From positions 18,949-82,948 of the forward strand of contig JBKCTT010000154.1 in assembly GCA_046318795.1 (NCBI GenBank): a stretch of DNA of 64,000 nucleotides. Reading direction: 5' to 3'. Position 1 is the first letter of the stretch, and the number at the start of each line of letters is the position of its first letter. The DNA is from Pirellula sp. GTDB taxonomy: Bacteria > Planctomycetota > Planctomycetia > Pirellulales > Pirellulaceae. The notes beneath the pieces are model-generated. The model searched no databases, had not been told where the DNA came from, and saw only the letters and a program-made list of their open reading frames with translations. Of this stretch, positions 1 to 64,000 are shown one piece after another. A program made the position numbers and the translations under genes.

Positions 1-292
1 TGACCTCCACGTCGCTAGGATCGTTGATCCCATGCTTTTCTTGCAGCCATGCGATCGCCTCATTGGAATCCTCTGGTGAAAGCATTGAGGCAAGCGAATT
101 ATTGTCGTTGGTCGCACCGGATTGAGAGCGGTTGTTGGCCTCCACCAAAAGCTTAGGTTGGCTGGTTGCATACCAGAGAATGCTCATGCCACCAACAATT
201 GCTGCGAGTGCCCCCAGCAAGAGCAAGCCTCGGGGGACGAAGGAGCCCTGGGTGGAGGGATCTAAGGGGTCCGAGTCAAATTCTTGGGACAC
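1..292 (-). CDS. Partial CDS (runs off the window start), membrane-anchored hypothetical protein
   Basis: Manual translation from GTG at 292 is open to base 1: VSQEFDSDPL...GLLLLGALAAIVGGMSILWY (one TM helix)...; not in the ORF track because it is truncated. Confidence 0.6.
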   Translation of the reverse strand, partial: MSQEFDSDPLDPSTQGSFVPRGLLLLGALAAIVGGMSILWYATSQPKLLVEANNRSQSGATNDNNSLASMLSPEDSNEAIAWLQEKHGINDPSDVEV

Positions 293-429
293 TTTTGATC
301 ATTGGTATGTGTGGAGGAGGATTCGACAGCCTGTCGCGACAGTTAGGCTGTATAAGTCAATCAGTGCGGATTGATATTGTATCCTACCAAATGACCCTGC
401 ACAGCAACCCGTCAAAGATCCTCGGAATA

Positions 430-2181
430 TTATTTCACCCGAATTGGCGATATAGGAACACGTAAGATGATCCATTTGTCTCGTCTCGATTCCGCGATCT
501 CTAGACCCGACTGTTCGAGTTCAAATCTTAGCTGGTTGAAAGGACTCAGAACGATGTACCGTACCCCAAGTCTTTTCAGTTCGTTAACGGTCTCTCGGTT
601 TAAACCAGTCTTGTAGATTCGTTGCGCTAAATCCAACTGAGGTTTGGGGAAGAACCCAGAGTAGCCGTTGACCATTGGCTTGCCCGTGTAAAGTCCCTTT
701 AGCATCCATTCCGCAACGATCTCGTAATCGTGGACCGTGCCACCATCGAGAAGTGGCAGAATGACGACACCACCCATGGGTTGGTTACGAAGGGTTTCAG
801 CCCAGCTTGCCTGTATCTCGGATTTGCTGGGAGTCGCCCCCAGTCTAACGGAACACGGCCACGGATCGATCATGCTTAGAATTGCCAATACCGTCGCCGT
901 CCAGGTACGCCATCGTGGCTTGCCATCGGCTATCCAACGAATACCAATCGCTGCACAGAGCACAATCGCAATTTGTAGAAAATAAATGAATCGATAAGCG
1001 CTTCGTACTTGTGAAAAGCCGGGAACATAATTCACCAAGCCATCCCATGCAGACCACTTACCTAGAGACAAGTGATTGCCCATCGAAAACAAAAAGGAGA
1101 TCGCAATCACAAAAAGAAGTACGATCGACATGCGACGATGAGCTTTGCAAAACAAGCCAACTAGCAAGCCAAAAATCGCGATCCCCGTCGTAAGTAATCC
1201 TGCTCCGATCGTCCAGCCCGTTTGCGTCGCCCATCCATGACCCACGATCCAATTGGAGATGGAATGACCATAGGTCGTCAAATACTGTGAGGGCCATACT
1301 GATAACTGCTCAACCAAACTCGCTTCACGCTGGAAGCCGTTTTCTTGACTTACGCGATGGTGACGCCAAAGCATGGGGCCGATCACCAAACCGACAGAAA
1401 CCGCAGTGATGCAATGGGCTAGAGCAGCCCGTTTCAAGATCTTTAGATCGCGAAACTTTAACAGTACTAGGGTTGAGATTGCTACTCCGTAAATCACGGC
1501 TGCGAACAATCCGTGGTGAACACTCATTGCGAACGTTGCGATCCAGGCGCCACTAAGCTCCAGCCCCTCTTTAAAAACGCCTTGGGGTAAAACGGTTTTT
1601 GCGGTATCCAAGTCTGAAGTCGGTGCGGATTCACCGTGTTTGAGCCAGCGCAAGATAACATCCCAGCTCCAAATAATTCCCCATACAGGTACGAGCTGCG
1701 AAACCCCGAGTTGCCAATGTGCGACGGGGAGAAGCACCATGCCACCACCTGCGAGCGTTGCAATCCAATGTGGAAAATCTTGACCCACCAATAGTTTTCG
1801 AGCGAACCAACCGTTTAAAGCGAGCGAAAGTATGATGTACGAATTGTAGGCTGCGATCGTGGAACCGGTCATCCAAACAATAGGGGCCAATAAACCCAAA
1901 ATGGGTTGAGCCTCGGACATGGCAAAACTGTCTTTCGCCGGAAAGAATATCGGCGCATCCCAATACTCTTGGGACCAATACAGAGTACCATTATTGAAAC
2001 TCTGGACGTTCCATTCTAGTGTCCATAAGTTGAACATCGGCACGGTCCTGCATGGTTCTGTGCCAATGGGCAATCTTGTCGAAAACGACTTGACCAATGG
2101 CCATGTCGATAGGCAGGCCAGAACAATATAAAAGACGATTCCCAAGCTGGAGGATCGTAACAACATGAGTCGCAGATTCAT
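430..2181 (-). CDS. Polytopic membrane protein, YfhO/GT-C-like glycosyltransferase-type
   Basis: 583 aa, many TM segments, N-terminal 'WDAPIFFPAKDSFAMSE' loop, C-terminal soluble domain with 'PMVNGYSGFFP'; start overlaps stop of upstream gene. Confidence 0.6.
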   Translation of the reverse strand: MNLRLMLLRSSSLGIVFYIVLACLSTWPLVKSFSTRLPIGTEPCRTVPMFNLWTLEWNVQSFNNGTLYWSQEYWDAPIFFPAKDSFAMSEAQPILGLLAPIVWMTGSTIAAYNSYIILSLALNGWFARKLLVGQDFPHWIATLAGGGMVLLPVAHWQLGVSQLVPVWGIIWSWDVILRWLKHGESAPTSDLDTAKTVLPQGVFKEGLELSGAWIATFAMSVHHGLFAAVIYGVAISTLVLLKFRDLKILKRAALAHCITAVSVGLVIGPMLWRHHRVSQENGFQREASLVEQLSVWPSQYLTTYGHSISNWIVGHGWATQTGWTIGAGLLTTGIAIFGLLVGLFCKAHRRMSIVLLFVIAISFLFSMGNHLSLGKWSAWDGLVNYVPGFSQVRSAYRFIYFLQIAIVLCAAIGIRWIADGKPRWRTWTATVLAILSMIDPWPCSVRLGATPSKSEIQASWAETLRNQPMGGVVILPLLDGGTVHDYEIVAEWMLKGLYTGKPMVNGYSGFFPKPQLDLAQRIYKTGLNRETVNELKRLGVRYIVLSPFNQLRFELEQSGLEIAESRRDKWIILRVPISPIRVK

Positions 2182-4844
2182 TCGCCAGGTTCAAGCTTTA
2201 TCGCAGGGAAGATCATCTCATCTGGCTTGACTGGTTCCAGATTCGCTGTTTTCAAGTGAAGTAGGACCAGCGTCCGGTGTTTGATTTGATTGGTTTGTGG
2301 AGTAATAGCGAGTTTGGACAGATTCTCATCGGTCCACCCGATCGCAAGAAGCTCTCCACGAGTGATTGGGTATCGGTTTGCAATGGTTTCTAAGAGTTTG
2401 CCCAGATACAAATCCTCATCAAGTTCGCTCGATGTCCACTTTTTTCCATCATCGAGAATCGCATTGGGTTTTGATAAAGTTGGGTTCAGTTCCCATCCGT
2501 TATGCCATTTTTCGTCATCGGTGGATTGTTTTAGTTCGCATTCGGTTTCTTCGTCTGGATTGAGATCTCCAACCCAACTGCTAACGAGCTTATCGTCGTC
2601 TCCAATACCAATAACGCCAACATCGCGGAGGCGAATTGCACTCCGATTGTAAAGGGACAATTTGCTATTGGTTTGGTCGATTTGCGCATCGAATGAACCT
2701 TGTAGATCGTACATCTCTTCCGCGTAGATGAGCCCGGTTGTGTTGGATAAAACCGGGGTTTTGATCAAGCCTACTCCATCATCACTCGCAAAAGTATAGT
2801 CGTAACCATCGATACTTAATCTGCGGCGCGACGAGGCATCTTCCAAAGACTGCGGCAGTGGCGTGACAATCCCTTTGTCATCAGGAAAGAGAGCTTGATA
2901 GTTGGTGGTAAGGGATGTGTATAAAGCGAGATAGCTAGACAGGCTGCCTCGATTGTAACCTGCGTGGCATTCAAGAAAACCGTATGATGTTTGGCTTCGA
3001 GAAAATCCTACGTCGAGTTGCACGTTTCTTGCGACGACAAACGCGCCGATCACGGCGATGATTGGTGCCATGACCCAGGCGAATTCGACTTTTCCAGCGA
3101 GCCGAAAAACAGCCCAGTTAATGGGGACTAGAACAACCAAATAACCGAGCAGCAACCAAACAACCGTTTTGATTTTTGGAACTGTGATTCCTGAAGATTC
3201 CTGCAAGCTCTCCTTGGCGCTAGCTAAAACGTAGGACTCGGAGTTCCAACCACCAAGGCCCGTTTTTTTTCCGGATGGGAACTCGCTTGCATCGGTTTTG
3301 TTATCAGATCGACCGCGGGGTTCTTTCTCGTTCGATCCCTTAAAACTGGTCGAACTGTCCAGATCTCTTGCCCAAATTCGCAGTCGTGTACTGTGCAAAG
3401 GATTAAGTTCCGTTCCGCTGAGATCACCTGCGTACATCGTGTCAAAGGTTGGGATAAAATCTAAATCGTTCGGTGTATTGGCGTTTGAGGCATTGTTGGC
3501 ATTGGAAGCTGTATTGGCTCTGGGATTGACAGGTGCGGATGGCTCTGCGTCCGGTTTTGAAATCGTCCTTGAGGGCATACGGAGAATCGCATTGTGAATA
3601 AGGGACGAGTAAGATGGCCAGCGCAGGAAGCTTGGTTCGTTCATGGGAAAGGTTGTTAGCACGATACGACCTTGTCCTACGATTTTTTCCGCGACCAGTC
3701 CCTCGAGCGAATCCATCCATCGTGCCCCTTCGGATAGCTTGCCGGATAGTTTGGGGAATGAACGTGCCGCGGTAAAGTTAATGGGGGCCGGGTCATCAAT
3801 GCGTTGAATGGTCCAGTGGCGGTTAAGCAGGTTCGAATCGTCTGCTGACCACTCCGAGGTCGAGGTATTAACGAGGGGCGAATAAGCTCTCAGGAAGCTT
3901 GTTTCGACTCGATCCAGGCCGTCGCTGCCGTTGACAATAATGGTGCCGCCGAAGTGCAGCCAATCCATTACCGCCTGTTGCTGTTCCAGATTTAGCAATG
4001 CCGGCGAACCATCGTTGATCATGAGGTGCGACATAGAGGTCATTGCGTAGAATCGACTTGGAAGTTGAGTCGCGATATCGTCCTCTTTGAGGTCCAAAAT
4101 ACGATGCGGGGTAATTCGTTCGTCCGGTGCTTTAATATGCGAGGACCATGTTGTACAGTCCAATGCCTTCATAAAGGAATATCGAGCTGGATCTCGACAA
4201 AGAGTAACCAAGCAATACTGGTAGCCGTACAGTAAACGCAGTGGGTTGCTCTCTTGAAGCATAGGAGTACCGAAGCCTTTGGCTGAGTACTGAATACGTA
4301 GTTGAGCAGGGGTCGTCTCTTTCGAAAAATCCATTTCTTCTTCGAATGATCCCAGAGCAACATCAGGCTGCAGATACATAAGTGAGACACTCTTCTGCTG
4401 TCCTTTGGCCAAAGATACGGTTCGTTGATATCGAATTGGGGCATTTCCGGAATTCATGGGGACCTCTTTCCCGAGTCGATCGACTGGGGAGAGAGAAATT
4501 GAAAGCGATTCGTCTTGTTCGTTTGCTGTGAGGCGAGTGTTCGCTTGATACCAGTGTCCTGGCTTTACATAACTGATAACAACGCCCGACTCGCTCGGGA
4601 TAGTTGCCGTTCGGTCTGAATTGACTCGCTGATTCTTCTTGGCTTCTGCCGCATCTTTGGGCGGGTCGGTTGGCGTAGTGGAATTACATCCTCGGCAGCC
4701 AGCGATGAGCACGAGCAAGCAACCGAGTAAGACGATTCGAAGATTATCGCGTGACTTCAATTTTGATTCCCCAGGTGGCCTCTGCACTGTATCCACATTC
4801 ACATTCTGTATCCATACGTTATACCGATACGTAGTCCACACCAA
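2178..4844 (-). CDS. Large conserved hypothetical membrane protein (planctomycete type)
   Basis: 888 aa ORF, N-terminal hydrophobic/Cys segment, two TM helices near aa 560-610, short Asn/Ala low-complexity stretch. Confidence 0.7.
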   Translation of the reverse strand: MVWTTYRYNVWIQNVNVDTVQRPPGESKLKSRDNLRIVLLGCLLVLIAGCRGCNSTTPTDPPKDAAEAKKNQRVNSDRTATIPSESGVVISYVKPGHWYQANTRLTANEQDESLSISLSPVDRLGKEVPMNSGNAPIRYQRTVSLAKGQQKSVSLMYLQPDVALGSFEEEMDFSKETTPAQLRIQYSAKGFGTPMLQESNPLRLLYGYQYCLVTLCRDPARYSFMKALDCTTWSSHIKAPDERITPHRILDLKEDDIATQLPSRFYAMTSMSHLMINDGSPALLNLEQQQAVMDWLHFGGTIIVNGSDGLDRVETSFLRAYSPLVNTSTSEWSADDSNLLNRHWTIQRIDDPAPINFTAARSFPKLSGKLSEGARWMDSLEGLVAEKIVGQGRIVLTTFPMNEPSFLRWPSYSSLIHNAILRMPSRTISKPDAEPSAPVNPRANTASNANNASNANTPNDLDFIPTFDTMYAGDLSGTELNPLHSTRLRIWARDLDSSTSFKGSNEKEPRGRSDNKTDASEFPSGKKTGLGGWNSESYVLASAKESLQESSGITVPKIKTVVWLLLGYLVVLVPINWAVFRLAGKVEFAWVMAPIIAVIGAFVVARNVQLDVGFSRSQTSYGFLECHAGYNRGSLSSYLALYTSLTTNYQALFPDDKGIVTPLPQSLEDASSRRRLSIDGYDYTFASDDGVGLIKTPVLSNTTGLIYAEEMYDLQGSFDAQIDQTNSKLSLYNRSAIRLRDVGVIGIGDDDKLVSSWVGDLNPDEETECELKQSTDDEKWHNGWELNPTLSKPNAILDDGKKWTSSELDEDLYLGKLLETIANRYPITRGELLAIGWTDENLSKLAITPQTNQIKHRTLVLLHLKTANLEPVKPDEMIFPAIKLEPGE

Positions 4845-5036
4845 ACCCTTTGCCTATACGACATGCGGTTCTCGGTAGTATTGTTTTGGCTGAGGTACGG
4901 TTGGATTTGTGATGTCTTGAGTGGTAGATTCTATACAACAAGTTTAAATGCGGTACCATTTATACCAAGCTTAACGTGGGTGGTCGCCGCAGCAACCATC
5001 GTAGTTTTCCAATAATCACGGCGAAAATTCTTAAGA

Positions 5037-7334
5037 TTGTCACCTGGACCCGATAAACATACACCCAGCCATACTCTGCATCAAACGATGGGTGAGCAGA
5101 TGCGTGCCGAAGAGCTCTCGCTCCGTGCGACGGTTCCTCCAGCACAAGTTCCCGGCTACAAACTTGAGCGATTGTTGGGACAAGGAGCGTTTGGTCAGGT
5201 TTGGGTAGGGACAAACCTTAACACCGGCCGAACGGTAGCTGTCAAGTTTTATCTGCACCGTGGTGGGGTGAATTGGTCGTTGCTTTCTCGCGAAGTTAAA
5301 AACTTGGTAAGCATGGCTGGTAATCGGCTGATTGTCCAGGTTTTGGAGGTTGGTTGGGACTCCGAGCCTCCGTACTATGTAATGGAGTACCTCGAAAACG
5401 GATCGCTTGACGAATTGATTCGCAAGCGTGGCCAAATTCCACTTGCTGAGGCCGTATCTCTTTTCGTCGACATTGCCCGGGGCTTAAATCATTCGCATGG
5501 CAAAGGAGTTTTGCACTGCGATCTCAAGCCCGCCAACGTCTTGTTGGACCCCGATCTGCATCCGAGGCTGGCCGACTTCGGACAGAGCCGGTTGACCGAT
5601 GAACAGACGCCATCGCTCGGTACGTTGTTTTACATGGCTCCCGAACAAGCGGACTTGAATGCGTCGCCTGACGCACGCTGGGACGTTTACGCCCTCGGTG
5701 CGATTCTCTATTGCATGTTAGTGGGTACGCCTCCCTATAGGACTCCCGATACGGTTACAACGCTCGATACCGCAACCAGTTTGGAGGAGCGGCTAAAACG
5801 ATATCGCGACACGATCTACAAATCCCATTTCCCACGAGCGCATTACCGAGTCCCTGGAATGGATCGATGGCTATCGGGAATGATTGATCGATGTTTGGCC
5901 AAGAGGCCGGAAGATCGTTTCGAAAACGTGCAGCAAGTCATCGAAGCCGTAGAACGTCGCAATTTGGCAAAGCTCAACTTGCCGCTCAAGCTATTAGGGA
6001 TCGTTGGTCCCATTTTGCTATTGATCGTGATGGCCGTCTTCTTCTGGCGCGGGGTCGGTGTGGCGGAGCGAGAGTCCTCGGCCGAGCTCAAGGAGATGGT
6101 ACTGCAAAATAACTTATTCGCGGCTCGTCTCGGTGCTCGAACGATGGAAAAGGAGATCGAATCTCTTTTTGAGTCAGTGGAGGAAGAAGCGGCCCAGGCA
6201 GAGCTTTTAAGTTTAATCCAAGGGTGCTTGGAGCAGGCGGGCCGCGAGTACATGTCCAAGCTAGAAAAGGATGCCTCCGAAAGGGAGCGTTCTCAACTCG
6301 GAGAGCTTGAACAACAGAATGCACTTGAGGTATATTTGGTGCAACGATTCGAGGTGCTGTCTAGGATATCGGGCGTCCGCTCGCAAACGCCTCGTTTCGA
6401 CAGTTTGTTCCTGACCGATAATCGAGGGACCATGATTGCCTGGGCTAGTTCCGATGAGTTAGCAACAACAAAGGTAGGTTCCAATTTTGCCTATCGAGAC
6501 TACTTCAACGGCCAGGCTGACGATGCAGATCGCGATGCTCCCAAATCGTCCTTTGAGCCAGTGATGCAGCCTCACTTGAGTGCGCCATTTCTCTCCACCA
6601 CAACCAATCGTTGGAAGATCGCCGTATCCTCGCCTGTCTGGGGGGAAAAGTCGGCGAGCAATCAAACTGACGAAGCAACCTCACGAATCTTGGGCGTTTT
6701 AGTCTTAACGATCCAACTGGGAGATTTGGACCTGCTACCCAAGGATATGCCTCAAAGCTCAGGCCGATCCAAAGAGGAGCAAAACCGACTGGCAGTACTC
6801 GTCGATGGACATAAAGGGGCTAAGAATACGAACTCGGATGGAACTATCCTGCAACATATCGGTTTCCCAAAGATATCATGGAATAACGCGGTCCAGGCCG
6901 ACAAAACGTTTCGTATCGCCCCCGAAGCCTTGGAGGATCTGAAACGAGGAGGGACAGATCGATATATCGACCCGCTCTCACAACACCCAGACTGCACAGA
7001 GTTCGGTGGTAATTGGATAGCCGCGATGGCGCCCGTCGAGATACCAAACAAATTCAAATCAGGCGACAAGACATCAGACTCCTCCAAGCTTTGGGTCTTG
7101 GTACAAGCTCGAGCGGATTCCGTGACTGCGCCTGTGGCGAGAATGGCGAGTCAAATGATTAGCGAGGGGGTCGTCGCGCTGCTAATTCTTGTGGTGCTAA
7201 TCTTTTCGCTCTGGGCCATCGTAGTTTGGGGGTTGCGGTTACCAGAAAACTTCCGAGCCGCTGTTCGTTCGCAACCACTAACCAGCGATCGAACCAATGC
7301 GACCGAAGACGTTACGATTGATGCCAATCGATAG
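5037..7334 (+). CDS. Hanks-type Ser/Thr protein kinase with TM helices and an extracytoplasmic Cache-like sensor domain
   Basis: GQGAFGQVW, VAVK, HCDLKPAN, DFG, GTLFYMAPE, DVYALG motifs; TM; 'NFAYRDYF' and 'WKIAVSSPV' Cache-like motifs; true start may be ATG 5088. Confidence 0.9.
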   Translation: MSPGPDKHTPSHTLHQTMGEQMRAEELSLRATVPPAQVPGYKLERLLGQGAFGQVWVGTNLNTGRTVAVKFYLHRGGVNWSLLSREVKNLVSMAGNRLIVQVLEVGWDSEPPYYVMEYLENGSLDELIRKRGQIPLAEAVSLFVDIARGLNHSHGKGVLHCDLKPANVLLDPDLHPRLADFGQSRLTDEQTPSLGTLFYMAPEQADLNASPDARWDVYALGAILYCMLVGTPPYRTPDTVTTLDTATSLEERLKRYRDTIYKSHFPRAHYRVPGMDRWLSGMIDRCLAKRPEDRFENVQQVIEAVERRNLAKLNLPLKLLGIVGPILLLIVMAVFFWRGVGVAERESSAELKEMVLQNNLFAARLGARTMEKEIESLFESVEEEAAQAELLSLIQGCLEQAGREYMSKLEKDASERERSQLGELEQQNALEVYLVQRFEVLSRISGVRSQTPRFDSLFLTDNRGTMIAWASSDELATTKVGSNFAYRDYFNGQADDADRDAPKSSFEPVMQPHLSAPFLSTTTNRWKIAVSSPVWGEKSASNQTDEATSRILGVLVLTIQLGDLDLLPKDMPQSSGRSKEEQNRLAVLVDGHKGAKNTNSDGTILQHIGFPKISWNNAVQADKTFRIAPEALEDLKRGGTDRYIDPLSQHPDCTEFGGNWIAAMAPVEIPNKFKSGDKTSDSSKLWVLVQARADSVTAPVARMASQMISEGVVALLILVVLIFSLWAIVVWGLRLPENFRAAVRSQPLTSDRTNATEDVTIDANR

Positions 7335-7525
7335 CAGTTTTCTTCAGTCTATCTCAGATGGATTTGTGCACGCTTCCGGTAGACGCTCGCAATCAGCGAG
7401 ATGCTGACGATGGGTAGTGATTGCGAGCGATAGCTTTACAGTCAATTAGGACTTGTGCGTTTCAAGATGCGGGCATTCAAGATACTTCAGAACTGCTGAG
7501 TCCAAATGAATTGAGAGCGTTCAAC

Positions 7526-7786
7526 TCATTGCTTCCAGAGTCGCCTAAGAAAGCTAGGACGACTGCTGGTGTACGGAACTGCCGTAGGCTGACTCTGTCC
7601 CTGAACGTAGGCGGGATTGCTTCTAATGGCAACAGTCTGCTCGGTAGTCGACTTCGATTCAAAGAAACCGTGCTGCGGTTGGAACTTTCGCGATATTGGA
7701 TCACGAACGTTTTGAGCATTGCTGACGCAGCACAAGAGAGACAGACCAAGACACACGCCTAAGCTAAGCACCGATGTTTTCATCAT
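7526..7786 (-). CDS. Small secreted hypothetical protein
   Basis: 86 aa with a clear signal peptide (MMKTSVLSLGVCLGLSLLCCVSNA-Q). Confidence 0.5.
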   Translation of the reverse strand: MMKTSVLSLGVCLGLSLLCCVSNAQNVRDPISRKFQPQHGFFESKSTTEQTVAIRSNPAYVQGQSQPTAVPYTSSRPSFLRRLWKQ

Positions 7787-8190
7787 CGTCTAATTCTCCG
7801 TAAGATGGTGAATGATACTCGCGTCAAACATCCGTGTCCGACGCGTACCGATTAGATTCAAAAGTGTGAGCTACGCCGCTCACACCACAGACACGGCTAA
7901 GGCATCACTCGTGCCGAAGAGTTTGAAAAAGTCAGATTTGTAAGAAACTCTTGCAAATGTCTGCGATTCGTATTGTTTTGTAATACGTAAATCCGAGGCT
8001 ATACCGGATTGTCGCAGCCGGGTGTAAACTGCGGTTGACGCTTTATGGATTCGGTTTTACGGGGTGCTTTCCAGGTTTTGATGGTTGGCTAAACTGAATG
8101 GCGAAGAACCATATTTGCATTAGCCCACGTTAGCTATTTATGCCAACTTGATGCGCCGAAGTAATCCACCGTCAAACAGGTCCCGTCATC

Positions 8191-9768
8191 ATGGCCATTA
8201 AATCCATTGCGCCAGAGTTGTTTCTGGGGGAATCGACTTTGGCGAAGTTATTGTTTCGTCGTCGCGACCTAATCCTCGTTGCGGTAAACTCTGCAGCTGA
8301 AAGACTCTATGGATTGCCGGCCAATCAATTAGTGGGGCGTTCCGTTCTCGAATTGAGCGAAACATCAAAGCTTACTGCCGAGGTTATTAACGGACTGAGA
8401 AGCGATCGCCCATCGGTCTCTGCTCGACATATTCACAAACGTTCCAACGGTACGACCTTTTTTGTAAATGTCGCATATGATTGCTTTGAATGGAACGGCG
8501 ACACCTGGATTTGTTAGTATGTCCAAGATGCCACGGAGGCGGAACAAACCGAAAGACAACTACGAGAAAGTCACGAACGCTTTTTAGCGGTCGCGGATTA
8601 TACCTACGACTGGGAATCTTGGATCAATGAGGTAGGAAAGGTGGTGTGGGTGAATCCGGCGGTGGAGCATCATACCGGATTCACCGTTGCTGATTGCTTG
8701 CAAATGAGCGACTATCCACTCCCCATTGTGACTCTTGAGGACCGAGCAACCATCCAACAAATTGTCCAAGAGGCTCTTAACGGTCGATCGGGTAACGACG
8801 TTGAGTTTCGGATTATGACAAAATCGAACACGATGAAATGGTTTGCCGTATCATGGCAACCCTTTCGTAATCGAAGCGGACAAAAGGCCGGCCTGCGAAT
8901 GAGTATGCGAGATATCAGTGATCGCAAACAAATGGAGGAGGCGCTCCGTGCTCATTCTTGTGAACTAGAAGAATTGGCGAACGAGCGAGCATTGAAGATT
9001 GTTCAACTCGAACAGCGTCGACTGCACAATCAGAAACTCGCATCCTTGGGAGAGGTTTCTGCCTCAATCGCTCATGAAATCAATAATCCGTTGGCGGGTA
9101 TTAAGAACGCAGTGTGGCTCGTACGTAAAGATTCCGATACTTCCGAATCATCAAAGGAATTACTGAAGTGTGTTGATGACGAATTAAATCGTATCGCAAA
9201 ATTGCTTCAACAAATCAATCAACTCTGCCGTCCCGCTACGAGTTCCCCAAAAGCAATCAATATGCTTGCGTTGATTCAAGATATCATTCGAGGTGTTAAA
9301 GCAAACGAGGTGGCCAAATCGATCGAGGTCGATGTGAAGGATGTGATTGATCGACGCTGGATTCCAAAATGGCCGATAGTCGAAGTATGCGAATCCGAGA
9401 TCAGACAGATTCTTTACAACTTGGTTGGTAACGCTTTCGAAGCTTCTTCGCAGGATACTCGTGTCTGCGTGCGAGTGACTGCGGTTAGCCCTTGTAGAAT
9501 TGCGATTGAGGTTCAGGACTTCGGATGCGGAATTGCTAAGGCTGTTTTGCCAAACATTTTTGAGCCATTCTTTACCACGAAAGCGGATGAAAGGCATCCT
9601 GGTACAGGGCTAGGATTAGCCATCTCTAGAAGTCTTGCAGTTGCCATGGGGGGGACACTCGAGGTCGAAAGTCAGCATGGTGTTACGACCACGTTTCGAT
9701 TGACTATACCTGTCCATACTTTTCCCACATCATCCTTTCTTGGGAATGAAGAACAAGTGCCTACATGA
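8191..9768 (+). pseudogene. PAS-PAS sensor histidine kinase interrupted by one in-frame TAG (8515-8517)
   Basis: ORFs 8191-8517 and 8641-9768 share a frame; the gap translates openly as YVQDATEAEQTERQLRESHERFLAVADYTYDWESW...; H-box AHEINNPL, N/G1/F/G2 boxes present. Confidence 0.8.
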
Positions 9769-11180
9769 AACGAGTCTTAATCGCCGATGATGAGCCACTG
9801 TTTGCTAGGACCACTGTACAGTATTTGCGTTCACGCGGATTCGACGCTTGCTGTGTTGGAGATGGTTTGCAGGCCCTGGATGTCCTTAGGCGAGGGGAAA
9901 CCGATGTCCTGATCGCAGACTTGGATATGCCAGGAAATCGGCAACTGGAACTGCTTCACGCATGGAGAACTCATTCGGCCCACATACCGTTCATTGTCGT
10001 AACGGGGCGTCCGACTATCCCGAGCGCCATTGAAGGTATCCGCCTTGGTATTCAAGACTACTTTCTAAAACCCCTCGATCTCGATGATTTGGTTCATTCT
10101 ATTCAACGTACGCTTCCCATCGATAGCAATGGAGTGGAAAGTGGTTTTGCTGAGATTCTCGGTTCTAGTCAGGCCATTCAGAATCTCAAACAACTGGCGA
10201 GCAAAGTCGCTAATTCCAACGCGAGTGCTTTAGTTTGTGGTGAAAGTGGAACGGGCAAAGAGCTTTTGGCCAAGGGTATACACAAAAGCAGTCAACGCAA
10301 GGATGCTCCGTTTGTAACAATAGACTGCGCCTCGATTCCAGACTCATTGGTTGAATCCGTTCTGTTCGGGCACGTCAGAGGTGCATTTACGGGTGCGATT
10401 AGCGATCGGCCCGGTCAAGTTAGTATGGCCAATCATGGGACTCTTTTTCTTGATGAGATTGGCGAGTTGCCGATGCTCATTCAATCAAAACTTCTTCGTA
10501 TGATTCAATTCGGTACTTATACGCCGGTAGGTGATCATCACGAAACAAAAGTCAACGTTCGAATTGTTGCGGCTACAAATCGGAATCTAAGAAAGGAAAT
10601 TGAAAAGGGTAGCTTTCGCCTCGATCTATACTACCGTCTCGCTGTGCTTGAGATTGTTATCCCTCCACTTCGGGATAGGACAAGCGACATCCCTGAGTTG
10701 GCGGAGTCGTTTATACGACAAATTGCGATACGAGATCGAATGGAGACGAAAAAGCTGTCGCTCGCAGCACTTGAGTGCTTGATGAGCTATTCTTGGCCCG
10801 GCAACGTTCGGGAGCTAGTCAATACGATCGAACGCTGTATGTGTCTATGTACAGGACCGGTCATTCATTTCGATGATGTGCGTGGCGCTATAAATCAATA
10901 CGCTGGAAATTCTTATGCTAATCAGCAGATCATTGGCGATATTTTCTTTCAGGATTCCAATTCGATTGGAATCGGATCTCCGTTATCCCTTTCTGGCGAC
11001 GCTTCCAAAACGGCAACCTTGGAACAAGCAGAGCGAGTATACTTTCAATCTTTGCTGAAACAACACGCAGGTAACATCTCGCAGGCTGCTAGGGAGGCCA
11101 ATATGACGCGTCAAGGATTCCATAAGGCATTGGCGAGGTTGGGGATCGATCAAAATAAGTTCCGAGTACGTCGCGAGTAA
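9765..11180 (+). CDS. Sigma-54-dependent response regulator (NtrC/AtoC family)
   Basis: Receiver domain, GESGTGKE, GAFTGA, LFLDEIGEL, WPGNVREL, C-terminal Fis-type HTH; start overlaps kinase stop. Confidence 0.95.
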   Translation: MKRVLIADDEPLFARTTVQYLRSRGFDACCVGDGLQALDVLRRGETDVLIADLDMPGNRQLELLHAWRTHSAHIPFIVVTGRPTIPSAIEGIRLGIQDYFLKPLDLDDLVHSIQRTLPIDSNGVESGFAEILGSSQAIQNLKQLASKVANSNASALVCGESGTGKELLAKGIHKSSQRKDAPFVTIDCASIPDSLVESVLFGHVRGAFTGAISDRPGQVSMANHGTLFLDEIGELPMLIQSKLLRMIQFGTYTPVGDHHETKVNVRIVAATNRNLRKEIEKGSFRLDLYYRLAVLEIVIPPLRDRTSDIPELAESFIRQIAIRDRMETKKLSLAALECLMSYSWPGNVRELVNTIERCMCLCTGPVIHFDDVRGAINQYAGNSYANQQIIGDIFFQDSNSIGIGSPLSLSGDASKTATLEQAERVYFQSLLKQHAGNISQAAREANMTRQGFHKALARLGIDQNKFRVRRE

Positions 11181-11253
11181 CACGAATAGGCTGGGTCACC
11201 TGCACCTCGTTTAGCAACCAGCAATCATAAATAAACAAACAGAATAAAATGGA

Positions 11254-12447
11254 ATGAAAATGGGCTTTACCATTCGGCATGTTCTCGTCTTACTATCGGC
11301 TGCTTTAATCGGATCTTTGTTAAATCTAGGTGTAACGGTGTGTTTAGGCAATGAGCCGGTGATGACGGCCGTCTTTCGTTCCGGAGAGAATGGAATTAAT
11401 CGTTATCGTATACCTGGTATCATCGCTACCGCGAGTGGAACATTGATTGCTTATTGTGAAGCCCGTCGAAATAGCTCCGCGGATTGGGGCGAAATCGAAG
11501 TTCATATGAGTCGATCGACTGACAACGGAAATACATGGAGCTTACCTGTTTTTGTAGCTCATCATGGCGATCGTATCGAGGGAAATCCCACCAAGAAAAC
11601 GGACGTTGGTCGCTCAGAACAAACCGTCAATAATCCCGTTGCCATTCTCGATCCTAAAACGGGTGGAATCGAATTTTTGTATTGCGTGAACTACTCAAGA
11701 TGCTTTTCGATGCAGAGTCTCGACGATGGACTCACATGGAGCCGACCCGTGGAGATCACTAGTTCCTTTGAACCGTTTCGCGGGCAGTATGATTGGAACG
11801 TCATCGCTACTGGGCCAGGGCATGGCATCGCCTTAGCAAGCGGGCGACTCGTTGTACCTATCTGGCTAGCCTACGGAAAATCGGGTGCTCATGCGCCTTC
11901 AGCCACTGGTACCATTTACAGTGATGACTCTGGCAAAAGCTGGAACGCAGGAAGCATTGTTGTTCCGAACAAGCCCCCCTATATCAATCCTAACGAATCG
12001 ACTTTGGCAAAGCTTCCCGGGGATCGAGTCATCATGGTTACTCGATCTCACTCGTTGCCAAGCCGAAAGATCGTGTCGATCAGTCCGAATGGAGTCAGCG
12101 ATTGGTCAGAGCCTCAGTTCGCCGATGATCTTTGGGAGCCTATTTGCATGGCAGGTCTAGTAACCCATCCTGCAAAACCCGGAATGCTAATTCTCTCCTC
12201 CCCTCGCTCTCTCGCCACTTCCCCGAACGGCCAAAGGATTCCTGGCAAGGGGGCACCTCGGAAAAATCTCTCAATCCAAATGAGTCAAGATGAAGGAAAG
12301 ACTTGGGGGGCACCGAAAACCCTAGAAATTGGTAGCAGTGCGTATTCTGATTTGGCAGTGCTGCCGGATCAGAGCGTTGTCTGTCTTTTTGAAAGGGGAG
12401 AATCGATTTTCTGCGCAAGATTTTCTTTGGATTGGATCTCTGAGTAG
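11254..12447 (+). CDS. Exo-alpha-sialidase (GH33, BNR/Asp-box repeats)
   Basis: YRIP motif, Asp-boxes SxDxGxTW (STDNGNTW, SLDDGLTW, SDDSGKSW, SQDEGKTW), AYSDL; signal/TM at N-terminus. Confidence 0.9.
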   Translation: MKMGFTIRHVLVLLSAALIGSLLNLGVTVCLGNEPVMTAVFRSGENGINRYRIPGIIATASGTLIAYCEARRNSSADWGEIEVHMSRSTDNGNTWSLPVFVAHHGDRIEGNPTKKTDVGRSEQTVNNPVAILDPKTGGIEFLYCVNYSRCFSMQSLDDGLTWSRPVEITSSFEPFRGQYDWNVIATGPGHGIALASGRLVVPIWLAYGKSGAHAPSATGTIYSDDSGKSWNAGSIVVPNKPPYINPNESTLAKLPGDRVIMVTRSHSLPSRKIVSISPNGVSDWSEPQFADDLWEPICMAGLVTHPAKPGMLILSSPRSLATSPNGQRIPGKGAPRKNLSIQMSQDEGKTWGAPKTLEIGSSAYSDLAVLPDQSVVCLFERGESIFCARFSLDWISE

Positions 12448-12570
12448 TTCCCCACTCGATCTGTTATAAATTAGACTATTGGCAGGCGGTCGTTATCGCC
12501 TGCGCCCGAATCCCACCCGTATCGTATGTGACGGAAACTCAATTCAGAGACGTCATGCCACAATACGCTG

Positions 12571-15500
12571 GTGAAGCCTTTGCACCTCTCAACCCTCATA
12601 CCGATGATACCTTCTATGCACTCCTTTATTGGGTCTTGTAGAGCCATTCCGTCGCTGGAAAGAGTTCTTTCCATAAGATCTTCGACTTGGTTGCTTCCTG
12701 TGCTTCTGCTGTTCGGGGGGGTGTGCCTCGCGACGGAGCGAACTTTAGAAGCTAGCTCTCCAGCCGATAAAAAGCAAATAGTGCTGATCGCGGGTCGAGC
12801 CAGCCACGGCTACGGTTCACACGAGCATTACGCCGGTTGCAAACTATTGGCTGATCTGATCGAAAAGGCCTACCCAGGCGTTAAGTGCCAAGTTGTAAAG
12901 GATGGTTGGCCTAAGGACGAGTCCATACTCGACACGGCCGATGCGATTGTCATTTATGCCGACGGCGGTGGCGGGCATCCTGCAATGCCACACTTAGAGA
13001 AGCTCAAAAAGCAGATTGACCGAGGTGTCGGCTTCGTCTGTTTACATTACGCAGTGGAAGTCCCCAAAGGGGATGCTGGAGATCGGTTCAAAGATTGGCT
13101 CGGTGGTTACTTCGAAACACATTGGTCTGTGAACCCGATTTGGAACGCCGAATTTAAGGAGTTACCAAAGCACCCGATCACCCGCGGAGTGAAGCCGTTC
13201 AGCATGTTTGACGAATGGTACTTTCACATGCGGTTTCGCGAAAACATGGATGGCGTGACCCCTGTATTGTCTGCTGTCCCACCAAAGAGCACCATGGAGC
13301 GTCCAGATGGTCCACACAGCGGCAATCCTGCCGTGCGTGAAGAGGTGGCGCGCGGTGATAAGCAGCATGTCGGTTGGGCTACAGAAAGAAAAGATGGCGG
13401 GCGCTCCTTTGGATTTACAGGCGGCCACTTTCATTGGAATTGGGGACGAGTCGATCAAACTCGTTTGGTGGCCAATGCAATTCTTTGGGCCGCCAAAATT
13501 GATGTGCCCGAATCGGGAATCAAAATTGATTCTTTGACAATGGATATGCTGCTAGTAGATCAAGACGAGCAGCAGCCATCAAACTTTGATCCGGAAAAGA
13601 CCGCCAAAGAATTCGGCGTGATTCTCGGACAATCGGGCGGGAATGATGGAAACGCGCCCACCAAAGACAAGGGAGCAACCAAATCAAAAGCGAAGCTGTT
13701 GTTCTCCAGTCCAGTGCTCACTTCTCAAACTCCAGGCCATCAGATTTCTGTGGAGGTCGATGTAAAGGGTGCTAACGATCTATTTTTGATCGTCATGCCA
13801 GGACTCGACGGTTTCGGTTGCGATTGGGCGAATTGGGTTGAACCGATCCTGGTCGGTCCTAAAGGTGAGAAATCGCTTCTGGATTTAAACTGGAAGCGAG
13901 CCACTGCGGACTGGGGGGCGGTCAACAAAAATGGTAATGCCGATGGTGGCCCAATGTCGGTACAAGGAAAAAGAGTTTCCGGACTTGGTACACATGCCAC
14001 GAGCGTGATTCATTACGAACTGCCGGAGGGCTATGAAAAGTTCAAGGTCAAGTGTGCCTTGGATGACGGAGGTGTTAATCAGAACGGCGGGGCAGCGACT
14101 TCGGTGCGATTCTTTGTTTCTACCGGAGGTGTTCCCGATGGTTTAAATGATTGGGGGCGTGATCCTGGCGGTAGTGTCGACTCCAGAAAACCTGAGAATG
14201 CGGTTGCTGGACTGGACGTGGCTGACGGCGTCGTGGCAACCCTATCTTCATCGGAACCTGTTCTCAAGAGTCTTACGAATCTCGATATCGATCATCGCGG
14301 TCGAGTTTGGGTGTGCGAGGTCGTCAATTATCGCGGCCACAGAAATGACCGTCCCGAGGGGGATCGTATTCTGATACTAGAGGATACCGACCAAGATGGT
14401 GTAATGGACAAGACGACCGTGTTTTACCAAGGTCGCGATATTGATTCCGCCCTAGGGTTATGCGTCCTCGGTAATCGTGTTTTGGTCAGTGCGGCCCCCT
14501 ATGTTTTCGAATTCATCGATGAGGATGGAGACGACAAGCCGGATCGTAAGACCGCGATTCTAACCAAGACGGGGGAACCACAGCATGATCATTCGGTGCA
14601 TTCCTTTGTTTTTGGTCCAGACGGTAAGCTCTACTTTAATTTTGGTAACACCGGTAAAAGACTCTGCGATCGGGACGGCAATCCCATGAGAGATCGTTGG
14701 GGACGAGTTATAGATGACAGTGGCAAGCCGTATCGTCAGGGGATGGTGTTCCGATGCAACGAGGACTTGTCCGATATGGAAGTTCTCGGTCACAATTTCC
14801 GTAATAATTATGAGGTCGCGGTCGATTCGTTCGGTTCTCTATGGCAATCCGATAACGATGATGACGGAAACCGTGCAACGCGAATTAACTTTGTGATGGA
14901 ATTCGGAAATTATGGTTACGTGGATGAACTCACCGGCGAAGGCTGGCAAGTTGAACGAGCCAACTTAGAAAAAGAAATACCGAATCGCCATTGGCACCTC
15001 AACGACCCGGGCGTCGTTCCCACGATGCTGATCACCGGTGCGGGTTCACCCACTGGTATCATGGTCTACGAAGGAGATTTGCTACCCAATAAATTCCAAA
15101 ACGAAGTGATTCACTGCGACGCGGGTCCCAATGTTGTACGAGCTTATCCTACGACCAAGGCTGGTGCGGGTTATAACGCAACTATCGAAAATCTTCTGGT
15201 CGGAAATAAAGATCGATGGTTCCGACCAGCCGATTGTTGTACTGCTCCAGACGGCTCTGTCTTTGTCTCCGATTGGTACGATCCAGGAGTGGGAGGCCAC
15301 CACATGGAAGACATGAATCGTGGCCGACTATTCCGATTGGCGCCACCCAATACCAAGTACACCGTTCCTAAATTCGATCTGTCTACGGCCGAGGGAGCTA
15401 CCAAGGCGTTAATGAATCCCAATCAATCGGTTCGTTATTTGGCATTCAAGGCACTGACCCAAATGGGTAGTCCCGCAAAGCCCTCCCTTGAGAAGCTCGC

Positions 15501-16065
15501 TAAACACGAGAACCCTCGTATGCGAGCTCGTGCCCTTTGGGTTTTAGCCAAGATATCCCCTGCTGCCGATGTCGTTAGGATCGCCTTGGGCGACGCCGAT
15601 GAGAATGTTCGTTGTGCAGGAATACGCATCGCTCGCCAAGCCAAGCTCGCCACTAACTCTTATATGAGTCAAGTGGTAGCAGACAAGGAAATGAGCGTTC
15701 TTAGAGAAGGTTGCATTGCTCTTCGAGAAGATTCCTCATCAGATATGCCGAGGTTTTGGATGGAAATGGCCAAGCGATATGACGGTCAGGATCGATGGTA
15801 TCTCGAGAGTTTAGGAATCGCAGCTACCGATCGATGGGATGAGTGTCTCGGACTTCTCAAAGATAAACCACTCGCAAATCGAGCTGCGCATGATGGTATC
15901 GTCTGGCGATCGCGAGGTAGTCGAGCGGCCAGTATGCAAGCGGCGTTGTTAAAGAAAGAGGACGTAAAAGAAGAGTCGGTCCCTGCGATTTTTAGAGCTT
16001 TGGATTTCCAAGATCGCAACACGAGAGACGCAGCCTTGAAGAGCCTCTTGAATCCAGCTCCTTAA
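12571..16065 (+). CDS. PVC-type membrane-bound dehydrogenase-like protein: ThuA-like + NPCBM/NEW2 + beta-propeller + HEAT repeats
   Basis: 'SHGYGSHEH...GGHFHWNW' ThuA-like domain; 'WGAVNKN..GLGTHATS' NPCBM; 'GHNFRNNYE, SDNDDDGN, WFRPAD, VSDWYDPGVGGH' propeller typical of PVC proteins; true start probably downstream of 12571. Confidence 0.8.
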   Translation: MKPLHLSTLIPMIPSMHSFIGSCRAIPSLERVLSIRSSTWLLPVLLLFGGVCLATERTLEASSPADKKQIVLIAGRASHGYGSHEHYAGCKLLADLIEKAYPGVKCQVVKDGWPKDESILDTADAIVIYADGGGGHPAMPHLEKLKKQIDRGVGFVCLHYAVEVPKGDAGDRFKDWLGGYFETHWSVNPIWNAEFKELPKHPITRGVKPFSMFDEWYFHMRFRENMDGVTPVLSAVPPKSTMERPDGPHSGNPAVREEVARGDKQHVGWATERKDGGRSFGFTGGHFHWNWGRVDQTRLVANAILWAAKIDVPESGIKIDSLTMDMLLVDQDEQQPSNFDPEKTAKEFGVILGQSGGNDGNAPTKDKGATKSKAKLLFSSPVLTSQTPGHQISVEVDVKGANDLFLIVMPGLDGFGCDWANWVEPILVGPKGEKSLLDLNWKRATADWGAVNKNGNADGGPMSVQGKRVSGLGTHATSVIHYELPEGYEKFKVKCALDDGGVNQNGGAATSVRFFVSTGGVPDGLNDWGRDPGGSVDSRKPENAVAGLDVADGVVATLSSSEPVLKSLTNLDIDHRGRVWVCEVVNYRGHRNDRPEGDRILILEDTDQDGVMDKTTVFYQGRDIDSALGLCVLGNRVLVSAAPYVFEFIDEDGDDKPDRKTAILTKTGEPQHDHSVHSFVFGPDGKLYFNFGNTGKRLCDRDGNPMRDRWGRVIDDSGKPYRQGMVFRCNEDLSDMEVLGHNFRNNYEVAVDSFGSLWQSDNDDDGNRATRINFVMEFGNYGYVDELTGEGWQVERANLEKEIPNRHWHLNDPGVVPTMLITGAGSPTGIMVYEGDLLPNKFQNEVIHCDAGPNVVRAYPTTKAGAGYNATIENLLVGNKDRWFRPADCCTAPDGSVFVSDWYDPGVGGHHMEDMNRGRLFRLAPPNTKYTVPKFDLSTAEGATKALMNPNQSVRYLAFKALTQMGSPAKPSLEKLAKHENPRMRARALWVLAKISPAADVVRIALGDADENVRCAGIRIARQAKLATNSYMSQVVADKEMSVLREGCIALREDSSSDMPRFWMEMAKRYDGQDRWYLESLGIAATDRWDECLGLLKDKPLANRAAHDGIVWRSRGSRAASMQAALLKKEDVKEESVPAIFRALDFQDRNTRDAALKSLLNPAP

Positions 16066-16154
16066 CCAAATGCGAAGGTTGCAGCGTATCCTATGTTCGC
16101 TGCTCCGTTTTTGAATCCAAAAATCCTTCTACAGCGTGACCAAAATAATTCCTC

Positions 16155-17303
16155 ATGAGATACACCTTTTCCGCGAAATATTTTTTGCTCTTCGGTTTGC
16201 CAATTTGCATGTTGCTGGGAGCTGCGCCTGGGGCAATGTCCTTTGATTTAACGGATAAACCATCCGTCAAGGATCGGATTGTCGTCGAAGCACTTATGCG
16301 ATTACCCGATGTCGATGTAAACGCCGACGCAGACCTTAAGCAAACCGCCCTTCGCTACGTCGCCTCGTTAGGTGATGACCCAAAGAAAATTGAGATCATC
16401 CGTAAACTAAAACTAAAGGGGTTGTCGGAGCAGTTGCTAGCTCAAGCGGTCGGTTGGGGCATGTCGACACAAGCGGTTCAAGCGGTTGAACTAGTCGCTC
16501 AGCAAGATGGTTTAGATTCGCTGAAGAGCAAGTTATGCGACGCGGCACCTACCGAGTCGACGTTTACCCTGGCCAGGATCGCTTCACTAAGCAATAAACG
16601 CGAATTTTTGCAACTGCAGGAGGATCTACTCCAAAATGCTAATGCGAATAAATTTGTTCGCTCCGAAGCCGTGGTGTCCTTGGCTCGAAACGCATCGTAT
16701 CATCCCAAACTGTTGCAATTGGCCAAAGATGGGAAAATCCCCGAGGAAGCCAAAACGCTCCTCGGCCCAACTCTCCGGGCTTCAGAAAATGAGCAAGTGC
16801 GAAATGCAGCCAAGGAGTTGTTTCCCATTAATTCCGCGAACGCACGAGAGTTGCCGCCGGTGCAGCAGCTTGTTGCGAGAAGAGGAAACGTCGAAGAGGG
16901 CAAGAAGTTGTACTTTGGTGTCGCCACCTGTTCACAGTGCCATATGGTTGGCGCGGAGGGCAAGAATGTTGGACCGAGTTTGACGGAAATTGGCAGTAAG
17001 TTAACCAAAGAAGCCATGTTGGTTTCCATCGTTTCTCCCAGCGCTGGAATCAGTCATAATTATGAATCATTCGCGGTGCGAACCGATGATGACGAGGTCG
17101 TCGTCGGCTTGATGGTCTCCAATACAGAACAATCGATAACGCTGCGCGACGCGAAGGGGATCGAATACACATTTGCAAAAACCGATATCGACGAACTCAG
17201 AAAGCAAGAGAAATCGCTCATGCCGGAAAACTTGCACGAACTCATTTCTGAACAAGGATTGGTGGATATTGTCGAGTATTTGACCACGCTAACGAAGAAG
17301 TAA
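16155..17303 (+). CDS. PVC-type putative heme-binding cytochrome c protein
   Basis: Signal peptide, HEAT-like repeats, CSQCH heme motif, GPSLTEIG, SLMPENL. Confidence 0.85.
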   Translation: MRYTFSAKYFLLFGLPICMLLGAAPGAMSFDLTDKPSVKDRIVVEALMRLPDVDVNADADLKQTALRYVASLGDDPKKIEIIRKLKLKGLSEQLLAQAVGWGMSTQAVQAVELVAQQDGLDSLKSKLCDAAPTESTFTLARIASLSNKREFLQLQEDLLQNANANKFVRSEAVVSLARNASYHPKLLQLAKDGKIPEEAKTLLGPTLRASENEQVRNAAKELFPINSANARELPPVQQLVARRGNVEEGKKLYFGVATCSQCHMVGAEGKNVGPSLTEIGSKLTKEAMLVSIVSPSAGISHNYESFAVRTDDDEVVVGLMVSNTEQSITLRDAKGIEYTFAKTDIDELRKQEKSLMPENLHELISEQGLVDIVEYLTTLTKK

Positions 17304-17485
17304 TAGGCATTGCCAACTCGGTTAGTGACTGTTTTCCAATACGGTGGCATAAGTATTACGACCATCAAAGTCGGCTTAAACTTACTAGGTTTGTAGGTTC
17401 CATCGGAAGAAATACCGGGCTACTTATTGTTTTTAACCCAGCATTTAAATGGGTTACGGGCAACGAGTCCGCTTTTGGAAACTGC

Positions 17486-18934
17486 TTGCTAACGGTGAAA
17501 GCCATGAATAATTCGGGCGTTTGTTCGACGATTGTTGAAGATCTCCGGGAAATGCTGACACAAGAGCGGTCGGCTCGTATCCAAGCAGAGAATCGGGCGG
17601 CCGATGCAGAGTCTCGTGCGTCGGAGATCTCGTCGCAGTTGCAACACACCAACCTAAGGTTGCGAGAGTACGCCGACGCGCTTGAGCATGAAGTTCAGCG
17701 AGCTAAAGCTGTCTTCGATTCCGCGGCAGAAGGCATTATCATCTTTGACGATAGCGGCCAAATCGAATCGATGAACAAGGCGGCTGAGAATATCTTCGGG
17801 ATTTCTATCAGATCACCCTCGAGCGATCTGGCCTCGTGGACGATTCAAAACTTGTTTGTCGACTTTTTGCGTTGTGATTCTGAAAACGAGAATTGTTTGG
17901 TAAGACGCGTCCAAGACGCCATGGGTAGATCGGTGGAAACCGACGGCAAGAAACCCGATGGCAGCACGATTCCAATTGAATTAGTCCTGGGCCAGTTCTC
18001 GCACGGGAACCAACGATGGTATAGCGGCATCGTGCGGGATTTATCACGCAGACGAATTCTGGAAGCCCAGTTAGCACAGGCTCAGAAACTGGAATCAGTC
18101 GGGCAGCTTGCGGCCGGAATCGCTCACGAGTTGAATACACCCATTCAATTTGTTGGTGATAACACCCGCTTTTTAAAAGAGTCGTTTATCACCATCGAAA
18201 ATGTCTTCGAAAAATTGGATCTCATGCTGCAGGCCACTGCAGGTGACACCGTATCGTTACAATCCGCTTTGCTTCAGTCGGATGATTTTCTAGAACTTTA
18301 TCAGTCGAGCGATCTTCATTTTCTGCGAGAAGAAATACCGCGAGCCATCGATCAGACACTCGAGGGAGCTGATAACGTCGCGAGAATTGTAAGGGCCATG
18401 AAAGTATTTTCGCACCCGGGTTCCAAAGAGCTGCAACAAATCGATCTCAATAGTGCTTTGGAAAGCACGATCACCGTTTCAAGAAACGAGTGGAAGTATT
18501 GTGCCAAGGTACAAACCAATTTTGCGAGCGATCTCCCAAAGATCTATTGCTTACCCGCCGAGCTGAATCAAGCGTTTCTCAATATTCTAGTGAATGGGGC
18601 TCACGCGATTCAAGCAAAAGGAGGAGATGCCTTAGGTCAATTGACCGTTACCACTCGTCAGGATGAGTCCCACATCTATGTCGACTTATCCGATACCGGG
18701 ACAGGTATACCCGAGTCGATCAGAAATCGTGTGTTCGATCCTTTCTTTACTACAAAGGGAGTGGGAAAAGGAACGGGACAGGGGTTAGCGATCGCTTACA
18801 ACGTTGTCGTCGAGCTTCATAAAGGGCAACTCTACTTCGATACCAAAGAGGGTGAAGGGACAACATTTCATATCGTGTTACCTATGAACGTATCAGCCCC
18901 GAATAAAATAGGTCATCGGGAACCAAAAACATGA
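17486..18934 (+). CDS. PAS-domain sensor histidine kinase (cytoplasmic, NtrB-like)
   Basis: PAS domain, GIAHELNTP, PAELNQAFLN, DTGTGI, FDPFFTTK, GTGQGL; likely start ATG 17504. Confidence 0.92.
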   Translation: MLTVKAMNNSGVCSTIVEDLREMLTQERSARIQAENRAADAESRASEISSQLQHTNLRLREYADALEHEVQRAKAVFDSAAEGIIIFDDSGQIESMNKAAENIFGISIRSPSSDLASWTIQNLFVDFLRCDSENENCLVRRVQDAMGRSVETDGKKPDGSTIPIELVLGQFSHGNQRWYSGIVRDLSRRRILEAQLAQAQKLESVGQLAAGIAHELNTPIQFVGDNTRFLKESFITIENVFEKLDLMLQATAGDTVSLQSALLQSDDFLELYQSSDLHFLREEIPRAIDQTLEGADNVARIVRAMKVFSHPGSKELQQIDLNSALESTITVSRNEWKYCAKVQTNFASDLPKIYCLPAELNQAFLNILVNGAHAIQAKGGDALGQLTVTTRQDESHIYVDLSDTGTGIPESIRNRVFDPFFTTKGVGKGTGQGLAIAYNVVVELHKGQLYFDTKEGEGTTFHIVLPMNVSAPNKIGHREPKT

Positions 18935-20049
18935 GTCCGTCACGTCGAGTGCTGCTGGTTGATGATGAAGTCAATCTACTGCAGGCGTTTCAAAGAAATT
19001 TGCGGGGGCGTTATGATTTAGTTACCGCTCCCGGTGGGCAAGCGGCTATCGATATGCTCAAAAGCAACGAGCCATTCGCCGTGGTGGTCAGTGATATGCA
19101 AATGCCTGAGGTGGACGGTATGCAGGTGTTGAGTGAAGCCCGTAGACTGGCTCCCGACACGGTCAGAATCATGTTGACAGGAAATGTAGATCAGAGCACG
19201 GCCGTGGCTGCAGTCAATTCGGGAGAGGTGTTTCGCTTTTTAAACAAGCCGTGTCCGTTTGAGACCTTTACCGCTGCGTTAGACGAAGGATTGCATCATT
19301 ACCAAATCGCCATAGCGGAAAAAGAACTTCTTTCCAAAACCTTGGCCGGATGTGTTGCCATGGTAAATGAGCTCCTATCGATTGCGAACCCTGTCTCTTT
19401 TGGCAGAGGAGGTCGAATGCGGCAATGGATCAAACGGCTGGGGGCATCGTTATCACTACCGAACCTATGGCAATATGAAATCGCAGCCATGTTATCCCAA
19501 TTGGGGAGTATTGGCGACATGTCCAAGCAGAGAGGACTGCGACTCGAATCGTTAGAGGACATGCAGCACGAATTAAAGACCCAAGCCGCCTTGAGTAGCT
19601 CGATGGTCAGCAAGATTCCAAAGTTAGAGACCATCGCTGCGATGATCGGTAGCCAATACTCAAAGCCCGGGCCAAAAGAAACCGCCGAGGTTGAGATGGG
19701 CGCCAAGCTGCTTAGGATGTTGAGCGAGTACGACATCGTCTTGGGGAATCGCACACCCGCCGAGGCTATTAGTCAGCTGCGCGAAAGTGCGTCTGTATAC
19801 CATCCGCAAGCGTTAGAGATATTTGCTTCGATGGTTCTAGGGCCGCATACTATAAAATCATTGGATTTGGATTCACTGCTCGATGGAATGATTCTGGAAA
19901 CGGATGTAATGACAACCAGTGGGGCGATATTGCTAAGTCATGGTCACGAATTAACGGGGAGCATGATTCAGAGATTGAGAAACTTTTCCAGGAACGGCAT
20001 TCCTGTTGTACAGCCAATCGTCGTTCGCGTGCCGTGCGGTACGAACTGA
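18931..20049 (+). CDS. Response regulator with receiver plus HD/HDOD-like output domain
   Basis: VLLVDDE, SDMQMP, MLTG, FLNKP; C-terminal 'AAMLSQLG' helical domain; overlaps kinase stop. Confidence 0.85.
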   Translation: MSPSRRVLLVDDEVNLLQAFQRNLRGRYDLVTAPGGQAAIDMLKSNEPFAVVVSDMQMPEVDGMQVLSEARRLAPDTVRIMLTGNVDQSTAVAAVNSGEVFRFLNKPCPFETFTAALDEGLHHYQIAIAEKELLSKTLAGCVAMVNELLSIANPVSFGRGGRMRQWIKRLGASLSLPNLWQYEIAAMLSQLGSIGDMSKQRGLRLESLEDMQHELKTQAALSSSMVSKIPKLETIAAMIGSQYSKPGPKETAEVEMGAKLLRMLSEYDIVLGNRTPAEAISQLRESASVYHPQALEIFASMVLGPHTIKSLDLDSLLDGMILETDVMTTSGAILLSHGHELTGSMIQRLRNFSRNGIPVVQPIVVRVPCGTN

Positions 20050-20056
20050 CGGTTGT

Positions 20057-20983
20057 TTAGCCGTAGATTGTCCATAGGAGAAAGAGGCCGAGAACGAATC
20101 GATAGATGGCAAAAGGGATGAAGCCATGCTGCCGCACCCATGACATGAACCAAGCGATCACCGCATAGGCTACAAGAAAACTCACGACAAAACCCGCGGC
20201 TAAATTACCCCATTCGCTAAGTGTTGGCAGATCATGTTTGAGAACGAACTGTACCAGCTTAAACCCAGCCGCGGCAGTCATAACAGGGATTGCCAAAAAG
20301 AAGCTGAATTCTAGAGCAACAGTCCGCGAGAGTCCGAATAGTTGACCACCGATGATGGTGGACATCGATCGACTGGTACCCGGAAACGCGGCGGCTAGAA
20401 TCTGAAAGAGACCGATCGCGATTGCTTGCTTGGGAGATACCTCTTCCATCGAATGAGTCGTCGGATTTTTTCCGAAACCATAGTCGACCACAAGCATAAC
20501 AATGGCACCGATGATTAGCGAAACGGCGATCACCAGCGAACTCTCCATGTTTTCGCCGATCATTTTGTCGATGACTAAGCAGGGGAGTGCGGTCACGACA
20601 AAGCTAAGGAGCACTAGAACGAGGGGGTGCCTTTTCCAGTCGATGGATCTTGGAGAATCGTTCGGTGATAGGACGGTGTTGTCGTTCGCAGCACCCACGA
20701 CAGCATGTTTGGAATTCCCCGCCGTTTTCGGTTGTTTCCAGGCGAGCCAAAAGGAGTGAACAAATCCGAGCAGTCTGCCGCGGAAGAACAGGACCACAGA
20801 AAGGATGGCCCCGAGTTGGATAACGACGGCAAACATCTTCCAAAACGGAGATTCGCGGTCCGTGCCAAGCAGGTCTTGAACCAGGAGAATGTGGGCGGTA
20901 GAGCTTACGGGCAGGAACTCGGTAAGCCCCTCGACGATGCCTTGTAGGATTGAGGAAAGCAGGTCGTTCATGGCAAAAAACAA
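20057..20983 (-). CDS. uppP: Undecaprenyl-diphosphate phosphatase (BacA/UppP)
   Basis: QGIVEGLTEFLPVSSTAH, IQLGAIL, PGTSRS, EFSFFLAIP motifs; likely start ATG 20971. Confidence 0.95.
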   Translation of the reverse strand: MFFAMNDLLSSILQGIVEGLTEFLPVSSTAHILLVQDLLGTDRESPFWKMFAVVIQLGAILSVVLFFRGRLLGFVHSFWLAWKQPKTAGNSKHAVVGAANDNTVLSPNDSPRSIDWKRHPLVLVLLSFVVTALPCLVIDKMIGENMESSLVIAVSLIIGAIVMLVVDYGFGKNPTTHSMEEVSPKQAIAIGLFQILAAAFPGTSRSMSTIIGGQLFGLSRTVALEFSFFLAIPVMTAAAGFKLVQFVLKHDLPTLSEWGNLAAGFVVSFLVAYAVIAWFMSWVRQHGFIPFAIYRFVLGLFLLWTIYG

Positions 20984-21010
20984 GTTCGGGGAGGGCGGTA
21001 GATTGCGATT

Positions 21011-22144
21011 GTGACTTCCAAACCGCGTGGAAAGGTCACTGATTTAGGGACTTTAACCGAATTATCGTGGTGCCAGTCAAACTTTTTGGTCTGTAGCGAT
21101 TGTGAGGATCGGAATAAACTGCTGGCTATGAAGCTGCGACTACGACTATGGGGCAAGAAAAAAGGGGGCCGGATGACTGGCTGGTGGATCATAGGATCCC
21201 TCGGCGAGGCATCGTTCTTTGCTGCCTGCTTTATTGTTGGGGTTCTCGGGCTATCGACCTTTGTCAATTGGTTTCAAGTAGGGGGCGGATTCTGGCTGCT
21301 GGTTGGGGTTTCCTCGACTTTGGTGATCCTAGGAGCGGTCGGTTTTTGGTATGGCGTGATCAAGGTTGCGATGAGCGACGAGCACCGAGAAGCTATTGCT
21401 AAAAGCGGCCTGCTTCCCAAGCCAAAGGGGCGAACCAAAAAATCCCCTCCCCCAATGATTCCGTCTTTGGAATCGTTCAATGACAGTCCTGGAGCCAAGC
21501 TCGCGTATCGGCTTCCAGGGTTTGCTACGGAAAGGTTTTCGCTGATTGCGGTCGGTATGTTAGCGATGGCTTGGAATGCGATGCTAGCAATTTTTATGGT
21601 CGTTGCGATCCGGCGTATGGCGGACGGTCAGATCCCATATGTCCTTTTAGGATTGATAGGTTTGGGAGGCTTTATTGGATTTCGCGTATCCAAGATTTTT
21701 GTGAAGTCGTATGTCCAGGCGATTGGGATTGGATCCACAACAGTTGAGATCGAGGATTTGCCTTTAGTGCCTGGCAAGACGTATCGGGTGGTGTTAGTGC
21801 AGTATGGCAAGCTGGTCCTAAAGAAACTTTCTTTGAGGCTAGTATGTGAGGAGGAAAGCACCTATCATTTTGGCACAGACGTTCGAACAGAGAGAGCGAT
21901 CGTCCAGGAGCAACCGGTTCTCAATCAGGGTAGAACGAGGATTGATTGGGGCCGGCCGTTGGAGCTTGAGGGTGAGGTGCACATACCGGTAGATGCGATG
22001 CACTCCTTTCAGAGTCTTCACAACGCAATACATTGGAAGTTCATAGTTGAAGGAGAAGCGAATCGATGGCCATCGTACTGCCGAAATTTCCCCGTAGTGG
22101 TGTATCCACAAGAAGTGCAGACGTATGTCGAGGCAAAGTCATGA
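21011..22144 (+). CDS. Conserved hypothetical membrane protein
   Basis: Four TM helices plus C-terminal beta-rich domain; likely start ATG 21128. Confidence 0.7.
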   Translation: MTSKPRGKVTDLGTLTELSWCQSNFLVCSDCEDRNKLLAMKLRLRLWGKKKGGRMTGWWIIGSLGEASFFAACFIVGVLGLSTFVNWFQVGGGFWLLVGVSSTLVILGAVGFWYGVIKVAMSDEHREAIAKSGLLPKPKGRTKKSPPPMIPSLESFNDSPGAKLAYRLPGFATERFSLIAVGMLAMAWNAMLAIFMVVAIRRMADGQIPYVLLGLIGLGGFIGFRVSKIFVKSYVQAIGIGSTTVEIEDLPLVPGKTYRVVLVQYGKLVLKKLSLRLVCEEESTYHFGTDVRTERAIVQEQPVLNQGRTRIDWGRPLELEGEVHIPVDAMHSFQSLHNAIHWKFIVEGEANRWPSYCRNFPVVVYPQEVQTYVEAKS

Positions 22145-22512
22145 TTCGATTGTTGGGTTTGCAACCAGCGTACATGCCCAACGATATTTTGGAGCTTGAG
22201 TACACGGTAGAGAATATTGACTCTACGGCGATATCGGCTGTTGAGGTATCGGTATTGTGGTTGACGGAGGGCAAGGGGACGGAGGACATGGGGGTTCATT
22301 TCTTCCAGCGATTAACGGGCAATTCTTTGGGAGCGATCAACTGGTCGGTACCACAGACGCTCAAGGTACCGTTGCCGGAGTCGCCGTTATCGTACGAGGG
22401 TAGGATAGTTAAAATATCGTGGTGTGTTCGGGCACGCTTTTACATGAATGACGGTACGGAGTATTTGGGACAAGAGCCATTTTATTTGGGAACGATCACC
22501 AAGGCGATTTAG
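22141..22512 (+). CDS. Hypothetical protein (arrestin/SpoOM-like Ig fold)
   Basis: ATG at 22141 overlaps upstream stop (ATGA); 'WLTEGKG', 'LPESPLSYEG..KISWCVR' pattern; track start 22066 probably too early. Confidence 0.65.
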   Translation: MIRLLGLQPAYMPNDILELEYTVENIDSTAISAVEVSVLWLTEGKGTEDMGVHFFQRLTGNSLGAINWSVPQTLKVPLPESPLSYEGRIVKISWCVRARFYMNDGTEYLGQEPFYLGTITKAI

Positions 22513-22593
22513 GCGGTGAATTGGTTGGGTTGTTTTGAATTTTGAGACTTGAACTTGACATAAAGGGTTCAAGTTGGAAAATCTCGCGAACCT

Positions 22594-22667
22594 GGACGGT
22601 TAGCTCAGTTGGTTAGAGCACCACGTTGACATCGTGGGGGTCGTTGGTTCGAGTCCAATATCGTCCA
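22594..22667 (+). tRNA. tRNA-Val (anticodon GAC), CCA not encoded
   Basis: Cloverleaf GGACGGT-TA-GCTC-AGTTGGTTA-GAGC-A-CCACG-TTGACAT-CGTGG-GGGTC-GTTGG-TTCGAGT-CCAAT-ATCGTCC-A. Confidence 0.97.
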
Positions 22668-23998
22668 CCTTGACTATCTGAAAACCCTGGAAAATCAACG
22701 TTTTCCAGGGTTTTTTCGTGTCCGTCGATCTCAGTTGATACGCTGTTTACCTCAATATCACTCGGTTGTGCTTCGGATTTTGCTTCGGGTGCAGATTCCA
22801 CAGGTTCTAGCCTTTCTGGTTGCATGGTGATTGCTTGCGTGATTACGGAATCCAGATCGGTATCGGCAACTTGCCAGTAATGCTCTTGGGCAATCTGGAC
22901 CGTGTGACCACAGATCGCGGCCGCAACGTGTGGCTGAAGTGTGCGGGCAAAATCGGTACAACCGCTAGCCCTAAGGTTCTGCCACAACTTAGGCCACTGA
23001 GAGACGCCAGCCTTCACGAGAATCTTCTGTAGAGTCGTTCGGAGGTTCGTTTCACCTGACAGTCCTGGGAAAACCTCATCCCCTGGTTCGCACTCATTCC
23101 GCCACGCCGCCAGATGCTCCTCAAGAATCGGCATCATCGGTATCTTCCGCAGCTGTCGGTTCGCATGTCGTTGGTTCTTGGATGAGTCAACGATCAAAAT
23201 TCGCTTTTCCTCAAAACGGATGTGCTCCCACTTGAGCCCTGCAAGCTCGCTGGGCACTCGGAGAGCGGCAACACGAGCAAGCACTATCATGGCTTTCCAT
23301 TTCGCGTTTGGTGCGAATTTGAGAACTCGGTTGATCGTTGGAAGGGGGACGTAGTGTGTTCGCTCTTTGTTGCTTCGTACACTTGCAGCCATGCCTGCGA
23401 ACGGGTTGCGTTGAATGATCCCATCGGTAACCGCTTGGCTGAAGATCTGCTTGCAGAATCCGGTCCGACGTCGAATCGTGTTGGCCGATAACGGCTTGGC
23501 TTTGCCATCATCGTCTTTATCTCGTTTGTTGGCACTTGCCAGCCATACCCGAAACTCTCTGGCATCGTTGGCGGTGATCGAGTTCACTGCCCTGTTCTCT
23601 CCAAAAAACTCAATGAGTCGGTTCTTTGTGTGCCCCATTGCCACCTGGGAGGATTTCTTCAGATCGGAGGATCGAGCTTTGAAGTAGTTCTCAAGAAACT
23701 TACCGAGCTTCAATTCTTTTTTGGTTCGAACGACATAACCGTCGGATGGGAGCAAACCGACCTTGATGTACTTGGCTCGGTAAACAGGTTCGAGATTCGC
23801 GACCTTTTCGGCCACTCTTGGCGCCATAGAAAAACCAGAGAGCTTTGCCGAAAGAAGATCTTCGACCAAGGTCTTATGCTCAGAAGCGATCTCTTTGGTA
23901 CAGATGCCAAGTCGTATCGTCTGGCGTTTCTTGTCCTGGTCCGTGAATTGAATCCAGCGATGTTTCGGCTGACTTTTTGGCTGAACAATACAAGCCAT
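22613..23998 (-). CDS. Tyrosine recombinase/integrase (planctomycete type); 3' end reads through attL into the antisense tRNA
   Basis: Catalytic-type segments LARVAALRVPSE (R), QNLRAS (R), CGHT (H), QEHYW (Y); core-binding region 'ITANDAREFR..LSANTIRRR'; C-terminus GGRYWTRTNDPHDVNVVL is the tRNA reverse complement. Confidence 0.93.
   Translation of the reverse strand: MACIVQPKSQPKHRWIQFTDQDKKRQTIRLGICTKEIASEHKTLVEDLLSAKLSGFSMAPRVAEKVANLEPVYRAKYIKVGLLPSDGYVVRTKKELKLGKFLENYFKARSSDLKKSSQVAMGHTKNRLIEFFGENRAVNSITANDAREFRVWLASANKRDKDDDGKAKPLSANTIRRRTGFCKQIFSQAVTDGIIQRNPFAGMAASVRSNKERTHYVPLPTINRVLKFAPNAKWKAMIVLARVAALRVPSELAGLKWEHIRFEEKRILIVDSSKNQRHANRQLRKIPMMPILEEHLAAWRNECEPGDEVFPGLSGETNLRTTLQKILVKAGVSQWPKLWQNLRASGCTDFARTLQPHVAAAICGHTVQIAQEHYWQVADTDLDSVITQAITMQPERLEPVESAPEAKSEAQPSDIEVNSVSTEIDGHEKTLENVDFPGFSDSQGGRYWTRTNDPHDVNVVL
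22648..22668 (+). repeat. attL core, 21-bp direct repeat (3' end of tRNA-Val)
   Basis: TTCGAGTCCAATATCGTCCAC identical to 37932-37952. Confidence 0.95.
22681..22716 (+). terminator. Intrinsic terminator for the tRNA, supplied by the element and antisense to int coding sequence
   Basis: AAAACCCTGGAAAA-TCAACG-TTTTCCAGGGTTTT perfect stem followed by T-run. Confidence 0.8.
22769..22790 (+). repeat. Putative integrase arm-type site (tandem TGCTTCGG), left arm
   Basis: TGCTTCGGATTTTGCTTCGGGT matches 37873-37894 at 21/22 nt; 12-bp period. Confidence 0.7.
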
Positions 23999-24021
23999 AA
24001 TTTAAGCTCCCTATAAAGCTT

Positions 24022-24091
24022 ACCTATAGAAAAAAACGTGAGGCAGTTGCTATAGGTGGCAACGTTCGGCTTCGAATTTCCTAGCCTCACG
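24022..24091 (-). terminator. Branched hairpin plus U-run immediately upstream of int
   Basis: CGTGAGGC/GCCTCACG outer stem, inner GTTGC/GCAAC and TTCG/CGAA stems, followed on the minus strand by T7; competing ACCTATAG/CTATAGGT pair. Confidence 0.5.
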
Positions 24092-24107
24092 CCAACCACC
24101 TTAACAT

Positions 24108-24602
24108 TTAGGCTCGCAGTTGTGCAAGCAGTTCTTCAGATAAAAATTCCATTTTTGCCAGATGTAGCGCAGTTGCAGCGATATAGCTCCAATTAGACGT
24201 AAGCAACGCAAAACTGCGTCTTAACGCTTTATCGACGATGCTATGCTTGGCCGCGATCGTCCATTCCAACTCGCTTTTCGATAGGAAATTTGGCTTCGGA
24301 CAAGTGAATGAACAAATCAGGTCCTTGGGGTGTAAATACTCTTTGTGCTGAATCGAATAAAGCATTTGCTCAGCCACCCATCCGGACACCGAGTGCGATC
24401 TGTAGCGATCAGGCGACATTCGCCACAAATCGCGACCAGTCATATCGGCCGTGTACCTACCACTTGGTTTTTCCGTAATGAACGCGATAACTCCTCGGAC
24501 ACCATAGAGATGTGCCGACACCGCCAGGCCAGAAGCATGATAAGCGGCTGGGAATAGTCCTTGGATCTCGTTTTGCTCAGCTGGTGTAACTCTGATGACC
24601 AT
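24108..24602 (-). CDS. Hypothetical protein resembling a degenerate stand-alone peptidase M41 (FtsH-like) domain
   Basis: AYHASGLAV resembles AYHEAGHAV; C-terminal 'ALLTSNWSYIAATALHL..EFLSEE' resembles the M41 terminal helices. Confidence 0.5.
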   Translation of the reverse strand: MVIRVTPAEQNEIQGLFPAAYHASGLAVSAHLYGVRGVIAFITEKPSGRYTADMTGRDLWRMSPDRYRSHSVSGWVAEQMLYSIQHKEYLHPKDLICSFTCPKPNFLSKSELEWTIAAKHSIVDKALRRSFALLTSNWSYIAATALHLAKMEFLSEELLAQLRA

Positions 24603-24662
24603 GGTTCTCGTTAAATGATGGTAGACGAATCGGTTCGCGTGTTAGCCTTTAACGAGATCGTT

Positions 24663-25712
24663 TCAAGGGACATACTTTTGTGTCGACGTCGGTTTCGATT
24701 GCTTCTGATTCCATGCTTTTTGGCACTCATCAACAGTAAGCTTTTTGGATACGCAATCGTCAACAAATTCATTATCCGAATACTTGGAGATTCGAAACGC
24801 ATCGGCTCGTTCAACAAATCGATGAGGAGACGCCGCATAAAACGGTGATTGGAGAACACTGTCGTAAAATGCTTCGAAGTAATTCTCAAAATCGCGAACT
24901 TCATCGATCAAGCCAAGGCTTTTCGCATCAGCTGCCAAGTGTGCTCGGCCATCAGTAACCTGCTCAAGTGCGACCCCGCTTAGATTCCGACCCTGGGAGA
25001 CTGCTTCAAGAAAGAAAGCGTTCAGTCCATCAACCTGGCGTTGCAACTCCATCAAATGCGAGTCGAGAATCTTAGTTCCGAACTCCCCAGATCCTTTGTA
25101 CTCTCCGGCACGAATGACGTGCACTTTCACGCCAGCTTGTTCCATCGCCTGGGAGTAGTCCGACATTATGCAATAAGTCCCGATGCTTCCAGTAAAGCCA
25201 GTTGCATTTGAGACGATGTAATCGGCTTGTGATGCGATCCAATAAGCGGCCGAACAACATAAATCGTCAACGTAAGCAACTATTGCCTTCGATTGTCCAA
25301 ACTTCTTGACGTCGTTGGCAAGTTCACGAGTTCCAGAGACTTGGCCGCCAGGGGAGTTGATCCGCAGAAGGCATCCAAAAACCCTCGGATCCTCTAACGC
25401 AGTGTTGAGAATCGACCGAATCACACTTGAGGGACAAGTCGGAAACCATGTTGGGTACTTTGTGATCATGCCGCTAATTGTGATGAGCGCGACACCATCG
25501 ACGATGGTCGAATAGTACCGATCCGAATTCGCGGCATCGCGTTTCTTTTCCGGTGACAGCTCCGACGCGATCCTATTCAGGTCGAAGGAATGGAATTGCT
25601 GTTCCAGGATCCGAAACGATGGTTCATGCATCGAGTAGGGGCCTAGCATGTTTAAGTAGCTCGGCATTGATGCTTGGCTTTGATGAAGCTTTGATATGCG
25701 GGATGTAGTCAT
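24663..25712 (-). CDS. S49 family serine peptidase (SppA-like phage head-maturation protease)
   Basis: INSPGGQVSG, CSAAYWIAS, TGSIG, RAGEYKGSG, FLEAVSQGR; likely start near 25648. Confidence 0.9.
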   Translation of the reverse strand: MTTSRISKLHQSQASMPSYLNMLGPYSMHEPSFRILEQQFHSFDLNRIASELSPEKKRDAANSDRYYSTIVDGVALITISGMITKYPTWFPTCPSSVIRSILNTALEDPRVFGCLLRINSPGGQVSGTRELANDVKKFGQSKAIVAYVDDLCCSAAYWIASQADYIVSNATGFTGSIGTYCIMSDYSQAMEQAGVKVHVIRAGEYKGSGEFGTKILDSHLMELQRQVDGLNAFFLEAVSQGRNLSGVALEQVTDGRAHLAADAKSLGLIDEVRDFENYFEAFYDSVLQSPFYAASPHRFVERADAFRISKYSDNEFVDDCVSKKLTVDECQKAWNQKQSKPTSTQKYVP

Positions 25713-25783
25713 GATATAGTCCTAATGGATTTTAGTTTTGATGGAGTCAGCTGTCGTTATTTGCTTCCAGGGGAAAGAAGTGA

Positions 25784-26692
25784 TTACAAGAATCCGAGAG
25801 TGTAAAAATTCATCGGAATGTATCGTTCAAACTCAAGCCAGTTGTGTTTGATTTCATCGTTGTTTTCCACTTGAAAGCCATCTACGTCTAAAGCTTGTGG
25901 GGTTGCGACTTGTGCTTTATGTCCATCCCCACATGGTACGATTGAAAACGGAACGACACCGCCAGATGTTGGAGGACCTGGTAATCGCTTCTTACAATAA
26001 AAACCTTGATGAAAAACACGAGCAAACCATGCCTTGTCAGGGGTTGTTCGATAAGGAATTCGAAACTTGACCTGTAGCGTACCTCGCCAGTAACCAGAAC
26101 CACCATAGGCATTACCGGCTACGCTTTGCGCTTCAAGCATGGCCACGCGACCGGTGCCAGCAGGCCAACCGGCAAAGGGTGTTGAATTTACTGCTCTCAG
26201 ATACGCGGCTTGAGTGTAGGAATTCCAGTTAGCAAAGTTCCTTCTGACTGTCAAAACAATATCTGGAAACTCTGCTTTAACTCCTCGGATTCGTTCACCG
26301 GCTTTTGTTTGAATTCGCTTTCCGTGAATGTCTTCGTCAATTTCCTGTTCTGCCAACTGACCTCTCCAATCAACTGTTGGTGGGGTTGTCAATGGGTTGT
26401 TGACGTTCCGGCCTGGTGCGACCTCGCCCCGATATTCAACGGTTGCAATGGTCATAATTGGCGAAACTTGATCCATTCGAGCCCGGCCAGCCAATACAAA
26501 ATTGGTGCCAGGATAAACGGCCCCAACTTCTGGAAGTCCGGGAGCAAAATACTTATCAAGCTCCTTAGTTCCGACGTCATGCAATATTTGGTATGACTCG
26601 GTGAACATTACATCAATTCGCCGGAAGTTGTCCTGGGAGTCGGCACTAGATCCAGCTCGGCTCCACATCAGTAACGCGGGTTGTACAGCCAT
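25784..26692 (-). CDS. Phage-related structural protein, possibly distal-tail/baseplate-like
   Basis: 302 aa beta-rich protein downstream of the tape-measure-like gene; assignment by position and composition only. Confidence 0.4.
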   Translation of the reverse strand: MAVQPALLMWSRAGSSADSQDNFRRIDVMFTESYQILHDVGTKELDKYFAPGLPEVGAVYPGTNFVLAGRARMDQVSPIMTIATVEYRGEVAPGRNVNNPLTTPPTVDWRGQLAEQEIDEDIHGKRIQTKAGERIRGVKAEFPDIVLTVRRNFANWNSYTQAAYLRAVNSTPFAGWPAGTGRVAMLEAQSVAGNAYGGSGYWRGTLQVKFRIPYRTTPDKAWFARVFHQGFYCKKRLPGPPTSGGVVPFSIVPCGDGHKAQVATPQALDVDGFQVENNDEIKHNWLEFERYIPMNFYTLGFL

Positions 26693-26728
26693 CTTGATTC
26701 CTTTCTTGTAATTCGGTGTAACGATGTG

Positions 26729-26995
26729 TTAGTAAGTTGCAGGATGGTAAGCGTTTCGCCTGTTCTCTTCGTCCTGAATTTGCTGGATTCGGATTAGTAG
26801 CGATCGCGTGAGAAGAATCTTTACACGATCAAATTCGGCCGCTTGTATCTCTGGTGACTCAGTGTGGTCATATTTCAAAGTCCGGCTTTGTGTGACTTGT
26901 GGGAACGATGCCAGCCTCGCATCAATAAATATCTGGACTAGTTCGTCAATAATTTTAACGTTCTCGGCAATATCAATAAGATTTAAGTTTTTCAT
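26729..26995 (-). CDS. Small hypothetical protein (AT-rich)
   Basis: 88 aa ORF, tightly coupled to upstream ORF. Confidence 0.55.
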   Translation of the reverse strand: MKNLNLIDIAENVKIIDELVQIFIDARLASFPQVTQSRTLKYDHTESPEIQAAEFDRVKILLTRSLLIRIQQIQDEENRRNAYHPATY

Positions 26996-26997
26996 TT

Positions 26998-27288
26998 TTA
27001 TGTTTTGATGTTGTTTAGTTCTTGTTTGTGACTTGAAACGTAGTTCCTAATTTTTTGAATCGATGCCTCAGCTCGTCGCTTAATGTCTGGCATTCGCTCC
27101 ATGATTTCTTGACATTGCTCTTTTGTTTTTCCCTCAGGATCCGTTGCCTCAAATTCGTCCATGATGCCAACAAATTCATTAAGCAGGTTTTGACGTTCAT
27201 CTTTTAAATGCGGATAGCCGTTGAGAATTAGTAAACGCAAACACTTAATGACTACACTAACGCTAGTTTCAAATCGATCTGGGCTCAT
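26998..27288 (-). CDS. Small hypothetical helical protein (AT-rich)
   Basis: 96 aa ORF; start overlaps the stop of the tape-measure-like gene. Confidence 0.55.
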   Translation of the reverse strand: MSPDRFETSVSVVIKCLRLLILNGYPHLKDERQNLLNEFVGIMDEFEATDPEGKTKEQCQEIMERMPDIKRRAEASIQKIRNYVSSHKQELNNIKT

Positions 27289-28901
27289 GGATAGGTCCAG
27301 CTTCCTACGGGTACGATTGCGACAGCTCGGTCCTCAGCAGACCTTGGAGGTAATGGGTTTTCAGCAAGCTTGACCAACTTGTCCATTTGATCAGCTATGT
27401 GTTTTGCATAGTCAGCAATTTTCCGTTCTGGTGACTCAACAGTATCGCCACGGACCATAATCCGAGACTCAAAAGCCCCAAGAGCTTTAATCTGTTGATC
27501 TTGAAGGTTGAGATCCTCTGTTTGTTTCAGCATAAGATTGACCTTCGTTTCAATCGGGTTCGTCCTATACCTCATTCGGTCCGTTACCGCATCCATTCGT
27601 CTTTGGAACTTCTCATCGAATTCACTTGTGATGCCCCAGGCGTAATCATTCATCATTGCTTCTGTTGCTTTTTCTAGCTCGGAAACAGCTCTCTCACCAA
27701 CTTCCGGAAGGGCTTCGGTTGCAGACTCAAATCCCCGAAAGAGATTCTCACCCATCGTGTTGCCCATTTCCCAAACGAACTGATCAAAGCCCTGATCCTT
27801 CCATCCACCCATGATGTAATCAATCGTCAGCTTAAATGCGTTGGCAATATTCTGATTGAAGTTACTCCAAACATATGCAGCCGAAATCACCATGTCTTGA
27901 AGAATGTTGACGAATTGTCTCGCAAACCAAATGGTGTAGGCGGGAATGACCTCGGCGAACGTATGCTGAACTATCGATTCGATGCGAATGAATGAAAGCA
28001 AGAAACTTGATGACACAAGATCGAGAACGTCTGTCAGTCGGTGCAATGTAGTCTCGACGAAAGTAAAAGATCCGACGATTCCTTCAGCCATCTGCTTAGA
28101 GTTGTTTTCAACGTCTACTGACATTTCTGCAAAGTAGGTTCGGAAATCATCGATCGCGGGTATTAAAGCTTGATTGATGACCTCGACAACAACTACCAGG
28201 CCTTCCAGTGCCAACTGCTTGAAAGGTGCCACCATTTGGCCAATAGTTGTCGAAAGATTCTCAGCTTCGACCGACAACCTAGCAAAAATATCAAGCGCAC
28301 TATTCGCCTTTTGCGTCTGGCCTTCTATACCCTGACTAGCGAATGCTGAAACAGCGGCAAGCTTATCCGATTCGGAAGTAAGATCCCGCATTCCGGGGAT
28401 AAGATACTCAAGAGCCCCGAAAGAACCTTCGGTTGCGGCCCGCACCTTTTGAAACGCTTCCGAAAGTGGGATTTCTAAGGCATAAGAGAGGCCTACAGTA
28501 GCTCGTGTAACTTCGTCAATCTGAGATGGATCGAATGACTCCTGGGCGGATCGCATTACTTGGCGGATCTGACCTTCATCAATGTTGGTTGCCAGTTCGA
28601 TTTGACGCGCACTACCCTTTAGCGTGTCATTGAGCCGTTTTTCCATTTCCAGCTTGAGAAACTTGTCGGCAGATTCATTCAAGTAGGTGAACATTGATTC
28701 ACCGGCTTTGACAGCTGCATAAGCTCCGGCCAGGGCAGCGAGAGCCCCAGTTACTCCACCCAGTGACAACTGCAGTGAGCTTGATTTCTTATTGACTGAA
28801 TCCATCGAGTCACCAAGTTGCTTGGTCGACTCATTGAATTGATTTAGGATCTTTGTCGCTTCATCGCGAGCGCGAATCACAAATTCCATGCTTTCCGACA
28901 T
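27285..28901 (-). CDS. Tail tape-measure-like protein
   Basis: N-terminus 'EFVIRARDEATKIL' then 'LGGVTGALAALAGAYAAVKAG' hydrophobic stretch, helical body with periodic W/F, C-terminal 'SPERKIADYAK' style; 538 aa. Confidence 0.7.
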   Translation of the reverse strand: MSESMEFVIRARDEATKILNQFNESTKQLGDSMDSVNKKSSSLQLSLGGVTGALAALAGAYAAVKAGESMFTYLNESADKFLKLEMEKRLNDTLKGSARQIELATNIDEGQIRQVMRSAQESFDPSQIDEVTRATVGLSYALEIPLSEAFQKVRAATEGSFGALEYLIPGMRDLTSESDKLAAVSAFASQGIEGQTQKANSALDIFARLSVEAENLSTTIGQMVAPFKQLALEGLVVVVEVINQALIPAIDDFRTYFAEMSVDVENNSKQMAEGIVGSFTFVETTLHRLTDVLDLVSSSFLLSFIRIESIVQHTFAEVIPAYTIWFARQFVNILQDMVISAAYVWSNFNQNIANAFKLTIDYIMGGWKDQGFDQFVWEMGNTMGENLFRGFESATEALPEVGERAVSELEKATEAMMNDYAWGITSEFDEKFQRRMDAVTDRMRYRTNPIETKVNLMLKQTEDLNLQDQQIKALGAFESRIMVRGDTVESPERKIADYAKHIADQMDKLVKLAENPLPPRSAEDRAVAIVPVGSWTYP

Positions 28902-28928
28902 TTGTTTGACTCCTTCAGTGGGGGATGT

Positions 28929-29780
28929 TTATTTTGTTGCGATCGCGATCAGCAGCTGACCGTCGACGATCATGTACGGGATATCCAGTGCGATCGTGGC
29001 AGAGATACAGTCGCCTATTGTTGCTGCGTCAATTGTAGCGTTAACAAGTCGGTGGACATGAGAAATAGGTGCACTAATCTGTTCAGATCGCGGCATCGCC
29101 TCGAGAACTTTTCGGACCTTGTGTGCGATCAGGAAATCCGGTGGGGGGCCGATAAAACGTTGTTCAGTGAATAGCCCCTCCGAGTCGAAGTAGATCTTCC
29201 GTTTCCCATCCAGGATGAAAGGGTATCGGCCTCGGAGGTCGTTCGCATCGACGACGAAGTCGCCAGCACATGGGTGCACTGGTTGCCGGCCGTCGATCCG
29301 CTCCAAGAATGCTCGGTGCCACTTACGGGAAACGTTCAGATTGCAGTTTACCGAGCCCCATACCGGATTTACCGTGAGACCAGCAGCGAACGCGGCCGCG
29401 ATCATCGAACCATTGCTGATGTAATCAAACAATCTGGATCGTGTCAGATCGTGCTTGAGTCGATACGACGAAATCCAAGGCCTCTGGATCCGCGGCACAA
29501 CTTGCAACGTATCGGCCAAGCTCGCCACGACACTGGCGTCCGGTGCTTCGCGAATGAGTTTCTTGCCGGTCAAGAGTCCGTCGCGATCCACGAACAACAC
29601 GTCACCACTCGGCGCGACGATTCGCGGATAGGGGCAGGCCTCATCCGTCAGCATTGAATCGCGAACGGATGAGAATGGTTGGCCCTGGTAGACGTTAGAC
29701 GTTTCGGTCCTAACTTTGTGAATGGTCATTGGAAAAAACCTTACGAATGGGAATTGGAGAACTAGCAGCGACACATTCAC
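28929..29780 (-). CDS. Hypothetical phage/plasmid protein with an internal duplicated domain
   Basis: Two related halves (YPRIV..LFVDRDGLLT..VPR / YPFIL..IYFDSEGLFT..MPR); 'SSYRLKH...YISNGSMIAAA' motif; likely start ATG 29729. Confidence 0.65.
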   Translation of the reverse strand: MNVSLLVLQFPFVRFFPMTIHKVRTETSNVYQGQPFSSVRDSMLTDEACPYPRIVAPSGDVLFVDRDGLLTGKKLIREAPDASVVASLADTLQVVPRIQRPWISSYRLKHDLTRSRLFDYISNGSMIAAAFAAGLTVNPVWGSVNCNLNVSRKWHRAFLERIDGRQPVHPCAGDFVVDANDLRGRYPFILDGKRKIYFDSEGLFTEQRFIGPPPDFLIAHKVRKVLEAMPRSEQISAPISHVHRLVNATIDAATIGDCISATIALDIPYMIVDGQLLIAIATK

Positions 29781-29829
29781 TGCTTGAAACGCAACTTGGG
29801 GGGGCGGTTGTGGATGAACAAACTCGATT

Positions 29830-30259
29830 CGAGTCGCACAAGAATTTTGAAAAATCGAATTTCAGAAAATCGAAATTGCAAATTTGAAAAACGAAAAATG
29901 AAATTTGAGATCTGGACCGGAAAGGCTTCCGTCCCCCATTTCGCATTCTTCGTCCTCTGCGTCCCCCCATTCCACCAATGAAAACATTGGTTAAAACGCA
30001 TTTTTTGACGTCGGGGGACGCAGGGTGCGCTACTTTCTCTATGTAACCGGTCCGTAGGTTTATTCTCCCTACTCTCTCTACTGATTTACCGCCTATTAAA
30101 TCTCTTCTATCTACTTTCTTATTTCTTTCGTCCCCTTCGTCCCCTAAAAGAAAAAGAAGGAAGAAAGATAAGGAAATAGAAGGATTTGGAAGGAAAACGG
30201 GGGACGCAGGGGGGACGGAAAGCCACGAAAAGGGGACGCTGGACAGGAAATGGGGGACG
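29830..30259. other. Putative replication origin of the element: nine GGGGACG iterons in both orientations with AT-rich tracts
   Basis: CGTCCCC at 29930, 29960, 30129, 30138; GGGGACG at 30014, 30200, 30211, 30232, 30253; directly downstream of the primase-helicase stop. Confidence 0.7.
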
Positions 30260-32725
30260 CTAAGCATTTCTTCTCGCCTCCGTTTTCAATTTTTCCAATT
30301 CCAAAACTTGTTCTGTTTTTCGTTTTTCAATTTTCAAATCAAGATCTTTGCAGGTTTCTGCAGAGTCGCTGTTTTCAGAAATGGCAAGGAAGGACCTGCC
30401 ATGCTTCCGAGACGGGTTTCTTTGGAGACGTGTAAGCAGTCCGCATCCAATCAAGCGATCGCACAGCTGGGCAGCGGAACGACCGTTGAATCGCTCTCCT
30501 TGAGCCTGGGAGACCATTTCGGCCAGAGTGTCGAGTTGGACAATGACTCGATAGGGCGGCTTGTATTCGTAGCTCTCGAGCCAACTGTCGACCGTCGCTT
30601 GAATCGTGTTAGCTGACTCGGCATCGCCATCATTGATTTGTTCGCGGAATGCAAGAAGCTCGGCAACAGTGGTTGGATCTTCAAGTCGACTAAGGATCTC
30701 CTTTTGCCAGATCGCATGTCGGCTATAAAGGGGAAACTCCTTTGTTGGTAACGAGAAGAATCTCTTCACATCGGCAATCACATCCCAGTGGTGATTCTCA
30801 ATAAACGATTGAACCTCGTTTATCCAGTTTGGTTTTCTCTCTGGTTGCTTTAGCGTGATCGACACCAACCTCTGCGCCATGTCGCGACTAAAAGTCGCTG
30901 AATTGAATGTGACGAACAGAACGTATCTGTTTGGACGATCGCAGTTGCCAAAATACATCCGATGACCTGACAAGCTTGTCGACGTCATAAGTGCTTCGAT
31001 AGTAGCCGACGAAAACAAATTGGTTTTGATGTTGTCGAGCAAGATCGAGCGACAACTGGAATCACCATTCAGAAGTCGCTTCATGATCTCATCACGCTTG
31101 GCTGTTTGGTCAAAATCGATCGATCCGCCAGTCAGCTTAGTGATCAAATTTACAGCGGTCGTTTTCCCACTTCCCTGACCTTGCAACGAGCCGAAATGGA
31201 ATCCAGGTCGGTGACCTAACGGACCTCCCCAGAACGTTGTAGCGATCGCAGCTCGCAACAGTTCTCTATCCATGGGGGTCGCTGGTGAGAAGTAGTCTAA
31301 AAACTTTTCTAAGTGCTCTCCGGATCCTTCCTTGATCTCTTGATGGACATAGTAAGTCCTCGGCATAGCTGGGAAATGTGGATAAAGCTCCACGCTGTCA
31401 AATGATTCGAGAGCGCTGGAGTGACATAGAGAATCAAAAAACTCATCTCGAGAAACGAAACTAGGACCGGTTTTCCAAGTGACATTAAAGCGTTCACGGA
31501 TCCACCCGAATAATTGAGAGTGCTTGCGAAATGACCTATAGTTTCCAGCGTCAATCGTGAACAGTTCGCCAGCGTTTCTCTTGGGGAAACCTTGATTGAG
31601 CTTGATAATTGTTTGGACGATCTTTGGCAAAGATTCAGCCACCTCTTTGACTTCCTCGACACCATTGGCATCTTTAACTCTTTCCAGCTTGAAGTTGCGA
31701 ATGACGCGACTGTTTCGAATCTCTTCGTCATACTTTTTTGCGTCAAAAAGTTCACTCCCTTCTGCGATCGCAACAAGCTTTTCAAAAGTACCGCCTTCGA
31801 CGTAGAAGTCTCGTAAGTCCTTGCCCTTTTTTTCAACGATCTCAAATGGAAGTAAGACGTTGCGAGTGGGAGCAATATCCGAGAGCTTTCGACACCACCG
31901 GCCGGCCCCAACTTGTCCAGCGGAATCTGCATCGTGAACGACCCAACACTCTTCTGGCTTGAGTGCTTCAAGCATCGGAATGAACCAGGGGGACACCTTT
32001 CTGTCTGATGTGGCTCCATCAGAGTTAGACCATATCAAGAAACGCTTTCCGTTTCTTGGAGTCGCCTCGGTGACACTGGCAAGAAAATCACTAGCGCCTT
32101 CAACCTTAATGCAAATCAGATTTGGAGTGAGCTTGCCAGCAGTAAGCAGTTCGCGGTCTTCGAGTGTTAAAAAAACGCCGTTTCGATCGTATGGGGAATC
32201 TTGCGAAACTTTCGAGTAGACTACCTTACCCGAGACTGGATTCCCCATCTTGCGTTTACTCTTGTCAAACGTCGCTGGATGCTTCGAACCTGTTACTGGA
32301 AAGATGTTCCAGTTGCAGAGAGACAAATTGCGATGACCGTAAATTGGCAGCCCAAAGACTCCCCAAGAAGACCTAAGTCCCCTTGGATACCAGGTTGCGT
32401 ACTTTATGCCAGCCAGTTCAAACGCTTCCGGTTTTAATGGGGGCTTTCTGGACAAAAATTGCAACTGAAGTTTGTGAGGAACTTCTGGCTTGATATCCAG
32501 TTTCACAGGCTTGTGGACGCAGTAACCATCCGACGCGATTTCTTCACGTTTCAGCGGACTGTCGGAATACTTAGGTGCACTTATCTGTTTTATTGAATTA
32601 GAATTCAGGGTGGAAGCCTGTTCCGTCATTCCTGACGAGTTCTGTTCCGTTTCACTTCCACCCTGAATGTTTTCAATTGCCGAATCGGCAAGATCAATAG
32701 TTATGTTTGACTTAATGCATTCCAT
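30260..32725 (-). CDS. Primase-helicase (Toprim + P-loop NTPase), P4 alpha/PICI Pri-Rep-like
   Basis: Toprim VEGASDF and HDADSAG (DxD), 'KGKDLRDF'; Walker A GSGKTT, Walker B ILLDNI; 821 aa. Confidence 0.88.
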   Translation of the reverse strand: MECIKSNITIDLADSAIENIQGGSETEQNSSGMTEQASTLNSNSIKQISAPKYSDSPLKREEIASDGYCVHKPVKLDIKPEVPHKLQLQFLSRKPPLKPEAFELAGIKYATWYPRGLRSSWGVFGLPIYGHRNLSLCNWNIFPVTGSKHPATFDKSKRKMGNPVSGKVVYSKVSQDSPYDRNGVFLTLEDRELLTAGKLTPNLICIKVEGASDFLASVTEATPRNGKRFLIWSNSDGATSDRKVSPWFIPMLEALKPEECWVVHDADSAGQVGAGRWCRKLSDIAPTRNVLLPFEIVEKKGKDLRDFYVEGGTFEKLVAIAEGSELFDAKKYDEEIRNSRVIRNFKLERVKDANGVEEVKEVAESLPKIVQTIIKLNQGFPKRNAGELFTIDAGNYRSFRKHSQLFGWIRERFNVTWKTGPSFVSRDEFFDSLCHSSALESFDSVELYPHFPAMPRTYYVHQEIKEGSGEHLEKFLDYFSPATPMDRELLRAAIATTFWGGPLGHRPGFHFGSLQGQGSGKTTAVNLITKLTGGSIDFDQTAKRDEIMKRLLNGDSSCRSILLDNIKTNLFSSATIEALMTSTSLSGHRMYFGNCDRPNRYVLFVTFNSATFSRDMAQRLVSITLKQPERKPNWINEVQSFIENHHWDVIADVKRFFSLPTKEFPLYSRHAIWQKEILSRLEDPTTVAELLAFREQINDGDAESANTIQATVDSWLESYEYKPPYRVIVQLDTLAEMVSQAQGERFNGRSAAQLCDRLIGCGLLTRLQRNPSRKHGRSFLAISENSDSAETCKDLDLKIEKRKTEQVLELEKLKTEARRNA

Positions 32726-32840
32726 CGCGATAATTCATTGTGCATGAGAACTAACAAGTCGCTTGAAGCAACTTGGAAACGTTGGGTCAAGTCGGTTGGG
32801 GATGCCGGCTTGACCCTTTTTTTATTGGCCGATCTCGCTT

Positions 32841-33830
32841 CTAAATCTCAAGATCTGCCACTGTTGCCGCTTCGACCTTGGCCCTGCGAGTCGGCATGGA
32901 TCCCACAGCCCTGGAAGCGACCTGTTCAGCTTGGAGTCTCTTGGCCTCTGAATCCTTATCTGATGCGTCTACCACTTCAGCAGGTGCAACCGTTGGCTCG
33001 CTTGGCAGCTCGGTGGGCAGCGGTTCAAGATCCCGACCGACTAGCGCATGCTCAAGGTTTCTACGTTGAACTTCAAGTTGCAGATCGAGAAGCCTTCCTT
33101 CGTGGTAGTTGCGTTGCAGCTCAGCGATTACTTCAGGAAGCCTTGCTTCAAGCTTTTTTCGGTCCGCAGGTAATAGTTCGCCACCACCGGACATTGTCAT
33201 GTTGCGATGCAATGACTGCTTGATGTAATTAAGTTCTTTCCTGCCAGATTCCTCAGATGCAAGTTGAGCTTTCTTCTTTTCGATGACGCGATCGTAAACG
33301 CCTTTTTCTGACCTATACTCTTCAGATGGTTGGTATCTTTCTAACATCCTCTGGGCGCCCATAGCGTCTTCAAGCTCGTATCGCGTCTGTCGAGCTTTTC
33401 GATCAAGACGAACATACTCGTCTTCCATCTCCTTTTCTGTTTTCTTCCAATGCTCCTTGTAAGCGTTTCTCTCCTGAAGTTCTTGCTGTTCACGCATTTT
33501 CAGGAACGGAATCTGAGCAGTTTTTCGTGACCATTCAGGCGACGAAAAGTGTATCTCAATCTCGTTTTGTAGACGTTCTGGCGTCCATTCAGAATCTTTC
33601 AACAGTCGAGCAATCTTTTCAGAATTGACTTCGCGACTCTCCCGACGGGCGGATTTGATTTCGGCAGTAATCTCTTTACGAGCATCCTGTTTAATTCGCT
33701 CGGAAGCTTCCGTAATGCTATTTGCGATGTTGCTCGCGATTTTCACGCTGGTTTGAGACAATAAACTCATATGACAATTCCTTGAGGAAGTTAGATTTTG
33801 ATTTGGAAAAACTGGGCGTGTCCTGGGCAC
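32841..33830 (-). CDS. Coiled-coil hypothetical protein
   Basis: E/K/R-rich heptad-like helices; likely start ATG 33770 (MSLLSQ). Confidence 0.7.
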   Translation of the reverse strand: MPRTRPVFPNQNLTSSRNCHMSLLSQTSVKIASNIANSITEASERIKQDARKEITAEIKSARRESREVNSEKIARLLKDSEWTPERLQNEIEIHFSSPEWSRKTAQIPFLKMREQQELQERNAYKEHWKKTEKEMEDEYVRLDRKARQTRYELEDAMGAQRMLERYQPSEEYRSEKGVYDRVIEKKKAQLASEESGRKELNYIKQSLHRNMTMSGGGELLPADRKKLEARLPEVIAELQRNYHEGRLLDLQLEVQRRNLEHALVGRDLEPLPTELPSEPTVAPAEVVDASDKDSEAKRLQAEQVASRAVGSMPTRRAKVEAATVADLEI

Positions 33831-33844
33831 CAGGGAGGGAATAC

Positions 33845-34318
33845 TTACCGAACGTTCGCAGCTGCGACGAGCTTACGACGAACGTTTGGATATTTCTTGG
33901 CGACGATGCAAGCGGCACGAATAGCATCGCACTTAGATCGCTTCATCTCCGAGCGGATGTTCTGTTGCCAGAGGGACTGCAAAGCCTTCAGCTCCTCCTC
34001 TGGGTCTTCTGATTTGGATCGCTTGGACTTCGCCTTTCGCTTGGTGACAGGCTGTTCCACCTCATCATCATCAAGATCTTCATCGAGTTCTTCGTCATCG
34101 ATCTCGGTGTCATCCGAATCAAGATCTTCTTCAAGATCCTCATCCTGGACCTTCTTCTTGGGGTTGGCAGCTCGGACAACTGCAGCGCGAAGTTCTGGAT
34201 GCAGCTTCGACGCTAAAGACGCAGCTCTGATTGGATCCCCCTTCGCAGCTGGCAGTTGATCGCGAATTGCTTTCTGCCAGTCGGCTCTTGCCTCGGATAG
34301 ACTCATATTCTTCTTCAT
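33845..34318 (-). CDS. Hypothetical protein: two repeated helical domains joined by an acidic linker (scaffold-like)
   Basis: WQKAIR..DPIRAA..LHPELRAAVVRAAN vs WQQNIR..DAIRAA..KYPNVRRKLVAAAN; D/E-rich linker. Confidence 0.75.
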   Translation of the reverse strand: MKKNMSLSEARADWQKAIRDQLPAAKGDPIRAASLASKLHPELRAAVVRAANPKKKVQDEDLEEDLDSDDTEIDDEELDEDLDDDEVEQPVTKRKAKSKRSKSEDPEEELKALQSLWQQNIRSEMKRSKCDAIRAACIVAKKYPNVRRKLVAAANVR

Positions 34319-34383
34319 TGGAATTCCCTTTCACGGAATTGGTTGATATGTGGGACAAGTGATTCCTGCCCCTAAATGTGTTG

Positions 34384-34803
34384 TTATGTCAATTCGAGCT
34401 TCGAATTGACTTGGTCGAGAACTATCTGGAATCCGCGTACAACGCCGCGTTCCCAAGCTTCGATCTTTAATGGTGTGACCAGTTGTGTAGTCGGTTCATA
34501 AAGCATGTTGACGATGCTTGGCGGTACGTCGGTACTTAGGAAGACGTACAAATCGAACCCCTCTTCGTCGAAATCAGCAGCTTCGACAACTCGGTCCAAA
34601 TCTGCGTAGGTCATGTGCTCCTTCGAAAATTCGATGCCAGCTTCGACCCCTTGCTCCTTGATCGCTGCCAGGTGCTCTCGACCCTGGGAAACAAGTCGGC
34701 CGATGGTTTTCTCATTGGCAATTACTATGCCCATGTTCATATCCTTACTGAGAAGATAAAGAGACTCATCGAGACCGATGAGTCGGAAGATACGCCAGGC
34801 CAA
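34384..34803 (-). CDS. Hypothetical protein
   Basis: 139 aa ORF in the element's gene run; likely start ATG 34737. Confidence 0.6.
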   Translation of the reverse strand: MAWRIFRLIGLDESLYLLSKDMNMGIVIANEKTIGRLVSQGREHLAAIKEQGVEAGIEFSKEHMTYADLDRVVEAADFDEEGFDLYVFLSTDVPPSIVNMLYEPTTQLVTPLKIEAWERGVVRGFQIVLDQVNSKLELT

Positions 34804-35022
34804 TTAGCCTTGGCAAAGATGCTCAACGTTGTTGCCGCGATCGATTCGACTCGCTGCGAACATGGCGTCAATGTCGGCGCTGTCGATCCGAACTAAACGA
34901 CCGACCTTGCTTGCCGGAAGCTCCCCTTGAGAGATGAGGTTGCGAACATGGACTTTCGAACAGTTCAGAACCTTTGCCGTTTGCTCAATGGAGAGTTTTT
35001 CCGAGACGATTTGATGCTTCAT
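34804..35022 (-). CDS. Excisionase-family helix-turn-helix protein (HTH_17/Xis-like)
   Basis: LSIEQTAKVLNCSKVHVRNLISQGELPASKVGRLVRIDSADID. Confidence 0.88.
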   Translation of the reverse strand: MKHQIVSEKLSIEQTAKVLNCSKVHVRNLISQGELPASKVGRLVRIDSADIDAMFAASRIDRGNNVEHLCQG

Positions 35023-35121
35023 TTGTTGATCCCCTTATTGGAAATGCTGACTAAGGCGGTGTGCCTTCGATGTCAACAAATGTTAGGGATCAAGCAGGTT
35101 CAATCTACATGCTTCGCAACA

Positions 35122-35247
35122 GGTGGGAATCTTGGTGGGGCAAAATAGGTGGGAGAGTTTTCGTTGCTACTGAGTAAACCAGATGCTAAGGAGTGCAATC
35201 AAAAAATCTCGTTTTTTTCTTTAGGTGGGAAAGTTGGTGGGAGAGTT
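35122..35247. promoter_or_regulatory. Array of GGTGGG-core 12-bp direct repeats upstream of the xis-like gene
   Basis: GGTGGGAGAGTT 35148 and 35236, GGTGGGAAAGTT 35224, GGTGGGAATCTT 35122, GGTGGGGCAAAA 35134. Confidence 0.55.
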
Positions 35248-35265
35248 GGCCCTGGTTTCCACTAC

Positions 35266-36057
35266 CTATTTTTGATCTTTCCAAGCTAAGAACTGGATCA
35301 TGAAGTCGCAGAACTCAACGGGGCTTGAAGTAAAACTGCTCGTGCGTTGCCTTCGATAGACCTCTTCGAGATTCCCAAGCTTTCGACCAAACTGCTTTGT
35401 TAGTGCTTCCTCACTCATGCTTGGCGGAAGAGTGCCTAAGTTCTTTTGATGCAGCTCTTTTGCAGACTCTTCTCGGCTGCGATTCCCGTTATCAGGTTTT
35501 TGATTTACGTAATGAACAATTCCACATTGAATCCATTCAGACTGTTTAGACCAGTTTTTACGAAACCTCTGGAAGTGATCTTCGAGAGATTTGTCGAATG
35601 GTTTAGGTTTGTTTTCAAGCCTCGATTCTATGGCTACTGCTACTCCTTCGAAACCCGCTGCAATGTACGCCATGCGATCTGGATCAAACACCGGTCCAGC
35701 ATAGTCATAGAAGATGGGTATGAAGCGAGATTCAGCATTGAACTCGCCCGGGATGTAGGTCTTGGCGTCCAGCAAATCGGGCGATGTATCGACGTCGACT
35801 AGGATCTCTTGGAAGTCGCGAACGTAATGTTCCGTCTGATAACCGACCGCGATGTCCATCTTCTTACCAAAGGGAATATCGGCTAACTCTGGAAGCAAAC
35901 CGAGACTGACAGCTTCCTCGAAATGATGTTCGATTGTCAAAAGATAATCGGATGAGATGTGAGAAGTTGCAGATTCGAATCTTCTCGCATGAGCATAAAA
36001 ACGCTTCACCAATACGCTAGCGCGTTCCCTGACCGATACTTCGCTCGGCATGAGCAT
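35266..36057 (-). CDS. Hypothetical protein (candidate element regulator)
   Basis: 263 aa ORF; possible C-terminal HTH-like segment; no recognisable family. Confidence 0.65.
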   Translation of the reverse strand: MLMPSEVSVRERASVLVKRFYAHARRFESATSHISSDYLLTIEHHFEEAVSLGLLPELADIPFGKKMDIAVGYQTEHYVRDFQEILVDVDTSPDLLDAKTYIPGEFNAESRFIPIFYDYAGPVFDPDRMAYIAAGFEGVAVAIESRLENKPKPFDKSLEDHFQRFRKNWSKQSEWIQCGIVHYVNQKPDNGNRSREESAKELHQKNLGTLPPSMSEEALTKQFGRKLGNLEEVYRRQRTSSFTSSPVEFCDFMIQFLAWKDQK

Positions 36058-36229
36058 AACAGACTCCTTGTGTGATCAAAGGTTGGTTGCCAGCCCTCTG
36101 CCCACAAGGAGTGCAAAGCAGAATGCTGGCAACCATTCGGGACCGTCGCCCCTACCTAAATTTGTATCATCCGTCGACGACACAGAACAAAATCGTACCG
36201 GATCCGATCGAATCGGAAAATCAAAAAAT

Positions 36230-36490
36230 TTGCGTGCGAAAAAATCTCGCAACGAAAACGAAAATTCGAAAAACGAGAATTGTAAAAAATCTCTGTTTTC
36301 AATTCTAAATTTGTAAAAAATCTCAATTGTGAGACAAAATGTCACAGTTTTTTCATAAACCTAACTCTTTCGACGAAACGCGAGCCTATGCGACCGCATC
36401 GATTTAGGCAAAGGCTGGAAGGGACCCAGACTTGCAAGCGTAGGCGTTAGTTTCGGTGCCTCTCGCGTCGATTTAGACCCTACCCCCTAT
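36230..36490 (-). other. Candidate cos/pac-like packaging site
   Basis: Minus strand GGGTCCCTTCC (36417-36427) resembles the lambda cosQ region GGGTCCTTTCC; palindrome ATGCGACCGCAT 36388-36399; AAAAAATCTC boxes at 36239, 36284, 36315. Confidence 0.35.
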
Positions 36491-36736
36491 CGTTTGTTGC
36501 TCAGCTTGGCGGATGCGTTAAACGTGATTTTAGGGGCTCTTTGTGATGTGGAATTAACCTTGGTAGTCGTTTTTTGTGCTCAAAAACATAATTGGATTGA
36601 GTGCCAGGCCTTCAGGCCGTGTCTCTGGATCCAGCGACGATCTATCGAGCGACAACCGATCGCTTTAAGGAAAAAAAGAGGCGATAGGTTTCTCACCCAC
36701 TACCGCCCCCCATGCCAAAGCGTTGACGATGTGACC

Positions 36737-37186
36737 TTACGCCACCGCTTTGGCAAATTTTGTTGATAGAATCGGCTCGGATTGTTGCGACTCGATCAGT
36801 CCTTGGTCAGCTGCGAATCGTGCCAGGCCTCGCATGGCTTCCAATCGCAGCGATCGAGCCTTGGCCGATGCCAATTCACCTTTGACTCGAGCCATGAAGA
36901 GAGCGATGGTATCGACGTCCAGATCGTTCAGATTTGGTGTACGTTGAAGCATCTCTTCGAGAACGAAGATTGCGTCGCGATACGCTTCGACCGTCGAGTC
37001 TGACATGACCATGCCGTATCGACCGACATACATCTCCAATAGCTCAATAAGGCTCATCTCCTCGCGTTGTTGCTGCATTCGATTCGCCTGGTTGACTCTC
37101 ATGCCAAGCCACTTGTGCAACTTCTCGGAATCCTCGATCGATAGGCCAGCTGCGTCGATCATCAATTGGATATCTCTCAGTTCCAT
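36737..37186 (-). CDS. Stand-alone integrase core-binding (SAM-like) domain protein
   Basis: LIELLEMYV..MSDSTVEAYRDAI..NLNDLDVDTIALFM..KARSLRLEAMRGLARFAADQGLI; no catalytic domain follows. Confidence 0.65.
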   Translation of the reverse strand: MELRDIQLMIDAAGLSIEDSEKLHKWLGMRVNQANRMQQQREEMSLIELLEMYVGRYGMVMSDSTVEAYRDAIFVLEEMLQRTPNLNDLDVDTIALFMARVKGELASAKARSLRLEAMRGLARFAADQGLIESQQSEPILSTKFAKAVA

Positions 37187-37188
37187 GA

Positions 37189-37500
37189 TTACTCAACCTC
37201 GCTTTCGATTTGCAAGCGGCTGATTTCTGGGTGGGTCTCGGTGATCGAATCCCAGCGATCCTGAAACGATCCTTGCTGCAACGCTGCAGATATATGTTCG
37301 TCAATCCACTCACCACAAGATGCTTCAACAAACTGTTGCTTTTCGTCGTAACCTACCGCAGCTCGGAGGTGACAAGCGACGATACCGAGTTCGGTCGGAT
37401 CTTTAACTAGACCTCGATCAATGGCATCAGCAGCATTTCGGAAAAACGCCGCCAGCATCGCTCGGTCGTTCTCGGTAAAAATTCGTTCTAGCTTTGACAT
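37189..37500 (-). CDS. Hypothetical protein
   Basis: 103 aa ORF, 2 bp from the downstream ORF. Confidence 0.6.
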   Translation of the reverse strand: MSKLERIFTENDRAMLAAFFRNAADAIDRGLVKDPTELGIVACHLRAAVGYDEKQQFVEASCGEWIDEHISAALQQGSFQDRWDSITETHPEISRLQIESEVE

Positions 37501-37608
37501 GATAAAAACCCTTGTTGTCTGTTGGGGATGTAAAGCTTGGCGATGTAACAGACCGACACCGCTTCGCTGGGCTGCCAGGGGAAAAAGAATCCCTCGGCTT
37601 GTGCGGTG

Positions 37609-37932
37609 TTATTTGGGCTTTCTGGGATGACTCGTTGTCGCTGCGACCTCGGATCGCTTCCGACGTCTACGCTTGGGCCCGGTGCCGACGTCGACAATCT
37701 GGGCAATCATGGCTCGTTGAGTGCTTGTGTATCGTGTCCACCGTTTGGCCAGGCGGGTGACAATGCGTGTCAGCTCAGGATCCGAGATGCGAACGACCAA
37801 TTCGTCGTTGGAGTGGGCGGTGCTATGAAGAGACTTGCCGGTGATTGAGCAAATTTGAGGTTTCGTGCCGACTGCTTCGGAATTTGCTTCGGGTCGAATT
37901 TTTACGCAAATTCCCTGGGAATCTGAGCCTTT
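37609..37932 (-). CDS. Orphan integrase C-terminal extension (in frame with int across attP)
   Basis: Frame is open from the attR core (37932) to the stop at 37609; offset 15,284 keeps the int frame; contains DPELTRIVTRLAKRW...RAMIAQIV. Confidence 0.6.
   Translation of the reverse strand, partial: KGSDSQGICVKIRPEANSEAVGTKPQICSITGKSLHSTAHSNDELVVRISDPELTRIVTRLAKRWTRYTSTQRAMIAQIVDVGTGPKRRRRKRSEVAATTSHPRKPK
37873..37894 (+). repeat. Putative integrase arm-type site, right arm
   Basis: TGCTTCGGAATTTGCTTCGGGT, 21/22 identical to 22769-22790. Confidence 0.7.
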
Positions 37933-37952
37933 TCGAGTCCAATATCGTCCAC
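37932..37952 (+). repeat. attR core, 21-bp direct repeat of the tRNA-Val 3' end
   Basis: TTCGAGTCCAATATCGTCCAC identical to 22648-22668. Confidence 0.95.
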
Positions 37953-38068
37953 TAATAAAAAACCAGGGTTTACCTGGGGTTCTTCATTGAGGGATTTTCT
38001 TTTCCCCCAAAAGCTCTCAGCCCCACACCACTCGGCGCTCTTGTTACAATAATTGCCGGCTTAGGCGA

Positions 38069-38116
38069 ATAGGTCGAATGAGTCCTGTAGGACCTATATG
38101 TTCCATTGGTCCTATG
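38069..38116 (+). repeat. Degenerate 9-bp tandem repeat upstream of the four-helix-bundle gene
   Basis: ATAGGTCGA/ATGAGTCCT/GTAGGACCT/ATATGTTCC/ATTGGTCCT. Confidence 0.5.
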
Positions 38117-38143
38117 CGCCCTTTTTTCTTTAGGAGTTACACC

Positions 38144-38725
38144 ACGAATGGTTTTACTCCAACGCACGGCCGTCACGAGGATCTGCTGTCCTTTCGCAAA
38201 GCTCGCATTGTGTACGACTGTACTATTCGCTTCGGTGCACGCTTTCTCGATCAACGTGACCGCACCTTGGACCAGATGGTGCAGGCAGCGCGGTCAGGAA
38301 AACAAAACATCCTAGAAAGCTGCATGGCCTGTGCTACTTCCAAAGAAACAGAGATCAAACTGGTCAATGTGGCTCGAGCTAGCTTGGAAGAATTGTTAGA
38401 AGACTACCGCGATTTTCTATGAACTCGGGGGCATCCTCTTTGGGAAAAGGATTCCCGCAAAGCCTCGTTCGTTCGAAAACTGGGGGCAAAGAAAGATTTG
38501 CCCTTTGAGATCTATAGGACCTATATTGATACTCGTTCCGGCGACATTGTCACTAACGTTCTGGTCTGCCTGATTCATCAGTCTAACTACCTTCTCGACC
38601 AACAAATCCGAGCTTTGGAAAAGGCCTTTCTCGCCGAAGGTGGCTTGCGCGATCGCATGACCCGCGCCCGCTTGGAAGCCCGCCGCGAACAGCAAAAAAG
38701 GTCCGCAATAATCCACTCTTACTAG
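38144..38725 (+). pseudogene. Four-helix-bundle (suffix-domain type) protein with an in-frame TGA at 38420-38422
   Basis: 'DRTLDQMVQAARSGKQNILE..ARASLEELLEDYRDFL*TRGHPLWEKD..LIHQSNYLLDQQIRALEKAFLAEGGLRDRMTRAR'; both ORF pieces share a frame; RBS AGGAG precedes ACG rather than ATG. Confidence 0.8.
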
Positions 38726-38966
38726 ACTGCACGTTGGTTTTCGGTCCAGCAGGAGCTTTTTAAAAGCAAGTTAAATAAGCCTGGCTAATCTAGTCGTTTT
38801 TGGCCAGAATTTTTGGACTTTCACTAAAGGCGACTTACTTTTTTGAGCCCCAAGCTCGGCACGGCTCAAATGGTTCACAGCCCCGAACCTTTAGTTTGAG
38901 TCGCGGCAAGCCCTCAACCAGGCCGAGCTACATTCCATAAACCCTTTTGTAGAAGGCCCCCTTTCA

Positions 38967-39491
38967 ATGAAGATTCAGTCTCTTCTTCGTTCGGCTATTG
39001 CAGCCGCTCTCGTTTGTTCCCCTACTCTATTGATGGCTCAAACCGGCAATCAAGGCTTCACGGTTGTCGTGCCTCAAAGCCTTAGCATCACCGCTCCCAC
39101 GGCTGTTAGTCTGACTCACGATCAATCCGATAATCCTCAAGCGTTTCCCGATCAAGCGTGGGTGGTTCGCGGCAATGTTCGAAATGGCGTGACCGTCACG
39201 TTTGCAACCGCAGCTCCTTTCGTTCACTCAGAAGACAACACGTTCAAGCGAAACGCAAAGTTGGAGCTAGCTGTCGGGACCACCCAAGGTCCAGCGGCAT
39301 GGCAAATTGACACTGCCTCCGATACTACCGATTTTGCCGCCAACGACAACATTGCACAAGTCGGTGCATCCAGCAACGGTGTTGGCCGTGCGAATTTGAA
39401 TCTCAAGGTAACATTCGTCACAGAAGATTTCAGCTTATTTGCTGCTGGTAACTACGTCACTACCGTAACCGGTACCATAGCTGCTAAGTAA
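38967..39491 (+). CDS. Secreted pilin-like subunit (chaperone-usher/Csu-CS1-like Ig fold)
   Basis: Signal peptide (LMA-Q), N-terminal alternating strand QGFTVVVPQSLSI, C-terminal AGNYVTTVTGTI motif. Confidence 0.65.
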   Translation: MKIQSLLRSAIAAALVCSPTLLMAQTGNQGFTVVVPQSLSITAPTAVSLTHDQSDNPQAFPDQAWVVRGNVRNGVTVTFATAAPFVHSEDNTFKRNAKLELAVGTTQGPAAWQIDTASDTTDFAANDNIAQVGASSNGVGRANLNLKVTFVTEDFSLFAAGNYVTTVTGTIAAK

Positions 39492-39508
39492 TTGGCTTCA
39501 ATCGAAAA

Positions 39509-39553
39509 GCTAGCAAACAGAAAGTGCTATATTGCACTTTCTGTTTTGCTAGC
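39509..39553 (+). terminator. Strong hairpin between the pilin and secretin genes
   Basis: GCTAGCAAACAGAAAGTGC-TATATT-GCACTTTCTGTTTTGCTAGC (19-bp stem, one bulge). Confidence 0.75.
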
Positions 39554-39645
39554 GATGAGCGTGTTCTGCAGATGACCAAAAGCGATGTTGTTGCGGTTTA
39601 CCGCAATTTGTAAAAACCGCGTACGATCCCGCTTGTCACCGCATC

Positions 39646-41226
39646 TTGAATTCGCTTTCCATGCCTCGTAGCACCCAGAAATCTACTTTGTACTGCATCC
39701 ATGACTGGGCTAGGCATTGCCGACGGGTCACGTACGTAGTAGCTCTCGTATTGGTCTCAGGCGTTGGCTGTGTTTCACCGAAAAAGGTAGAGCGCAAAAC
39801 GATTGAACAGTTGTATAAAGAAGCAATTAAGGAGTCGATCGATCGCCCCCCTGTGATCCAACCAGCGACGATCAATTCGAGGTTGAGCGGAGAACCATCA
39901 CCTCCGTCTGGAAGTTATCTGGCTTCGGCAACAACCCCGTTTAATCCTGTGTCTTCACAAATATCGCAAGCGTCATGGCAAGTTGTCGACGCGGGTCGCG
40001 ATCCTTTGGATGAGCGGATATCGGAGATTTTCGAACAAACGGACATTCAAGAAGCTTTATCAATCTTATCCACCGCGGCCAAGCAATCGATCATAGTAGA
40101 TGATTCCGTTGGTGGAATAACGAGCGCTCAAATCGAAAACGACTCATTTGAGCAGGCACTTGAGAAAGTGCTGATGCCTTTAGGTCTGGTCTACGCCAAA
40201 CGTGGTGATAAGTACATTGTATCGACGGGAACACCTGATTCACCCTTGTTCTCACAGGTGGCTGATCGGTTTCAGTATCAGCCTCAGAATCACTCGGCTC
40301 AGTCACTTGTGGGTCTGCTACCTCCTCGATACAAACCTTATTATCAAGTTTCGAATGATCGAGACATGATTGTCATAGAGGCCCACTCCACAAAGGCTAA
40401 GGAGATCCTCGAACGTTTGGAGGAGTTGGATCAGCCCGTTCCACAAGTGGAATTAGAGGCGATCGTTTGCGTGACGTCTCCCGATAAAGGGTTCCGCTTT
40501 GGGCTCGATTGGGGGCATGTCGTCGGAGTTCAAGGCCTTGATAGTTTGAAAGCCGGCATGACTGGCTTATCCTTTAGTGGCACTGCTAGTCGCGAAGGAT
40601 TACGCGATACGTTTGCCGATTTTGCGGTGACCTCAGCGTTCGTTCGGCTGCTCGCTCAAGAGGGTTACATCACCATTCGAGCTGCACCGCGTGTCACCAC
40701 AAAGGATGGAGAAAAAGCGCAAATTTCTATAAGTCGCGAAACCTTTTTCAGTTTGCAACCCGCTAATAGTAATCTATTGTTCCGGCAAGATGTACAGAAA
40801 GTTGAGTCTGGTATATCGCTCGATATCATACCCAGAGTTTATGGTGATATGGTTTCTTGTCGTATCGCCAAAGCCGAGGTCAGCGAAGATATTCGAACTC
40901 AAGATTCACGTACAGAGTTAACAACCAATCCCTTCCCAATCATCAATCGTAGACAAGTTTCGACGGATGTTGTGGTAAGAGATGGGCACACTGTGGTCAT
41001 TGGAGGACTTGTCCAAAGGCAGACTGTGGATCGAGTCAACCGAATTCCTGGATTGAGTCGAATACCTTTGCTGGGAAAATTATTTCAGACAGTCGAGAAG
41101 CAAGAGCAAGATGCCGAGGTGGCGATTTTTATCTCACCACGGATCGTGCCCGCGGAATCACCTACAGTCAATACAAATTATCGGGCGCAGTCTTCGTCGC
41201 TGTTGCCTATCCCCATGAATCCCTAA
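39646..41226 (+). CDS. Outer-membrane secretin (GspD/PilQ family), probable lipoprotein
   Basis: Lipobox-like SGVG-C; N0/STN-like and N3-like domains; 'VVRDGHTVVIGGL', 'IPGLSRIPLLGKLF', 'AIFISPRIV'. Confidence 0.92.
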   Translation: MNSLSMPRSTQKSTLYCIHDWARHCRRVTYVVALVLVSGVGCVSPKKVERKTIEQLYKEAIKESIDRPPVIQPATINSRLSGEPSPPSGSYLASATTPFNPVSSQISQASWQVVDAGRDPLDERISEIFEQTDIQEALSILSTAAKQSIIVDDSVGGITSAQIENDSFEQALEKVLMPLGLVYAKRGDKYIVSTGTPDSPLFSQVADRFQYQPQNHSAQSLVGLLPPRYKPYYQVSNDRDMIVIEAHSTKAKEILERLEELDQPVPQVELEAIVCVTSPDKGFRFGLDWGHVVGVQGLDSLKAGMTGLSFSGTASREGLRDTFADFAVTSAFVRLLAQEGYITIRAAPRVTTKDGEKAQISISRETFFSLQPANSNLLFRQDVQKVESGISLDIIPRVYGDMVSCRIAKAEVSEDIRTQDSRTELTTNPFPIINRRQVSTDVVVRDGHTVVIGGLVQRQTVDRVNRIPGLSRIPLLGKLFQTVEKQEQDAEVAIFISPRIVPAESPTVNTNYRAQSSSLLPIPMNP

Positions 41227-41271
41227 CCACTCCACCCTATAATTCAGGACTTCAATAAGTTCGTACTCATT

Positions 41272-42939
41272 ATGGTCTATAAACCTGAGATTCGGCGCCA
41301 TAGTTTCGCTATTATCCTTTGCGTTTTGATTGCTTGTGTGGGGCTTGGTGCAAACGCGTTCGCACAACAAGATCCAAATAAAACGAAACAATCGGGAACT
41401 CCTGGCCAGATCTCGGTTGAGGAAACGTTTGCGCCCTCGTTTCAGATCGAGCCACTTTCCCATCGAATTTCCGGTAGAACTGGAGATGCACTCCCCTTTA
41501 CCTTTGATTTAAACGCGGAATTCGACGGCGAAATCGAGGTCATGCCAATGGGGTTGAGGCAAGAATTATCTGGGCAGATTCTTCATGACGTCGACGCAAA
41601 AACGGCAGACTTCGTTACGCTAATCACTCCAACCAAATTGCAACTTTCCGCAAACAAAGCTGCGACGATCGAGGGCTTTGTCAGATTACCAAAATCGGAT
41701 GCAAAGCATCACTCTGTCGGCATTCTGGTTCGAGATTTAGGACGCGATCCTGGACTAACGACCAAGCGTGCTGCCGACGGTTCTATTACAACTCAGGCAG
41801 CTGTGAAGTTTATGACGCAATACGTATTGCGACTTGATCTAGACTTGGAATCGGCTCGAGGCGAGGGTGCGCAACAGTTACGATTGGAACCACCTAGGTT
41901 GATATCCCAAGATGGACGCCCTCGGTTTCAATTGGTTCTTTCTAATCCAACCGATTCTACATTCGAGTTTGAGGCGCGAGCCAGAATTCGTTCTTCGCCA
42001 AGTGATCGTTCGAACAAGCCACTGCGTTTAGCACTCCCTATTCGATCCGATATTGAAGACGAGTCTCGATACATCTGCCGTATTCTACCGCAATCCAAAG
42101 TCAGACTGGAAGAGTTTCTCCCCGAGGCTATTGCAAGCGGAACTTATGAAGTCGATATAGAGATTCTGGTCGGTGACAAAGCTGTTGTGAAAAAGGAGTT
42201 TCCACTCCCTGTTGATGCGAGAGAGTTTCCGGCGCAAGAAGTCCTTATCGCACAGGTTGGTGAAGATGTTCAAGTGTCGCCCGCCCAAATCGAACTTTCC
42301 CAGATTCGAGGGGGAAATCGGAGGGTTACCGTCCTTTTGAAAAACAGTGGCCCTCACACAAAGTCGGTAAAGTTAGTTCCAAAATCTGAAAGCGGATTAG
42401 AGTTGGGGGAAATATCGGTCCAACCCGGGGAAGTGAGTTTGGCACCTGGTGCATCTCGCAAGATCTCGTTGACGCTAAAAGGACAACCTCAATCGTCTGA
42501 GAGTATTCGCTTTGGTTTTCTACATGTTGAATCGACCTCTACTAAATCGGCCGAGGTGGAACATAAGAAGCTACCGCTCGCGATGGTCTTGAAAAAGCTT
42601 CCGTCTTCAGAACTAGAAATCGCCCCTTTGGTTTGGGATGGCTCGGGAGAGAAGGTTGGTTTCCGTACCAAAATTTCGCATTCTAGTGTTGGTCATATCC
42701 CAATCGACGCTCGACTGTCTATTCTCTCTGAATCGGGCTATCGGGCTGCCGTACTCGGTGGGTTCGGAAAGTGGGCGATGCCGAATTCCACATTCCCCAT
42801 TTTCTTCCCCATTGAGAACCCATTAAGCCCGGGTGAATACACGTTACGTTGCGAAGTTAAGAGTCCTGACGGTCCACCAAGAACCTACGATCAAAAGATC
42901 ACTGTGACCGATCTAGATAACGCAAAAAGTGCAAGGTGA
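41272..42939 (+). CDS. Secreted tandem Ig-fold protein, PapD/DUF916-like pilus chaperone
   Basis: Signal peptide (AFA-Q); four beta-sandwich modules: 'FQIEP..TKLQLSANK..VRLP', 'LVLSNPT..ILPQS..SGTYEV', 'VSPAQIEL..LLKNSG..SLAPGASRKI', 'LSPGEYTL'. Confidence 0.6.
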   Translation: MVYKPEIRRHSFAIILCVLIACVGLGANAFAQQDPNKTKQSGTPGQISVEETFAPSFQIEPLSHRISGRTGDALPFTFDLNAEFDGEIEVMPMGLRQELSGQILHDVDAKTADFVTLITPTKLQLSANKAATIEGFVRLPKSDAKHHSVGILVRDLGRDPGLTTKRAADGSITTQAAVKFMTQYVLRLDLDLESARGEGAQQLRLEPPRLISQDGRPRFQLVLSNPTDSTFEFEARARIRSSPSDRSNKPLRLALPIRSDIEDESRYICRILPQSKVRLEEFLPEAIASGTYEVDIEILVGDKAVVKKEFPLPVDAREFPAQEVLIAQVGEDVQVSPAQIELSQIRGGNRRVTVLLKNSGPHTKSVKLVPKSESGLELGEISVQPGEVSLAPGASRKISLTLKGQPQSSESIRFGFLHVESTSTKSAEVEHKKLPLAMVLKKLPSSELEIAPLVWDGSGEKVGFRTKISHSSVGHIPIDARLSILSESGYRAAVLGGFGKWAMPNSTFPIFFPIENPLSPGEYTLRCEVKSPDGPPRTYDQKITVTDLDNAKSAR

Positions 42940-43032
42940 TCGCTTCTGTTTCTACTTTCCAGGTAGAGTTATAACCATTGTCGACCTAGGTGTGCTAAAA
43001 ACTTCCAAGATGGGGAGCGTTCGCTCTCATTT

Positions 43033-43950
43033 TCATGCACGGCGCTTCGCGTTTCGTCGCTTGAACCACCATATTGCAGCAGCACCTGCACTCAAGAGTA
43101 TTCCGCTCGCGGGCTCGGGAACCGCGGAAAATGACTCGACGGAAACTCGATAGTGTGAAAAATTTCCACTCCCATCTCCTACGGAACGGAATAGTAGAAA
43201 CTTATCTTCTTCCCAGGGGAGCAAGTGAGCGTTGGGGAAGCCAGGCTGCGAGCTTGTGGTCGATATGACTCCACCCTGTGCTTGGCCAGCCGGTCTTCCA
43301 ATCGCATCGTCAATTGTAAAATATTGTAAGCTGTCTCGGATGCCTACTGTGGCATCAATATTACCAGCAGAGAATCCTGCGAATCCGAATACAATGTCAT
43401 CCCTTCTGAATTGAAAATTAGACAGGACGGTGTCTGCCTCAAACCAGACCGTTTGAAAGCTTCGTGCAAATTGATTGGTAATAGTATCACCAGCCGAAAA
43501 GTCATTGAGCAGAAATACCTGTGACCAAGTTGCGGCAACGTATTGCCCCGGCTTGTTTGAGAAAAAGATTCCTTGTTGTGGCCCTGCTCCGTCTGCATCG
43601 GAAAGCACGTAGATGTCGTCCCAAAAACCTGCGATTCGAGGTGCCGAATTTGTTGCGAATGACTCGGAGAAGAAATCATTGCCGGATATATTACTCTGAC
43701 TCAAGTATCCGTTTTCAGCCAGCCAGATGCTCGAAACGTTTTGCCCAAAGAAACGGCCACCAAATCCGCTTAGATTGACCTCTACTGCACCATCTCCACT
43801 GATCGTTTGCTTGGTTCCAAGCTCATTTGTTCCAAGGATTAAGCCACCAAGAGTTCGTGAATTAAGTGCATTTAGAAGGATTGCAAGACCCGTTGCCAAT
43901 ACTACAAAGCCCCGGCGAAATGCTCCATGATATTTCCAAAGTTCCATCAT
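43033..43950 (-). CDS. PEP-CTERM sorting-signal surface protein with a nidogen-like domain
   Basis: C-terminal VPEPASGILLSAGAAAIWWFKRR; 'IWLAENGYLS', 'IAGFWDDI', 'ATWSQV', 'SFQTVWF'. Confidence 0.85.
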   Translation of the reverse strand: MMELWKYHGAFRRGFVVLATGLAILLNALNSRTLGGLILGTNELGTKQTISGDGAVEVNLSGFGGRFFGQNVSSIWLAENGYLSQSNISGNDFFSESFATNSAPRIAGFWDDIYVLSDADGAGPQQGIFFSNKPGQYVAATWSQVFLLNDFSAGDTITNQFARSFQTVWFEADTVLSNFQFRRDDIVFGFAGFSAGNIDATVGIRDSLQYFTIDDAIGRPAGQAQGGVISTTSSQPGFPNAHLLPWEEDKFLLFRSVGDGSGNFSHYRVSVESFSAVPEPASGILLSAGAAAIWWFKRRNAKRRA

Positions 43951-44244
43951 GCGTTAGATTCCCTTCTATTGAGCAGTCTCCAAAATTGATTCGCGCAAAT
44001 GGGCACGCGCGACGCTAGCACTGGGTGGTTATCCAATTCCTTTCAAAGCGGAAAAATTCGCCTGTAGAAATCCGTTAAGGCCGCGGCAATCATGCCTTGG
44101 CAGTAACGTATTCCTTGATGCAAGATAAACCCTAGATGTAGCTCTCGTTGCGGTAGATCATAGATAAATTAGACGGTCGATCAACTACACCAAAAAAAAT
44201 CTTGCGTAAATGGAGAGTGGATCTTTAGAACATTCGTAACGCTA

Positions 44245-44715
44245 TCATTTTCCCCAGTTCCAGATCGTGATGGTCCATTGCAGTACGCTGGCGATGGAGA
44301 CCCAAGCGAGGTAAGGGATTTGGGCGATCGCCAGCCATTTGGAATGAGACCATATAGCTGCCATGCTCCAGAGAATAGTTCCCCACACGATCACAATGTC
44401 GATCGATGCCAAGGGAAGATTTCTCATTCGGAACTGAATCGGTGTGAAGATTAGATTGGCAACTAAATTGATGATAAACGGTAAGGCGATCATCCAACTC
44501 AACTTATTGCGGATCGCTTGAACGATCACGTAGCCAAAGATAAGCAGAATCACGGGATAAAGAATCTGCCAAATGAGGCCGATCGTCCGAGGCTGTGGCG
44601 TCCAGCTGGGCTTTACGAGCGAGTTGTACCAATCGACCCATGGAATTTCCATTATGGTGGCTTCCTGTGATGAAGTGCGTTTAGCCGTGATTCGCGAAAC
44701 ACGGAATGACGTCAA
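44245..44715 (-). CDS. tspO: TspO/MBR family tryptophan-rich sensory protein
   Basis: WYNSLVKPSWTP, IWQILY, NLIFTPIQF, PYLAWVSIAS; likely start ATG 44654. Confidence 0.92.
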   Translation of the reverse strand: MTSFRVSRITAKRTSSQEATIMEIPWVDWYNSLVKPSWTPQPRTIGLIWQILYPVILLIFGYVIVQAIRNKLSWMIALPFIINLVANLIFTPIQFRMRNLPLASIDIVIVWGTILWSMAAIWSHSKWLAIAQIPYLAWVSIASVLQWTITIWNWGK

Positions 44716-44765
44716 CTTAATCTGCTATGGCTGCCTCTGTCGAGAGGAAACGAGATTCGGTGACT

Positions 44766-45140
44766 CTACCAGGACTCGCTGGTCTGATCTTTCAATTCTA
44801 GTTGGTAGACATCGCTCGGCAGCAGACTGCTTCCGATGCGGCAAATGAAATCGCTTGTTGGCGGCGAGTCAAAGAGCGATTTGATTTCTTCAGTCCTAAT
44901 GTCGGTACGAGGGATCATTCGAGCCAGTTGATCCGACATTTGGTGAATAGCTGTCTCGTCATCTTGATCGATCGAGATGTCTTTACGGAGCGAAACGATC
45001 AGTGAATCATCTACGGCAACAGGCAGTGGATCGCTGGACAGTATTGCCGATTGACTCAGAATGGTTTCGGATTGGCGGTTTTCGAGTTCGTCCGCTGTGC
45101 CTGGAAGGAATTTCTCAAGTGGTCCCAATTTAACATTCAA
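44766..45140 (-). CDS. Hypothetical protein (possibly a gene remnant)
   Basis: 124 aa ORF, no recognisable motif. Confidence 0.35.
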   Translation of the reverse strand: MNVKLGPLEKFLPGTADELENRQSETILSQSAILSSDPLPVAVDDSLIVSLRKDISIDQDDETAIHQMSDQLARMIPRTDIRTEEIKSLFDSPPTSDFICRIGSSLLPSDVYQLELKDQTSESW

Positions 45141-45374
45141 TATTTTAGCTAAAAAGTCGTATGCCGATGGTCGTTAACAACGAAGGATTTCGAGGTGGCC
45201 GTCAAGGAAGACGAAGCAAACCGAGTAATCCTGTCTTGAGAAAGTACGGATTTAAAAATTTTTTGTGAGGGTTAGTAATTGTCCATGGGCAAGAAATCGG
45301 TTTTTGCGCCAGGACTCGCTTTGTGTTATGCTTTTCTTGTCAGACTGGTGTTGTAGCAGAGGATCGTGTGACGA

Positions 45375-46298
45375 ATGACAGAATACGATGATCCTTGGAA
45401 GGAGGTTCTGGATGCCTATCTAAAGGGCTTCCTTGAACTTTGCTTGCCCGATATTCACAACGGGATTGATTGGAGCAGTCCGATCGAAAATCACGAACAA
45501 GAGTTGCCACACTTGTTTCCTAAAAGTGTGACTCCGGGTCGGGTTGCTGACAAACTTTTTCGAGCTCAATTCCGTGGCCATGCTTTGCCAACGTGGTTCT
45601 TGATTCACACGGAGGTTCAAGTCACCAGGCAGTCTGATTTCGCAGAAAGAATGTTCACCTGTTACTACCGTATTTTGGATCGCTTCCAAGAGCCCGTCGT
45701 ATGTATCGGAGTATTGGGCGACGACTCAAAGTCTTGGCGACCTAGTAGTTGGCAAGTTGATACGCTGGGCTGTAAGCTGCATTTTTCCTATCCGACTGTG
45801 AAGCTTCAGGATTTCGCGAATCAAATCGAAGAGCTCAAGGAATCGACGAATCCATTTGCGACTGTGATTGCGGCCCATTTGCGAGCTCAAGGTACCTCTA
45901 ACTCGCCAGACACCCGATTTCGCTTTAAGATTGAGTTGGCTCGTAGTCTTTATGAAAAGTTGTGGCCAGCGGATCAAGTGAGGAGTCTGTTTCGTTTTAT
46001 CGACTGGGTGATGGACTTGCCCGTCGATTTTGAGTTACAATTTAGATATGCGGTGCAGCAAATCGAAAAGGAGAAAAACATGCCATACGTAACTTCCATC
46101 GAGAGAATCGCCAAAGGTGAAGGAAAAGCCGAGGGGAAAGCGGAAGGTAAGGCGGAGGGAAAAGCGGAAGGTAAGATTCAACTTCTGCAGGAATTACTCG
46201 GTTTGAGAGTGATGACCGACGATGAGTTTGAGTCAATGAGCCCACAGCAGTTAGCGGAGTTGCTGGTATCGCTGCGTCAACAATTCGACGCGCGTTAG
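45375..46298 (+). CDS. Rpn/YhgA-like PD-(D/E)XK nuclease (putative transposase family)
   Basis: YDDPWKE, ADKLF, LIHTEVQ, FAERMF, NPFA; C-terminal EGKA x5 repeat (46119-46175) after MPYVTSIER. Confidence 0.85.
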   Translation: MTEYDDPWKEVLDAYLKGFLELCLPDIHNGIDWSSPIENHEQELPHLFPKSVTPGRVADKLFRAQFRGHALPTWFLIHTEVQVTRQSDFAERMFTCYYRILDRFQEPVVCIGVLGDDSKSWRPSSWQVDTLGCKLHFSYPTVKLQDFANQIEELKESTNPFATVIAAHLRAQGTSNSPDTRFRFKIELARSLYEKLWPADQVRSLFRFIDWVMDLPVDFELQFRYAVQQIEKEKNMPYVTSIERIAKGEGKAEGKAEGKAEGKAEGKIQLLQELLGLRVMTDDEFESMSPQQLAELLVSLRQQFDAR

Positions 46299-46363
46299 GA
46301 CAGTTTCAATTAGCCATCACGGCAAACAAGCCAATGTTTTTCCACTCAATCGTTCAAGCGTTT

Positions 46364-46803
46364 TTACTCCCAAAGCCCTGCAAGTTCTTCGCGCAGTCGT
46401 TTGAGCACTCGACCGCGAGCAAGATATACCGCGTTCACCGTGATGCCTAACTCAGACGCAATTTCTGAAGCAGGTCGCTCCAATACGACACTTTCCCAGC
46501 ATGCTCGCCAAGTTGTTTCTGCAAACGAGTCTCGCATCACTTGCAACGCTTGCCTGGCGACATAGGCTATGTAACCATGATCGGTAAGTAGCTGCAAAGA
46601 ATCTTCTGCTACCTTTTCAGCGATATTGACGGAACTGGCTTCTGGTGTTTGCGAATTAGGTCGCGGCATTTATCAATCGTCACGGTGCGTAGCCATTTGC
46701 AAAAGCTGCGTGGCCTTTCGGTGGCTGGCCACGAAGACCGATCCAACAACACCGCAAAAACATCCTGGCAGACATCGAACCTTAGATTGGATTCGATTCC
46801 CAT
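46364..46803 (-). pseudogene. Degraded ECF sigma factor (frameshifted, 5' truncated)
   Basis: Region 2 'DVCQDVF..SFCKWLRTVTIDKCRDLIRK' and region 4 'TTWRACW..ASEIASELGITVNAVYLARGRVLKRLREEL' lie in different frames. Confidence 0.8.
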
Positions 46804-47094
46804 TCGTTTGATCCAATTCGAACTTGTGAAGTCAAAAACAATAGACTGCAGATGAAACTAGCACAATTGATTGGCGTGCCAATTTCGTATCAGTGAGCCA
46901 TGAAAAGCACAATTCAGGAGATGGGGTGTGTCAGATCTGCTCGCCAAAACTCAAGTGAAATAGTGTTGTAGTTTTGTAAGCGTGTAGCTTAGGTGTGGTA
47001 CGATAGACATGGCTGGCGTCATAATCGTTGCTTTGGAAAGCAGACTCGTGTGAGCAAGCCTGCCTTGTAATGGGTCTCCTTTAAAGTACTTACA

Positions 47095-48876
47095 ATGAAT
47101 ACTAGTTACAAAATGCTTTGGTACACACTCGTTACCATTGCTTTATTTTTATTGGAGTCGAATGCCAGCGACAACTATGCTAGGGCCGTTTGTCGCGACG
47201 AAACGCAATACGAGAGCCATAGTCGATGTGTTATCGTCGAGCTGTTTGTCGATCAAACTAGACTCCTCGATCAGCAGTTGGAAAGTCGAGTTCGAGAATT
47301 CGCCCGCGAGCGGGGTGGGATCCTAATAGCTGTTCGCAAACTTCAGGATGGAATGGCGGGTAAGGATCGGCTGGCACAAATCACGAGTCATTTCAACATA
47401 GAGTCAACCGACAAGCCATTACTTTATTGTTTGAATGAAGTAATCTACGGTAAGGAAACAGTCGCAGACTATCAAAATGCTCTCGAACATACCATGAAAG
47501 TCGAAGTGTTCGTACGTACTGGCTGCTCTCGATGCGATGCGTTAAAGCGATTTCTTCCTTCCTATCTCAAGAGCTTCCCTGCATTCAAAGTTGTTTATCG
47601 AGATATCACGTTAGACTCGTCAGCTATAAAAGAAATGAATCAGTTGGTCGCCGAATACAAGCGAACGGCGACAAGCGTTCCTGTCATCCATTTCTGTAAA
47701 GAGCTATCGATTGGTTTTATAAATGAGCAAACTAGTCAGAAGCAGTTGGATGAACTGCTTAAAAAATGGACCAAGGCATGCCCGCTGCCAAAGAAAACTA
47801 TGATTGAGCCTGAGCAACAAAAGCAGCTCAAGCCGGATGAGTCTTCCAATACACTATTTCCTAGATGGAAATTCGATGGTCGCGTTGAACGAAATACGAT
47901 GGGGCTTCAGCAGAAAGTATTAGTGACTACTGGGTGGTCGCTTGCACCGTTTCGTGAGTCACTTAAGTTGCCTATTTCGACTATAGCTATCTTGAATACG
48001 CTACAGAACCAACCGCCCGAGCAGTTTGATGAACTGGAAATCGATGACCAAGAACTCATGTTGCCGCTGGATGATTCCATGGCTCATGGAGCTAACGAGA
48101 AGGAAACCGGCTCCATTCCCAGTCCGGACGATCGAAACTCTATCGAGGTACCATGGTTCGGAAGCCTTAACGTAACAGACTTAGGCATGCCGCTATTTAC
48201 GGTTGCGGTAGGCTTGGTGGACGGGTTCAACCCGTGTGCTATGTGGATATTGCTCTTTCTGCTCTCGATCTTAGTTAATCTTAAAGATCGATTCAGAATT
48301 ATTCTCATTGCTGGCATCTTCGTTTTGATTAGTGGATTAGCATACTATGCCTTTATGGCTGCTTGGCTGAATGTGTTTCTTTTTATAGGACTGCTACGTC
48401 CTATTCAAGTTGCTCTTGGCTTTTTAGCACTGCTGGTTGGGGGAATTCACATCAAGGACTTCTTTGCATTTAAAAAGGGTGTGTCACTTTCAATACCGGA
48501 ATCAGCCAAGCCGAGCATCTATCAGCGGGCCCGTGACGTTGTGACAGCTCAGAATTTGCTGGGAGCATTAATTGGTGTGACAATTCTGGCAATTCTTGTA
48601 AATATGGTCGAATTGCTTTGCACTGCAGGTTTACCAGCCTTGTATACAAGTGTGCTTACTTTGCAAAAATTGCCCAGTTGGCAAAACTATGCCTATCTAG
48701 GATTGTATATCGTAGCCTACATGTTCGATGATACCCTGATGGTCGTGATCGTTGTTTGGACTATGAAGAAAACTAAGATGCAAGAGAATCAAGGGAGATG
48801 GCTAAAGTTAGTGAGCGGAATCGTGATCGTAGTGATTGGCTTAGTCATGCTGATAAATCCAGAAATCCTCTATTAG
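47095..48876 (+). CDS. Glutaredoxin/thioredoxin-fold protein fused to a CcdA-like membrane domain
   Basis: CSRC motif, SVP cis-Pro motif; GLVDGFNPCAM and ELLCTAG membrane cysteines; six TM helices. Confidence 0.8.
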   Translation: MNTSYKMLWYTLVTIALFLLESNASDNYARAVCRDETQYESHSRCVIVELFVDQTRLLDQQLESRVREFARERGGILIAVRKLQDGMAGKDRLAQITSHFNIESTDKPLLYCLNEVIYGKETVADYQNALEHTMKVEVFVRTGCSRCDALKRFLPSYLKSFPAFKVVYRDITLDSSAIKEMNQLVAEYKRTATSVPVIHFCKELSIGFINEQTSQKQLDELLKKWTKACPLPKKTMIEPEQQKQLKPDESSNTLFPRWKFDGRVERNTMGLQQKVLVTTGWSLAPFRESLKLPISTIAILNTLQNQPPEQFDELEIDDQELMLPLDDSMAHGANEKETGSIPSPDDRNSIEVPWFGSLNVTDLGMPLFTVAVGLVDGFNPCAMWILLFLLSILVNLKDRFRIILIAGIFVLISGLAYYAFMAAWLNVFLFIGLLRPIQVALGFLALLVGGIHIKDFFAFKKGVSLSIPESAKPSIYQRARDVVTAQNLLGALIGVTILAILVNMVELLCTAGLPALYTSVLTLQKLPSWQNYAYLGLYIVAYMFDDTLMVVIVVWTMKKTKMQENQGRWLKLVSGIVIVVIGLVMLINPEILY

Positions 48877-48981
48877 CGAACCAGTGTCTTTCGGCTAAGC
48901 TGAGCCGTTGGTATTCAGATATTAAAGCTTGCATGCAAACGGTATTTGCGTCGTTAACTCTCATGTACTGTTTTATCTTGC

Positions 48982-51264
48982 TTGAAAATCGTACAATATG
49001 CACCTCGCCGAAGTTGGACTGCTCCCCGATACACTTCGATTCCTCCCTGCTACATCGAGATGACTGTGTTAAAGAGATTGCGTTATCATTGGATTCACTT
49101 CGTTTGCACAGTTTTTCTAACTGGTTTTTGTTCGGCATCGATGATTTTTCAGGCAACAGACGACCTCGTTATAGAAGATTTTGAGAAAGAGAACTATGCG
49201 TTATGGAAAGTTGAAGGGGAGGCATTTGGTGCTGGTCCCGCCAAAGGAACGTTGCCAGGTCAAATGCACGTAGACGGATTTCTAGGGCAGCAGCTTGTTA
49301 ATTCGTTCGTCAATGGCGATAACTCGACCGGATCGTTGACCTCACCAGCATTTCGAATCGAACGCAATTTTATCTCTTTCTTAATTGGCGGGGGAAAGAA
49401 CCAAGAACAGTTGGCTCTTCAGTTAGTGATCGATAGTCGAGTCGTTCGTTCCGCCACCGGCTTGAACGACACTCCCGGTGGCAGCGAGCGTCTTGAATTG
49501 CAGTACTGGGATGTTTCCGAGTTCAAAGGCCAATCTGGAACGCTTCGCATTATCGACCAAGCGAAGGGGAGTTGGGGGCATATCAACGTCGATCACATTA
49601 TTCAATCCAACGCCAAGCCCAAGGGTTTTGTTCAAAACTCGGAAAGAATAATCGAAGTAACGTCGCGATACATTCATTTTCCAATCAAAAATGGTGCACC
49701 GAAGCGAGTCGTCAGTTTAATGGTGGATAACAAACTCATTGTTCGCAACGATATTGAGCTTGCAGATGCGACACCAGACTGGTGGGCACCGATGGATGTT
49801 TCTCAGTGGCATGGCAAAAATGTCACGGTCAGAGTGGACAAACTTCATGAAGATTCCAGTGCACTCAGTAGCATGAAGCTTAGCGATAAGATCATTGACG
49901 ACGAGTCAATGTATCGAGAAGCAATGCGAGGGCAGTTCCACTTTTCACCCAAACGTGGTTGGAACAACGATCCCAATGGATGTGTTTTCTACAATGGGGA
50001 ATACCATCTTTTCTTTCAGCACAATCCCTATGGATGGGCATGGGGGAACATGCATTGGGGGCATGCGGTCAGTAAAGATCTCGTGCGTTGGGAAGAGTTA
50101 GGTGACAAGCTATTACCCGATGAGATGGGCCCGATGTTTAGTGGCAGTGCCGTGGTCGATTGGAACAATTCGAGTGGCTTTGGCAAAGACGGTAAACCGC
50201 CGTTAGTGCTGTTCTACACAGCAGCCGGTAACCCAACGACGCAGTGTATGGCTTACAGTACCGACGGCAGAAACTTTACCAAGTACAGCAATAACCCCAT
50301 CGTTAAAGAAGTGACCGGTGGAAACCGCGACCCCAAGGTTATCTGGCACGAACCGTCCAGGCGATGGGTTATGGTGCTTTATGTTGAGTGGGAAAAGAAA
50401 CACACCGTGCATTTTTTTACTTCGGAAAACTTGAAAGATTGGACGCTCGCCAGCATCGTAAACGGTGACGCACCGGGTGGCGGATTTTTATATGAATGCC
50501 CCGACTTTTTTGAACTAGCTGTTGACGGTGATGCTTCCAGAAAAAAGTGGGTTCTCTTAGGTGCAAATAGCGATTACGCAATCGGTGATTTTGATGGAAA
50601 GAGATTTCTACCCGATGCGACACGTCTCAAAGGGCAACGAGGTAGAGGTTTTTACGCAGCACAATCGTTTAGCGACGTACCTGATGGACGTCGAATCTTT
50701 ATTGGTTGGTGGCAAACAGAAACCAAAGACATGCCCTTTAATCAGAGCATGACAGTTCCTCTTGAGCTGGCGCTGAAACAAACAGATGATGGGCCGCGTT
50801 TGACCTTTGCTCCTGCCAAAGATCTGCAAAGCTTGAGAGCCCATACTCATGAGGTGGTATCGTCGGCGACTAAGGAGCTAATCCAGTCTCCAGACTCACC
50901 AAATCCGTTGAGGGATGTCTCGGCTGAGCTCGTGGAATTGGAGATCGAGTTCAAACCAGATGTCGCCAAGAGAGTTCTGATCAACGTTCGAGGTGTAGAG
51001 ATCGTATATCATACCGATAAACAAGAGATCGAATTGGCTGGTCATCGAGCGAGTGCCCCTTTAGTGAATGGCAAGCAGCGACTGATCATACTTTGCGATC
51101 GAACGGGAATCGAGTTGTTCGCTAGTGAAGGACTCTGTTACGTGCCTCAGCCTGTCAACGTTGATCCCTCGAATAGGCAGATTGTCGTGTCGTCGCAGGA
51201 TGGCAATGCGATCATAACCTCATTAAAGTTGCATGAGTTACAATCGGCGTGGAACGCAAGATAG
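48982..51264 (+). CDS. Glycoside hydrolase family 32 (levanase/beta-fructosidase-like) with N-terminal beta-domains
   Basis: WNNDPNG, WGHAVS, FSGSA, RDP, ECP catalytic motifs; real start probably 49065 or later. Confidence 0.92.
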   Translation: MKIVQYAPRRSWTAPRYTSIPPCYIEMTVLKRLRYHWIHFVCTVFLTGFCSASMIFQATDDLVIEDFEKENYALWKVEGEAFGAGPAKGTLPGQMHVDGFLGQQLVNSFVNGDNSTGSLTSPAFRIERNFISFLIGGGKNQEQLALQLVIDSRVVRSATGLNDTPGGSERLELQYWDVSEFKGQSGTLRIIDQAKGSWGHINVDHIIQSNAKPKGFVQNSERIIEVTSRYIHFPIKNGAPKRVVSLMVDNKLIVRNDIELADATPDWWAPMDVSQWHGKNVTVRVDKLHEDSSALSSMKLSDKIIDDESMYREAMRGQFHFSPKRGWNNDPNGCVFYNGEYHLFFQHNPYGWAWGNMHWGHAVSKDLVRWEELGDKLLPDEMGPMFSGSAVVDWNNSSGFGKDGKPPLVLFYTAAGNPTTQCMAYSTDGRNFTKYSNNPIVKEVTGGNRDPKVIWHEPSRRWVMVLYVEWEKKHTVHFFTSENLKDWTLASIVNGDAPGGGFLYECPDFFELAVDGDASRKKWVLLGANSDYAIGDFDGKRFLPDATRLKGQRGRGFYAAQSFSDVPDGRRIFIGWWQTETKDMPFNQSMTVPLELALKQTDDGPRLTFAPAKDLQSLRAHTHEVVSSATKELIQSPDSPNPLRDVSAELVELEIEFKPDVAKRVLINVRGVEIVYHTDKQEIELAGHRASAPLVNGKQRLIILCDRTGIELFASEGLCYVPQPVNVDPSNRQIVVSSQDGNAIITSLKLHELQSAWNAR

Positions 51265-52547
51265 GGGTGGTTGGAAGTTCAATAATTGGAGAGAACTGCA
51301 GCGTGATTTTGACGGACCAAAACGCAAAGCGAAAGCTTGCCTCAAGATATCAAGATAGTCTACTCGCAGACGTGATCCCATTCTGGTTGCGGCATGGTAT
51401 CGACCGTGAACATGGTGGTTATATAACCGCTTTAAATCGAGATGGAACCGTCATTGACACCGATAAATCGATTTGGTTTCAAGGTCGAGGGGCTTGGATG
51501 TTTGCCACGCTTTATAACACTGTGGAAAAACGAACCGAGTGGCTGGAAGCTGCCCGGAGTGGTATCGAGTTCTTACGATGTCATGGAAGTGATTCTGATG
51601 GCAAACTCTACTTTACGGTGACGCGAGATGGGAAACCGCTTCGCATGAGGCGTTACGTCTACAGCGAGTCCTTTGCGTCGATTGCTAATGCTACCTACTC
51701 GCGAGCCGCGAATGATGATAGAGCAGAGAGTGATGCGTTGCGTTACTTCGCCAATTATTTACGCTATTCATTTGATGGAGATCTTATACCAGCTAAAATC
51801 GATCCATCAACGAGGGGTACTCGGGGTATTGGACCATTGATGATCACTATCGCGACGGCTCAAGAATTGCGAGTCAATTTGGGTGATCGCATGGTCAATG
51901 ATCGGACTTGCACAGAGTGGATCGATTGGGCCATTGAGACGATCGAACGATACTTTGTAAAAGCCGATTTGGGTGTGGTCATGGAAACGGTCGGGCTCAA
52001 CGGCGAGATCATTGATCATTTCGATGGGCGTCTACTCAATCCAGGGCACGCCATCGAATGCGCTTGGTTTATCATGCACGAAGGTAAGCTACGGAACGAT
52101 CAGCGACTGATTGGTCTCGGGTTACGCATGTTAGATTGGATGTGGAGCCGTGGTTGGGATGAAGAGTACGGAGGCTTGTTCTATTTTCGGGATCTGCGCA
52201 ATCTTCCCATCCAAGAGTACTGGCACGATATGAAGTTCTGGTGGCCTCATTGCGAAGCGATCATTGCAACCAGTTTAGCTTGGTCGCTAACCAAGGACGA
52301 TCGATACGCTGGTTGGCATGAGCTGGTTCATGATTGGAGTTTTAAGAACTTTCCGGATGCTGAGCATGGCGAGTGGTATGGATATCTGCATCGCGACGGG
52401 CGAATCTCAAGTCAGCTTAAAGGCAATATGTGGAAAGGCCCATTTCATTTGCCTCGAATGCTTTGGTATTGTTGGAAGCTACTATCGGATGACACGCCTG
52501 TGAGTTGCCAAGTTAATTGTTTGAAGAGTGGTGGCGCGAGGGATTAA
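51249..52547 (+). CDS. N-acylglucosamine 2-epimerase (AGE family)
   Basis: 'PFWLRHGIDREHGG', 'WFQGR', 'NPGHAIE', 'KFWWPHCE', 'WKGPFHLPR'. Confidence 0.92.
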   Translation: MERKIGVVGSSIIGENCSVILTDQNAKRKLASRYQDSLLADVIPFWLRHGIDREHGGYITALNRDGTVIDTDKSIWFQGRGAWMFATLYNTVEKRTEWLEAARSGIEFLRCHGSDSDGKLYFTVTRDGKPLRMRRYVYSESFASIANATYSRAANDDRAESDALRYFANYLRYSFDGDLIPAKIDPSTRGTRGIGPLMITIATAQELRVNLGDRMVNDRTCTEWIDWAIETIERYFVKADLGVVMETVGLNGEIIDHFDGRLLNPGHAIECAWFIMHEGKLRNDQRLIGLGLRMLDWMWSRGWDEEYGGLFYFRDLRNLPIQEYWHDMKFWWPHCEAIIATSLAWSLTKDDRYAGWHELVHDWSFKNFPDAEHGEWYGYLHRDGRISSQLKGNMWKGPFHLPRMLWYCWKLLSDDTPVSCQVNCLKSGGARD

Positions 52548-52550
52548 GTC

Positions 52551-53837
52551 ATGCAAGAATCAGATAGATCACTTCCGGGGCTAGCGTGGCTTTTGGTTGT
52601 ATTATTGATGCCGGTCGCCCTACTTAATTATCTTGATCGGCAGATGTTAGCCTCCATGCAGACCTCTGTGATGGAGTCGATCCCTAGTCTTGGAGAAGCA
52701 AAAAACAAAGAGGCGTTATGGGGGTTCATGCTGGGGCAATTCAAGTGGTTTTATGCCGTATGTAGTTTAATTGGAGGTTATATTGCGGATCGGTTTAGTC
52801 GTAGGTTGACTATCTGCGGAAGTTTGTTTGTGTGGTCCGCTGTTACTTGGTGGACGGGCCAAGTTACGACTTATACGGAATTACTTTGGGCGCGTTCACT
52901 CATGGGGATCAGTGAGGCGTTCTACATTCCCGCAGCCTTAGCATTGATTACCGATTATCATCCCGGGGAGACACGTTCGCGTGCGGTGGGGTTACACCAA
53001 TTAGCTATTTATCTTGGGGTGATCACGGGTGGTTTTGGCGGGTATGTGGCGTCCAACCCCGCCTACGGGTGGAGATTCGCGTTTTCTATTTGTGGCGGTA
53101 TTGGCATGCTCTATGCGATCCCTCTCGTTGTATTACTGCGCGATGCGCCGAAGCTGGCGGTGTCGAAATCGAGCTCATCGGTTCAGGTCGGAGCATCGCG
53201 ATCGCCCTGGAGTGTATTAACTGAGTTGTTGGGAAATCGGTCGTTTCTATTACTAGTTCTGTATTTTACATTGCCGGCGATGGCTGGCTGGGTTGTTCGG
53301 GACTGGATGCCCTCCATTCTCAAGAAGCAATATGATATTGGCCAAGGGCAAGCGGGGGTGGCGGCAACGCTGTACTGGCAAATCGCCGCGATTGTAGGTG
53401 TAATCGTTGGGGGAGGGATTGCGGACCGCTGGATGCGTTCCAATCCGCGAGGACGGATCTACGTAAGTGCGATTGGTATGGTGTTGATTGTGTTTTCGAT
53501 ATTTGGAGTAGGATTTGCGAGCACGTTGATTGCTTCGATCGGGTGTTTGATCGTGTTTGGTTTGGGGTGGGGGTTTTTCGATTGCAACAATATGCCTATC
53601 TTGTCGCAGCTCGTTCGTCCACAATTTCGTGCATCGGGATACGGTATTATGAACTTTGTGAGTATAAGCGCTGGCGGGCTGGCAGATTGGGGGTTTGGTG
53701 TCATGCGAGACCAAAATGTACCACTTCAGATTATCTTTAGTGGCTTTGCAACGCTCGCAATCATCTCGGTTTTACTGGTTCTAATGATTCGCCCCCGTCC
53801 AGAACTTTCTGGTGTAGCAAAAACTGTGCAGGAGTAA
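52551..53837 (+). CDS. MFS sugar-acid transporter
   Basis: LNYLDRQ, GGYIADRFSRR, GISEAFYIPA; about 12 TM helices. Confidence 0.9.
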   Translation: MQESDRSLPGLAWLLVVLLMPVALLNYLDRQMLASMQTSVMESIPSLGEAKNKEALWGFMLGQFKWFYAVCSLIGGYIADRFSRRLTICGSLFVWSAVTWWTGQVTTYTELLWARSLMGISEAFYIPAALALITDYHPGETRSRAVGLHQLAIYLGVITGGFGGYVASNPAYGWRFAFSICGGIGMLYAIPLVVLLRDAPKLAVSKSSSSVQVGASRSPWSVLTELLGNRSFLLLVLYFTLPAMAGWVVRDWMPSILKKQYDIGQGQAGVAATLYWQIAAIVGVIVGGGIADRWMRSNPRGRIYVSAIGMVLIVFSIFGVGFASTLIASIGCLIVFGLGWGFFDCNNMPILSQLVRPQFRASGYGIMNFVSISAGGLADWGFGVMRDQNVPLQIIFSGFATLAIISVLLVLMIRPRPELSGVAKTVQE

Positions 53838-53840
53838 TTC

Positions 53841-54770
53841 TTGAATACAAGACTATTTGGTAGCAAGCTAAAAGGTTTGGTGGCAGCGACCCATACTCCA
53901 TTTTCAGCGGATGGCGCACTGAATCTCGATGTAATCGAAAAGCAAGCGGAGCATTTACTGCGCAGCGGGGTCCACGCAGTATTTGTAGGGGGCAGCACAG
54001 GCGAAAGCCATTCGCTGATGGTCGATGAACGTTTAGCTTTAGTAAATCGATGGAGTGATGTAGTTAAATCAACGAATCAGCTATTGATTGTACATGTGGG
54101 CAGCAATTGCTTGTCCGATGCTAAGATCATGGCCGCCCACGCACAAAGCTGCGGAGCTGTTGCGATTTCGGCCTTGGCGCCTAGTTATTTCAAACCGAAA
54201 TCAATTCGTTGTTTAATCGATTGCTGTGCTGAGATTGCCGGGGCGGCCCCGAGTCTGCCGTTTTACTTTTATGATATACCTGTGTTAACCGGTGTGTCGT
54301 TCTCTATGCCTGATTTTCTGCAGCTTGCACCAGAACGAATTTCGAATCTAGTCGGTTTGAAGTTCACCAATCCTGACCTTATGGCTTACCAAAAATGCCT
54401 GCGGGTCGCGGGTGGGCGTTTCGATATTCCCTGGGGAATCGATGAATACTTGGTGGCCGCGCTAGCATGCGGCGCGATTGGTGGTGTCGGAAGTAGTTAC
54501 AATTTCGCGGCTCCCGTCTACAATCGCCTTATTCAAGCTTTTGAAAATGGCGATGTGCATGCAGCACGTGAAGAACAATTTCGATCCGTTCAATTGATTG
54601 ATTTATTGGCGAGTTACGGTTATATGGGAGCAGCGAAATCGCTCATGGGGTTCTTGGGGGTTGATGTTGGCCAACCGCGGCTTCCGAATAGTCCCTTGAC
54701 CGGTGATGAGCAGAATGAGTTACGAGCAAGATTAGAGCAGCTAGGATTCTTTGACTGGATACTCGGGTAG
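53841..54770 (+). CDS. nanA: N-acetylneuraminate lyase (DHDPS/NanA family)
   Basis: GSTGE motif, PSYFKP, FYFYDIP, GLKFT Schiff-base Lys, GSSYNF; operon with AGE and MFS. Confidence 0.8.
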   Translation: MNTRLFGSKLKGLVAATHTPFSADGALNLDVIEKQAEHLLRSGVHAVFVGGSTGESHSLMVDERLALVNRWSDVVKSTNQLLIVHVGSNCLSDAKIMAAHAQSCGAVAISALAPSYFKPKSIRCLIDCCAEIAGAAPSLPFYFYDIPVLTGVSFSMPDFLQLAPERISNLVGLKFTNPDLMAYQKCLRVAGGRFDIPWGIDEYLVAALACGAIGGVGSSYNFAAPVYNRLIQAFENGDVHAAREEQFRSVQLIDLLASYGYMGAAKSLMGFLGVDVGQPRLPNSPLTGDEQNELRARLEQLGFFDWILG

Positions 54771-54785
54771 TTTCAAAAGGCATGC

Positions 54786-55799
54786 ATGTTTTCACCGATT
54801 CTAGCGATCATCATTGGTTTAGCAGCACTCGTTTGGGGGGCGGATCGCTTTGTACTTGGCGCTGCCGCAACTGCCAAATACTTTCGTGTGCCTCCCCTGC
54901 TAATCGGAATGCTGATTGTTGGCTTCGGAACATCGGCGCCGGAATTATTGGTATCGGGTATCGCCGCTTATCAGGGGAATTCTGGCTTGGCATTGGGAAA
55001 TGCCTACGGTTCTAACATAACCAATATTGCGCTCATATTGGGATTAACGGCATTTATCAGTCCTATTGCGGTTCAATCGAAAGTTCTTCGTGTTGAGTTG
55101 CCGATTCTCACGTTTGTTACTCTCGGAGCGGTCTGGCAGCTTATGGATGGCCAAGTGTCGAGGATAGATGCCGTCGTACTGTTGATCGTTTTCGCCATTC
55201 TTATCGGTTGGTCCATTTGGACCAGTGCTAGGCGATCCAAAGACGCATTGGGTGAGGAAATCGAGGCGGAATTAACAACTCACGCGATGCCAGTCCGAGC
55301 TGCGATTGTGTGGCTGATTGTCGGCCTCGCAATCTTAATTGTAAGTTCCCGAGCGTTAGTGTGGGGGGCCGTTGAGATAGCCACATCCGTGGGCGTAAGT
55401 GACCTTATTATCGGCTTGACCATCTTAGCAGTCGGCACGTCCTTGCCTGAACTCGCGTCTTCGTTGATCGCCGCCAAACGTGGAGAGCATGACATTGCAC
55501 TAGGCAACGTTCTCGGTTCTAACTTGTTTAATACCTTGGCTGTGGTTGGTATAGCGGGAATCATACGATCTGTTGATTGCGATCGAAACCTTTTGGTACG
55601 AGATATTCCCGTGATGGTGGGGCTCACCGTCGTGCTTTTCGTTTTCGGTTATGGCTTTCGCGGGCAAGGCCGTATCAACCGTCTGGAGGGATTAATACTA
55701 CTTTTGTCCTTCATCGTTTATAGTACGTATCTAGTATGGTCTGAATTGAAAGTGCTCCAAGCAACGTCCGCGGTTTCAGGCTTGATGATCGCAGTTTGA
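54786..55799 (+). CDS. yrbG: Calcium/sodium antiporter (CaCA family)
   Basis: Alpha repeats GTSAPE...GNAYGSNITN and GTSLPE...GNVLGSNLFN. Confidence 0.92.
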   Translation: MFSPILAIIIGLAALVWGADRFVLGAAATAKYFRVPPLLIGMLIVGFGTSAPELLVSGIAAYQGNSGLALGNAYGSNITNIALILGLTAFISPIAVQSKVLRVELPILTFVTLGAVWQLMDGQVSRIDAVVLLIVFAILIGWSIWTSARRSKDALGEEIEAELTTHAMPVRAAIVWLIVGLAILIVSSRALVWGAVEIATSVGVSDLIIGLTILAVGTSLPELASSLIAAKRGEHDIALGNVLGSNLFNTLAVVGIAGIIRSVDCDRNLLVRDIPVMVGLTVVLFVFGYGFRGQGRINRLEGLILLLSFIVYSTYLVWSELKVLQATSAVSGLMIAV

Positions 55800-55804
55800 T
55801 TACG

Positions 55805-56320
55805 TTAATTCCTGTAGAAGTCGATCCACTCAAGCTTGAGAGAGCGAGGGTTTGATTCCAAGGTTTTTGCAGGAAGCTTGATCTCGAAGTAACCGTCTGC
55901 GAGGGGGATACTTTTGGTCGGTTTGCCATCGCGATCGAGCAGTCGAATCTCCATCCAGAATGGACTTTTCGAGTCGAGAGGACGATCTTCCTTCTCGTTT
56001 AGCCATTGACGAACTTCTGTAGATGAGCTCGAAACGGATAGATTTACGGTCTTGCCCTCGGTCTGCAGCTTGAAACTTTCTAGCCCATGTAATCGCAAAT
56101 GCAAAGAGATATTTGCGGGCCACTTATCAGTAATTCGAGTGATGTTTGCGTGGCTGATACCTGAGGGGCTTTGAACGATGAATATCGTTTGTGATTCAAG
56201 TTGCTTAATCTCGACTTGATCGTCCGACTTTTTGGTAGTTACCTCAAATTTTGTGGCACCATCGGTTAGTAGACAGGCGAATAAAGTCAAAGTCAGTTTC
56301 AGTGTCGCAAGTGTTATCAT
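55805..56320 (-). CDS. Secreted hypothetical protein
   Basis: Signal peptide; ends LEWIDFYRN. Confidence 0.7.
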   Translation of the reverse strand: MITLATLKLTLTLFACLLTDGATKFEVTTKKSDDQVEIKQLESQTIFIVQSPSGISHANITRITDKWPANISLHLRLHGLESFKLQTEGKTVNLSVSSSSTEVRQWLNEKEDRPLDSKSPFWMEIRLLDRDGKPTKSIPLADGYFEIKLPAKTLESNPRSLKLEWIDFYRN

Positions 56321-56333
56321 GGCCCGTAAGACA

Positions 56334-57692
56334 TTAGTTCGATGGCTCTGCGATACAATAAATGCGTTTGTCGGTTCTCAAGTAGAGCTTGCCATCGGAG
56401 ATAGCTGGGGTCGCAAGACTCATATCGTCAGCCTCTAACGCGTTTTGAGATATCAACTCGAGCGAATCTTCCCCATCTCTAATGTCAAAGACGAAGGTCA
56501 CTCCGTCTTCGTTCAAGCAGTAAAGTTTCTTGCCCGCTGACCATGGGGATGCGGTAAAGGAGCGGCCATCCGGTATTCGTTGATCGGCGACGATCTTTGA
56601 CCCATCTTTCAAGTTAAATCCTGCAAGTGTTCCTCGATCATACAGGACAAACAATTTTTCTGCGACAGCGATGGTAGAGGGATTGTATGGTGCAGATCTC
56701 GGTTGTGACCACACGACAAATTCATTTGCAATTTCTTCACCGGAAACACTGATATCTCCAGAGGCACCTGGGCGAATCGCGTAGATCGGGCGTTTCGAGT
56801 CTAATACGTAACCAGAGCTTATGATAAGTGTGTCGTCGATTGAGTAGGGAGTGGCAATTGTGATACTCGACATTCCTTGCAATGACCAAAGTTCGTTGCC
56901 ATCCAAATCGTAGGATCGCACTCCTTTGGTTCCAGCGGTAACAAGCTCTGTTCTAAGGGAATTAGTCCAGATAAACGGTGTCGACCAATTGCTTTTTTCG
57001 TCTCGCTCCTTGCGCCATATTTCCTGGCCGGTACCTTTGTCTAAAGCCAATAGATAAGAGTCTTTCTCATTGTCGTTGACGAGGAAAAGTTTGTTGCCAT
57101 GCAGGATAGGCGATGAGGCAGTTCCCCAGCCTGCTCGCATCGGGTTGCCCACTAACTCTTTTCGCCAAACTTCGTTGCCTAACAAGTCAAAGCAAAAAAC
57201 TCCTACATTGCCAAAGTAGACAAAAACGTTTTTCCCATCTGACACCGGCGTTTCGGATGCGTAGCTATTCTTGATGTGAATTGGAAACTCAGGTACGCCC
57301 TGTTTTACCATACGCTCCCAAATGAGTGTGCCGGTCGTCGCATCTAGGCAAATCACCAGCCAGCGATGGTCGGATTGAGGAGGTTTCGATCTGTCACCAC
57401 CGAAATAGAGCCCCTTTTTTGCTTCTTCGCTTACGGATGAGTTAACAACGGTTGTCAAGATAACGTTGTTGTTAACGACGATCGGAGAAGACCAACCGCG
57501 ACCGGGTAAGTCTGTTTTCCACAGAACATTCTCCGTCGCAGTCCACTTAGTCGGAATCGACTGCTGGGCAATGCCGCGAGAACCAGATCCGCGAAACGAT
57601 AGCCAGTTTTCTTGCGAGAATGAGTGACACGTTACAATTACAGACAGAAATACAGAACCGAGAACATTGCCTGCTCGCATATGCGAATTCAC
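56334..57692 (-). CDS. PQQ-like (BamB-type) beta-propeller protein
   Basis: WLSFRG, LWKTDLPGRGWSSP, SYASETPVSDG, WGTASSP, ATPAISDGKLYLRT. Confidence 0.9.
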   Translation of the reverse strand: MNSHMRAGNVLGSVFLSVIVTCHSFSQENWLSFRGSGSRGIAQQSIPTKWTATENVLWKTDLPGRGWSSPIVVNNNVILTTVVNSSVSEEAKKGLYFGGDRSKPPQSDHRWLVICLDATTGTLIWERMVKQGVPEFPIHIKNSYASETPVSDGKNVFVYFGNVGVFCFDLLGNEVWRKELVGNPMRAGWGTASSPILHGNKLFLVNDNEKDSYLLALDKGTGQEIWRKERDEKSNWSTPFIWTNSLRTELVTAGTKGVRSYDLDGNELWSLQGMSSITIATPYSIDDTLIISSGYVLDSKRPIYAIRPGASGDISVSGEEIANEFVVWSQPRSAPYNPSTIAVAEKLFVLYDRGTLAGFNLKDGSKIVADQRIPDGRSFTASPWSAGKKLYCLNEDGVTFVFDIRDGEDSLELISQNALEADDMSLATPAISDGKLYLRTDKRIYCIAEPSN

Positions 57693-57725
57693 TTAAACTA
57701 AATACGAACGATTCATCAATCGGAC

Positions 57726-58205
57726 TCAGCTTCCAATAAATGGTTGTCCTGGTCCGCTGCCGGGTTGGCCGTTGTAGGCAGGCATGTTATTGTAACCAGG
57801 CGCTGGAGCCATGCCAGCGGGATAGGTTCCGCCGGGTGCGTTAACAGGTGAACCGATAGGTGCGCCCGTGTTAGGCACCATTGGGGCCGCCGCACTAGTT
57901 CCGGGGTAAACTCCGCCAGGTTGAAACGTTCCCGGAGCCACGTATTGTGGCTGAGGAGCATAGGGATATGCATTATAAGGATAGCATGGCTGTCCGTTAT
58001 ATCCGCTGGTATTCGCACAGCCGGACAGTATGCTAAACCCCATCGCCATCGATAACGCAATACCGCATACTTTATTTCCCTGGCTCCTAAAGCGGCTGCC
58101 AGTCAGCAATCTTGATTTCACCAGTAACGTTGCAGTTCGCCCCAAGACATTTCCTGTATGTTTCATCATCAACGTATCTTCCTCATGCAAACTACACACC
58201 AGCAT
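57726..58205 (-). CDS. Pro/Gly/Tyr-rich lipoprotein-like protein
   Basis: LSG-C lipobox followed by low-complexity PY/PG repeats; true start probably downstream of 58205. Confidence 0.6.
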   Translation of the reverse strand: MLVCSLHEEDTLMMKHTGNVLGRTATLLVKSRLLTGSRFRSQGNKVCGIALSMAMGFSILSGCANTSGYNGQPCYPYNAYPYAPQPQYVAPGTFQPGGVYPGTSAAAPMVPNTGAPIGSPVNAPGGTYPAGMAPAPGYNNMPAYNGQPGSGPGQPFIGS

Positions 58206-58300
58206 ATCTGGAACAAGGTAATAGGAAAATTTCCAAACAAAGGCTAGACCGTTACTACATTTCGAACCTAGAACTTTAGGAAAAGTACAGCCAAGGGACC

Positions 58301-60235
58301 TTAGGCAGCTTGTTCGTGAGCCGATTTGTTTTGCGTTGCTAATTGACCCGCTCGTATGTCGTAGACATCGTCTGCGATTTTTAGGAGTGCCTCGCGGTGG
58401 GTTACGATGATAATCGTCATCGTCCCTTTCATTGCTTGCAATGTTTCGCGAATTTGGACTTCGCTCGTTAAATCGATCTGGCTCGTGGATTCGTCTAGAA
58501 TCAAAATTTCGGGCTTTCGAAGGATCGCGCGAGCCAACGCAATTCGTTGGCGTTGGCCACCACTTAGTTTTTGGCCATTTGTACCTACGATAGTCTCGTA
58601 GCCATCTGATAGGGAATTAATGATAAAGTCATGGGCATGGGCGAGTTTAGCTGCTTCTAAAATCTCTTCTCTGGTTGCGTTTGGTGAGCCGTATTGGATA
58701 TTCTCCAGTACAGATCGATTGAATAGCTCCGCGTTTTGACTGACCAGTGTGATACGTTTGCGAATATCGTCGAATGATAAGTCACGAAGATCAACTCCGC
58801 CCAGTGTAATGCGGCCTTGTGTTGGATCATAGAACCGACATAAGAGTTGAATCAAAGTCGACTTACCCGAACCGTTGTGTCCGAGTATCGCTACTGTATT
58901 GCCAAAGGGAATCGACAAAGAGACATCTTTAAGTATCGACGTACCAGTCTGGTATTCGAAACTTAGATGCTCGACGGTTAATTCATGTTTACTTCCAGCT
59001 AACAAAGTAGGATTGGCAGGCTCTACTACACGTGTGGAGTGCTCCAGTATTCCATAGAGTACATTGGCTGCCATGCTACCATTTTGAATCGCAACTGAAA
59101 CTCCCGATAGTCGTCTCAGTGGATCGCTGGCGCCAATTAGGAGGCCGAAAAAGATAAGTAGATCGGTAATCGTTAGGGGTGTATCTCGGATCTTAAGAAA
59201 GAGTAGGTGTGTCTCTTTGTTGACAACCAAATACGCTCCAGCGCAAACCGTAATTCCCACCATGGTTACGCCGATGAGCTCGGTAAACGGTCGGCTCAAT
59301 CCGGAAAAGAAAATCATTTTCAGATGGGCTCGCTGCATTTGGTCCGTTTGACCTGCAAACCGTTTTCGTTCGCTTTCCTGCATCGAATACGCTTGGACTG
59401 TAAAGATATTACTAAACGCCTCCAGCATGACTTCGTGGAACCTTGCATTTCGTCGCAAAATTGTCGAAGCAACGGCTCGAATTCTTTTGTTGAAGTAGAC
59501 AATGATGACGATTAAGGCTGGTGCCAAAATAATGGAGAGAGCCAGCAGTCTCCATGAAATGAAGCATGCAAATGCTAGGCAAGCGACAATACGTAGGGGC
59601 TCGCGAATCGCTGCTCCAAACAAAGACATCAAACCAGTCGTTAGGTTGTCGGCTGCTACGGTTATGCTAGACACTAAGCCACTTGTACCAACGCTTTGGT
59701 AGGAGTCTTTATCCATGACGAGGGCCTTATCAAAGACTTTTTGACGCAATCGCTTGACCAAGGTCGATGAAACATAGCCAAGAATCATGTCACTGGTGAG
59801 CATCAGGACATGTTTAATTAGCGTCGTCACCACCAAGACTGCCATGATAAGGCAGATCGTTTGAAAAGCGTCAGCCGGAAGCAATCGGTGTGCCCAATGT
59901 CTTTGCCACGCGGTCCAGGCGAGAGCTCGTTGCTTCTCCTCGCGACGCTGGCGTAAATCGATCAATTCCAGTTCGCCGCGTTGATCCTTAGCGTTGTTAG
60001 TCTCTAATTCGTCGATTCGCCGCGTCAGTTTATCGAGTTCCGCCTGGGTATCCGCATGATTTTTATCAAGCCAACTTTGGACTGATTCATTTCTTAGGGT
60101 GATTTCGATGACCGGATAAAGGGCTCCGATATTCGAGCCCCAGAGCAAAGCGATACCCAACGAGCAGATTGTGGCTAGCAGAATAAGCGGAGCGAGATGA
60201 GAAGCATCCCGAATCGCCTTCCCAAAATTTTGCAT
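58301..60235 (-). CDS. ABC transporter, fused permease/ATPase (MsbA-like exporter)
   Basis: TM domain; GHNGSGKST, LSGGQRQR, ILILDE, VTHR. Confidence 0.95.
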   Translation of the reverse strand: MQNFGKAIRDASHLAPLILLATICSLGIALLWGSNIGALYPVIEITLRNESVQSWLDKNHADTQAELDKLTRRIDELETNNAKDQRGELELIDLRQRREEKQRALAWTAWQRHWAHRLLPADAFQTICLIMAVLVVTTLIKHVLMLTSDMILGYVSSTLVKRLRQKVFDKALVMDKDSYQSVGTSGLVSSITVAADNLTTGLMSLFGAAIREPLRIVACLAFACFISWRLLALSIILAPALIVIIVYFNKRIRAVASTILRRNARFHEVMLEAFSNIFTVQAYSMQESERKRFAGQTDQMQRAHLKMIFFSGLSRPFTELIGVTMVGITVCAGAYLVVNKETHLLFLKIRDTPLTITDLLIFFGLLIGASDPLRRLSGVSVAIQNGSMAANVLYGILEHSTRVVEPANPTLLAGSKHELTVEHLSFEYQTGTSILKDVSLSIPFGNTVAILGHNGSGKSTLIQLLCRFYDPTQGRITLGGVDLRDLSFDDIRKRITLVSQNAELFNRSVLENIQYGSPNATREEILEAAKLAHAHDFIINSLSDGYETIVGTNGQKLSGGQRQRIALARAILRKPEILILDESTSQIDLTSEVQIRETLQAMKGTMTIIIVTHREALLKIADDVYDIRAGQLATQNKSAHEQAA

Positions 60236-60351
60236 GACTCTTGAACGTGTTCGCGGAAAAAACCATATTCTTCAAAATGCGGAAATAGCGAATTCGGGGG
60301 CTCCAGGGAAGATCGATTCTGAAACGAAGAAAGCTAGCAATACTCGAAGGG

Positions 60352-61215
60352 CTAGGTCGCTTTCTTGACCATGAGAACGCTGCAGGTTGCAGTGTGGAGA
60401 ATATGACGAGCGACACTGCCGATTAATATTCTTTGGATCGCTGAACGTCCTTTATCACCGATGACGAGTAGCGAGCTACTGTGGCGGTCCGCAAAACCGA
60501 CGATCGTCGAGGCTGCTGTGGACGATTCAACAACGTGTGTGTCGACATTATGGTAGTGCTGGCGAAACGCTTTAGAAATTTCGTCGAGCTGCAATTTTTG
60601 CTCTTGGACGTGCTTGGAGTCGTAGACAATCTCTTCGGAAAGATCCCGTGGACGTGGAAGTACGGACAAAATAGATATTCGTGAATCGGGCGTAAGCTTC
60701 CATGTCTTAAGGTAATCGAGAGCTGCTTTGGCCGAATCAGAGCCATCCCACGCTACTGTTACATGAGGCGAATATTCGATGTTCTCGGGGTGTTTCGCAG
60801 GTCGGACAACAAGCACCGATGCCTTGCAGTGAGACACGACCGAGTCACTCGTGCTGCCCAGGAGAAGTCGAGATACGAACCCTGCACCCCGAGCTCCGAC
60901 GACCAACAGATCGGTAGGATTTCTTTCCGTCCACTCTATAATTTCATTCGCCGCATGACCGGATCGCTCGACCAACTTGGCGGTCCTGCCATGATTCTTC
61001 AAAGAAGTCTCGGCGGCAGCAAAAGCTTCTAATGCGACTTGATTTTGGAGCTTCTCGACGCTTTGGCGCATCTCTTTGTTCAAGATGCCGTAGGGTTGTA
61101 CATCATCGACAATGAGCACAGTGATATCGTGAGGAATGCTTGCGCTAAGGCGGCAATACTCGTTCACGGCATCCAGTGATGCTGGGGAACCGTCGGTCGC
61201 TATTAATACCTTCAT
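60352..61215 (-). CDS. Universal stress protein (two USP domains)
   Basis: VLIATDGS..DLLVVGARG..LLGSTS; VAWDGS..LLVIG..LIGSVA..CSVLMV. Confidence 0.95.
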   Translation of the reverse strand: MKVLIATDGSPASLDAVNEYCRLSASIPHDITVLIVDDVQPYGILNKEMRQSVEKLQNQVALEAFAAAETSLKNHGRTAKLVERSGHAANEIIEWTERNPTDLLVVGARGAGFVSRLLLGSTSDSVVSHCKASVLVVRPAKHPENIEYSPHVTVAWDGSDSAKAALDYLKTWKLTPDSRISILSVLPRPRDLSEEIVYDSKHVQEQKLQLDEISKAFRQHYHNVDTHVVESSTAASTIVGFADRHSSSLLVIGDKGRSAIQRILIGSVARHILHTATCSVLMVKKAT

Positions 61216-61298
61216 TGTGCTTCTTCTGAGTTAGAGGGCCAATAACCATGCGGATAGCGGTGCATTCTGTCACGGTTTTCAAAGCGAGTATCCTTTTG

Positions 61299-61315
61299 CG
61301 TGCCATATTGGCACG
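61299..61315. promoter_or_regulatory. Perfect palindrome upstream of the USP gene, candidate operator
   Basis: CGTGCCA-TAT-TGGCACG. Confidence 0.4.
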
Positions 61316-61502
61316 GCAGCAGTGTTGAATTGGCTCAGCGGTCTTGAGGTTAGCACGCTTTTCCAACATTCCCAGGCTGGAAATCGCCGCAAAAACAGTA
61401 ACGAAGACCACAACCTATCTTTTAACAGCTAATCGAAGCAAGTCTTGGACCAAACCGGTCTGTTGGGAATTCCGGCTAGCCCATAGCGGTGGGGAGCTTG
61501 TT

Positions 61503-63281
61503 TTAATCTGCGGATCGAACTTGCAATTCGAGTTTCCAGGACTGGTCGGTTCTGGATGATTTGCAGAAAAGCTCCAGGATACCAAGTTCAGTAACTCGAC
61601 TTTCGAACTTAACCGGGACAAGCCCCGGCGAGTCGGTCGCTGCGAGTTCTGTTTCCATGGGGGGCGTTTCGGTCAGTTCGTTGTCATCCCATTCCTTGAG
61701 CAATTGTCCAGGCTTATCAGTCGTTCTGGTGGTACTGGAGAAGAATCGGAATCTGGCTCGTTTGCCCGTTCTCAATCCGACCTCTTTGTTGCCAATGACG
61801 CACTCTGTTCCTTCTTCCATGCCATGAGGGACGACGCACAACGCGTGTAGCGGTCTGGGAATTCCTGGTATCGCTGGTCCGGTAGATTCGATCCCTATGT
61901 AGTAACTCCTCGCCGTGCCTCCCCGGATTCGGATTCCGCCATGGTCTTTAGCCCAAAGATAATAAACGGATCCGCATGCGACCGCTTGGTCCAAGTCGTC
62001 GATACCCCCTAAGACCGTGAGAGAGTCTTGAGAAGTTTGATTCCAACTGCCGATGGTATGCACCAGTCGATCGCGAAATGATGTTGCATTAAAGACGCCG
62101 CCATTGAACAGCAAATGGGAGATGCGCTGATTCGGTGTTTTATGCAGATGGTCACCAAGAAAGGCTGCAACATGTTTAGTAATTGCAGAATCTGGTTCAA
62201 AGGGGAGCCCGATTTCTTGAAACCCAGTATCCCCCGATTCGATTGGGCGATCGTGAAGCGAGACAACAGGGAAAAAGCCATCCACCAATGTTGATTCCAC
62301 GATTGCCCGGTCTAGATCAACAGAAATCGTTCCACCGATCAGTTTGCTACCGCGTCCAAGAATGTTAAGCGGGACGCTGTTAGGGGCCTTTGCACTCAGT
62401 AGAGATTCTTTCGCGAGTCGGCAAGAGTGCCAAAGCGAAGTGGATTGCCAAGCGTTCAGTTTGTGTCCTTTGGATGCGAACAACTGAGACGCGACGTGGG
62501 CTAGAGTCAAATCCATGTTGTCTCCGCCGATCAGTAAATGTTTTCCAACGGCTAATCGACTCAGTTCCAGTTCTCCCTGTTCCTCGGTTACTTGGACTAA
62601 AGTCAAGTCTGTCGTGCCACCTCCAACGTCACATACGAGCAGTGTGTCGTGTCGCTTAAGTTGCTTTCTCCAAGCGTCTCCCTGAGCGTGAATCCAGTTG
62701 TAAAGCGCTGCCTGAGGTTCTTCTAGGAATACAAAGTCTTCGGGGAAGCCTGCTGTTATAGCAGCGTGTTTGGTGAGTTCTCGTGCATCGAGATCGAACG
62801 ACGCGGGTACGGTCAGCACAATCCGCTGTTCGGAAAAGGGTGCATCGGAGAACTGCTGCTCCCAAGCATCCACTAGATGCATCAGATACGCCGTTGTGGC
62901 ATCCAAGGGGGACAATCTCAATTCTGGAGACTCGTTTTCAAAGGGAAGCAGCGGGCTGGTGCGATCGACGGTGCCATGGCATAACCAGCTTTTGGCTGCA
63001 GCGATGACTCGATCTGGCTGCTCGCTGGCAATCCGACGTGCGTATTCTCCAACAACTCCATACGGGGAGCGAAAGCCATCGATGGTAAAGGCTGGATCGA
63101 GTGCGCCCTCGAAACGAAGCAAAAAAGATGGCAACGAGAGCCGGCGTTCCACGGTTCCCGGGGCGGTTATTTGTGGGATAGGAAGAACCGCAATCATTGC
63201 TTCCGATTCGTCGGCCGGAGCGAAGGCGAGTACCGAGTTGGTGGTGCCGAGATCGATACCGATGTGATATTTGGCTGTCAT
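61503..63281 (-). CDS. Hsp70-family (DnaK-like, non-canonical) protein
   Basis: GIDLGTTNS, LTVPASF, LEEPQAA, VCDVGGGTTD, IGGDNMD, LFNGG. Confidence 0.93.
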   Translation of the reverse strand: MTAKYHIGIDLGTTNSVLAFAPADESEAMIAVLPIPQITAPGTVERRLSLPSFLLRFEGALDPAFTIDGFRSPYGVVGEYARRIASEQPDRVIAAAKSWLCHGTVDRTSPLLPFENESPELRLSPLDATTAYLMHLVDAWEQQFSDAPFSEQRIVLTVPASFDLDARELTKHAAITAGFPEDFVFLEEPQAALYNWIHAQGDAWRKQLKRHDTLLVCDVGGGTTDLTLVQVTEEQGELELSRLAVGKHLLIGGDNMDLTLAHVASQLFASKGHKLNAWQSTSLWHSCRLAKESLLSAKAPNSVPLNILGRGSKLIGGTISVDLDRAIVESTLVDGFFPVVSLHDRPIESGDTGFQEIGLPFEPDSAITKHVAAFLGDHLHKTPNQRISHLLFNGGVFNATSFRDRLVHTIGSWNQTSQDSLTVLGGIDDLDQAVACGSVYYLWAKDHGGIRIRGGTARSYYIGIESTGPAIPGIPRPLHALCVVPHGMEEGTECVIGNKEVGLRTGKRARFRFFSSTTRTTDKPGQLLKEWDDNELTETPPMETELAATDSPGLVPVKFESRVTELGILELFCKSSRTDQSWKLELQVRSAD

Positions 63282-63321
63282 TGCTGTAGTTGCTTGAGAA
63301 AATGAACCCTAGTGCGGCTCA

Positions 63322-63963
63322 TTATGGCATGACCGACGATGTGAGCAACGCCAACGCTTCGTGTTCACCAGGGCCGGCGGTTTTATTGATAATTACGCAA
63401 TGCTTTTCCCATTCCTCTTGCCAAATCGCGGGATCGATCATGTGCCGCCTGCTGACTAAGATCGCTAATTCCAGAAGTGAATGTTTGGCACGATTCCAAC
63501 CCCAAAACACGCCCAGTGTTCCCTGCTTGACGACCAGACACGTCCCTTCGGCCCGGGGAGTGGAGGTGTCCCATTTCGTAATTTGCAATGCATAATAACG
63601 GTGGCAACTTTCCAAAACCCAACCAACTTCCGGATCGTGATAAGCACGTCTGGCTTTCTCAATGTGCTCTCGCCACTTGGATTCTGTTTCGGATCGGCGT
63701 TCTTGGCTGGGACCTAGGGCCGAGTTCTGGCTAGACGAGAGCTGCTGATTACCATATCCGAGTACGGTTGCCGTCAAAAGAAAAGCGTCATCGGTAATAT
63801 GAAAGACAGCACGACCTGTTCGATGAAGATTTGCGAACGTGGTTGACGTCTGAAACGGATAGAGGGTCCAATTGCGGAAAGCCTCGTCTACATGCGGGCC
63901 TATTGGTGCCGCATGCATTTCCCCGTTTTCGTCTTCTGTAGTTATAATTCCTTCCACAATCAT
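63322..63963 (-). CDS. DUF447 family protein
   Basis: EGIITT..APIGP..PFQTSTTFANL..WNRAKHSLLELAILVSR. Confidence 0.85.
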   Translation of the reverse strand: MIVEGIITTEDENGEMHAAPIGPHVDEAFRNWTLYPFQTSTTFANLHRTGRAVFHITDDAFLLTATVLGYGNQQLSSSQNSALGPSQERRSETESKWREHIEKARRAYHDPEVGWVLESCHRYYALQITKWDTSTPRAEGTCLVVKQGTLGVFWGWNRAKHSLLELAILVSRRHMIDPAIWQEEWEKHCVIINKTAGPGEHEALALLTSSVMP

Positions 63964-64000
63964 TCCAGTAGTTTATCACGAAACTGGAATTAACGAACCC

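Follow-up and report, generated by a model that had tools for sequence, protein, structure and literature searches.

A probable phage satellite with copies of phage assembly genes in a tRNA-Val gene of a Pirellula-like planctomycete

Which kind of mobile element occupies a tRNA-Val gene of a Pirellula-like planctomycete, and is it a satellite of a phage or what is left of one? The element is 15.3 kb long and lies within the 64,000 nucleotides of DNA that were analysed as a whole (the window). An earlier note on the sequence had proposed an intact, mobilisable satellite rather than prophage debris. Our analysis indicates that the element most probably represents a new type of phage satellite, because it combines integration and replication genes with copies of phage assembly genes and has no capsid, portal or terminase gene. 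It is probably an integrated member of a previously undescribed satellite family in Pirellulaceae, and the first phage satellite to be proposed for Planctomycetota. The earlier note knew of no described satellite with this gene set in that phylum, and a full-text literature search likewise returned no paper on a satellite there.

Boundaries and relatives of the element

The target of integration, a tRNA-Val(GAC) gene at 22594-22669 on the plus strand (ARAGORN; Rfam tRNA, 66.6 bits), is intact, and its 3' end constitutes the att core. As had been described, this 21-bp core (TTCGAGTCCAATATCGTCCAC) is present as a perfect direct repeat, with attL at 22648-22668, overlapping the tRNA gene, and attR at 37932-37952. 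The same core flanks a 16.06-kb (16,063-bp) element in the same tRNA-Val of the complete genome of Pirellulaceae SH467, which belongs to the same genus, and 37874-37952 shares 77% identity with the corresponding end of that element. Two units of TGCTTCGG make up a candidate arm-type integrase site in the left arm (22769-22790), and a 22-nt near-repeat of it (21/22 identical) lies in the right arm (37873-37894); both presumably bind the integrase. Between the att repeats all ORFs with homologues or domain matches are on the minus strand, in accordance with the single-strand layout noticed before. The G+C content of the element equals that of its flanks. Relatives of the host carry the names Pirellula sp. 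or Pirellulaceae, which agrees with the planctomycete-like host assumed from the sequence. The closest of these relatives, G021, has an intact tRNA-Val and 2.8 kb of matching left flank at 79% identity; no homologue of any element protein was found in the 17 kb downstream of that tRNA gene, so the element is absent there.

The search for syntenic elements in other genomes and metagenomes, which the earlier note had suggested, recovered two. The first (L012) is syntenic with the element end to end and likewise located at tRNA-Val. Identities are 71% for the integrase, 55% for the 164-aa protein, 50% for the protease and 72% for the 302-aa protein, and homologues of the 88-, 283-, 329-, 157- and 263-aa proteins are also encoded, while the tape-measure block is missing. 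The second, a 14.6-kb JGI metagenome contig, has the same gene order; the SH467 element is a mosaic relative. Full prophages as closest relatives would have spoken against a satellite, and the closest relatives found here are other small integrase elements. Among IMG/VR viral contigs no satellite-type relative was found. The source genome itself holds two smaller relatives, one at tRNA-His (7.65 kb) and the other at tRNA-Arg, so that three related elements occupy three different tRNAs of one genome. The tRNA-His element is bounded by perfect 45-bp repeats and carries genes for an integrase, an HTH protein, a 245-aa protein, a primase-AAA_25 protein, an S49 protease and a 168-aa protein, as well as repeats. 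Its length is almost exactly half that of the 15.3-kb element.

Integration, regulation and replication genes

The tyrosine integrase (461 aa; 22613-23998, minus strand) matched PF00589, PF13102 and phrog_1 (1e-31). Its ORF extends through attL into tRNA-Val, and in the joined circle would comprise 557 aa. A 72-aa AlpA/excisionase-like HTH_17 protein (34804-35022, minus; PF12728 at 2e-13; excisionase PHROGs) corresponds to the Xis-like HTH named earlier. A further 149-aa protein (36737-37186, minus) consists of an integrase SAM-like (core-binding) domain alone (PF02899 at 5e-7), and its gene is followed by a terminator-like site at 36698-36679. Comparison with L012 and with a minimal element (L004) revealed a conserved non-coding block at 36392-36475. 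The region of this block is 72% identical over 174 nt to L012, and the block is 81% identical over 52 nt to the minimal element, even though the proteins of the latter share only 30-45% identity. The block is a candidate cis-acting site for packaging or regulation; RNA structure within it was not supported when tested.

The replication protein (821 aa; 30260-32725, minus) has a primase-like N-terminal domain and a P-loop C-terminal domain. It had no direct match in any family library searched, and only three homologues were found, in which DUF5906 and Toprim_2 matches were weak. EGxSD, DxDxAG and GQGxGKT motifs are conserved. Its N-terminal 370 residues aligned with D5-type phage primase-helicases (hhalign probability 99.95%, E 2.4e-38), and the replication proteins of L012 and the JGI contig are of the D5_N/DUF5906 type. 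An N-terminal zinc ribbon is present in 3/3 close homologues and missing from the element's protein. The C-terminal half contains a Walker A motif, but neither homologue domain searches nor hhalign aligned it to known helicases. Thus, the primase half of the primase-helicase originally proposed was recovered, while the helicase half matched no helicase family.

The iterons recognised by the earlier note are directly downstream of the replication gene, where nine copies of GGGGACG in both orientations are clustered at 29930-30259, beside an A/T-rich stretch at ~29830-29910. This motif occurs 14 times in the window (5.6 expected), with 9 of the 14 copies in the array, which is a candidate replication origin. 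On the opposite, plus strand, a promoter-like site followed by a terminator with a 13-bp stem (32707-32826) is antisense to the leader of the replication gene. It possibly yields a counter-transcript against this gene, and L012 has a hairpin that matches it in position and orientation. The gene constantly found upstream of the replication gene in relatives encodes a charged, probably coiled-coil protein of 329 aa (32841-33830, minus) with 26-30% identity to homologues in L004, L005 and L012 and no family match.

Phage-derived assembly genes and the search for a capsid

Four morphogenetic parts of the element have homologues in one siphophage lineage: an S49 protease that lacks its tail, a protein with two scaffold-type motifs, a tape-measure-family protein and a protein whose phage counterpart is encoded after the tape measure. 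Members of this lineage are complete prophages in the same family (Pirellulaceae), some of them in the same genus. The protease (349 aa; 24663-25712, minus), already reported in the earlier note, is of the prohead type (PF01343, 3e-34; phrog_53 head maturation protease, 2e-57) and shares 46% identity with its 473-aa counterpart in a prophage, L007. Their alignment showed that the SAAYW, SPGG and GSIGTY blocks are kept, and that the element protein lacks the scaffold-like tail with which the phage protease ends, namely a coiled coil, an acidic linker and the motif. The element protease is also shorter than that of L012. A 157-aa protein (33845-34318, minus) has the layout motif, acidic linker, motif, and each of the two copies matches the C-terminal end of S49 protease/scaffold proteins from phages. 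A search with an HMM built from the motif additionally recovered the C-terminus of a scaffold-position protein in prophage L029, for which no S49 match was detected. Because two copies of the protease/scaffold C-terminal motif are present, the sequence suggests that this protein is a CpmB-like, capsid-redirecting scaffold mimic, a reading that is new here.

The 538-aa protein (27285-28901, minus), previously called tape-measure-like, had weak matches of its own to PHROG tape measures (E 2e-4). It belongs to a family with 556 cluster representatives, and 6 of 40 members matched PF06791 TMP_2 (best 3e-7). A further match (E 9e-18) was to a prophage protein encoded at the tape-measure position, and the 538-aa protein shares 34% identity with a protein of the SH467 element that adjoins its 302-like gene. 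These family-level and positional data point to a tape measure. The 302-aa tail-module protein (25784-26692, minus) has 30 homologues and is 68% identical to an L007 protein whose gene comes after the 533-aa gene that occupies the tape-measure position; in phages, the counterpart gene lies directly 3' of the tape measure. All 80 of its 80 IMG/VR matches were in phage-type contigs. Its AlphaFold model (pLDDT 77) is all-beta and matches only uncharacterised tailed-phage proteins. The model matched no HK97 fold, which speaks against this mid-sized candidate as a capsid protein.

In complete prophages the homologues of the 302-aa protein and the protease stand in normal phage order, near portal, major capsid and neck genes (portal, protease, further genes, tape measure, 306-aa gene), as opposed to 302-aa gene, protease, 164-aa gene and integrase in the element, where those portal, capsid and neck genes are missing. 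The identities to complete-prophage proteins could mean that a prophage of the L007 type has decayed by deletion, leaving an integrase and a few structural genes, and the loss of the zinc ribbon and the shortened protease would fit such decay. Yet the non-phage gene order is conserved in L012 and the JGI contig, no frameshift or internal stop was seen in any gene of the element, and apart from a distant primase domain nothing in the prophage corresponds to the regulatory and replication genes. Given also the three related elements at three tRNAs of one genome, we consider a prophage remnant quite improbable. The syntenic small elements and their shared gene order argue for a satellite, as had been proposed, and we infer that it is intact and mobilisable.

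The remaining ORFs, all on the minus strand, gave few clues. In this element family the gene of the 164-aa protein (24108-24602) always adjoins that of the integrase or the protease; the protein has only four database homologues and occurs in 3/401 genomes of the order. An 88-aa ORF (26729-26995) is conserved in L012 with 50% identity, and the 96-aa ORF that follows in coordinates (26998-27288) had no significant family match. The 283-aa ORF (28929-29780), which has an internal repeat, and the 263-aa ORF (35266-36057), first gene of a long operon, are 40% and 41% identical to 168-aa and 279-aa proteins of L012, respectively, and neither had a family or PDB match. Sequence searches assigned no function to a 139-aa ORF (34384-34803), and the ORF list adds one of 103 aa (37189-37500).

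Capsid, portal or terminase folds among these ORFs had been named as the finding that would undo the satellite reading. None was found by Pfam, PHROG, prophage comparison or the 302-aa model, and no tail tube or lysis gene was detected in the element. In the Pfam and PHROG searches the protease was the only protein with a head, portal or terminase hit, and the portal and the major head protein of the related complete prophage had no match among the element proteins. The 283-, 329-, 263- and 139-aa ORFs were screened for these functions at the sequence level only, and a small terminase or unusual capsid protein is possible among them and the 164-aa ORF. A very small self-sufficient virus or capsid-forming island, with capsid, portal and terminase too divergent to recognise, would draw on the five ORFs of 139-329 aa that lack an assignable function, and in L001 a gene related to the replication gene does adjoin that of a 661-aa Phage_capsid_4 protein. 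However, only the tape-measure and replication ORFs are long enough for a portal or large terminase, none of the element proteins matches a portal or capsid protein of related phages, and the modelled 302-aa candidate is all-beta, unlike an HK97 fold. Such a virus is therefore hardly to be expected.

Proposed life cycle and comparison with known satellites

If the element is a satellite, infection or induction of a helper phage of the L007-type lineage would lead to its excision and to replication from the iterons. The 157-aa protein would bind the helper capsid protein via its borrowed scaffold motif and, together with the satellite protease, redirect assembly to small capsids fitting ~15 kb, much as CpmB of SaPI1 exploits the scaffold motif of 80alpha to redirect capsid size (PMC5644958). 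The tape measure and 302-aa protein may join the tails of satellite particles, or else poison helper tails, and the site recognised by the helper packaging enzyme would most plausibly be the conserved block at 36392-36475. The helper is hypothetical, since no L007-type prophage was found in this 96%-complete assembly; homologues of the phage portal and major capsid were absent from the element and from the rest of its genome.

Interference with infecting phages might also be the sole purpose of the phage-derived genes (protease, scaffold-motif protein, tape measure and 302-aa protein). The element would then be an unpackaged integrative island for anti-phage defence, in which the products of these genes serve as dominant-negative decoys and stop infecting phages from assembling heads and tails, and it would spread by another route. 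Tail-assembly-blocking genes are known from satellites and prophages, and in PICIs they lie beside the primase gene (PMC11364771). Here, the variable region that directly follows the replication gene with its iterons holds the tape-measure block, and neither a packaging gene nor a proven site for packaging was found. On the other hand, autonomous iteron replication and sizes of ~7.6, 15.3 and 16 kb suit a packaged element better than a static island, the persistence of the non-coding block in elements that have otherwise diverged points to a cis-acting site that is used in trans, and PADLOC detected no defence system in the element. Moreover, interference and satellite spread are compatible, and known satellites do both. 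We regard this alternative as unlikely and compare the element below as a phage satellite.

PICMIs, VEIMEs and tycheposons, which are small marine satellites, likewise integrate at a tRNA or another specific site and encode a tyrosine integrase along with a primase-type replicase. Packaging as concatemers is known for PICMIs (PMC10803314), which have no capsid-remodelling genes; no sequence relationship to the element was detected. Like the element, cf-PICIs carry a prohead serine protease and further phage-derived head genes (PMC10085698), but encode capsid, portal, connectors and small terminase, where the element has only the protease and the scaffold-motif protein. Among satellites, a tape-measure-type protein has been reported only for the EPIPs of Mycolicibacterium aichiense (PMC12822802) and, as a proposed TMP-like protein, for PLE11. 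The hosts of EPIPs are unrelated, and their serine integrase, small terminase, head-tail adaptor and stopper, scaffold and capsid were not found in the element.

Like P4-type satellites, the element has an integrase at a tRNA, an AlpA-like HTH protein, a large primase-helicase-type protein with a nearby origin, unidirectional genes and (predicted) capsid-acting proteins, and the D5_N/DUF5906 proteins of L012 and the JGI contig resemble P4 alpha. It differs in that the Pfam and PHROG searches detected none of Sid, Psu, Delta and Epsilon, in a helicase half that is not recognisably D5-type, and in its protease and tail genes. SaPI1 and other PICIs share the length of ~15 kb, a terminally placed site-specific integrase, an AlpA/Xis-type HTH protein, a primase-type protein with an adjacent repeat origin, and a small protein bearing the capsid-binding C-terminal motif of the helper scaffold (PMC5644958). 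In contrast to PICIs, the element has no terS, ppi or cpmA homologues and, as the earlier note had remarked of the cI/stl layout, no divergently transcribed master repressor, all genes being on one strand. Unlike in CpmB of SaPI1, its motif comes from a fusion of S49 protease and scaffold and occurs twice, and the element adds a protease of its own, two tail genes and a planctomycete host.

An insertion at tRNA-Val(GAC)

The single tRNA in the window is tRNA-Val(GAC) (22594-22669; Rfam 66.6 bits), and its final 21 nt form the sequence TTCGAGTCCAATATCGTCCAC. A perfect second copy of this core at 37932-37952 delimits a 15,284-bp unit, the G+C content of which does not differ from that of its flanks. 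A near-repeat (21/22 identical, with two TGCTTCGG units in each copy) is located ~100 bp inside attL and ~40 bp inside attR, which is the layout expected of candidate arm-type integrase sites. The closest relative genome (G021) matches the left flank at 79% identity over 2.8 kb and has a whole tRNA-Val, while the 17 kb beyond this tRNA contain zero homologues of element proteins. A matching flank with a whole tRNA but without the element genes indicates that the element is an insertion. This 20-kb comparison supersedes an earlier reading of an empty site, which was based on a 14-nt match past the core and was too weak.

The integrase ORF (22613-23998, minus strand; 461 aa) runs across attL and has its stop codon inside the tRNA. 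In the joined circle the same frame is open for 557 aa (22613-23998 plus 37611-37952). The integrases of L012, an end-to-end syntenic element elsewhere, and of a relative in the SH467 genome likewise have tRNA-encoded C-terminal residues, and these are the same ones. By Pfam thresholds the protein is classed as a tyrosine recombinase (PF00589, 31.7 bits against a cut-off of 27.1; N-terminal SAM-like PF13102, 37.7 bits against 22.3; phrog_1, 1e-31). Its relatives at 23 further loci (L032-L054), spread over many Pirellula and Pirellulaceae MAGs, are 34-74% identical over the best-matching segment. As a guide to further family members these loci were discarded, nearly all of them lying beside unrelated cargo, and the integrase family serves many kinds of island.

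Every element ORF with a homologue or a domain match is on the minus strand, as are all ORFs mentioned below. From the attR side the series opens with ORFs of 72 aa (37488-37706) and 103 aa (37189-37500), followed by a 149-aa protein that has only an integrase SAM-like domain (36737-37186; PF02899, 5e-7) and a terminator-like site after its gene. Beyond a non-coding gap of 680 bp (36058-36736) are a 263-aa ORF (35266-36057), an HTH_17 protein with matches to excisionase PHROGs (34804-35022; 2e-13) and a 139-aa ORF (34384-34803). The 263-aa and 139-aa ORFs are without family match, as are a charged 329-aa protein (32841-33830) and a 283-aa ORF (28929-29780). Smaller ORFs of 96 aa (26998-27288) and 88 aa (26729-26995) lie nearer to the integrase, as does a 164-aa protein (24108-24602). 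By eye, the latter had been taken for a degenerate FtsH/M41 peptidase core; this was rejected, as the PDB profile search was empty, Foldseek returned only noise and the AlphaFold model was poor (pLDDT 52). The earlier note had described att repeats at tRNA-Val, an integrase, an S49 protease, an Xis-like HTH and ORFs on one strand, and all of these were confirmed.

Several features around these genes were also observed. Upstream of the HTH_17 gene, the gap at 35130-35247 contains two 30-nt repeats (77% identical) with GGTGGGAGAGTT, which may be operator or promoter elements. To the right of attR, the region 37953-44500 includes a pilin/secretin/chaperone-like operon. Downstream of tRNA-Val in G021 this region was not found except for a 151-nt piece (window ~44522-44672), so that a further insertion, or else a variable region, may adjoin the element here. 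Contig C250 of the element's own genome carries, at 8517-8582, a 49-nt 3' piece of tRNA-Val with the same att core, followed by the terminator sequence that in G021 comes after the intact tRNA-Val. HTH_17 and primase zinc-ribbon matches are found 5 kb away (C250:13730-14214). The tRNA piece may belong to a fourth element or to a strain variant, or it may mark the distal limit of an array of islands.

Relatives in tailed phages and in small elements

The 302-aa protein (25784-26692) has 30 database homologues, which can be sorted by context into two classes. The first, class A, consists of complete phages or prophages, namely L007 of Pirellulaceae bacterium SH449, L013, L014, L008, L010 and L027-L030. 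In L007, L013 and L014 the head genes are ordered as a lambda-type portal (Phage_portal_2), an S49 protease (473 aa), a cement-like protein, the major head protein (phrog_1005, 1e-43) and a neck protein (phrog_27). A ~530-aa protein, a 306-aa homologue of the 302-aa protein and more tail genes follow, and a D5-type primase is located on the opposite strand. The remaining class A loci have the tail module in common, and some differ in the head module; L008, for instance, has a protease-capsid fusion. Two prophages of the same-genus genome G008 (L027 and L028) carry a 314-aa protein, a tape measure and a 302-family protein, which is the tail module common to L007-type phages, next to a head module with a portal only 24% identical and no S49 match. 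Head and tail modules thus recombine among the likely helpers. All 80 of the IMG/VR contigs with the 302 family belonged to the phage class, and no satellite-type contigs were found in IMG/VR.

Class B consists of small integrase elements ordered as in the window. L012, likewise at tRNA-Val(GAC), encodes proteins of 279 aa, HTH_17, 196 aa, 127 aa, cement (126 aa), 317 aa and a D5-type replication protein (864 aa), and then of 78, 133, 168, 104 and 302 aa, S49 (389 aa), 164 aa and the integrase (458 aa). The synteny with the element extends from end to end, with identities of 71% for the integrase, 55% for the 164-aa protein, 50% for the protease, 72% for the 302-aa protein, 50% for the 88-aa ORF, 40% for the 283-aa ORF, 34% for the replication N-domain, 30% for the 329-aa protein, 54% for the 157-aa protein and 41% for the 263-aa ORF. 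A 14.6-kb JGI metagenome contig has the gene order of L012. Pirellulaceae bacterium SH467 (G020), of the same genus, carries a 16,063-bp element at the same tRNA with the same two 21-bp cores. Its integrase is 53% identical and its tape-measure-like protein 34%; proteins of the 164-like, cement and motif types are encoded as well, while S49 is absent.

Smaller relatives were identified by tblastn in the element's own genome. At tRNA-His, a 7,653-bp unit (L004; C231:1-7800) between perfect 45-bp repeats encodes an integrase, a 190-aa ORF, a DUF1580 HTH, a 245-aa homologue of the 329-aa protein and a 747-aa protein with the same primase-like N-domain joined to an AAA_25 helicase (3e-32). AATGTGCCGGTC repeats follow, and after them come genes for an S49 protease with 41% identity and for a 168-aa protein that shares 30% identity with the 164-aa protein. 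A second copy of this type at tRNA-Arg (L005; C47, 43294-49665) is interrupted by the contig end; both copies have the integrase, the DUF1580 HTH, the 245-aa protein, the primase-AAA_25 protein and S49, with the 168-aa protein in L004. These recurring gene sets define a family core of integrase, HTH, 245/329-aa protein, primase-type replication protein with repeats, and 164/168-aa protein. S49 is present in all family members but the SH467 element. Additional genes of the long forms encode the 302-aa protein, proteins with the scaffold motif, cement proteins and, in some cases, a tape measure.

With homologues in complete prophages, the element could also be read as a decaying prophage remnant. 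Its gene order is unlike that of the phages yet recurs in small elements that are independent of one another, none of its genes looks broken, and three tRNAs each carry a copy, which argues against such decay and in favor of the satellite that the earlier note had preferred to prophage debris.

That note had also held that capsid, portal or terminase genes would speak against a satellite. Among the element ORFs, no match to a capsid protein, portal, terminase, tail tube, holin or lysin was obtained with Pfam, PHROG or NCBIfam, the S49 protease being the only Pfam or PHROG match to head or packaging functions, and no element protein matched the L007 portal or major head protein. The 302-aa protein was considered as a hidden capsid and rejected, since its model is all-beta, is not of the HK97 type and has no PDB match; it resembles only uncharacterised tailed-phage proteins. 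The absence of capsid, portal and terminase was checked with this structure model for the 302-aa protein and by sequence alone for five ORFs. By its gene content, the element would be unable to build a virion alone, which is the general criterion for a satellite. It has its own integration functions (integrase and att repeats) and replication functions (primase-type protein and iterons). A cryptic self-sufficient element is a less likely rival reading, as is an interference island that is not packaged. PADLOC gave no match of note to known defence systems in the element. The 7,653 bp of the small form are very nearly half of 15,284 bp, which would fit its packaging as a dimer in the same capsid. 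The element's own genome contains no resident helper prophage of the L007 type; SH449 carries a candidate one, L007 itself. Taken together, we consider it probable that the element represents a new phage satellite family.

Replication, head and tail genes

The 821-aa replication protein (30260-32725) has only 3 database homologues (37-41% identical), all from Pirellula MAGs, where they belong to further integrase elements whose cargo differs; one of these elements carries a 661-aa Phage_capsid_4 protein. Conserved in their alignment are EGxSD and DxDxAG (both Toprim-like by eye), GQGxGKT (Walker A) and LLDNIK. Direct searches of the protein against Pfam, PHROGs, NCBIfam and the PDB gave no match. 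In profile-profile comparison residues 3-369 aligned with residues 4-358 of D5-type phage primase-helicases (99.95% probability, E 2.4e-38), and the C-terminal half did not align with them. Weak DUF5906 matches were obtained in 2/4 members of the replication family. The zinc ribbon present in 3/3 homologues is absent from the 821-aa protein, the primase activity of which may thus be impaired. Across the element and the related elements L001, L003, L004, L005 and L012, the primase-like N-domain is joined to three NTPase types (D5_N/DUF5906, AAA_25 and an orphan P-loop), which amounts to modular exchange within the replication gene.

Directly after the replication gene, the 330-bp iteron region (29930-30259) holds 9/14 window copies of GGGGACG, in both orientations and beside an A/T-rich stretch, which bears out the iteron array noticed before. 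Other family elements have their own repeats at the corresponding place. On the plus strand, 32707-32826 contains a promoter-like site followed by a strong terminator with a 13-bp stem, both antisense to the replication-gene leader. A hairpin is present at this position and in this orientation in L012, and L004 and L005 carry a two-way terminator there. The site may give rise to a counter-transcript controlling replication.

The S49 protease (24663-25712; PF01343, 3e-34, 118.8 bits against a cut-off of 24.9; phrog_53 head maturation protease, 2e-57) retains the SAAYW serine block and the KG block of the phage enzyme. In phage S49 proteins (473-487 aa) the protease domain is followed by a coiled coil, then by a long acidic linker, and at the C-terminus by a segment of ~45 residues containing AKWNRLVDRELASCKGDRQKATSKVAKRYPGLRAKLVASAN. 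The satellite proteases (349-393 aa) keep the protease blocks and end before this tail segment. The acidic 157-aa protein (33845-34318), in turn, is composed of a AKWNRLVDRELASCKGDRQKATSKVAKRYPGLRAKLVASAN-type motif, an acidic linker and the motif again. Its L012 counterpart has one motif copy and then an acidic linker, and in the SH467 counterpart the motif comes after a coiled coil and an acidic linker. Outside its training set, an HMM of the motif had only one match, at the C-terminus of a 369-aa protein in prophage L029. No S49 match was detected in this protein, which is encoded between the portal and cement/capsid genes, i.e. in the scaffold position. In SaPI1, CpmB has a C-terminal motif in common with the 80alpha scaffolding protein; it competes with that protein for one capsid-protein site and forces small capsids (PMC5644958). 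By analogy, we infer that the 157-aa protein could be an internal scaffold mimic. The finding of the scaffold motif is new in this analysis.

The 538-aa protein (27285-28901) itself has weak PHROG matches to six families, five of them annotated as tape measure (E 2e-4 to 9e-3). Among its 556 cluster-level relatives, mostly of 480-660 aa, 6 of 40 sampled matched PF06791 TMP_2 (best 3e-7). In prophage L030 the protein encoded just before the 302-family gene is a homologue (E 9e-18), the tape-measure-like gene of the SH467 element directly adjoins its 302-like gene, and 24/80 of the IMG/VR phage contigs carrying the 302 family have a 538-aa homologue. The phage homologues sit directly before distal tail genes. 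Going by family and position, we accept the tape-measure-like gene of the earlier note and assign the protein to the tape-measure family with moderate confidence. Its gene is missing from L012 and lies in a variable stretch after the replication gene; in PICIs, genes inhibiting tail assembly are found in the stretch after the replication gene (PMC11364771).

Within the 680-bp gap, the block 36392-36475 shares 72% identity with L012 over 174 nt and 81% with the tRNA-His element L004 over 52 nt, the proteins of L004 being only 30-45% identical to those of the element. The block contains a GGGTCCCT stretch. As a structured RNA it was rejected, with neither covariation support nor an Rfam match, and it was not found in the phage loci outside the terminase-proximal region. 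It is a candidate cis site, for which a cos or pac role is conceivable.

A probable satellite beside the known families

From these genes we infer that the element would be induced, redirect capsids, use tails and be packaged. A joint reading, which we hold to be possible but rather unlikely as a whole, is that the satellite family manipulates both ends of the virion. The protease-scaffold gene of the helper would have been split in two, one part giving a protease without the tail and the other a scaffold mimic with a double motif, which forces capsids to be small. The element's own tape measure and a tail-tip initiator protein would specify satellite tails or spoil helper tails, and the same small capsid would take up the 7.65-kb relatives as dimers, making this the first satellite-helper system of Planctomycetota. 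The combination of a protease, a putative scaffold mimic and tail genes in one element family points to a new hijacking strategy, and would provide a natural example of how a satellite could derive a capsid-redirecting protein from the scaffold of its helper. Judging from their strain-style names and complete genomes, SH467, which has a relative of the element in the same tRNA-Val, and SH449 are apparently cultured isolates, which makes the idea testable.

Satellites have been described mostly in Proteobacteria and Firmicutes, with few in Actinobacteria (PMC10085698). Our full-text literature search found no paper naming a phage satellite in Planctomycetota/Planctomycetes, in agreement with the earlier statement that none of this kind had been described there. 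Tail genes are regarded as typical of phages, not of satellites (PMC10085698), and tape measures among satellites have only recently been reported, for EPIPs and for a proposed PLE11 protein (PMC12822802).

Like PICIs and SaPIs, the element has an integrase, an alpA/xis-type HTH and a primase-type replication gene with an adjacent candidate origin. Unlike them, it lacks a divergent Stl/cI-like master repressor next to int; the supported genes are all on the minus strand and no plus-strand gene is supported, as the earlier note had remarked of the cI/stl layout. No homologues of terS, ppi, cpmA/B or rpp were detected in the element, and the 157-aa scaffold-motif protein might be a functional analogue of the PICI capsid-redirection module. 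The P4-like core proteins Sid, Psu, Delta and Epsilon have no Pfam, PHROG or NCBIfam match in any element ORF. Compared with the alpha-type protein of P4, the replication protein has an N-domain homologous to D5-type primases and a Walker A motif in its helicase half, and it has no zinc ribbon. The cf-PICIs encode their own capsid, portal, head-tail connectors and small terminase, none of which was found here, and EPIPs have a serine integrase, small terminase, adaptor, stopper and capsid proteins, whereas the element integrase is of the tyrosine type. The tape measure is the sole feature that EPIPs and the element have in common. By its gene set the element falls outside PICIs, P4-like satellites, cf-PICIs and EPIPs, yet it would work like a PICI or a P4-type satellite.

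Follow-up and report, generated by a model that had tools for sequence, protein, structure and literature searches.

A conserved three-gene module of Pirellula that probably builds or exports a surface fibre by an undescribed route

To our knowledge, none of the textbook pilus pathways (chaperone-usher, type IV, curli, type V, sortase and conjugative) pairs donor-strand subunits with a secretin. In chaperone-usher (CU) pili, the folding of subunits during strand exchange is established as the energy source for assembly, and the CanA and TasA fibres illustrate that donor-strand polymers can form without an usher. All the characterised secretins that we know of work with an inner-membrane ATPase machine, and some of them, such as HxcQ, BfpB and TcpC, are self-piloting lipoproteins. 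An usher-free pilus has been newly described in Enterococcus faecalis: donor-strand exchange in this WxL (Elr) pilus is driven by a WxLIP-type chaperone, with no usher involved, and the system is reported to be confined to Bacillota (Sleutel et al., bioRxiv 10.64898/2026.10.17.759780).

A 64,000-nucleotide stretch of DNA from Pirellula sp. (hereafter the window) carries a conserved and undescribed module of three genes, encoding a small pilin-like subunit, a secretin and an exported protein of four beta-sandwich domains (Table 1). This module probably builds or exports a surface fibre by an undescribed route. The three co-oriented reading frames and the hairpin behind the first of them are found as the initial annotation had them, and its statement that no usher, ATPase, prepilin peptidase or inner-membrane platform gene lies next to them holds among the window proteins scanned.

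Table 1. Features of the module and its convergent neighbour, in window coordinates
Feature	Position	Strand	Description
Major pilin-like subunit	38967..39491	+	ORF, 174 aa
Strong hairpin	39509..39553	+	Terminator- or attenuator-like, directly 3' of the major subunit gene
Short lipoprotein secretin	39646..41226	+	ORF, 526 aa
Exported four-beta-sandwich-domain protein	41272..42939	+	ORF, 555 aa
PEP-CTERM protein, 305 aa	43033..43950	-	PF07589, E 6.5e-5

Products of the module and the hairpin

The 174-aa protein starts with a Sec-type signal peptide (residues 1-24, ending in LLMA and followed by QTG), and its body is all-beta in an AF2 monomer model (pLDDT 89.9). Behind the signal peptide lies a conserved amphipathic segment, QGFTVVVPQ (residues 29-37), which is a putative N-terminal donor strand; this QxFxVxVP segment ranks among the most conserved parts of the protein, with Q29, V33, V35 and P36 invariant in 35 homologs. 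The C-terminal motif claimed for the protein is borne out as AAGNYVTTVTGT, a region in which G161, Y163, G169 and T170 are invariant in the same set. The family comprises 119 clusters at 90% identity and 308 representatives at 50%, all of them unnamed; the protein has no Pfam match at E<=1 and belongs to no NCBIfam family, a profile search of the PDB gave no significant match, and no sequence-level relation to the chaperone-usher families was found.

At the level of fold, almost all the best PDB matches of the model (Foldseek) are donor-strand fibre subunits, namely CfaB, CanA (7uii, the second-best), CS17, FimG, Csu, Caf1 and PapE at the top, with TasA also among the matches. These matches are weak (best E 1.2e-3, TM 0.4-0.5, about 13% identity). 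The proposal of a self-complementing Ig pilin thus keeps its structural side, the likeness to donor-strand subunits, at this modest level, while polymerisation itself is inferred. As for an incomplete Ig fold completed by a donor strand, the CU-pilin matches are accompanied by an N-terminal strand that is conserved and yet missing in one class of paralogs: at least 16 second-position paralogs start at profile position 37 or later, right after the signal peptide, and therefore do not contain the QxFxVxVP segment. The minor paralog directly upstream of the secretin is of this kind. The motif of the pilin N-terminus, in the form SQTFTVTVN-LAL-AP, recurs inside the tandem repeats of two giant proteins, where it would form the junction between the last strand of one Ig-like repeat and the first of the next, as a donor strand would. 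Conversely, confidence in the monomer model is high from residue 31 onward, where the fold is compact, and the N-terminal strand could thus be part of a complete, non-polymerising fold.

Judged by its sequence, the 526-aa protein is unambiguously a bona fide secretin, as had been proposed: it matches PF00263 over model positions 2-168 of 169 (E 4.1e-37, 127.8 bits for a cut-off of 27.5), with the secretin domain at residues 336-501. Weak N-terminal matches to STN (1.7e-5) and N0 (3e-3) cover residues 129-193, an N3-like region spans about residues 240-330, and an S/P-rich linker is visible by eye; the overall domain layout is as short as that of phage pIV. The proposed lipobox is also present, with Cys42 (SGVGC) followed by a K-x-E-R-K-T motif, and its GC is kept in nearly all full-length homologs on inspection by eye (42 of 81 by a strict regular expression). 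In contrast to members of the PilQ, GspD, MshL and SctC subfamilies, the protein gives only partial NCBIfam matches, all far below the curated cut-offs (at best PilQ, 133 bits for a cut-off of 284, and GspD, 132 bits for a cut-off of 351), and in PDB sequence searches PilQ and GspD match it about equally well. In a secretin tree, the module secretins form a tight cluster, far from the one other alignable secretin of this genome, and the loci group by taxon and by module architecture.

Four Ig-like modules had been announced in the 555-aa protein, and the AF2 model (pLDDT 85.5) indeed has four beta-sandwich domains, the last of which ends the protein with no predicted C-terminal helix. By hhalign, domains D2 and D4 are homologous (probability 93%) and D1-D2 is colinear with D3-D4 (probability 69%), which together indicate a tandem duplication of a two-domain unit. 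Foldseek matched the model to the WxLIP structures 9i1y (E 5e-9, TMt 0.49) and 9i25 and to the CU chaperone YadV (5ghu; E 2e-8, TMt 0.56, 222 columns); a two-domain Ig-like chaperone fold is thereby found, and found twice. The earlier description as a duplicated PapD/DUF916-DUF3324 chaperone therefore stands for the fold and the duplication, whereas family membership stays below threshold: the most frequent weak Pfam match of the family, PF11797, falls below threshold in all 17 of the 35 homologs that it matches (best 1.3e-6), and the window's protein scores 16.4 bits where the cut-off is 28.9. When fragments were scanned, both D2 and D4 matched PF11797, and D3 matched ASH/Cep192 families; PF06030 was never matched by the protein, its homologs or its fragments, and the 'PapD-like' PF14874 appeared once among 35 members, also below threshold. 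No Pfam or NCBIfam model was reached above cut-off by the family, and a profile search of the PDB with the protein gave no match at all. The most conserved block, FMTQYVLRLD (residues 180-189), follows a low-confidence loop and runs into the last strand of domain 1. We take this protein to be a chaperone or assembly factor working in the periplasm.

Behind the subunit gene, the hairpin has a loop of 6 nt and a stem of 19 bp interrupted by one bulge, and its best 60-nt window reaches -30.9 kcal/mol. A hairpin lies at the same position in 37 non-identical related intergenic regions, where its sequence is unrelated; its median energy is -28.2 kcal/mol, versus -17.1 kcal/mol in shuffles, and 76% of the regions are at or below -25 kcal/mol, versus 6% of shuffles. 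In most loci, a strong hairpin is thus found 3' of the first (major) pilin gene.

Synteny, distribution and absent components

The trio recurs in more than 80 related loci and hence is not due to chance, so that the grouping proposed for the window extends to other genomes. It is kept in 24 of 25 loci examined. Of 72 related loci, 69 have the secretin gene directly 5' of the 555-aa gene, and contig ends cut the remaining three. One to three pilin paralogs adjoin the pair in 56 of about 62 evaluable loci (~90%), in at least four gene orders; in six loci, the upstream sequence is long enough but the secretin and 555-aa genes have no pilin beside them. Across the neighbourhoods of 25 loci, these three families are the only conserved ones. 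The convergent PEP-CTERM gene is a conserved neighbour in the window's sub-clade only, its homologs adjoining the module in L010, L012, L022, L024 and L025 and in 18 of 72 loci of a larger set. In the window, the ~12 kb downstream encode this protein together with TspO, GH32, an epimerase, MFS, DHDPS and an Na/Ca exchanger.

The distribution of the module is sporadic: it was found in 35 of 301 genomes of the family (~12%) and in 3 of 301 genomes across the phylum, its own included. Cultured carriers are Rubripirellula obstinata CECT 8602, Novipirellula herctigrandis CA13 and Planctomycetaceae bacterium SH139. It had been suggested that the module accounts for planctomycete surface fibres; crateriform-associated fibres are described as a general trait of planctomycetes (PMC5394234), and a module present in ~12% of the family's genomes cannot explain them in general.

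The check for usher genes that had been suggested found none in this genome or in 31 other carriers, all 32 of which were negative for PF00577 with a positive E. coli control; the PapD-family chaperone model (PF00345, PapD_N) likewise had no match in this genome. No recurrent ATPase or inner-membrane component was seen beside the module, whether in 25 loci or in the set of more than 80, and no prepilin peptidase or pseudopilin is linked to it across loci, the Peptidase_A24 gene four genes away in L012 being non-recurrent. No LPxTG protein is conserved in the neighbourhoods either. This genome does encode nine T2SSE-family ATPases and four other secretins, all on other contigs.

Likeness to described systems

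Like the WxL pilus, the module lacks both usher and ATPase, and it combines a small beta-sandwich subunit that carries an amphipathic strand at its N-terminus with an Ig-like chaperone unit whose two domains have the WxLIP (DUF916/DUF3324) fold. It differs in that its subunit has no WxL domain (no Pfam match, and no WxL structure among the 50 fold matches listed), its chaperone-like protein is a tandem duplicate below Pfam cut-offs that is soluble and, with no C-terminal helix predicted, has no C-terminal anchor, there is no LPxTG anchor or sortase logic, and the host is a diderm in which a secretin is added. The likeness to CU pili, both archaic (Csu) and alternate (CFA/I, CS17), lies in the fold matches of the subunit (CfaB, CS17, CsuA/B, FimG, Caf1, PapE), its C-terminal G-x-Y-x-T-V-T strand, a partner resembling the periplasmic chaperone YadV, and an operon logic in which the major subunit comes first, followed by a hairpin and then by the machinery and minor subunits. 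In contrast to these pili, the outer-membrane component is a secretin in place of an usher, there is no PapD_N in this genome, and four domains, rather than two, make up the chaperone-like protein.

Like secretin machines (GspD, PilQ, RcpA, SctC, pIV), the module has a true secretin domain with an N0/N3-type N-terminal part, and lipidation predicted from the lipobox likens it to liposecretins. Unlike them, it has no ATPase, pseudopilin, prepilin peptidase or inner-membrane platform linked to it across more than 80 loci, and its secretin is instead partnered with a chaperone-like protein and an all-beta subunit exported by Sec; the subunit's Sec signal peptide, in place of a class III signal peptide, also sets it apart from T2SS, T4P and Tad systems. 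As for Pyrodictium cannulae (CanA) and Bacillus TasA, the likeness is one of subunit fold, with no sequence relation found; those fibres, in contrast, need not pass an outer membrane and involve no secretin.

A possible assembly route and its rivals

The reading that we favour, to which we give slightly better than an even chance, is that a chaperone assists the assembly of a donor-strand fibre and that a lipoprotein secretin dedicated to this fibre lets it through the outer membrane, with polymerisation and passage through the secretin both inferred. The 174-aa subunit, with the signal peptide visible in its sequence, would be exported by Sec and captured in the periplasm by the 555-aa protein through its two tandem PapD/WxLIP-like chaperone units, the conserved amphipathic strand that ends domain 1 filling the groove of the subunit. 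Subunits would then join head to tail by donor-strand exchange, the QxFxVxVP strand of one completing the Ig-like fold of the next, and the thin polymer would leave through the 526-aa lipoprotein secretin in the usher's place. An ATPase would be unnecessary, because subunit folding during strand exchange would pay for assembly. The hairpin may keep subunit mRNA in excess over that of the machinery, and the additional pilin paralogs of related loci may act as minor subunits; the paralog upstream of the secretin, which has no donor strand, could be the first (distal) subunit of the chain, as would be expected of such a subunit. More tentatively, and at somewhat less than an even chance, these steps may amount to a 'chaperone-secretin' pathway of diderms, in which a tandem WxLIP/PapD-like chaperone primes and polymerises Ig-fold subunits and feeds the fibre through a lipoprotein secretin, independently of any usher, ATPase and inner-membrane platform. 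In such a pathway, the two chaperone units may replace the two chaperone-subunit binding sites of the usher.

Synteny and the missing usher and ATPase would fit equally well with dedicated export of a protein that does not polymerise, the 555-aa protein carrying small all-beta proteins to their own secretin; these would be monomeric or sheet-forming surface or secreted proteins (an adhesin, coat or binding protein), and no fibre would be made. The compact monomer model from residue 31 and the weakness of the structural likeness to pilins speak for this explanation, which we nonetheless regard as unlikely, since it leaves unexplained why donor-strand fibre subunits make up almost all of the best fold matches, why the N-terminal amphipathic strand is so strongly conserved and specifically missing from one class of paralogs, and why the first gene is followed by a hairpin suited to excess expression. 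Less likely still, the secretin and the 555-aa protein could be the outer-membrane end of a T2SS- or T4P-like machine encoded elsewhere, with the 174-aa protein as cargo or accessory. The inner-membrane partners of characterised secretins lend this some weight, and planctomycete secretion genes are often scattered; given the nine T2SSE-family ATPase genes on other contigs, alongside the four other secretins, a remote inner-membrane or ATPase partner for the module secretin is possible. Against such a machine stand the absence of any conserved inner-membrane or ATPase gene beside the module in more than 80 loci, a subunit that is all-beta with a Sec rather than a prepilin-type signal peptide, the tight subfamily formed by the module secretins, and the unrelated neighbourhoods into which the module moves as a unit.

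The immediate upstream neighbour of the module in the window is an integrated element (~22.6-37.9 kb) with a tRNA gene at its flank and small ORFs, one of the two scanned having a phage-integrase SAM-like domain. Taken with the pIV-like brevity of the secretin, this would suit a module that a mobile element or filamentous phage has carried as cargo or left as a remnant. The other loci examined, however, place the module among unrelated housekeeping genes, the 25 loci share no conserved phage or mobility family, and the grouping of the secretin tree by taxon and architecture points to vertical descent, so that we consider such an origin very improbable.

The subunit and 555-aa families reach no Pfam or NCBIfam cut-off, and both could therefore be defined as new families; with only three genes and cultured carriers, the module is directly testable. 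If the donor-strand fibre exported through a secretin is real, it would add a new pilus assembly pathway, and its secretin would be the first known without an ATP-driven inner-membrane machine, meaning that a secretin can serve an energy-independent, folding-driven process. The module would then be a diderm relative of the usher-free WxL pilus of Gram-positives, thereby linking this newly described system to the chaperone-usher logic of Gram-negatives.

Gene content, context and distribution of the module

The three co-oriented open reading frames (ORFs) reported in the initial annotation were recovered exactly where it had placed them; they encode a pilin-like subunit, a secretin and a chaperone-like protein of 555 aa. 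A first set of 25 loci was assembled around matches to the subunit, and 24 of these carry all three genes together. All-against-all clustering of the ORFs of these loci returned only the subunit, secretin and 555-aa families as being present in 24 to 25 of them, and no recurrent ATPase, inner-membrane platform, peptidase or usher was found among the 25 loci. A second set of 72 loci, retrieved via the 555-aa protein and partly overlapping the first, is restricted to Planctomycetota and derives mostly from Pirellulaceae. In this set, the secretin gene lies immediately 5' of the 555-aa gene in 69 loci, the remaining three being cut by contig ends, and one to three adjoining subunit paralogs are present in 56 of the 72; in six loci whose upstream sequence is long enough to judge, no subunit gene adjoins, and a single genome (L017) has an orphan one. 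Gene order varies between PIL-SEC-P555 (for subunit, secretin and 555-aa gene, respectively), PIL-PIL-SEC-P555(-PIL), SEC-P555-PIL, SEC-P555-PEPCTERM-PIL and a divergent arrangement, P555<PIL< >PIL>SEC. That the trio is kept through such rearrangements argues for a functional unit. The absence of an usher from the locus, also part of the initial annotation, extends to whole genomes: PF00577 was found neither in the window genome (96% complete), which also lacks a match to PapD_N (PF00345), nor in 31 other carrier genomes.

Features of the window in and around the module
Feature	Positions	Strand	Remarks
tRNA gene	22594-22667		only Rfam match in the whole window
Integrated element	22594-37932		element follows the tRNA gene, which these positions include, and ends just upstream of the module
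ORF with stand-alone phage-integrase SAM-like domain	36737-37186		within the integrated element
114-aa ORF	38078-38422	+	between integrated element and module
Subunit gene	38967-39491	+	174-aa ORF
Hairpin	39509-39553		19 bp, 18 nt after the subunit stop codon
Secretin gene	39646-41226	+	526-aa ORF
555-aa gene	41272-42939	+	555-aa ORF
PEP-CTERM protein gene	43033-43950	-	305 aa, convergent with the module
307-aa ORF	45375-46298	+	perfect (GKAE)x5 repeat near the C-terminus

The window genes flanking the module are unrelated to it. The other loci lack the integrated element, which therefore does not belong to the module. The 114-aa ORF shows weak, sub-threshold matches to a four-helix-bundle/23S rRNA intervening-sequence protein family (PF05635, E 1e-3; TIGR02436, 22 bits vs a 24-bit cut-off). 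Downstream lie genes for the PEP-CTERM protein, TspO, a GH32 protein, an epimerase, an MFS protein, DHDPS and a Na/Ca exchanger; the 307-aa ORF has no Pfam match at E<=0.001. Homologs of the PEP-CTERM protein adjoin the module in 18 of the 72 loci, all from the sub-clade of the window, and the gene is sometimes flanked by the 555-aa gene on one side and a subunit gene on the other. Its product might be an anchor or a decoration of the fibre. The PEP-CTERM protein of the window contains a RIAGFWDD motif, which we take to resemble NIDO domains, although Pfam gave no match to such a domain.

Apart from the trio, the next commonest real gene of the first set is that of a NarL/LuxR-type response regulator (REC and LuxR-type HTH domains, as judged from sequence). 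It lies immediately 5' of the module in 9 of the 25 loci (L015, L016, L018, L019, L020, L023, L026, L027 and L028), where it precedes the first subunit gene, and suggests regulation of the module by a two-component system; no regulator of this type is encoded in the window. Two further loci depart from the usual layout: a 534-aa ORF (positions 258-1862) takes the usual place of the subunit gene upstream of the secretin gene in L036, while in L012 (12243-13996) the 555-aa gene is split into ORFs of 156 and 405 aa and the PEP-CTERM homolog is split too. In both loci, the module may be in decay. L012 and L010, whose subunits are 63% and 64% identical to that of the window, respectively, are different module copies in the same assembly (GCA_036704275.1, contigs of 0.78 Mb and 6.46 Mb), which probably combines two or more planctomycete genomes.

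The strong hairpin that the initial annotation had described after the subunit gene is present, its best 60-nt window folding at -30.9 kcal/mol, and searching positions 38400-39700 against Rfam at E<=1 matched no riboswitch or other RNA element. Most loci have a strong hairpin 3' of the first subunit gene, without conservation of its sequence: the median fold energy of 37 distinct intergenic regions is -28.2 kcal/mol, vs -17.1 kcal/mol in shuffles, and 76% of these regions, vs 6% of shuffles, reach -25 kcal/mol or lower. Where a second paralog is present, the hairpin lies between both subunit genes and the second one abuts the secretin gene. This position suits a structural subunit required in large excess.

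Folds and conserved segments of the three proteins

The subunit begins with a Sec-type signal peptide; its mature form starts with QTGNQGFTVVVPQSLSITAP and ends with AAGNYVTTVTGTIAAK. Its family comprises 119 clusters at 90% identity and 308 representatives at 50% identity; those clusters that name an organism all come from Planctomycetes, and wherever a protein name is given, it reads 'hypothetical protein'. Aligning 35 homologs showed several positions never to vary, among them Q29, V33, V35 and P36 (N-terminal segment) and G161, Y163, G169 and T170 (C-terminal strand). Comparison of the profile with PDB sequences gave only chance-level matches, to ribosomal protein uS5m (E > 0.1). The structural model (pLDDT 89.9) has no strong match in the PDB either; the best one is CfaB of CFA/I (E 1.2e-3, TMq 0.45), followed by CanA cannulae, CS17, FimG, the Csu pilus, the PapG pilin domain, Caf1 and PapE. 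Nearly all of these best matches are subunits known to polymerise by donor-strand exchange, a striking enrichment but one made up of individually weak matches.

An N-terminal QxFxVxVP segment with alternating hydrophobic residues ranks with the best-conserved regions of the subunit. In multi-subunit loci, it is kept in the first gene and in the gene following the 555-aa gene, and is missing from the paralog immediately upstream of the secretin gene. At least 16 such paralogs start at profile position 37 or later, directly after the signal peptide, and others have a different start, G-[FL]-R-V-[DE]-[VM]. In a fibre assembled by strand donation, just one kind of subunit, that at the distal end, has to lack a donor strand; FimH, PapG and CfaE are examples. 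Two giant repeat proteins, P0303 (5738 aa) and P0326 (7149 aa), gave 51 and 53 matches to the subunit profile, respectively, almost only at N-terminal positions 9-57 and via SQTFTVTVN-x-LAL-x-AP. This sequence can be read as the place where the last strand of an Ig-like repeat meets the first strand of the repeat that follows; on such a reading, the N-terminus of the subunit would look like the last strand of a preceding domain.

The 555-aa protein has a signal peptide, and its model (pLDDT 85.5) consists of four beta-sandwich domains (D1 to D4, approximately 57-192, 209-314, 327-439 and 448-545), in agreement with the four Ig-like modules described initially. According to hhalign, D2 is homologous to D4 (93%) and D1-D2 is colinear with D3-D4 (69%), which makes the protein a two-domain unit duplicated in tandem. 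The model resembles long chains of ASH/PapD-like Ig domains found in ciliary proteins, and its best-covered two-domain targets are WxLIP, the WxL-pilus chaperone, of Enterococcus faecium (9i1y, E 5e-9, TMt 0.49; 9i25, bound to a WxL protein) and the chaperone-usher (CU) chaperone YadV (5ghu, E 2e-8, TMt 0.56). At the sequence level, the profile has no match among PDB sequences, and the commonest Pfam match is PF11797 (WxLIP_HBD, formerly DUF3324), in 17 of 35 family members with a best E of 1.3e-6, all below the cut-off. Fragment scans placed PF11797 on D2 and D4, and ASH/Cep192/HYDIN families on D3. The family numbers 80 clusters, and a repeat profile search recovered essentially the same 80 proteins, with no further reach. 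Its most conserved block, A-x3-F-x-TQY-x-LR-x-D, in which F180, T182, Y184 and R187 are invariant, leads in the model from a lower-confidence loop (about 156-182) into strand 183-192, the last strand of D1, with alternating hydrophobic residues. In its position and character, this strand is like the G1 donor strand of CU chaperones. A LIAC sequence in the signal peptide raised the possibility of a lipoprotein, which was rejected as the family consensus shows no conserved Cys.

The 526-aa protein is, as initially annotated, a secretin (PF00263, E 4e-37; STN and N0 matches are weak), with a lipobox Cys at the end of its signal peptide; nearly all homologs likewise show a GC lipobox, with a basic motif after it. 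It scores far under the curated cut-offs of PilQ, GspD, MshL and SctC and is about equally distant from the solved PilQ and GspD structures. The module secretins group into one close-knit subfamily, in whose tree the branching reflects taxon and module architecture. The one alignable secretin among the four others of the window genome sits on a very long branch of this tree, which speaks to distinctness, not to a rooted position among secretin classes.

A possible secretin-dependent, usher-less fibre pathway

The closest known system is the WxL/Elr pilus of E. faecalis, a donor-strand polymer that is built without an usher, for which the membrane-anchored DUF916/DUF3324 chaperone ElrE provides priming and nucleation, and which is reported to be confined to Bacillota (bioRxiv 10.64898/2026.10.17.759780). 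The planctomycete module shares with it the chaperone fold and the usher-free logic, but its subunit is not a WxL domain, its chaperone-like protein is duplicated and soluble, and its host is diderm, a secretin being added. The module does not belong to the WxL system, because its proteins stay below the Pfam criteria, nor to the CU pathway, because it has no usher and no PapD-family sequence, nor to the T2SS, T4P, Tad or T3SS, because no ATPase, platform or prepilin signal is linked to it. A full-text literature search combining secretin and donor strand found no such pathway described.

Of the hybrid fibre-assembly pathway proposed in the initial annotation, the usher-less combination of pilin-like, chaperone-like and secretin genes has held up, and the mechanism is unproven. 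In outline, the subunit would be exported by Sec and captured, via groove complementation, by one chaperone-like unit of the 555-aa protein; donor-strand exchange would occur on the periplasmic side of the secretin, and a thin fibre would exit through it, powered by folding energy as in CU pili. More speculatively, the doubled chaperone unit might allow a single protein to hold both the last-incorporated and the incoming subunit, which is the job of the N- and C-terminal domains of the usher.

That the module represents a new class of pathway is proposed tentatively, its chances being somewhat below even. The same genes could serve as a dedicated export route for a surface protein that does not polymerise, which we regard as unlikely, or as the outer-membrane module of a machine encoded elsewhere. 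Nine T2SSE-family ATPase genes located elsewhere in the window genome speak for such a distant machine, which is nonetheless improbable in our estimation. A phage or mobile-element origin is hardly credible, as the other loci sit among unrelated housekeeping genes.

Crateriform-associated fibres are known from planctomycetes (PMC5394234), and the initial annotation had considered the module a candidate for surface fibres of this phylum. Its distribution is patchy (35 of the 301 genomes and 19 of the 126 genera of the family; 3 of 301 genomes across the phylum, including that of the window), which rules it out as the genetic basis of crateriform-associated fibres in general. Being undescribed, compact and found in cultured strains, the module is a good target for experiments.
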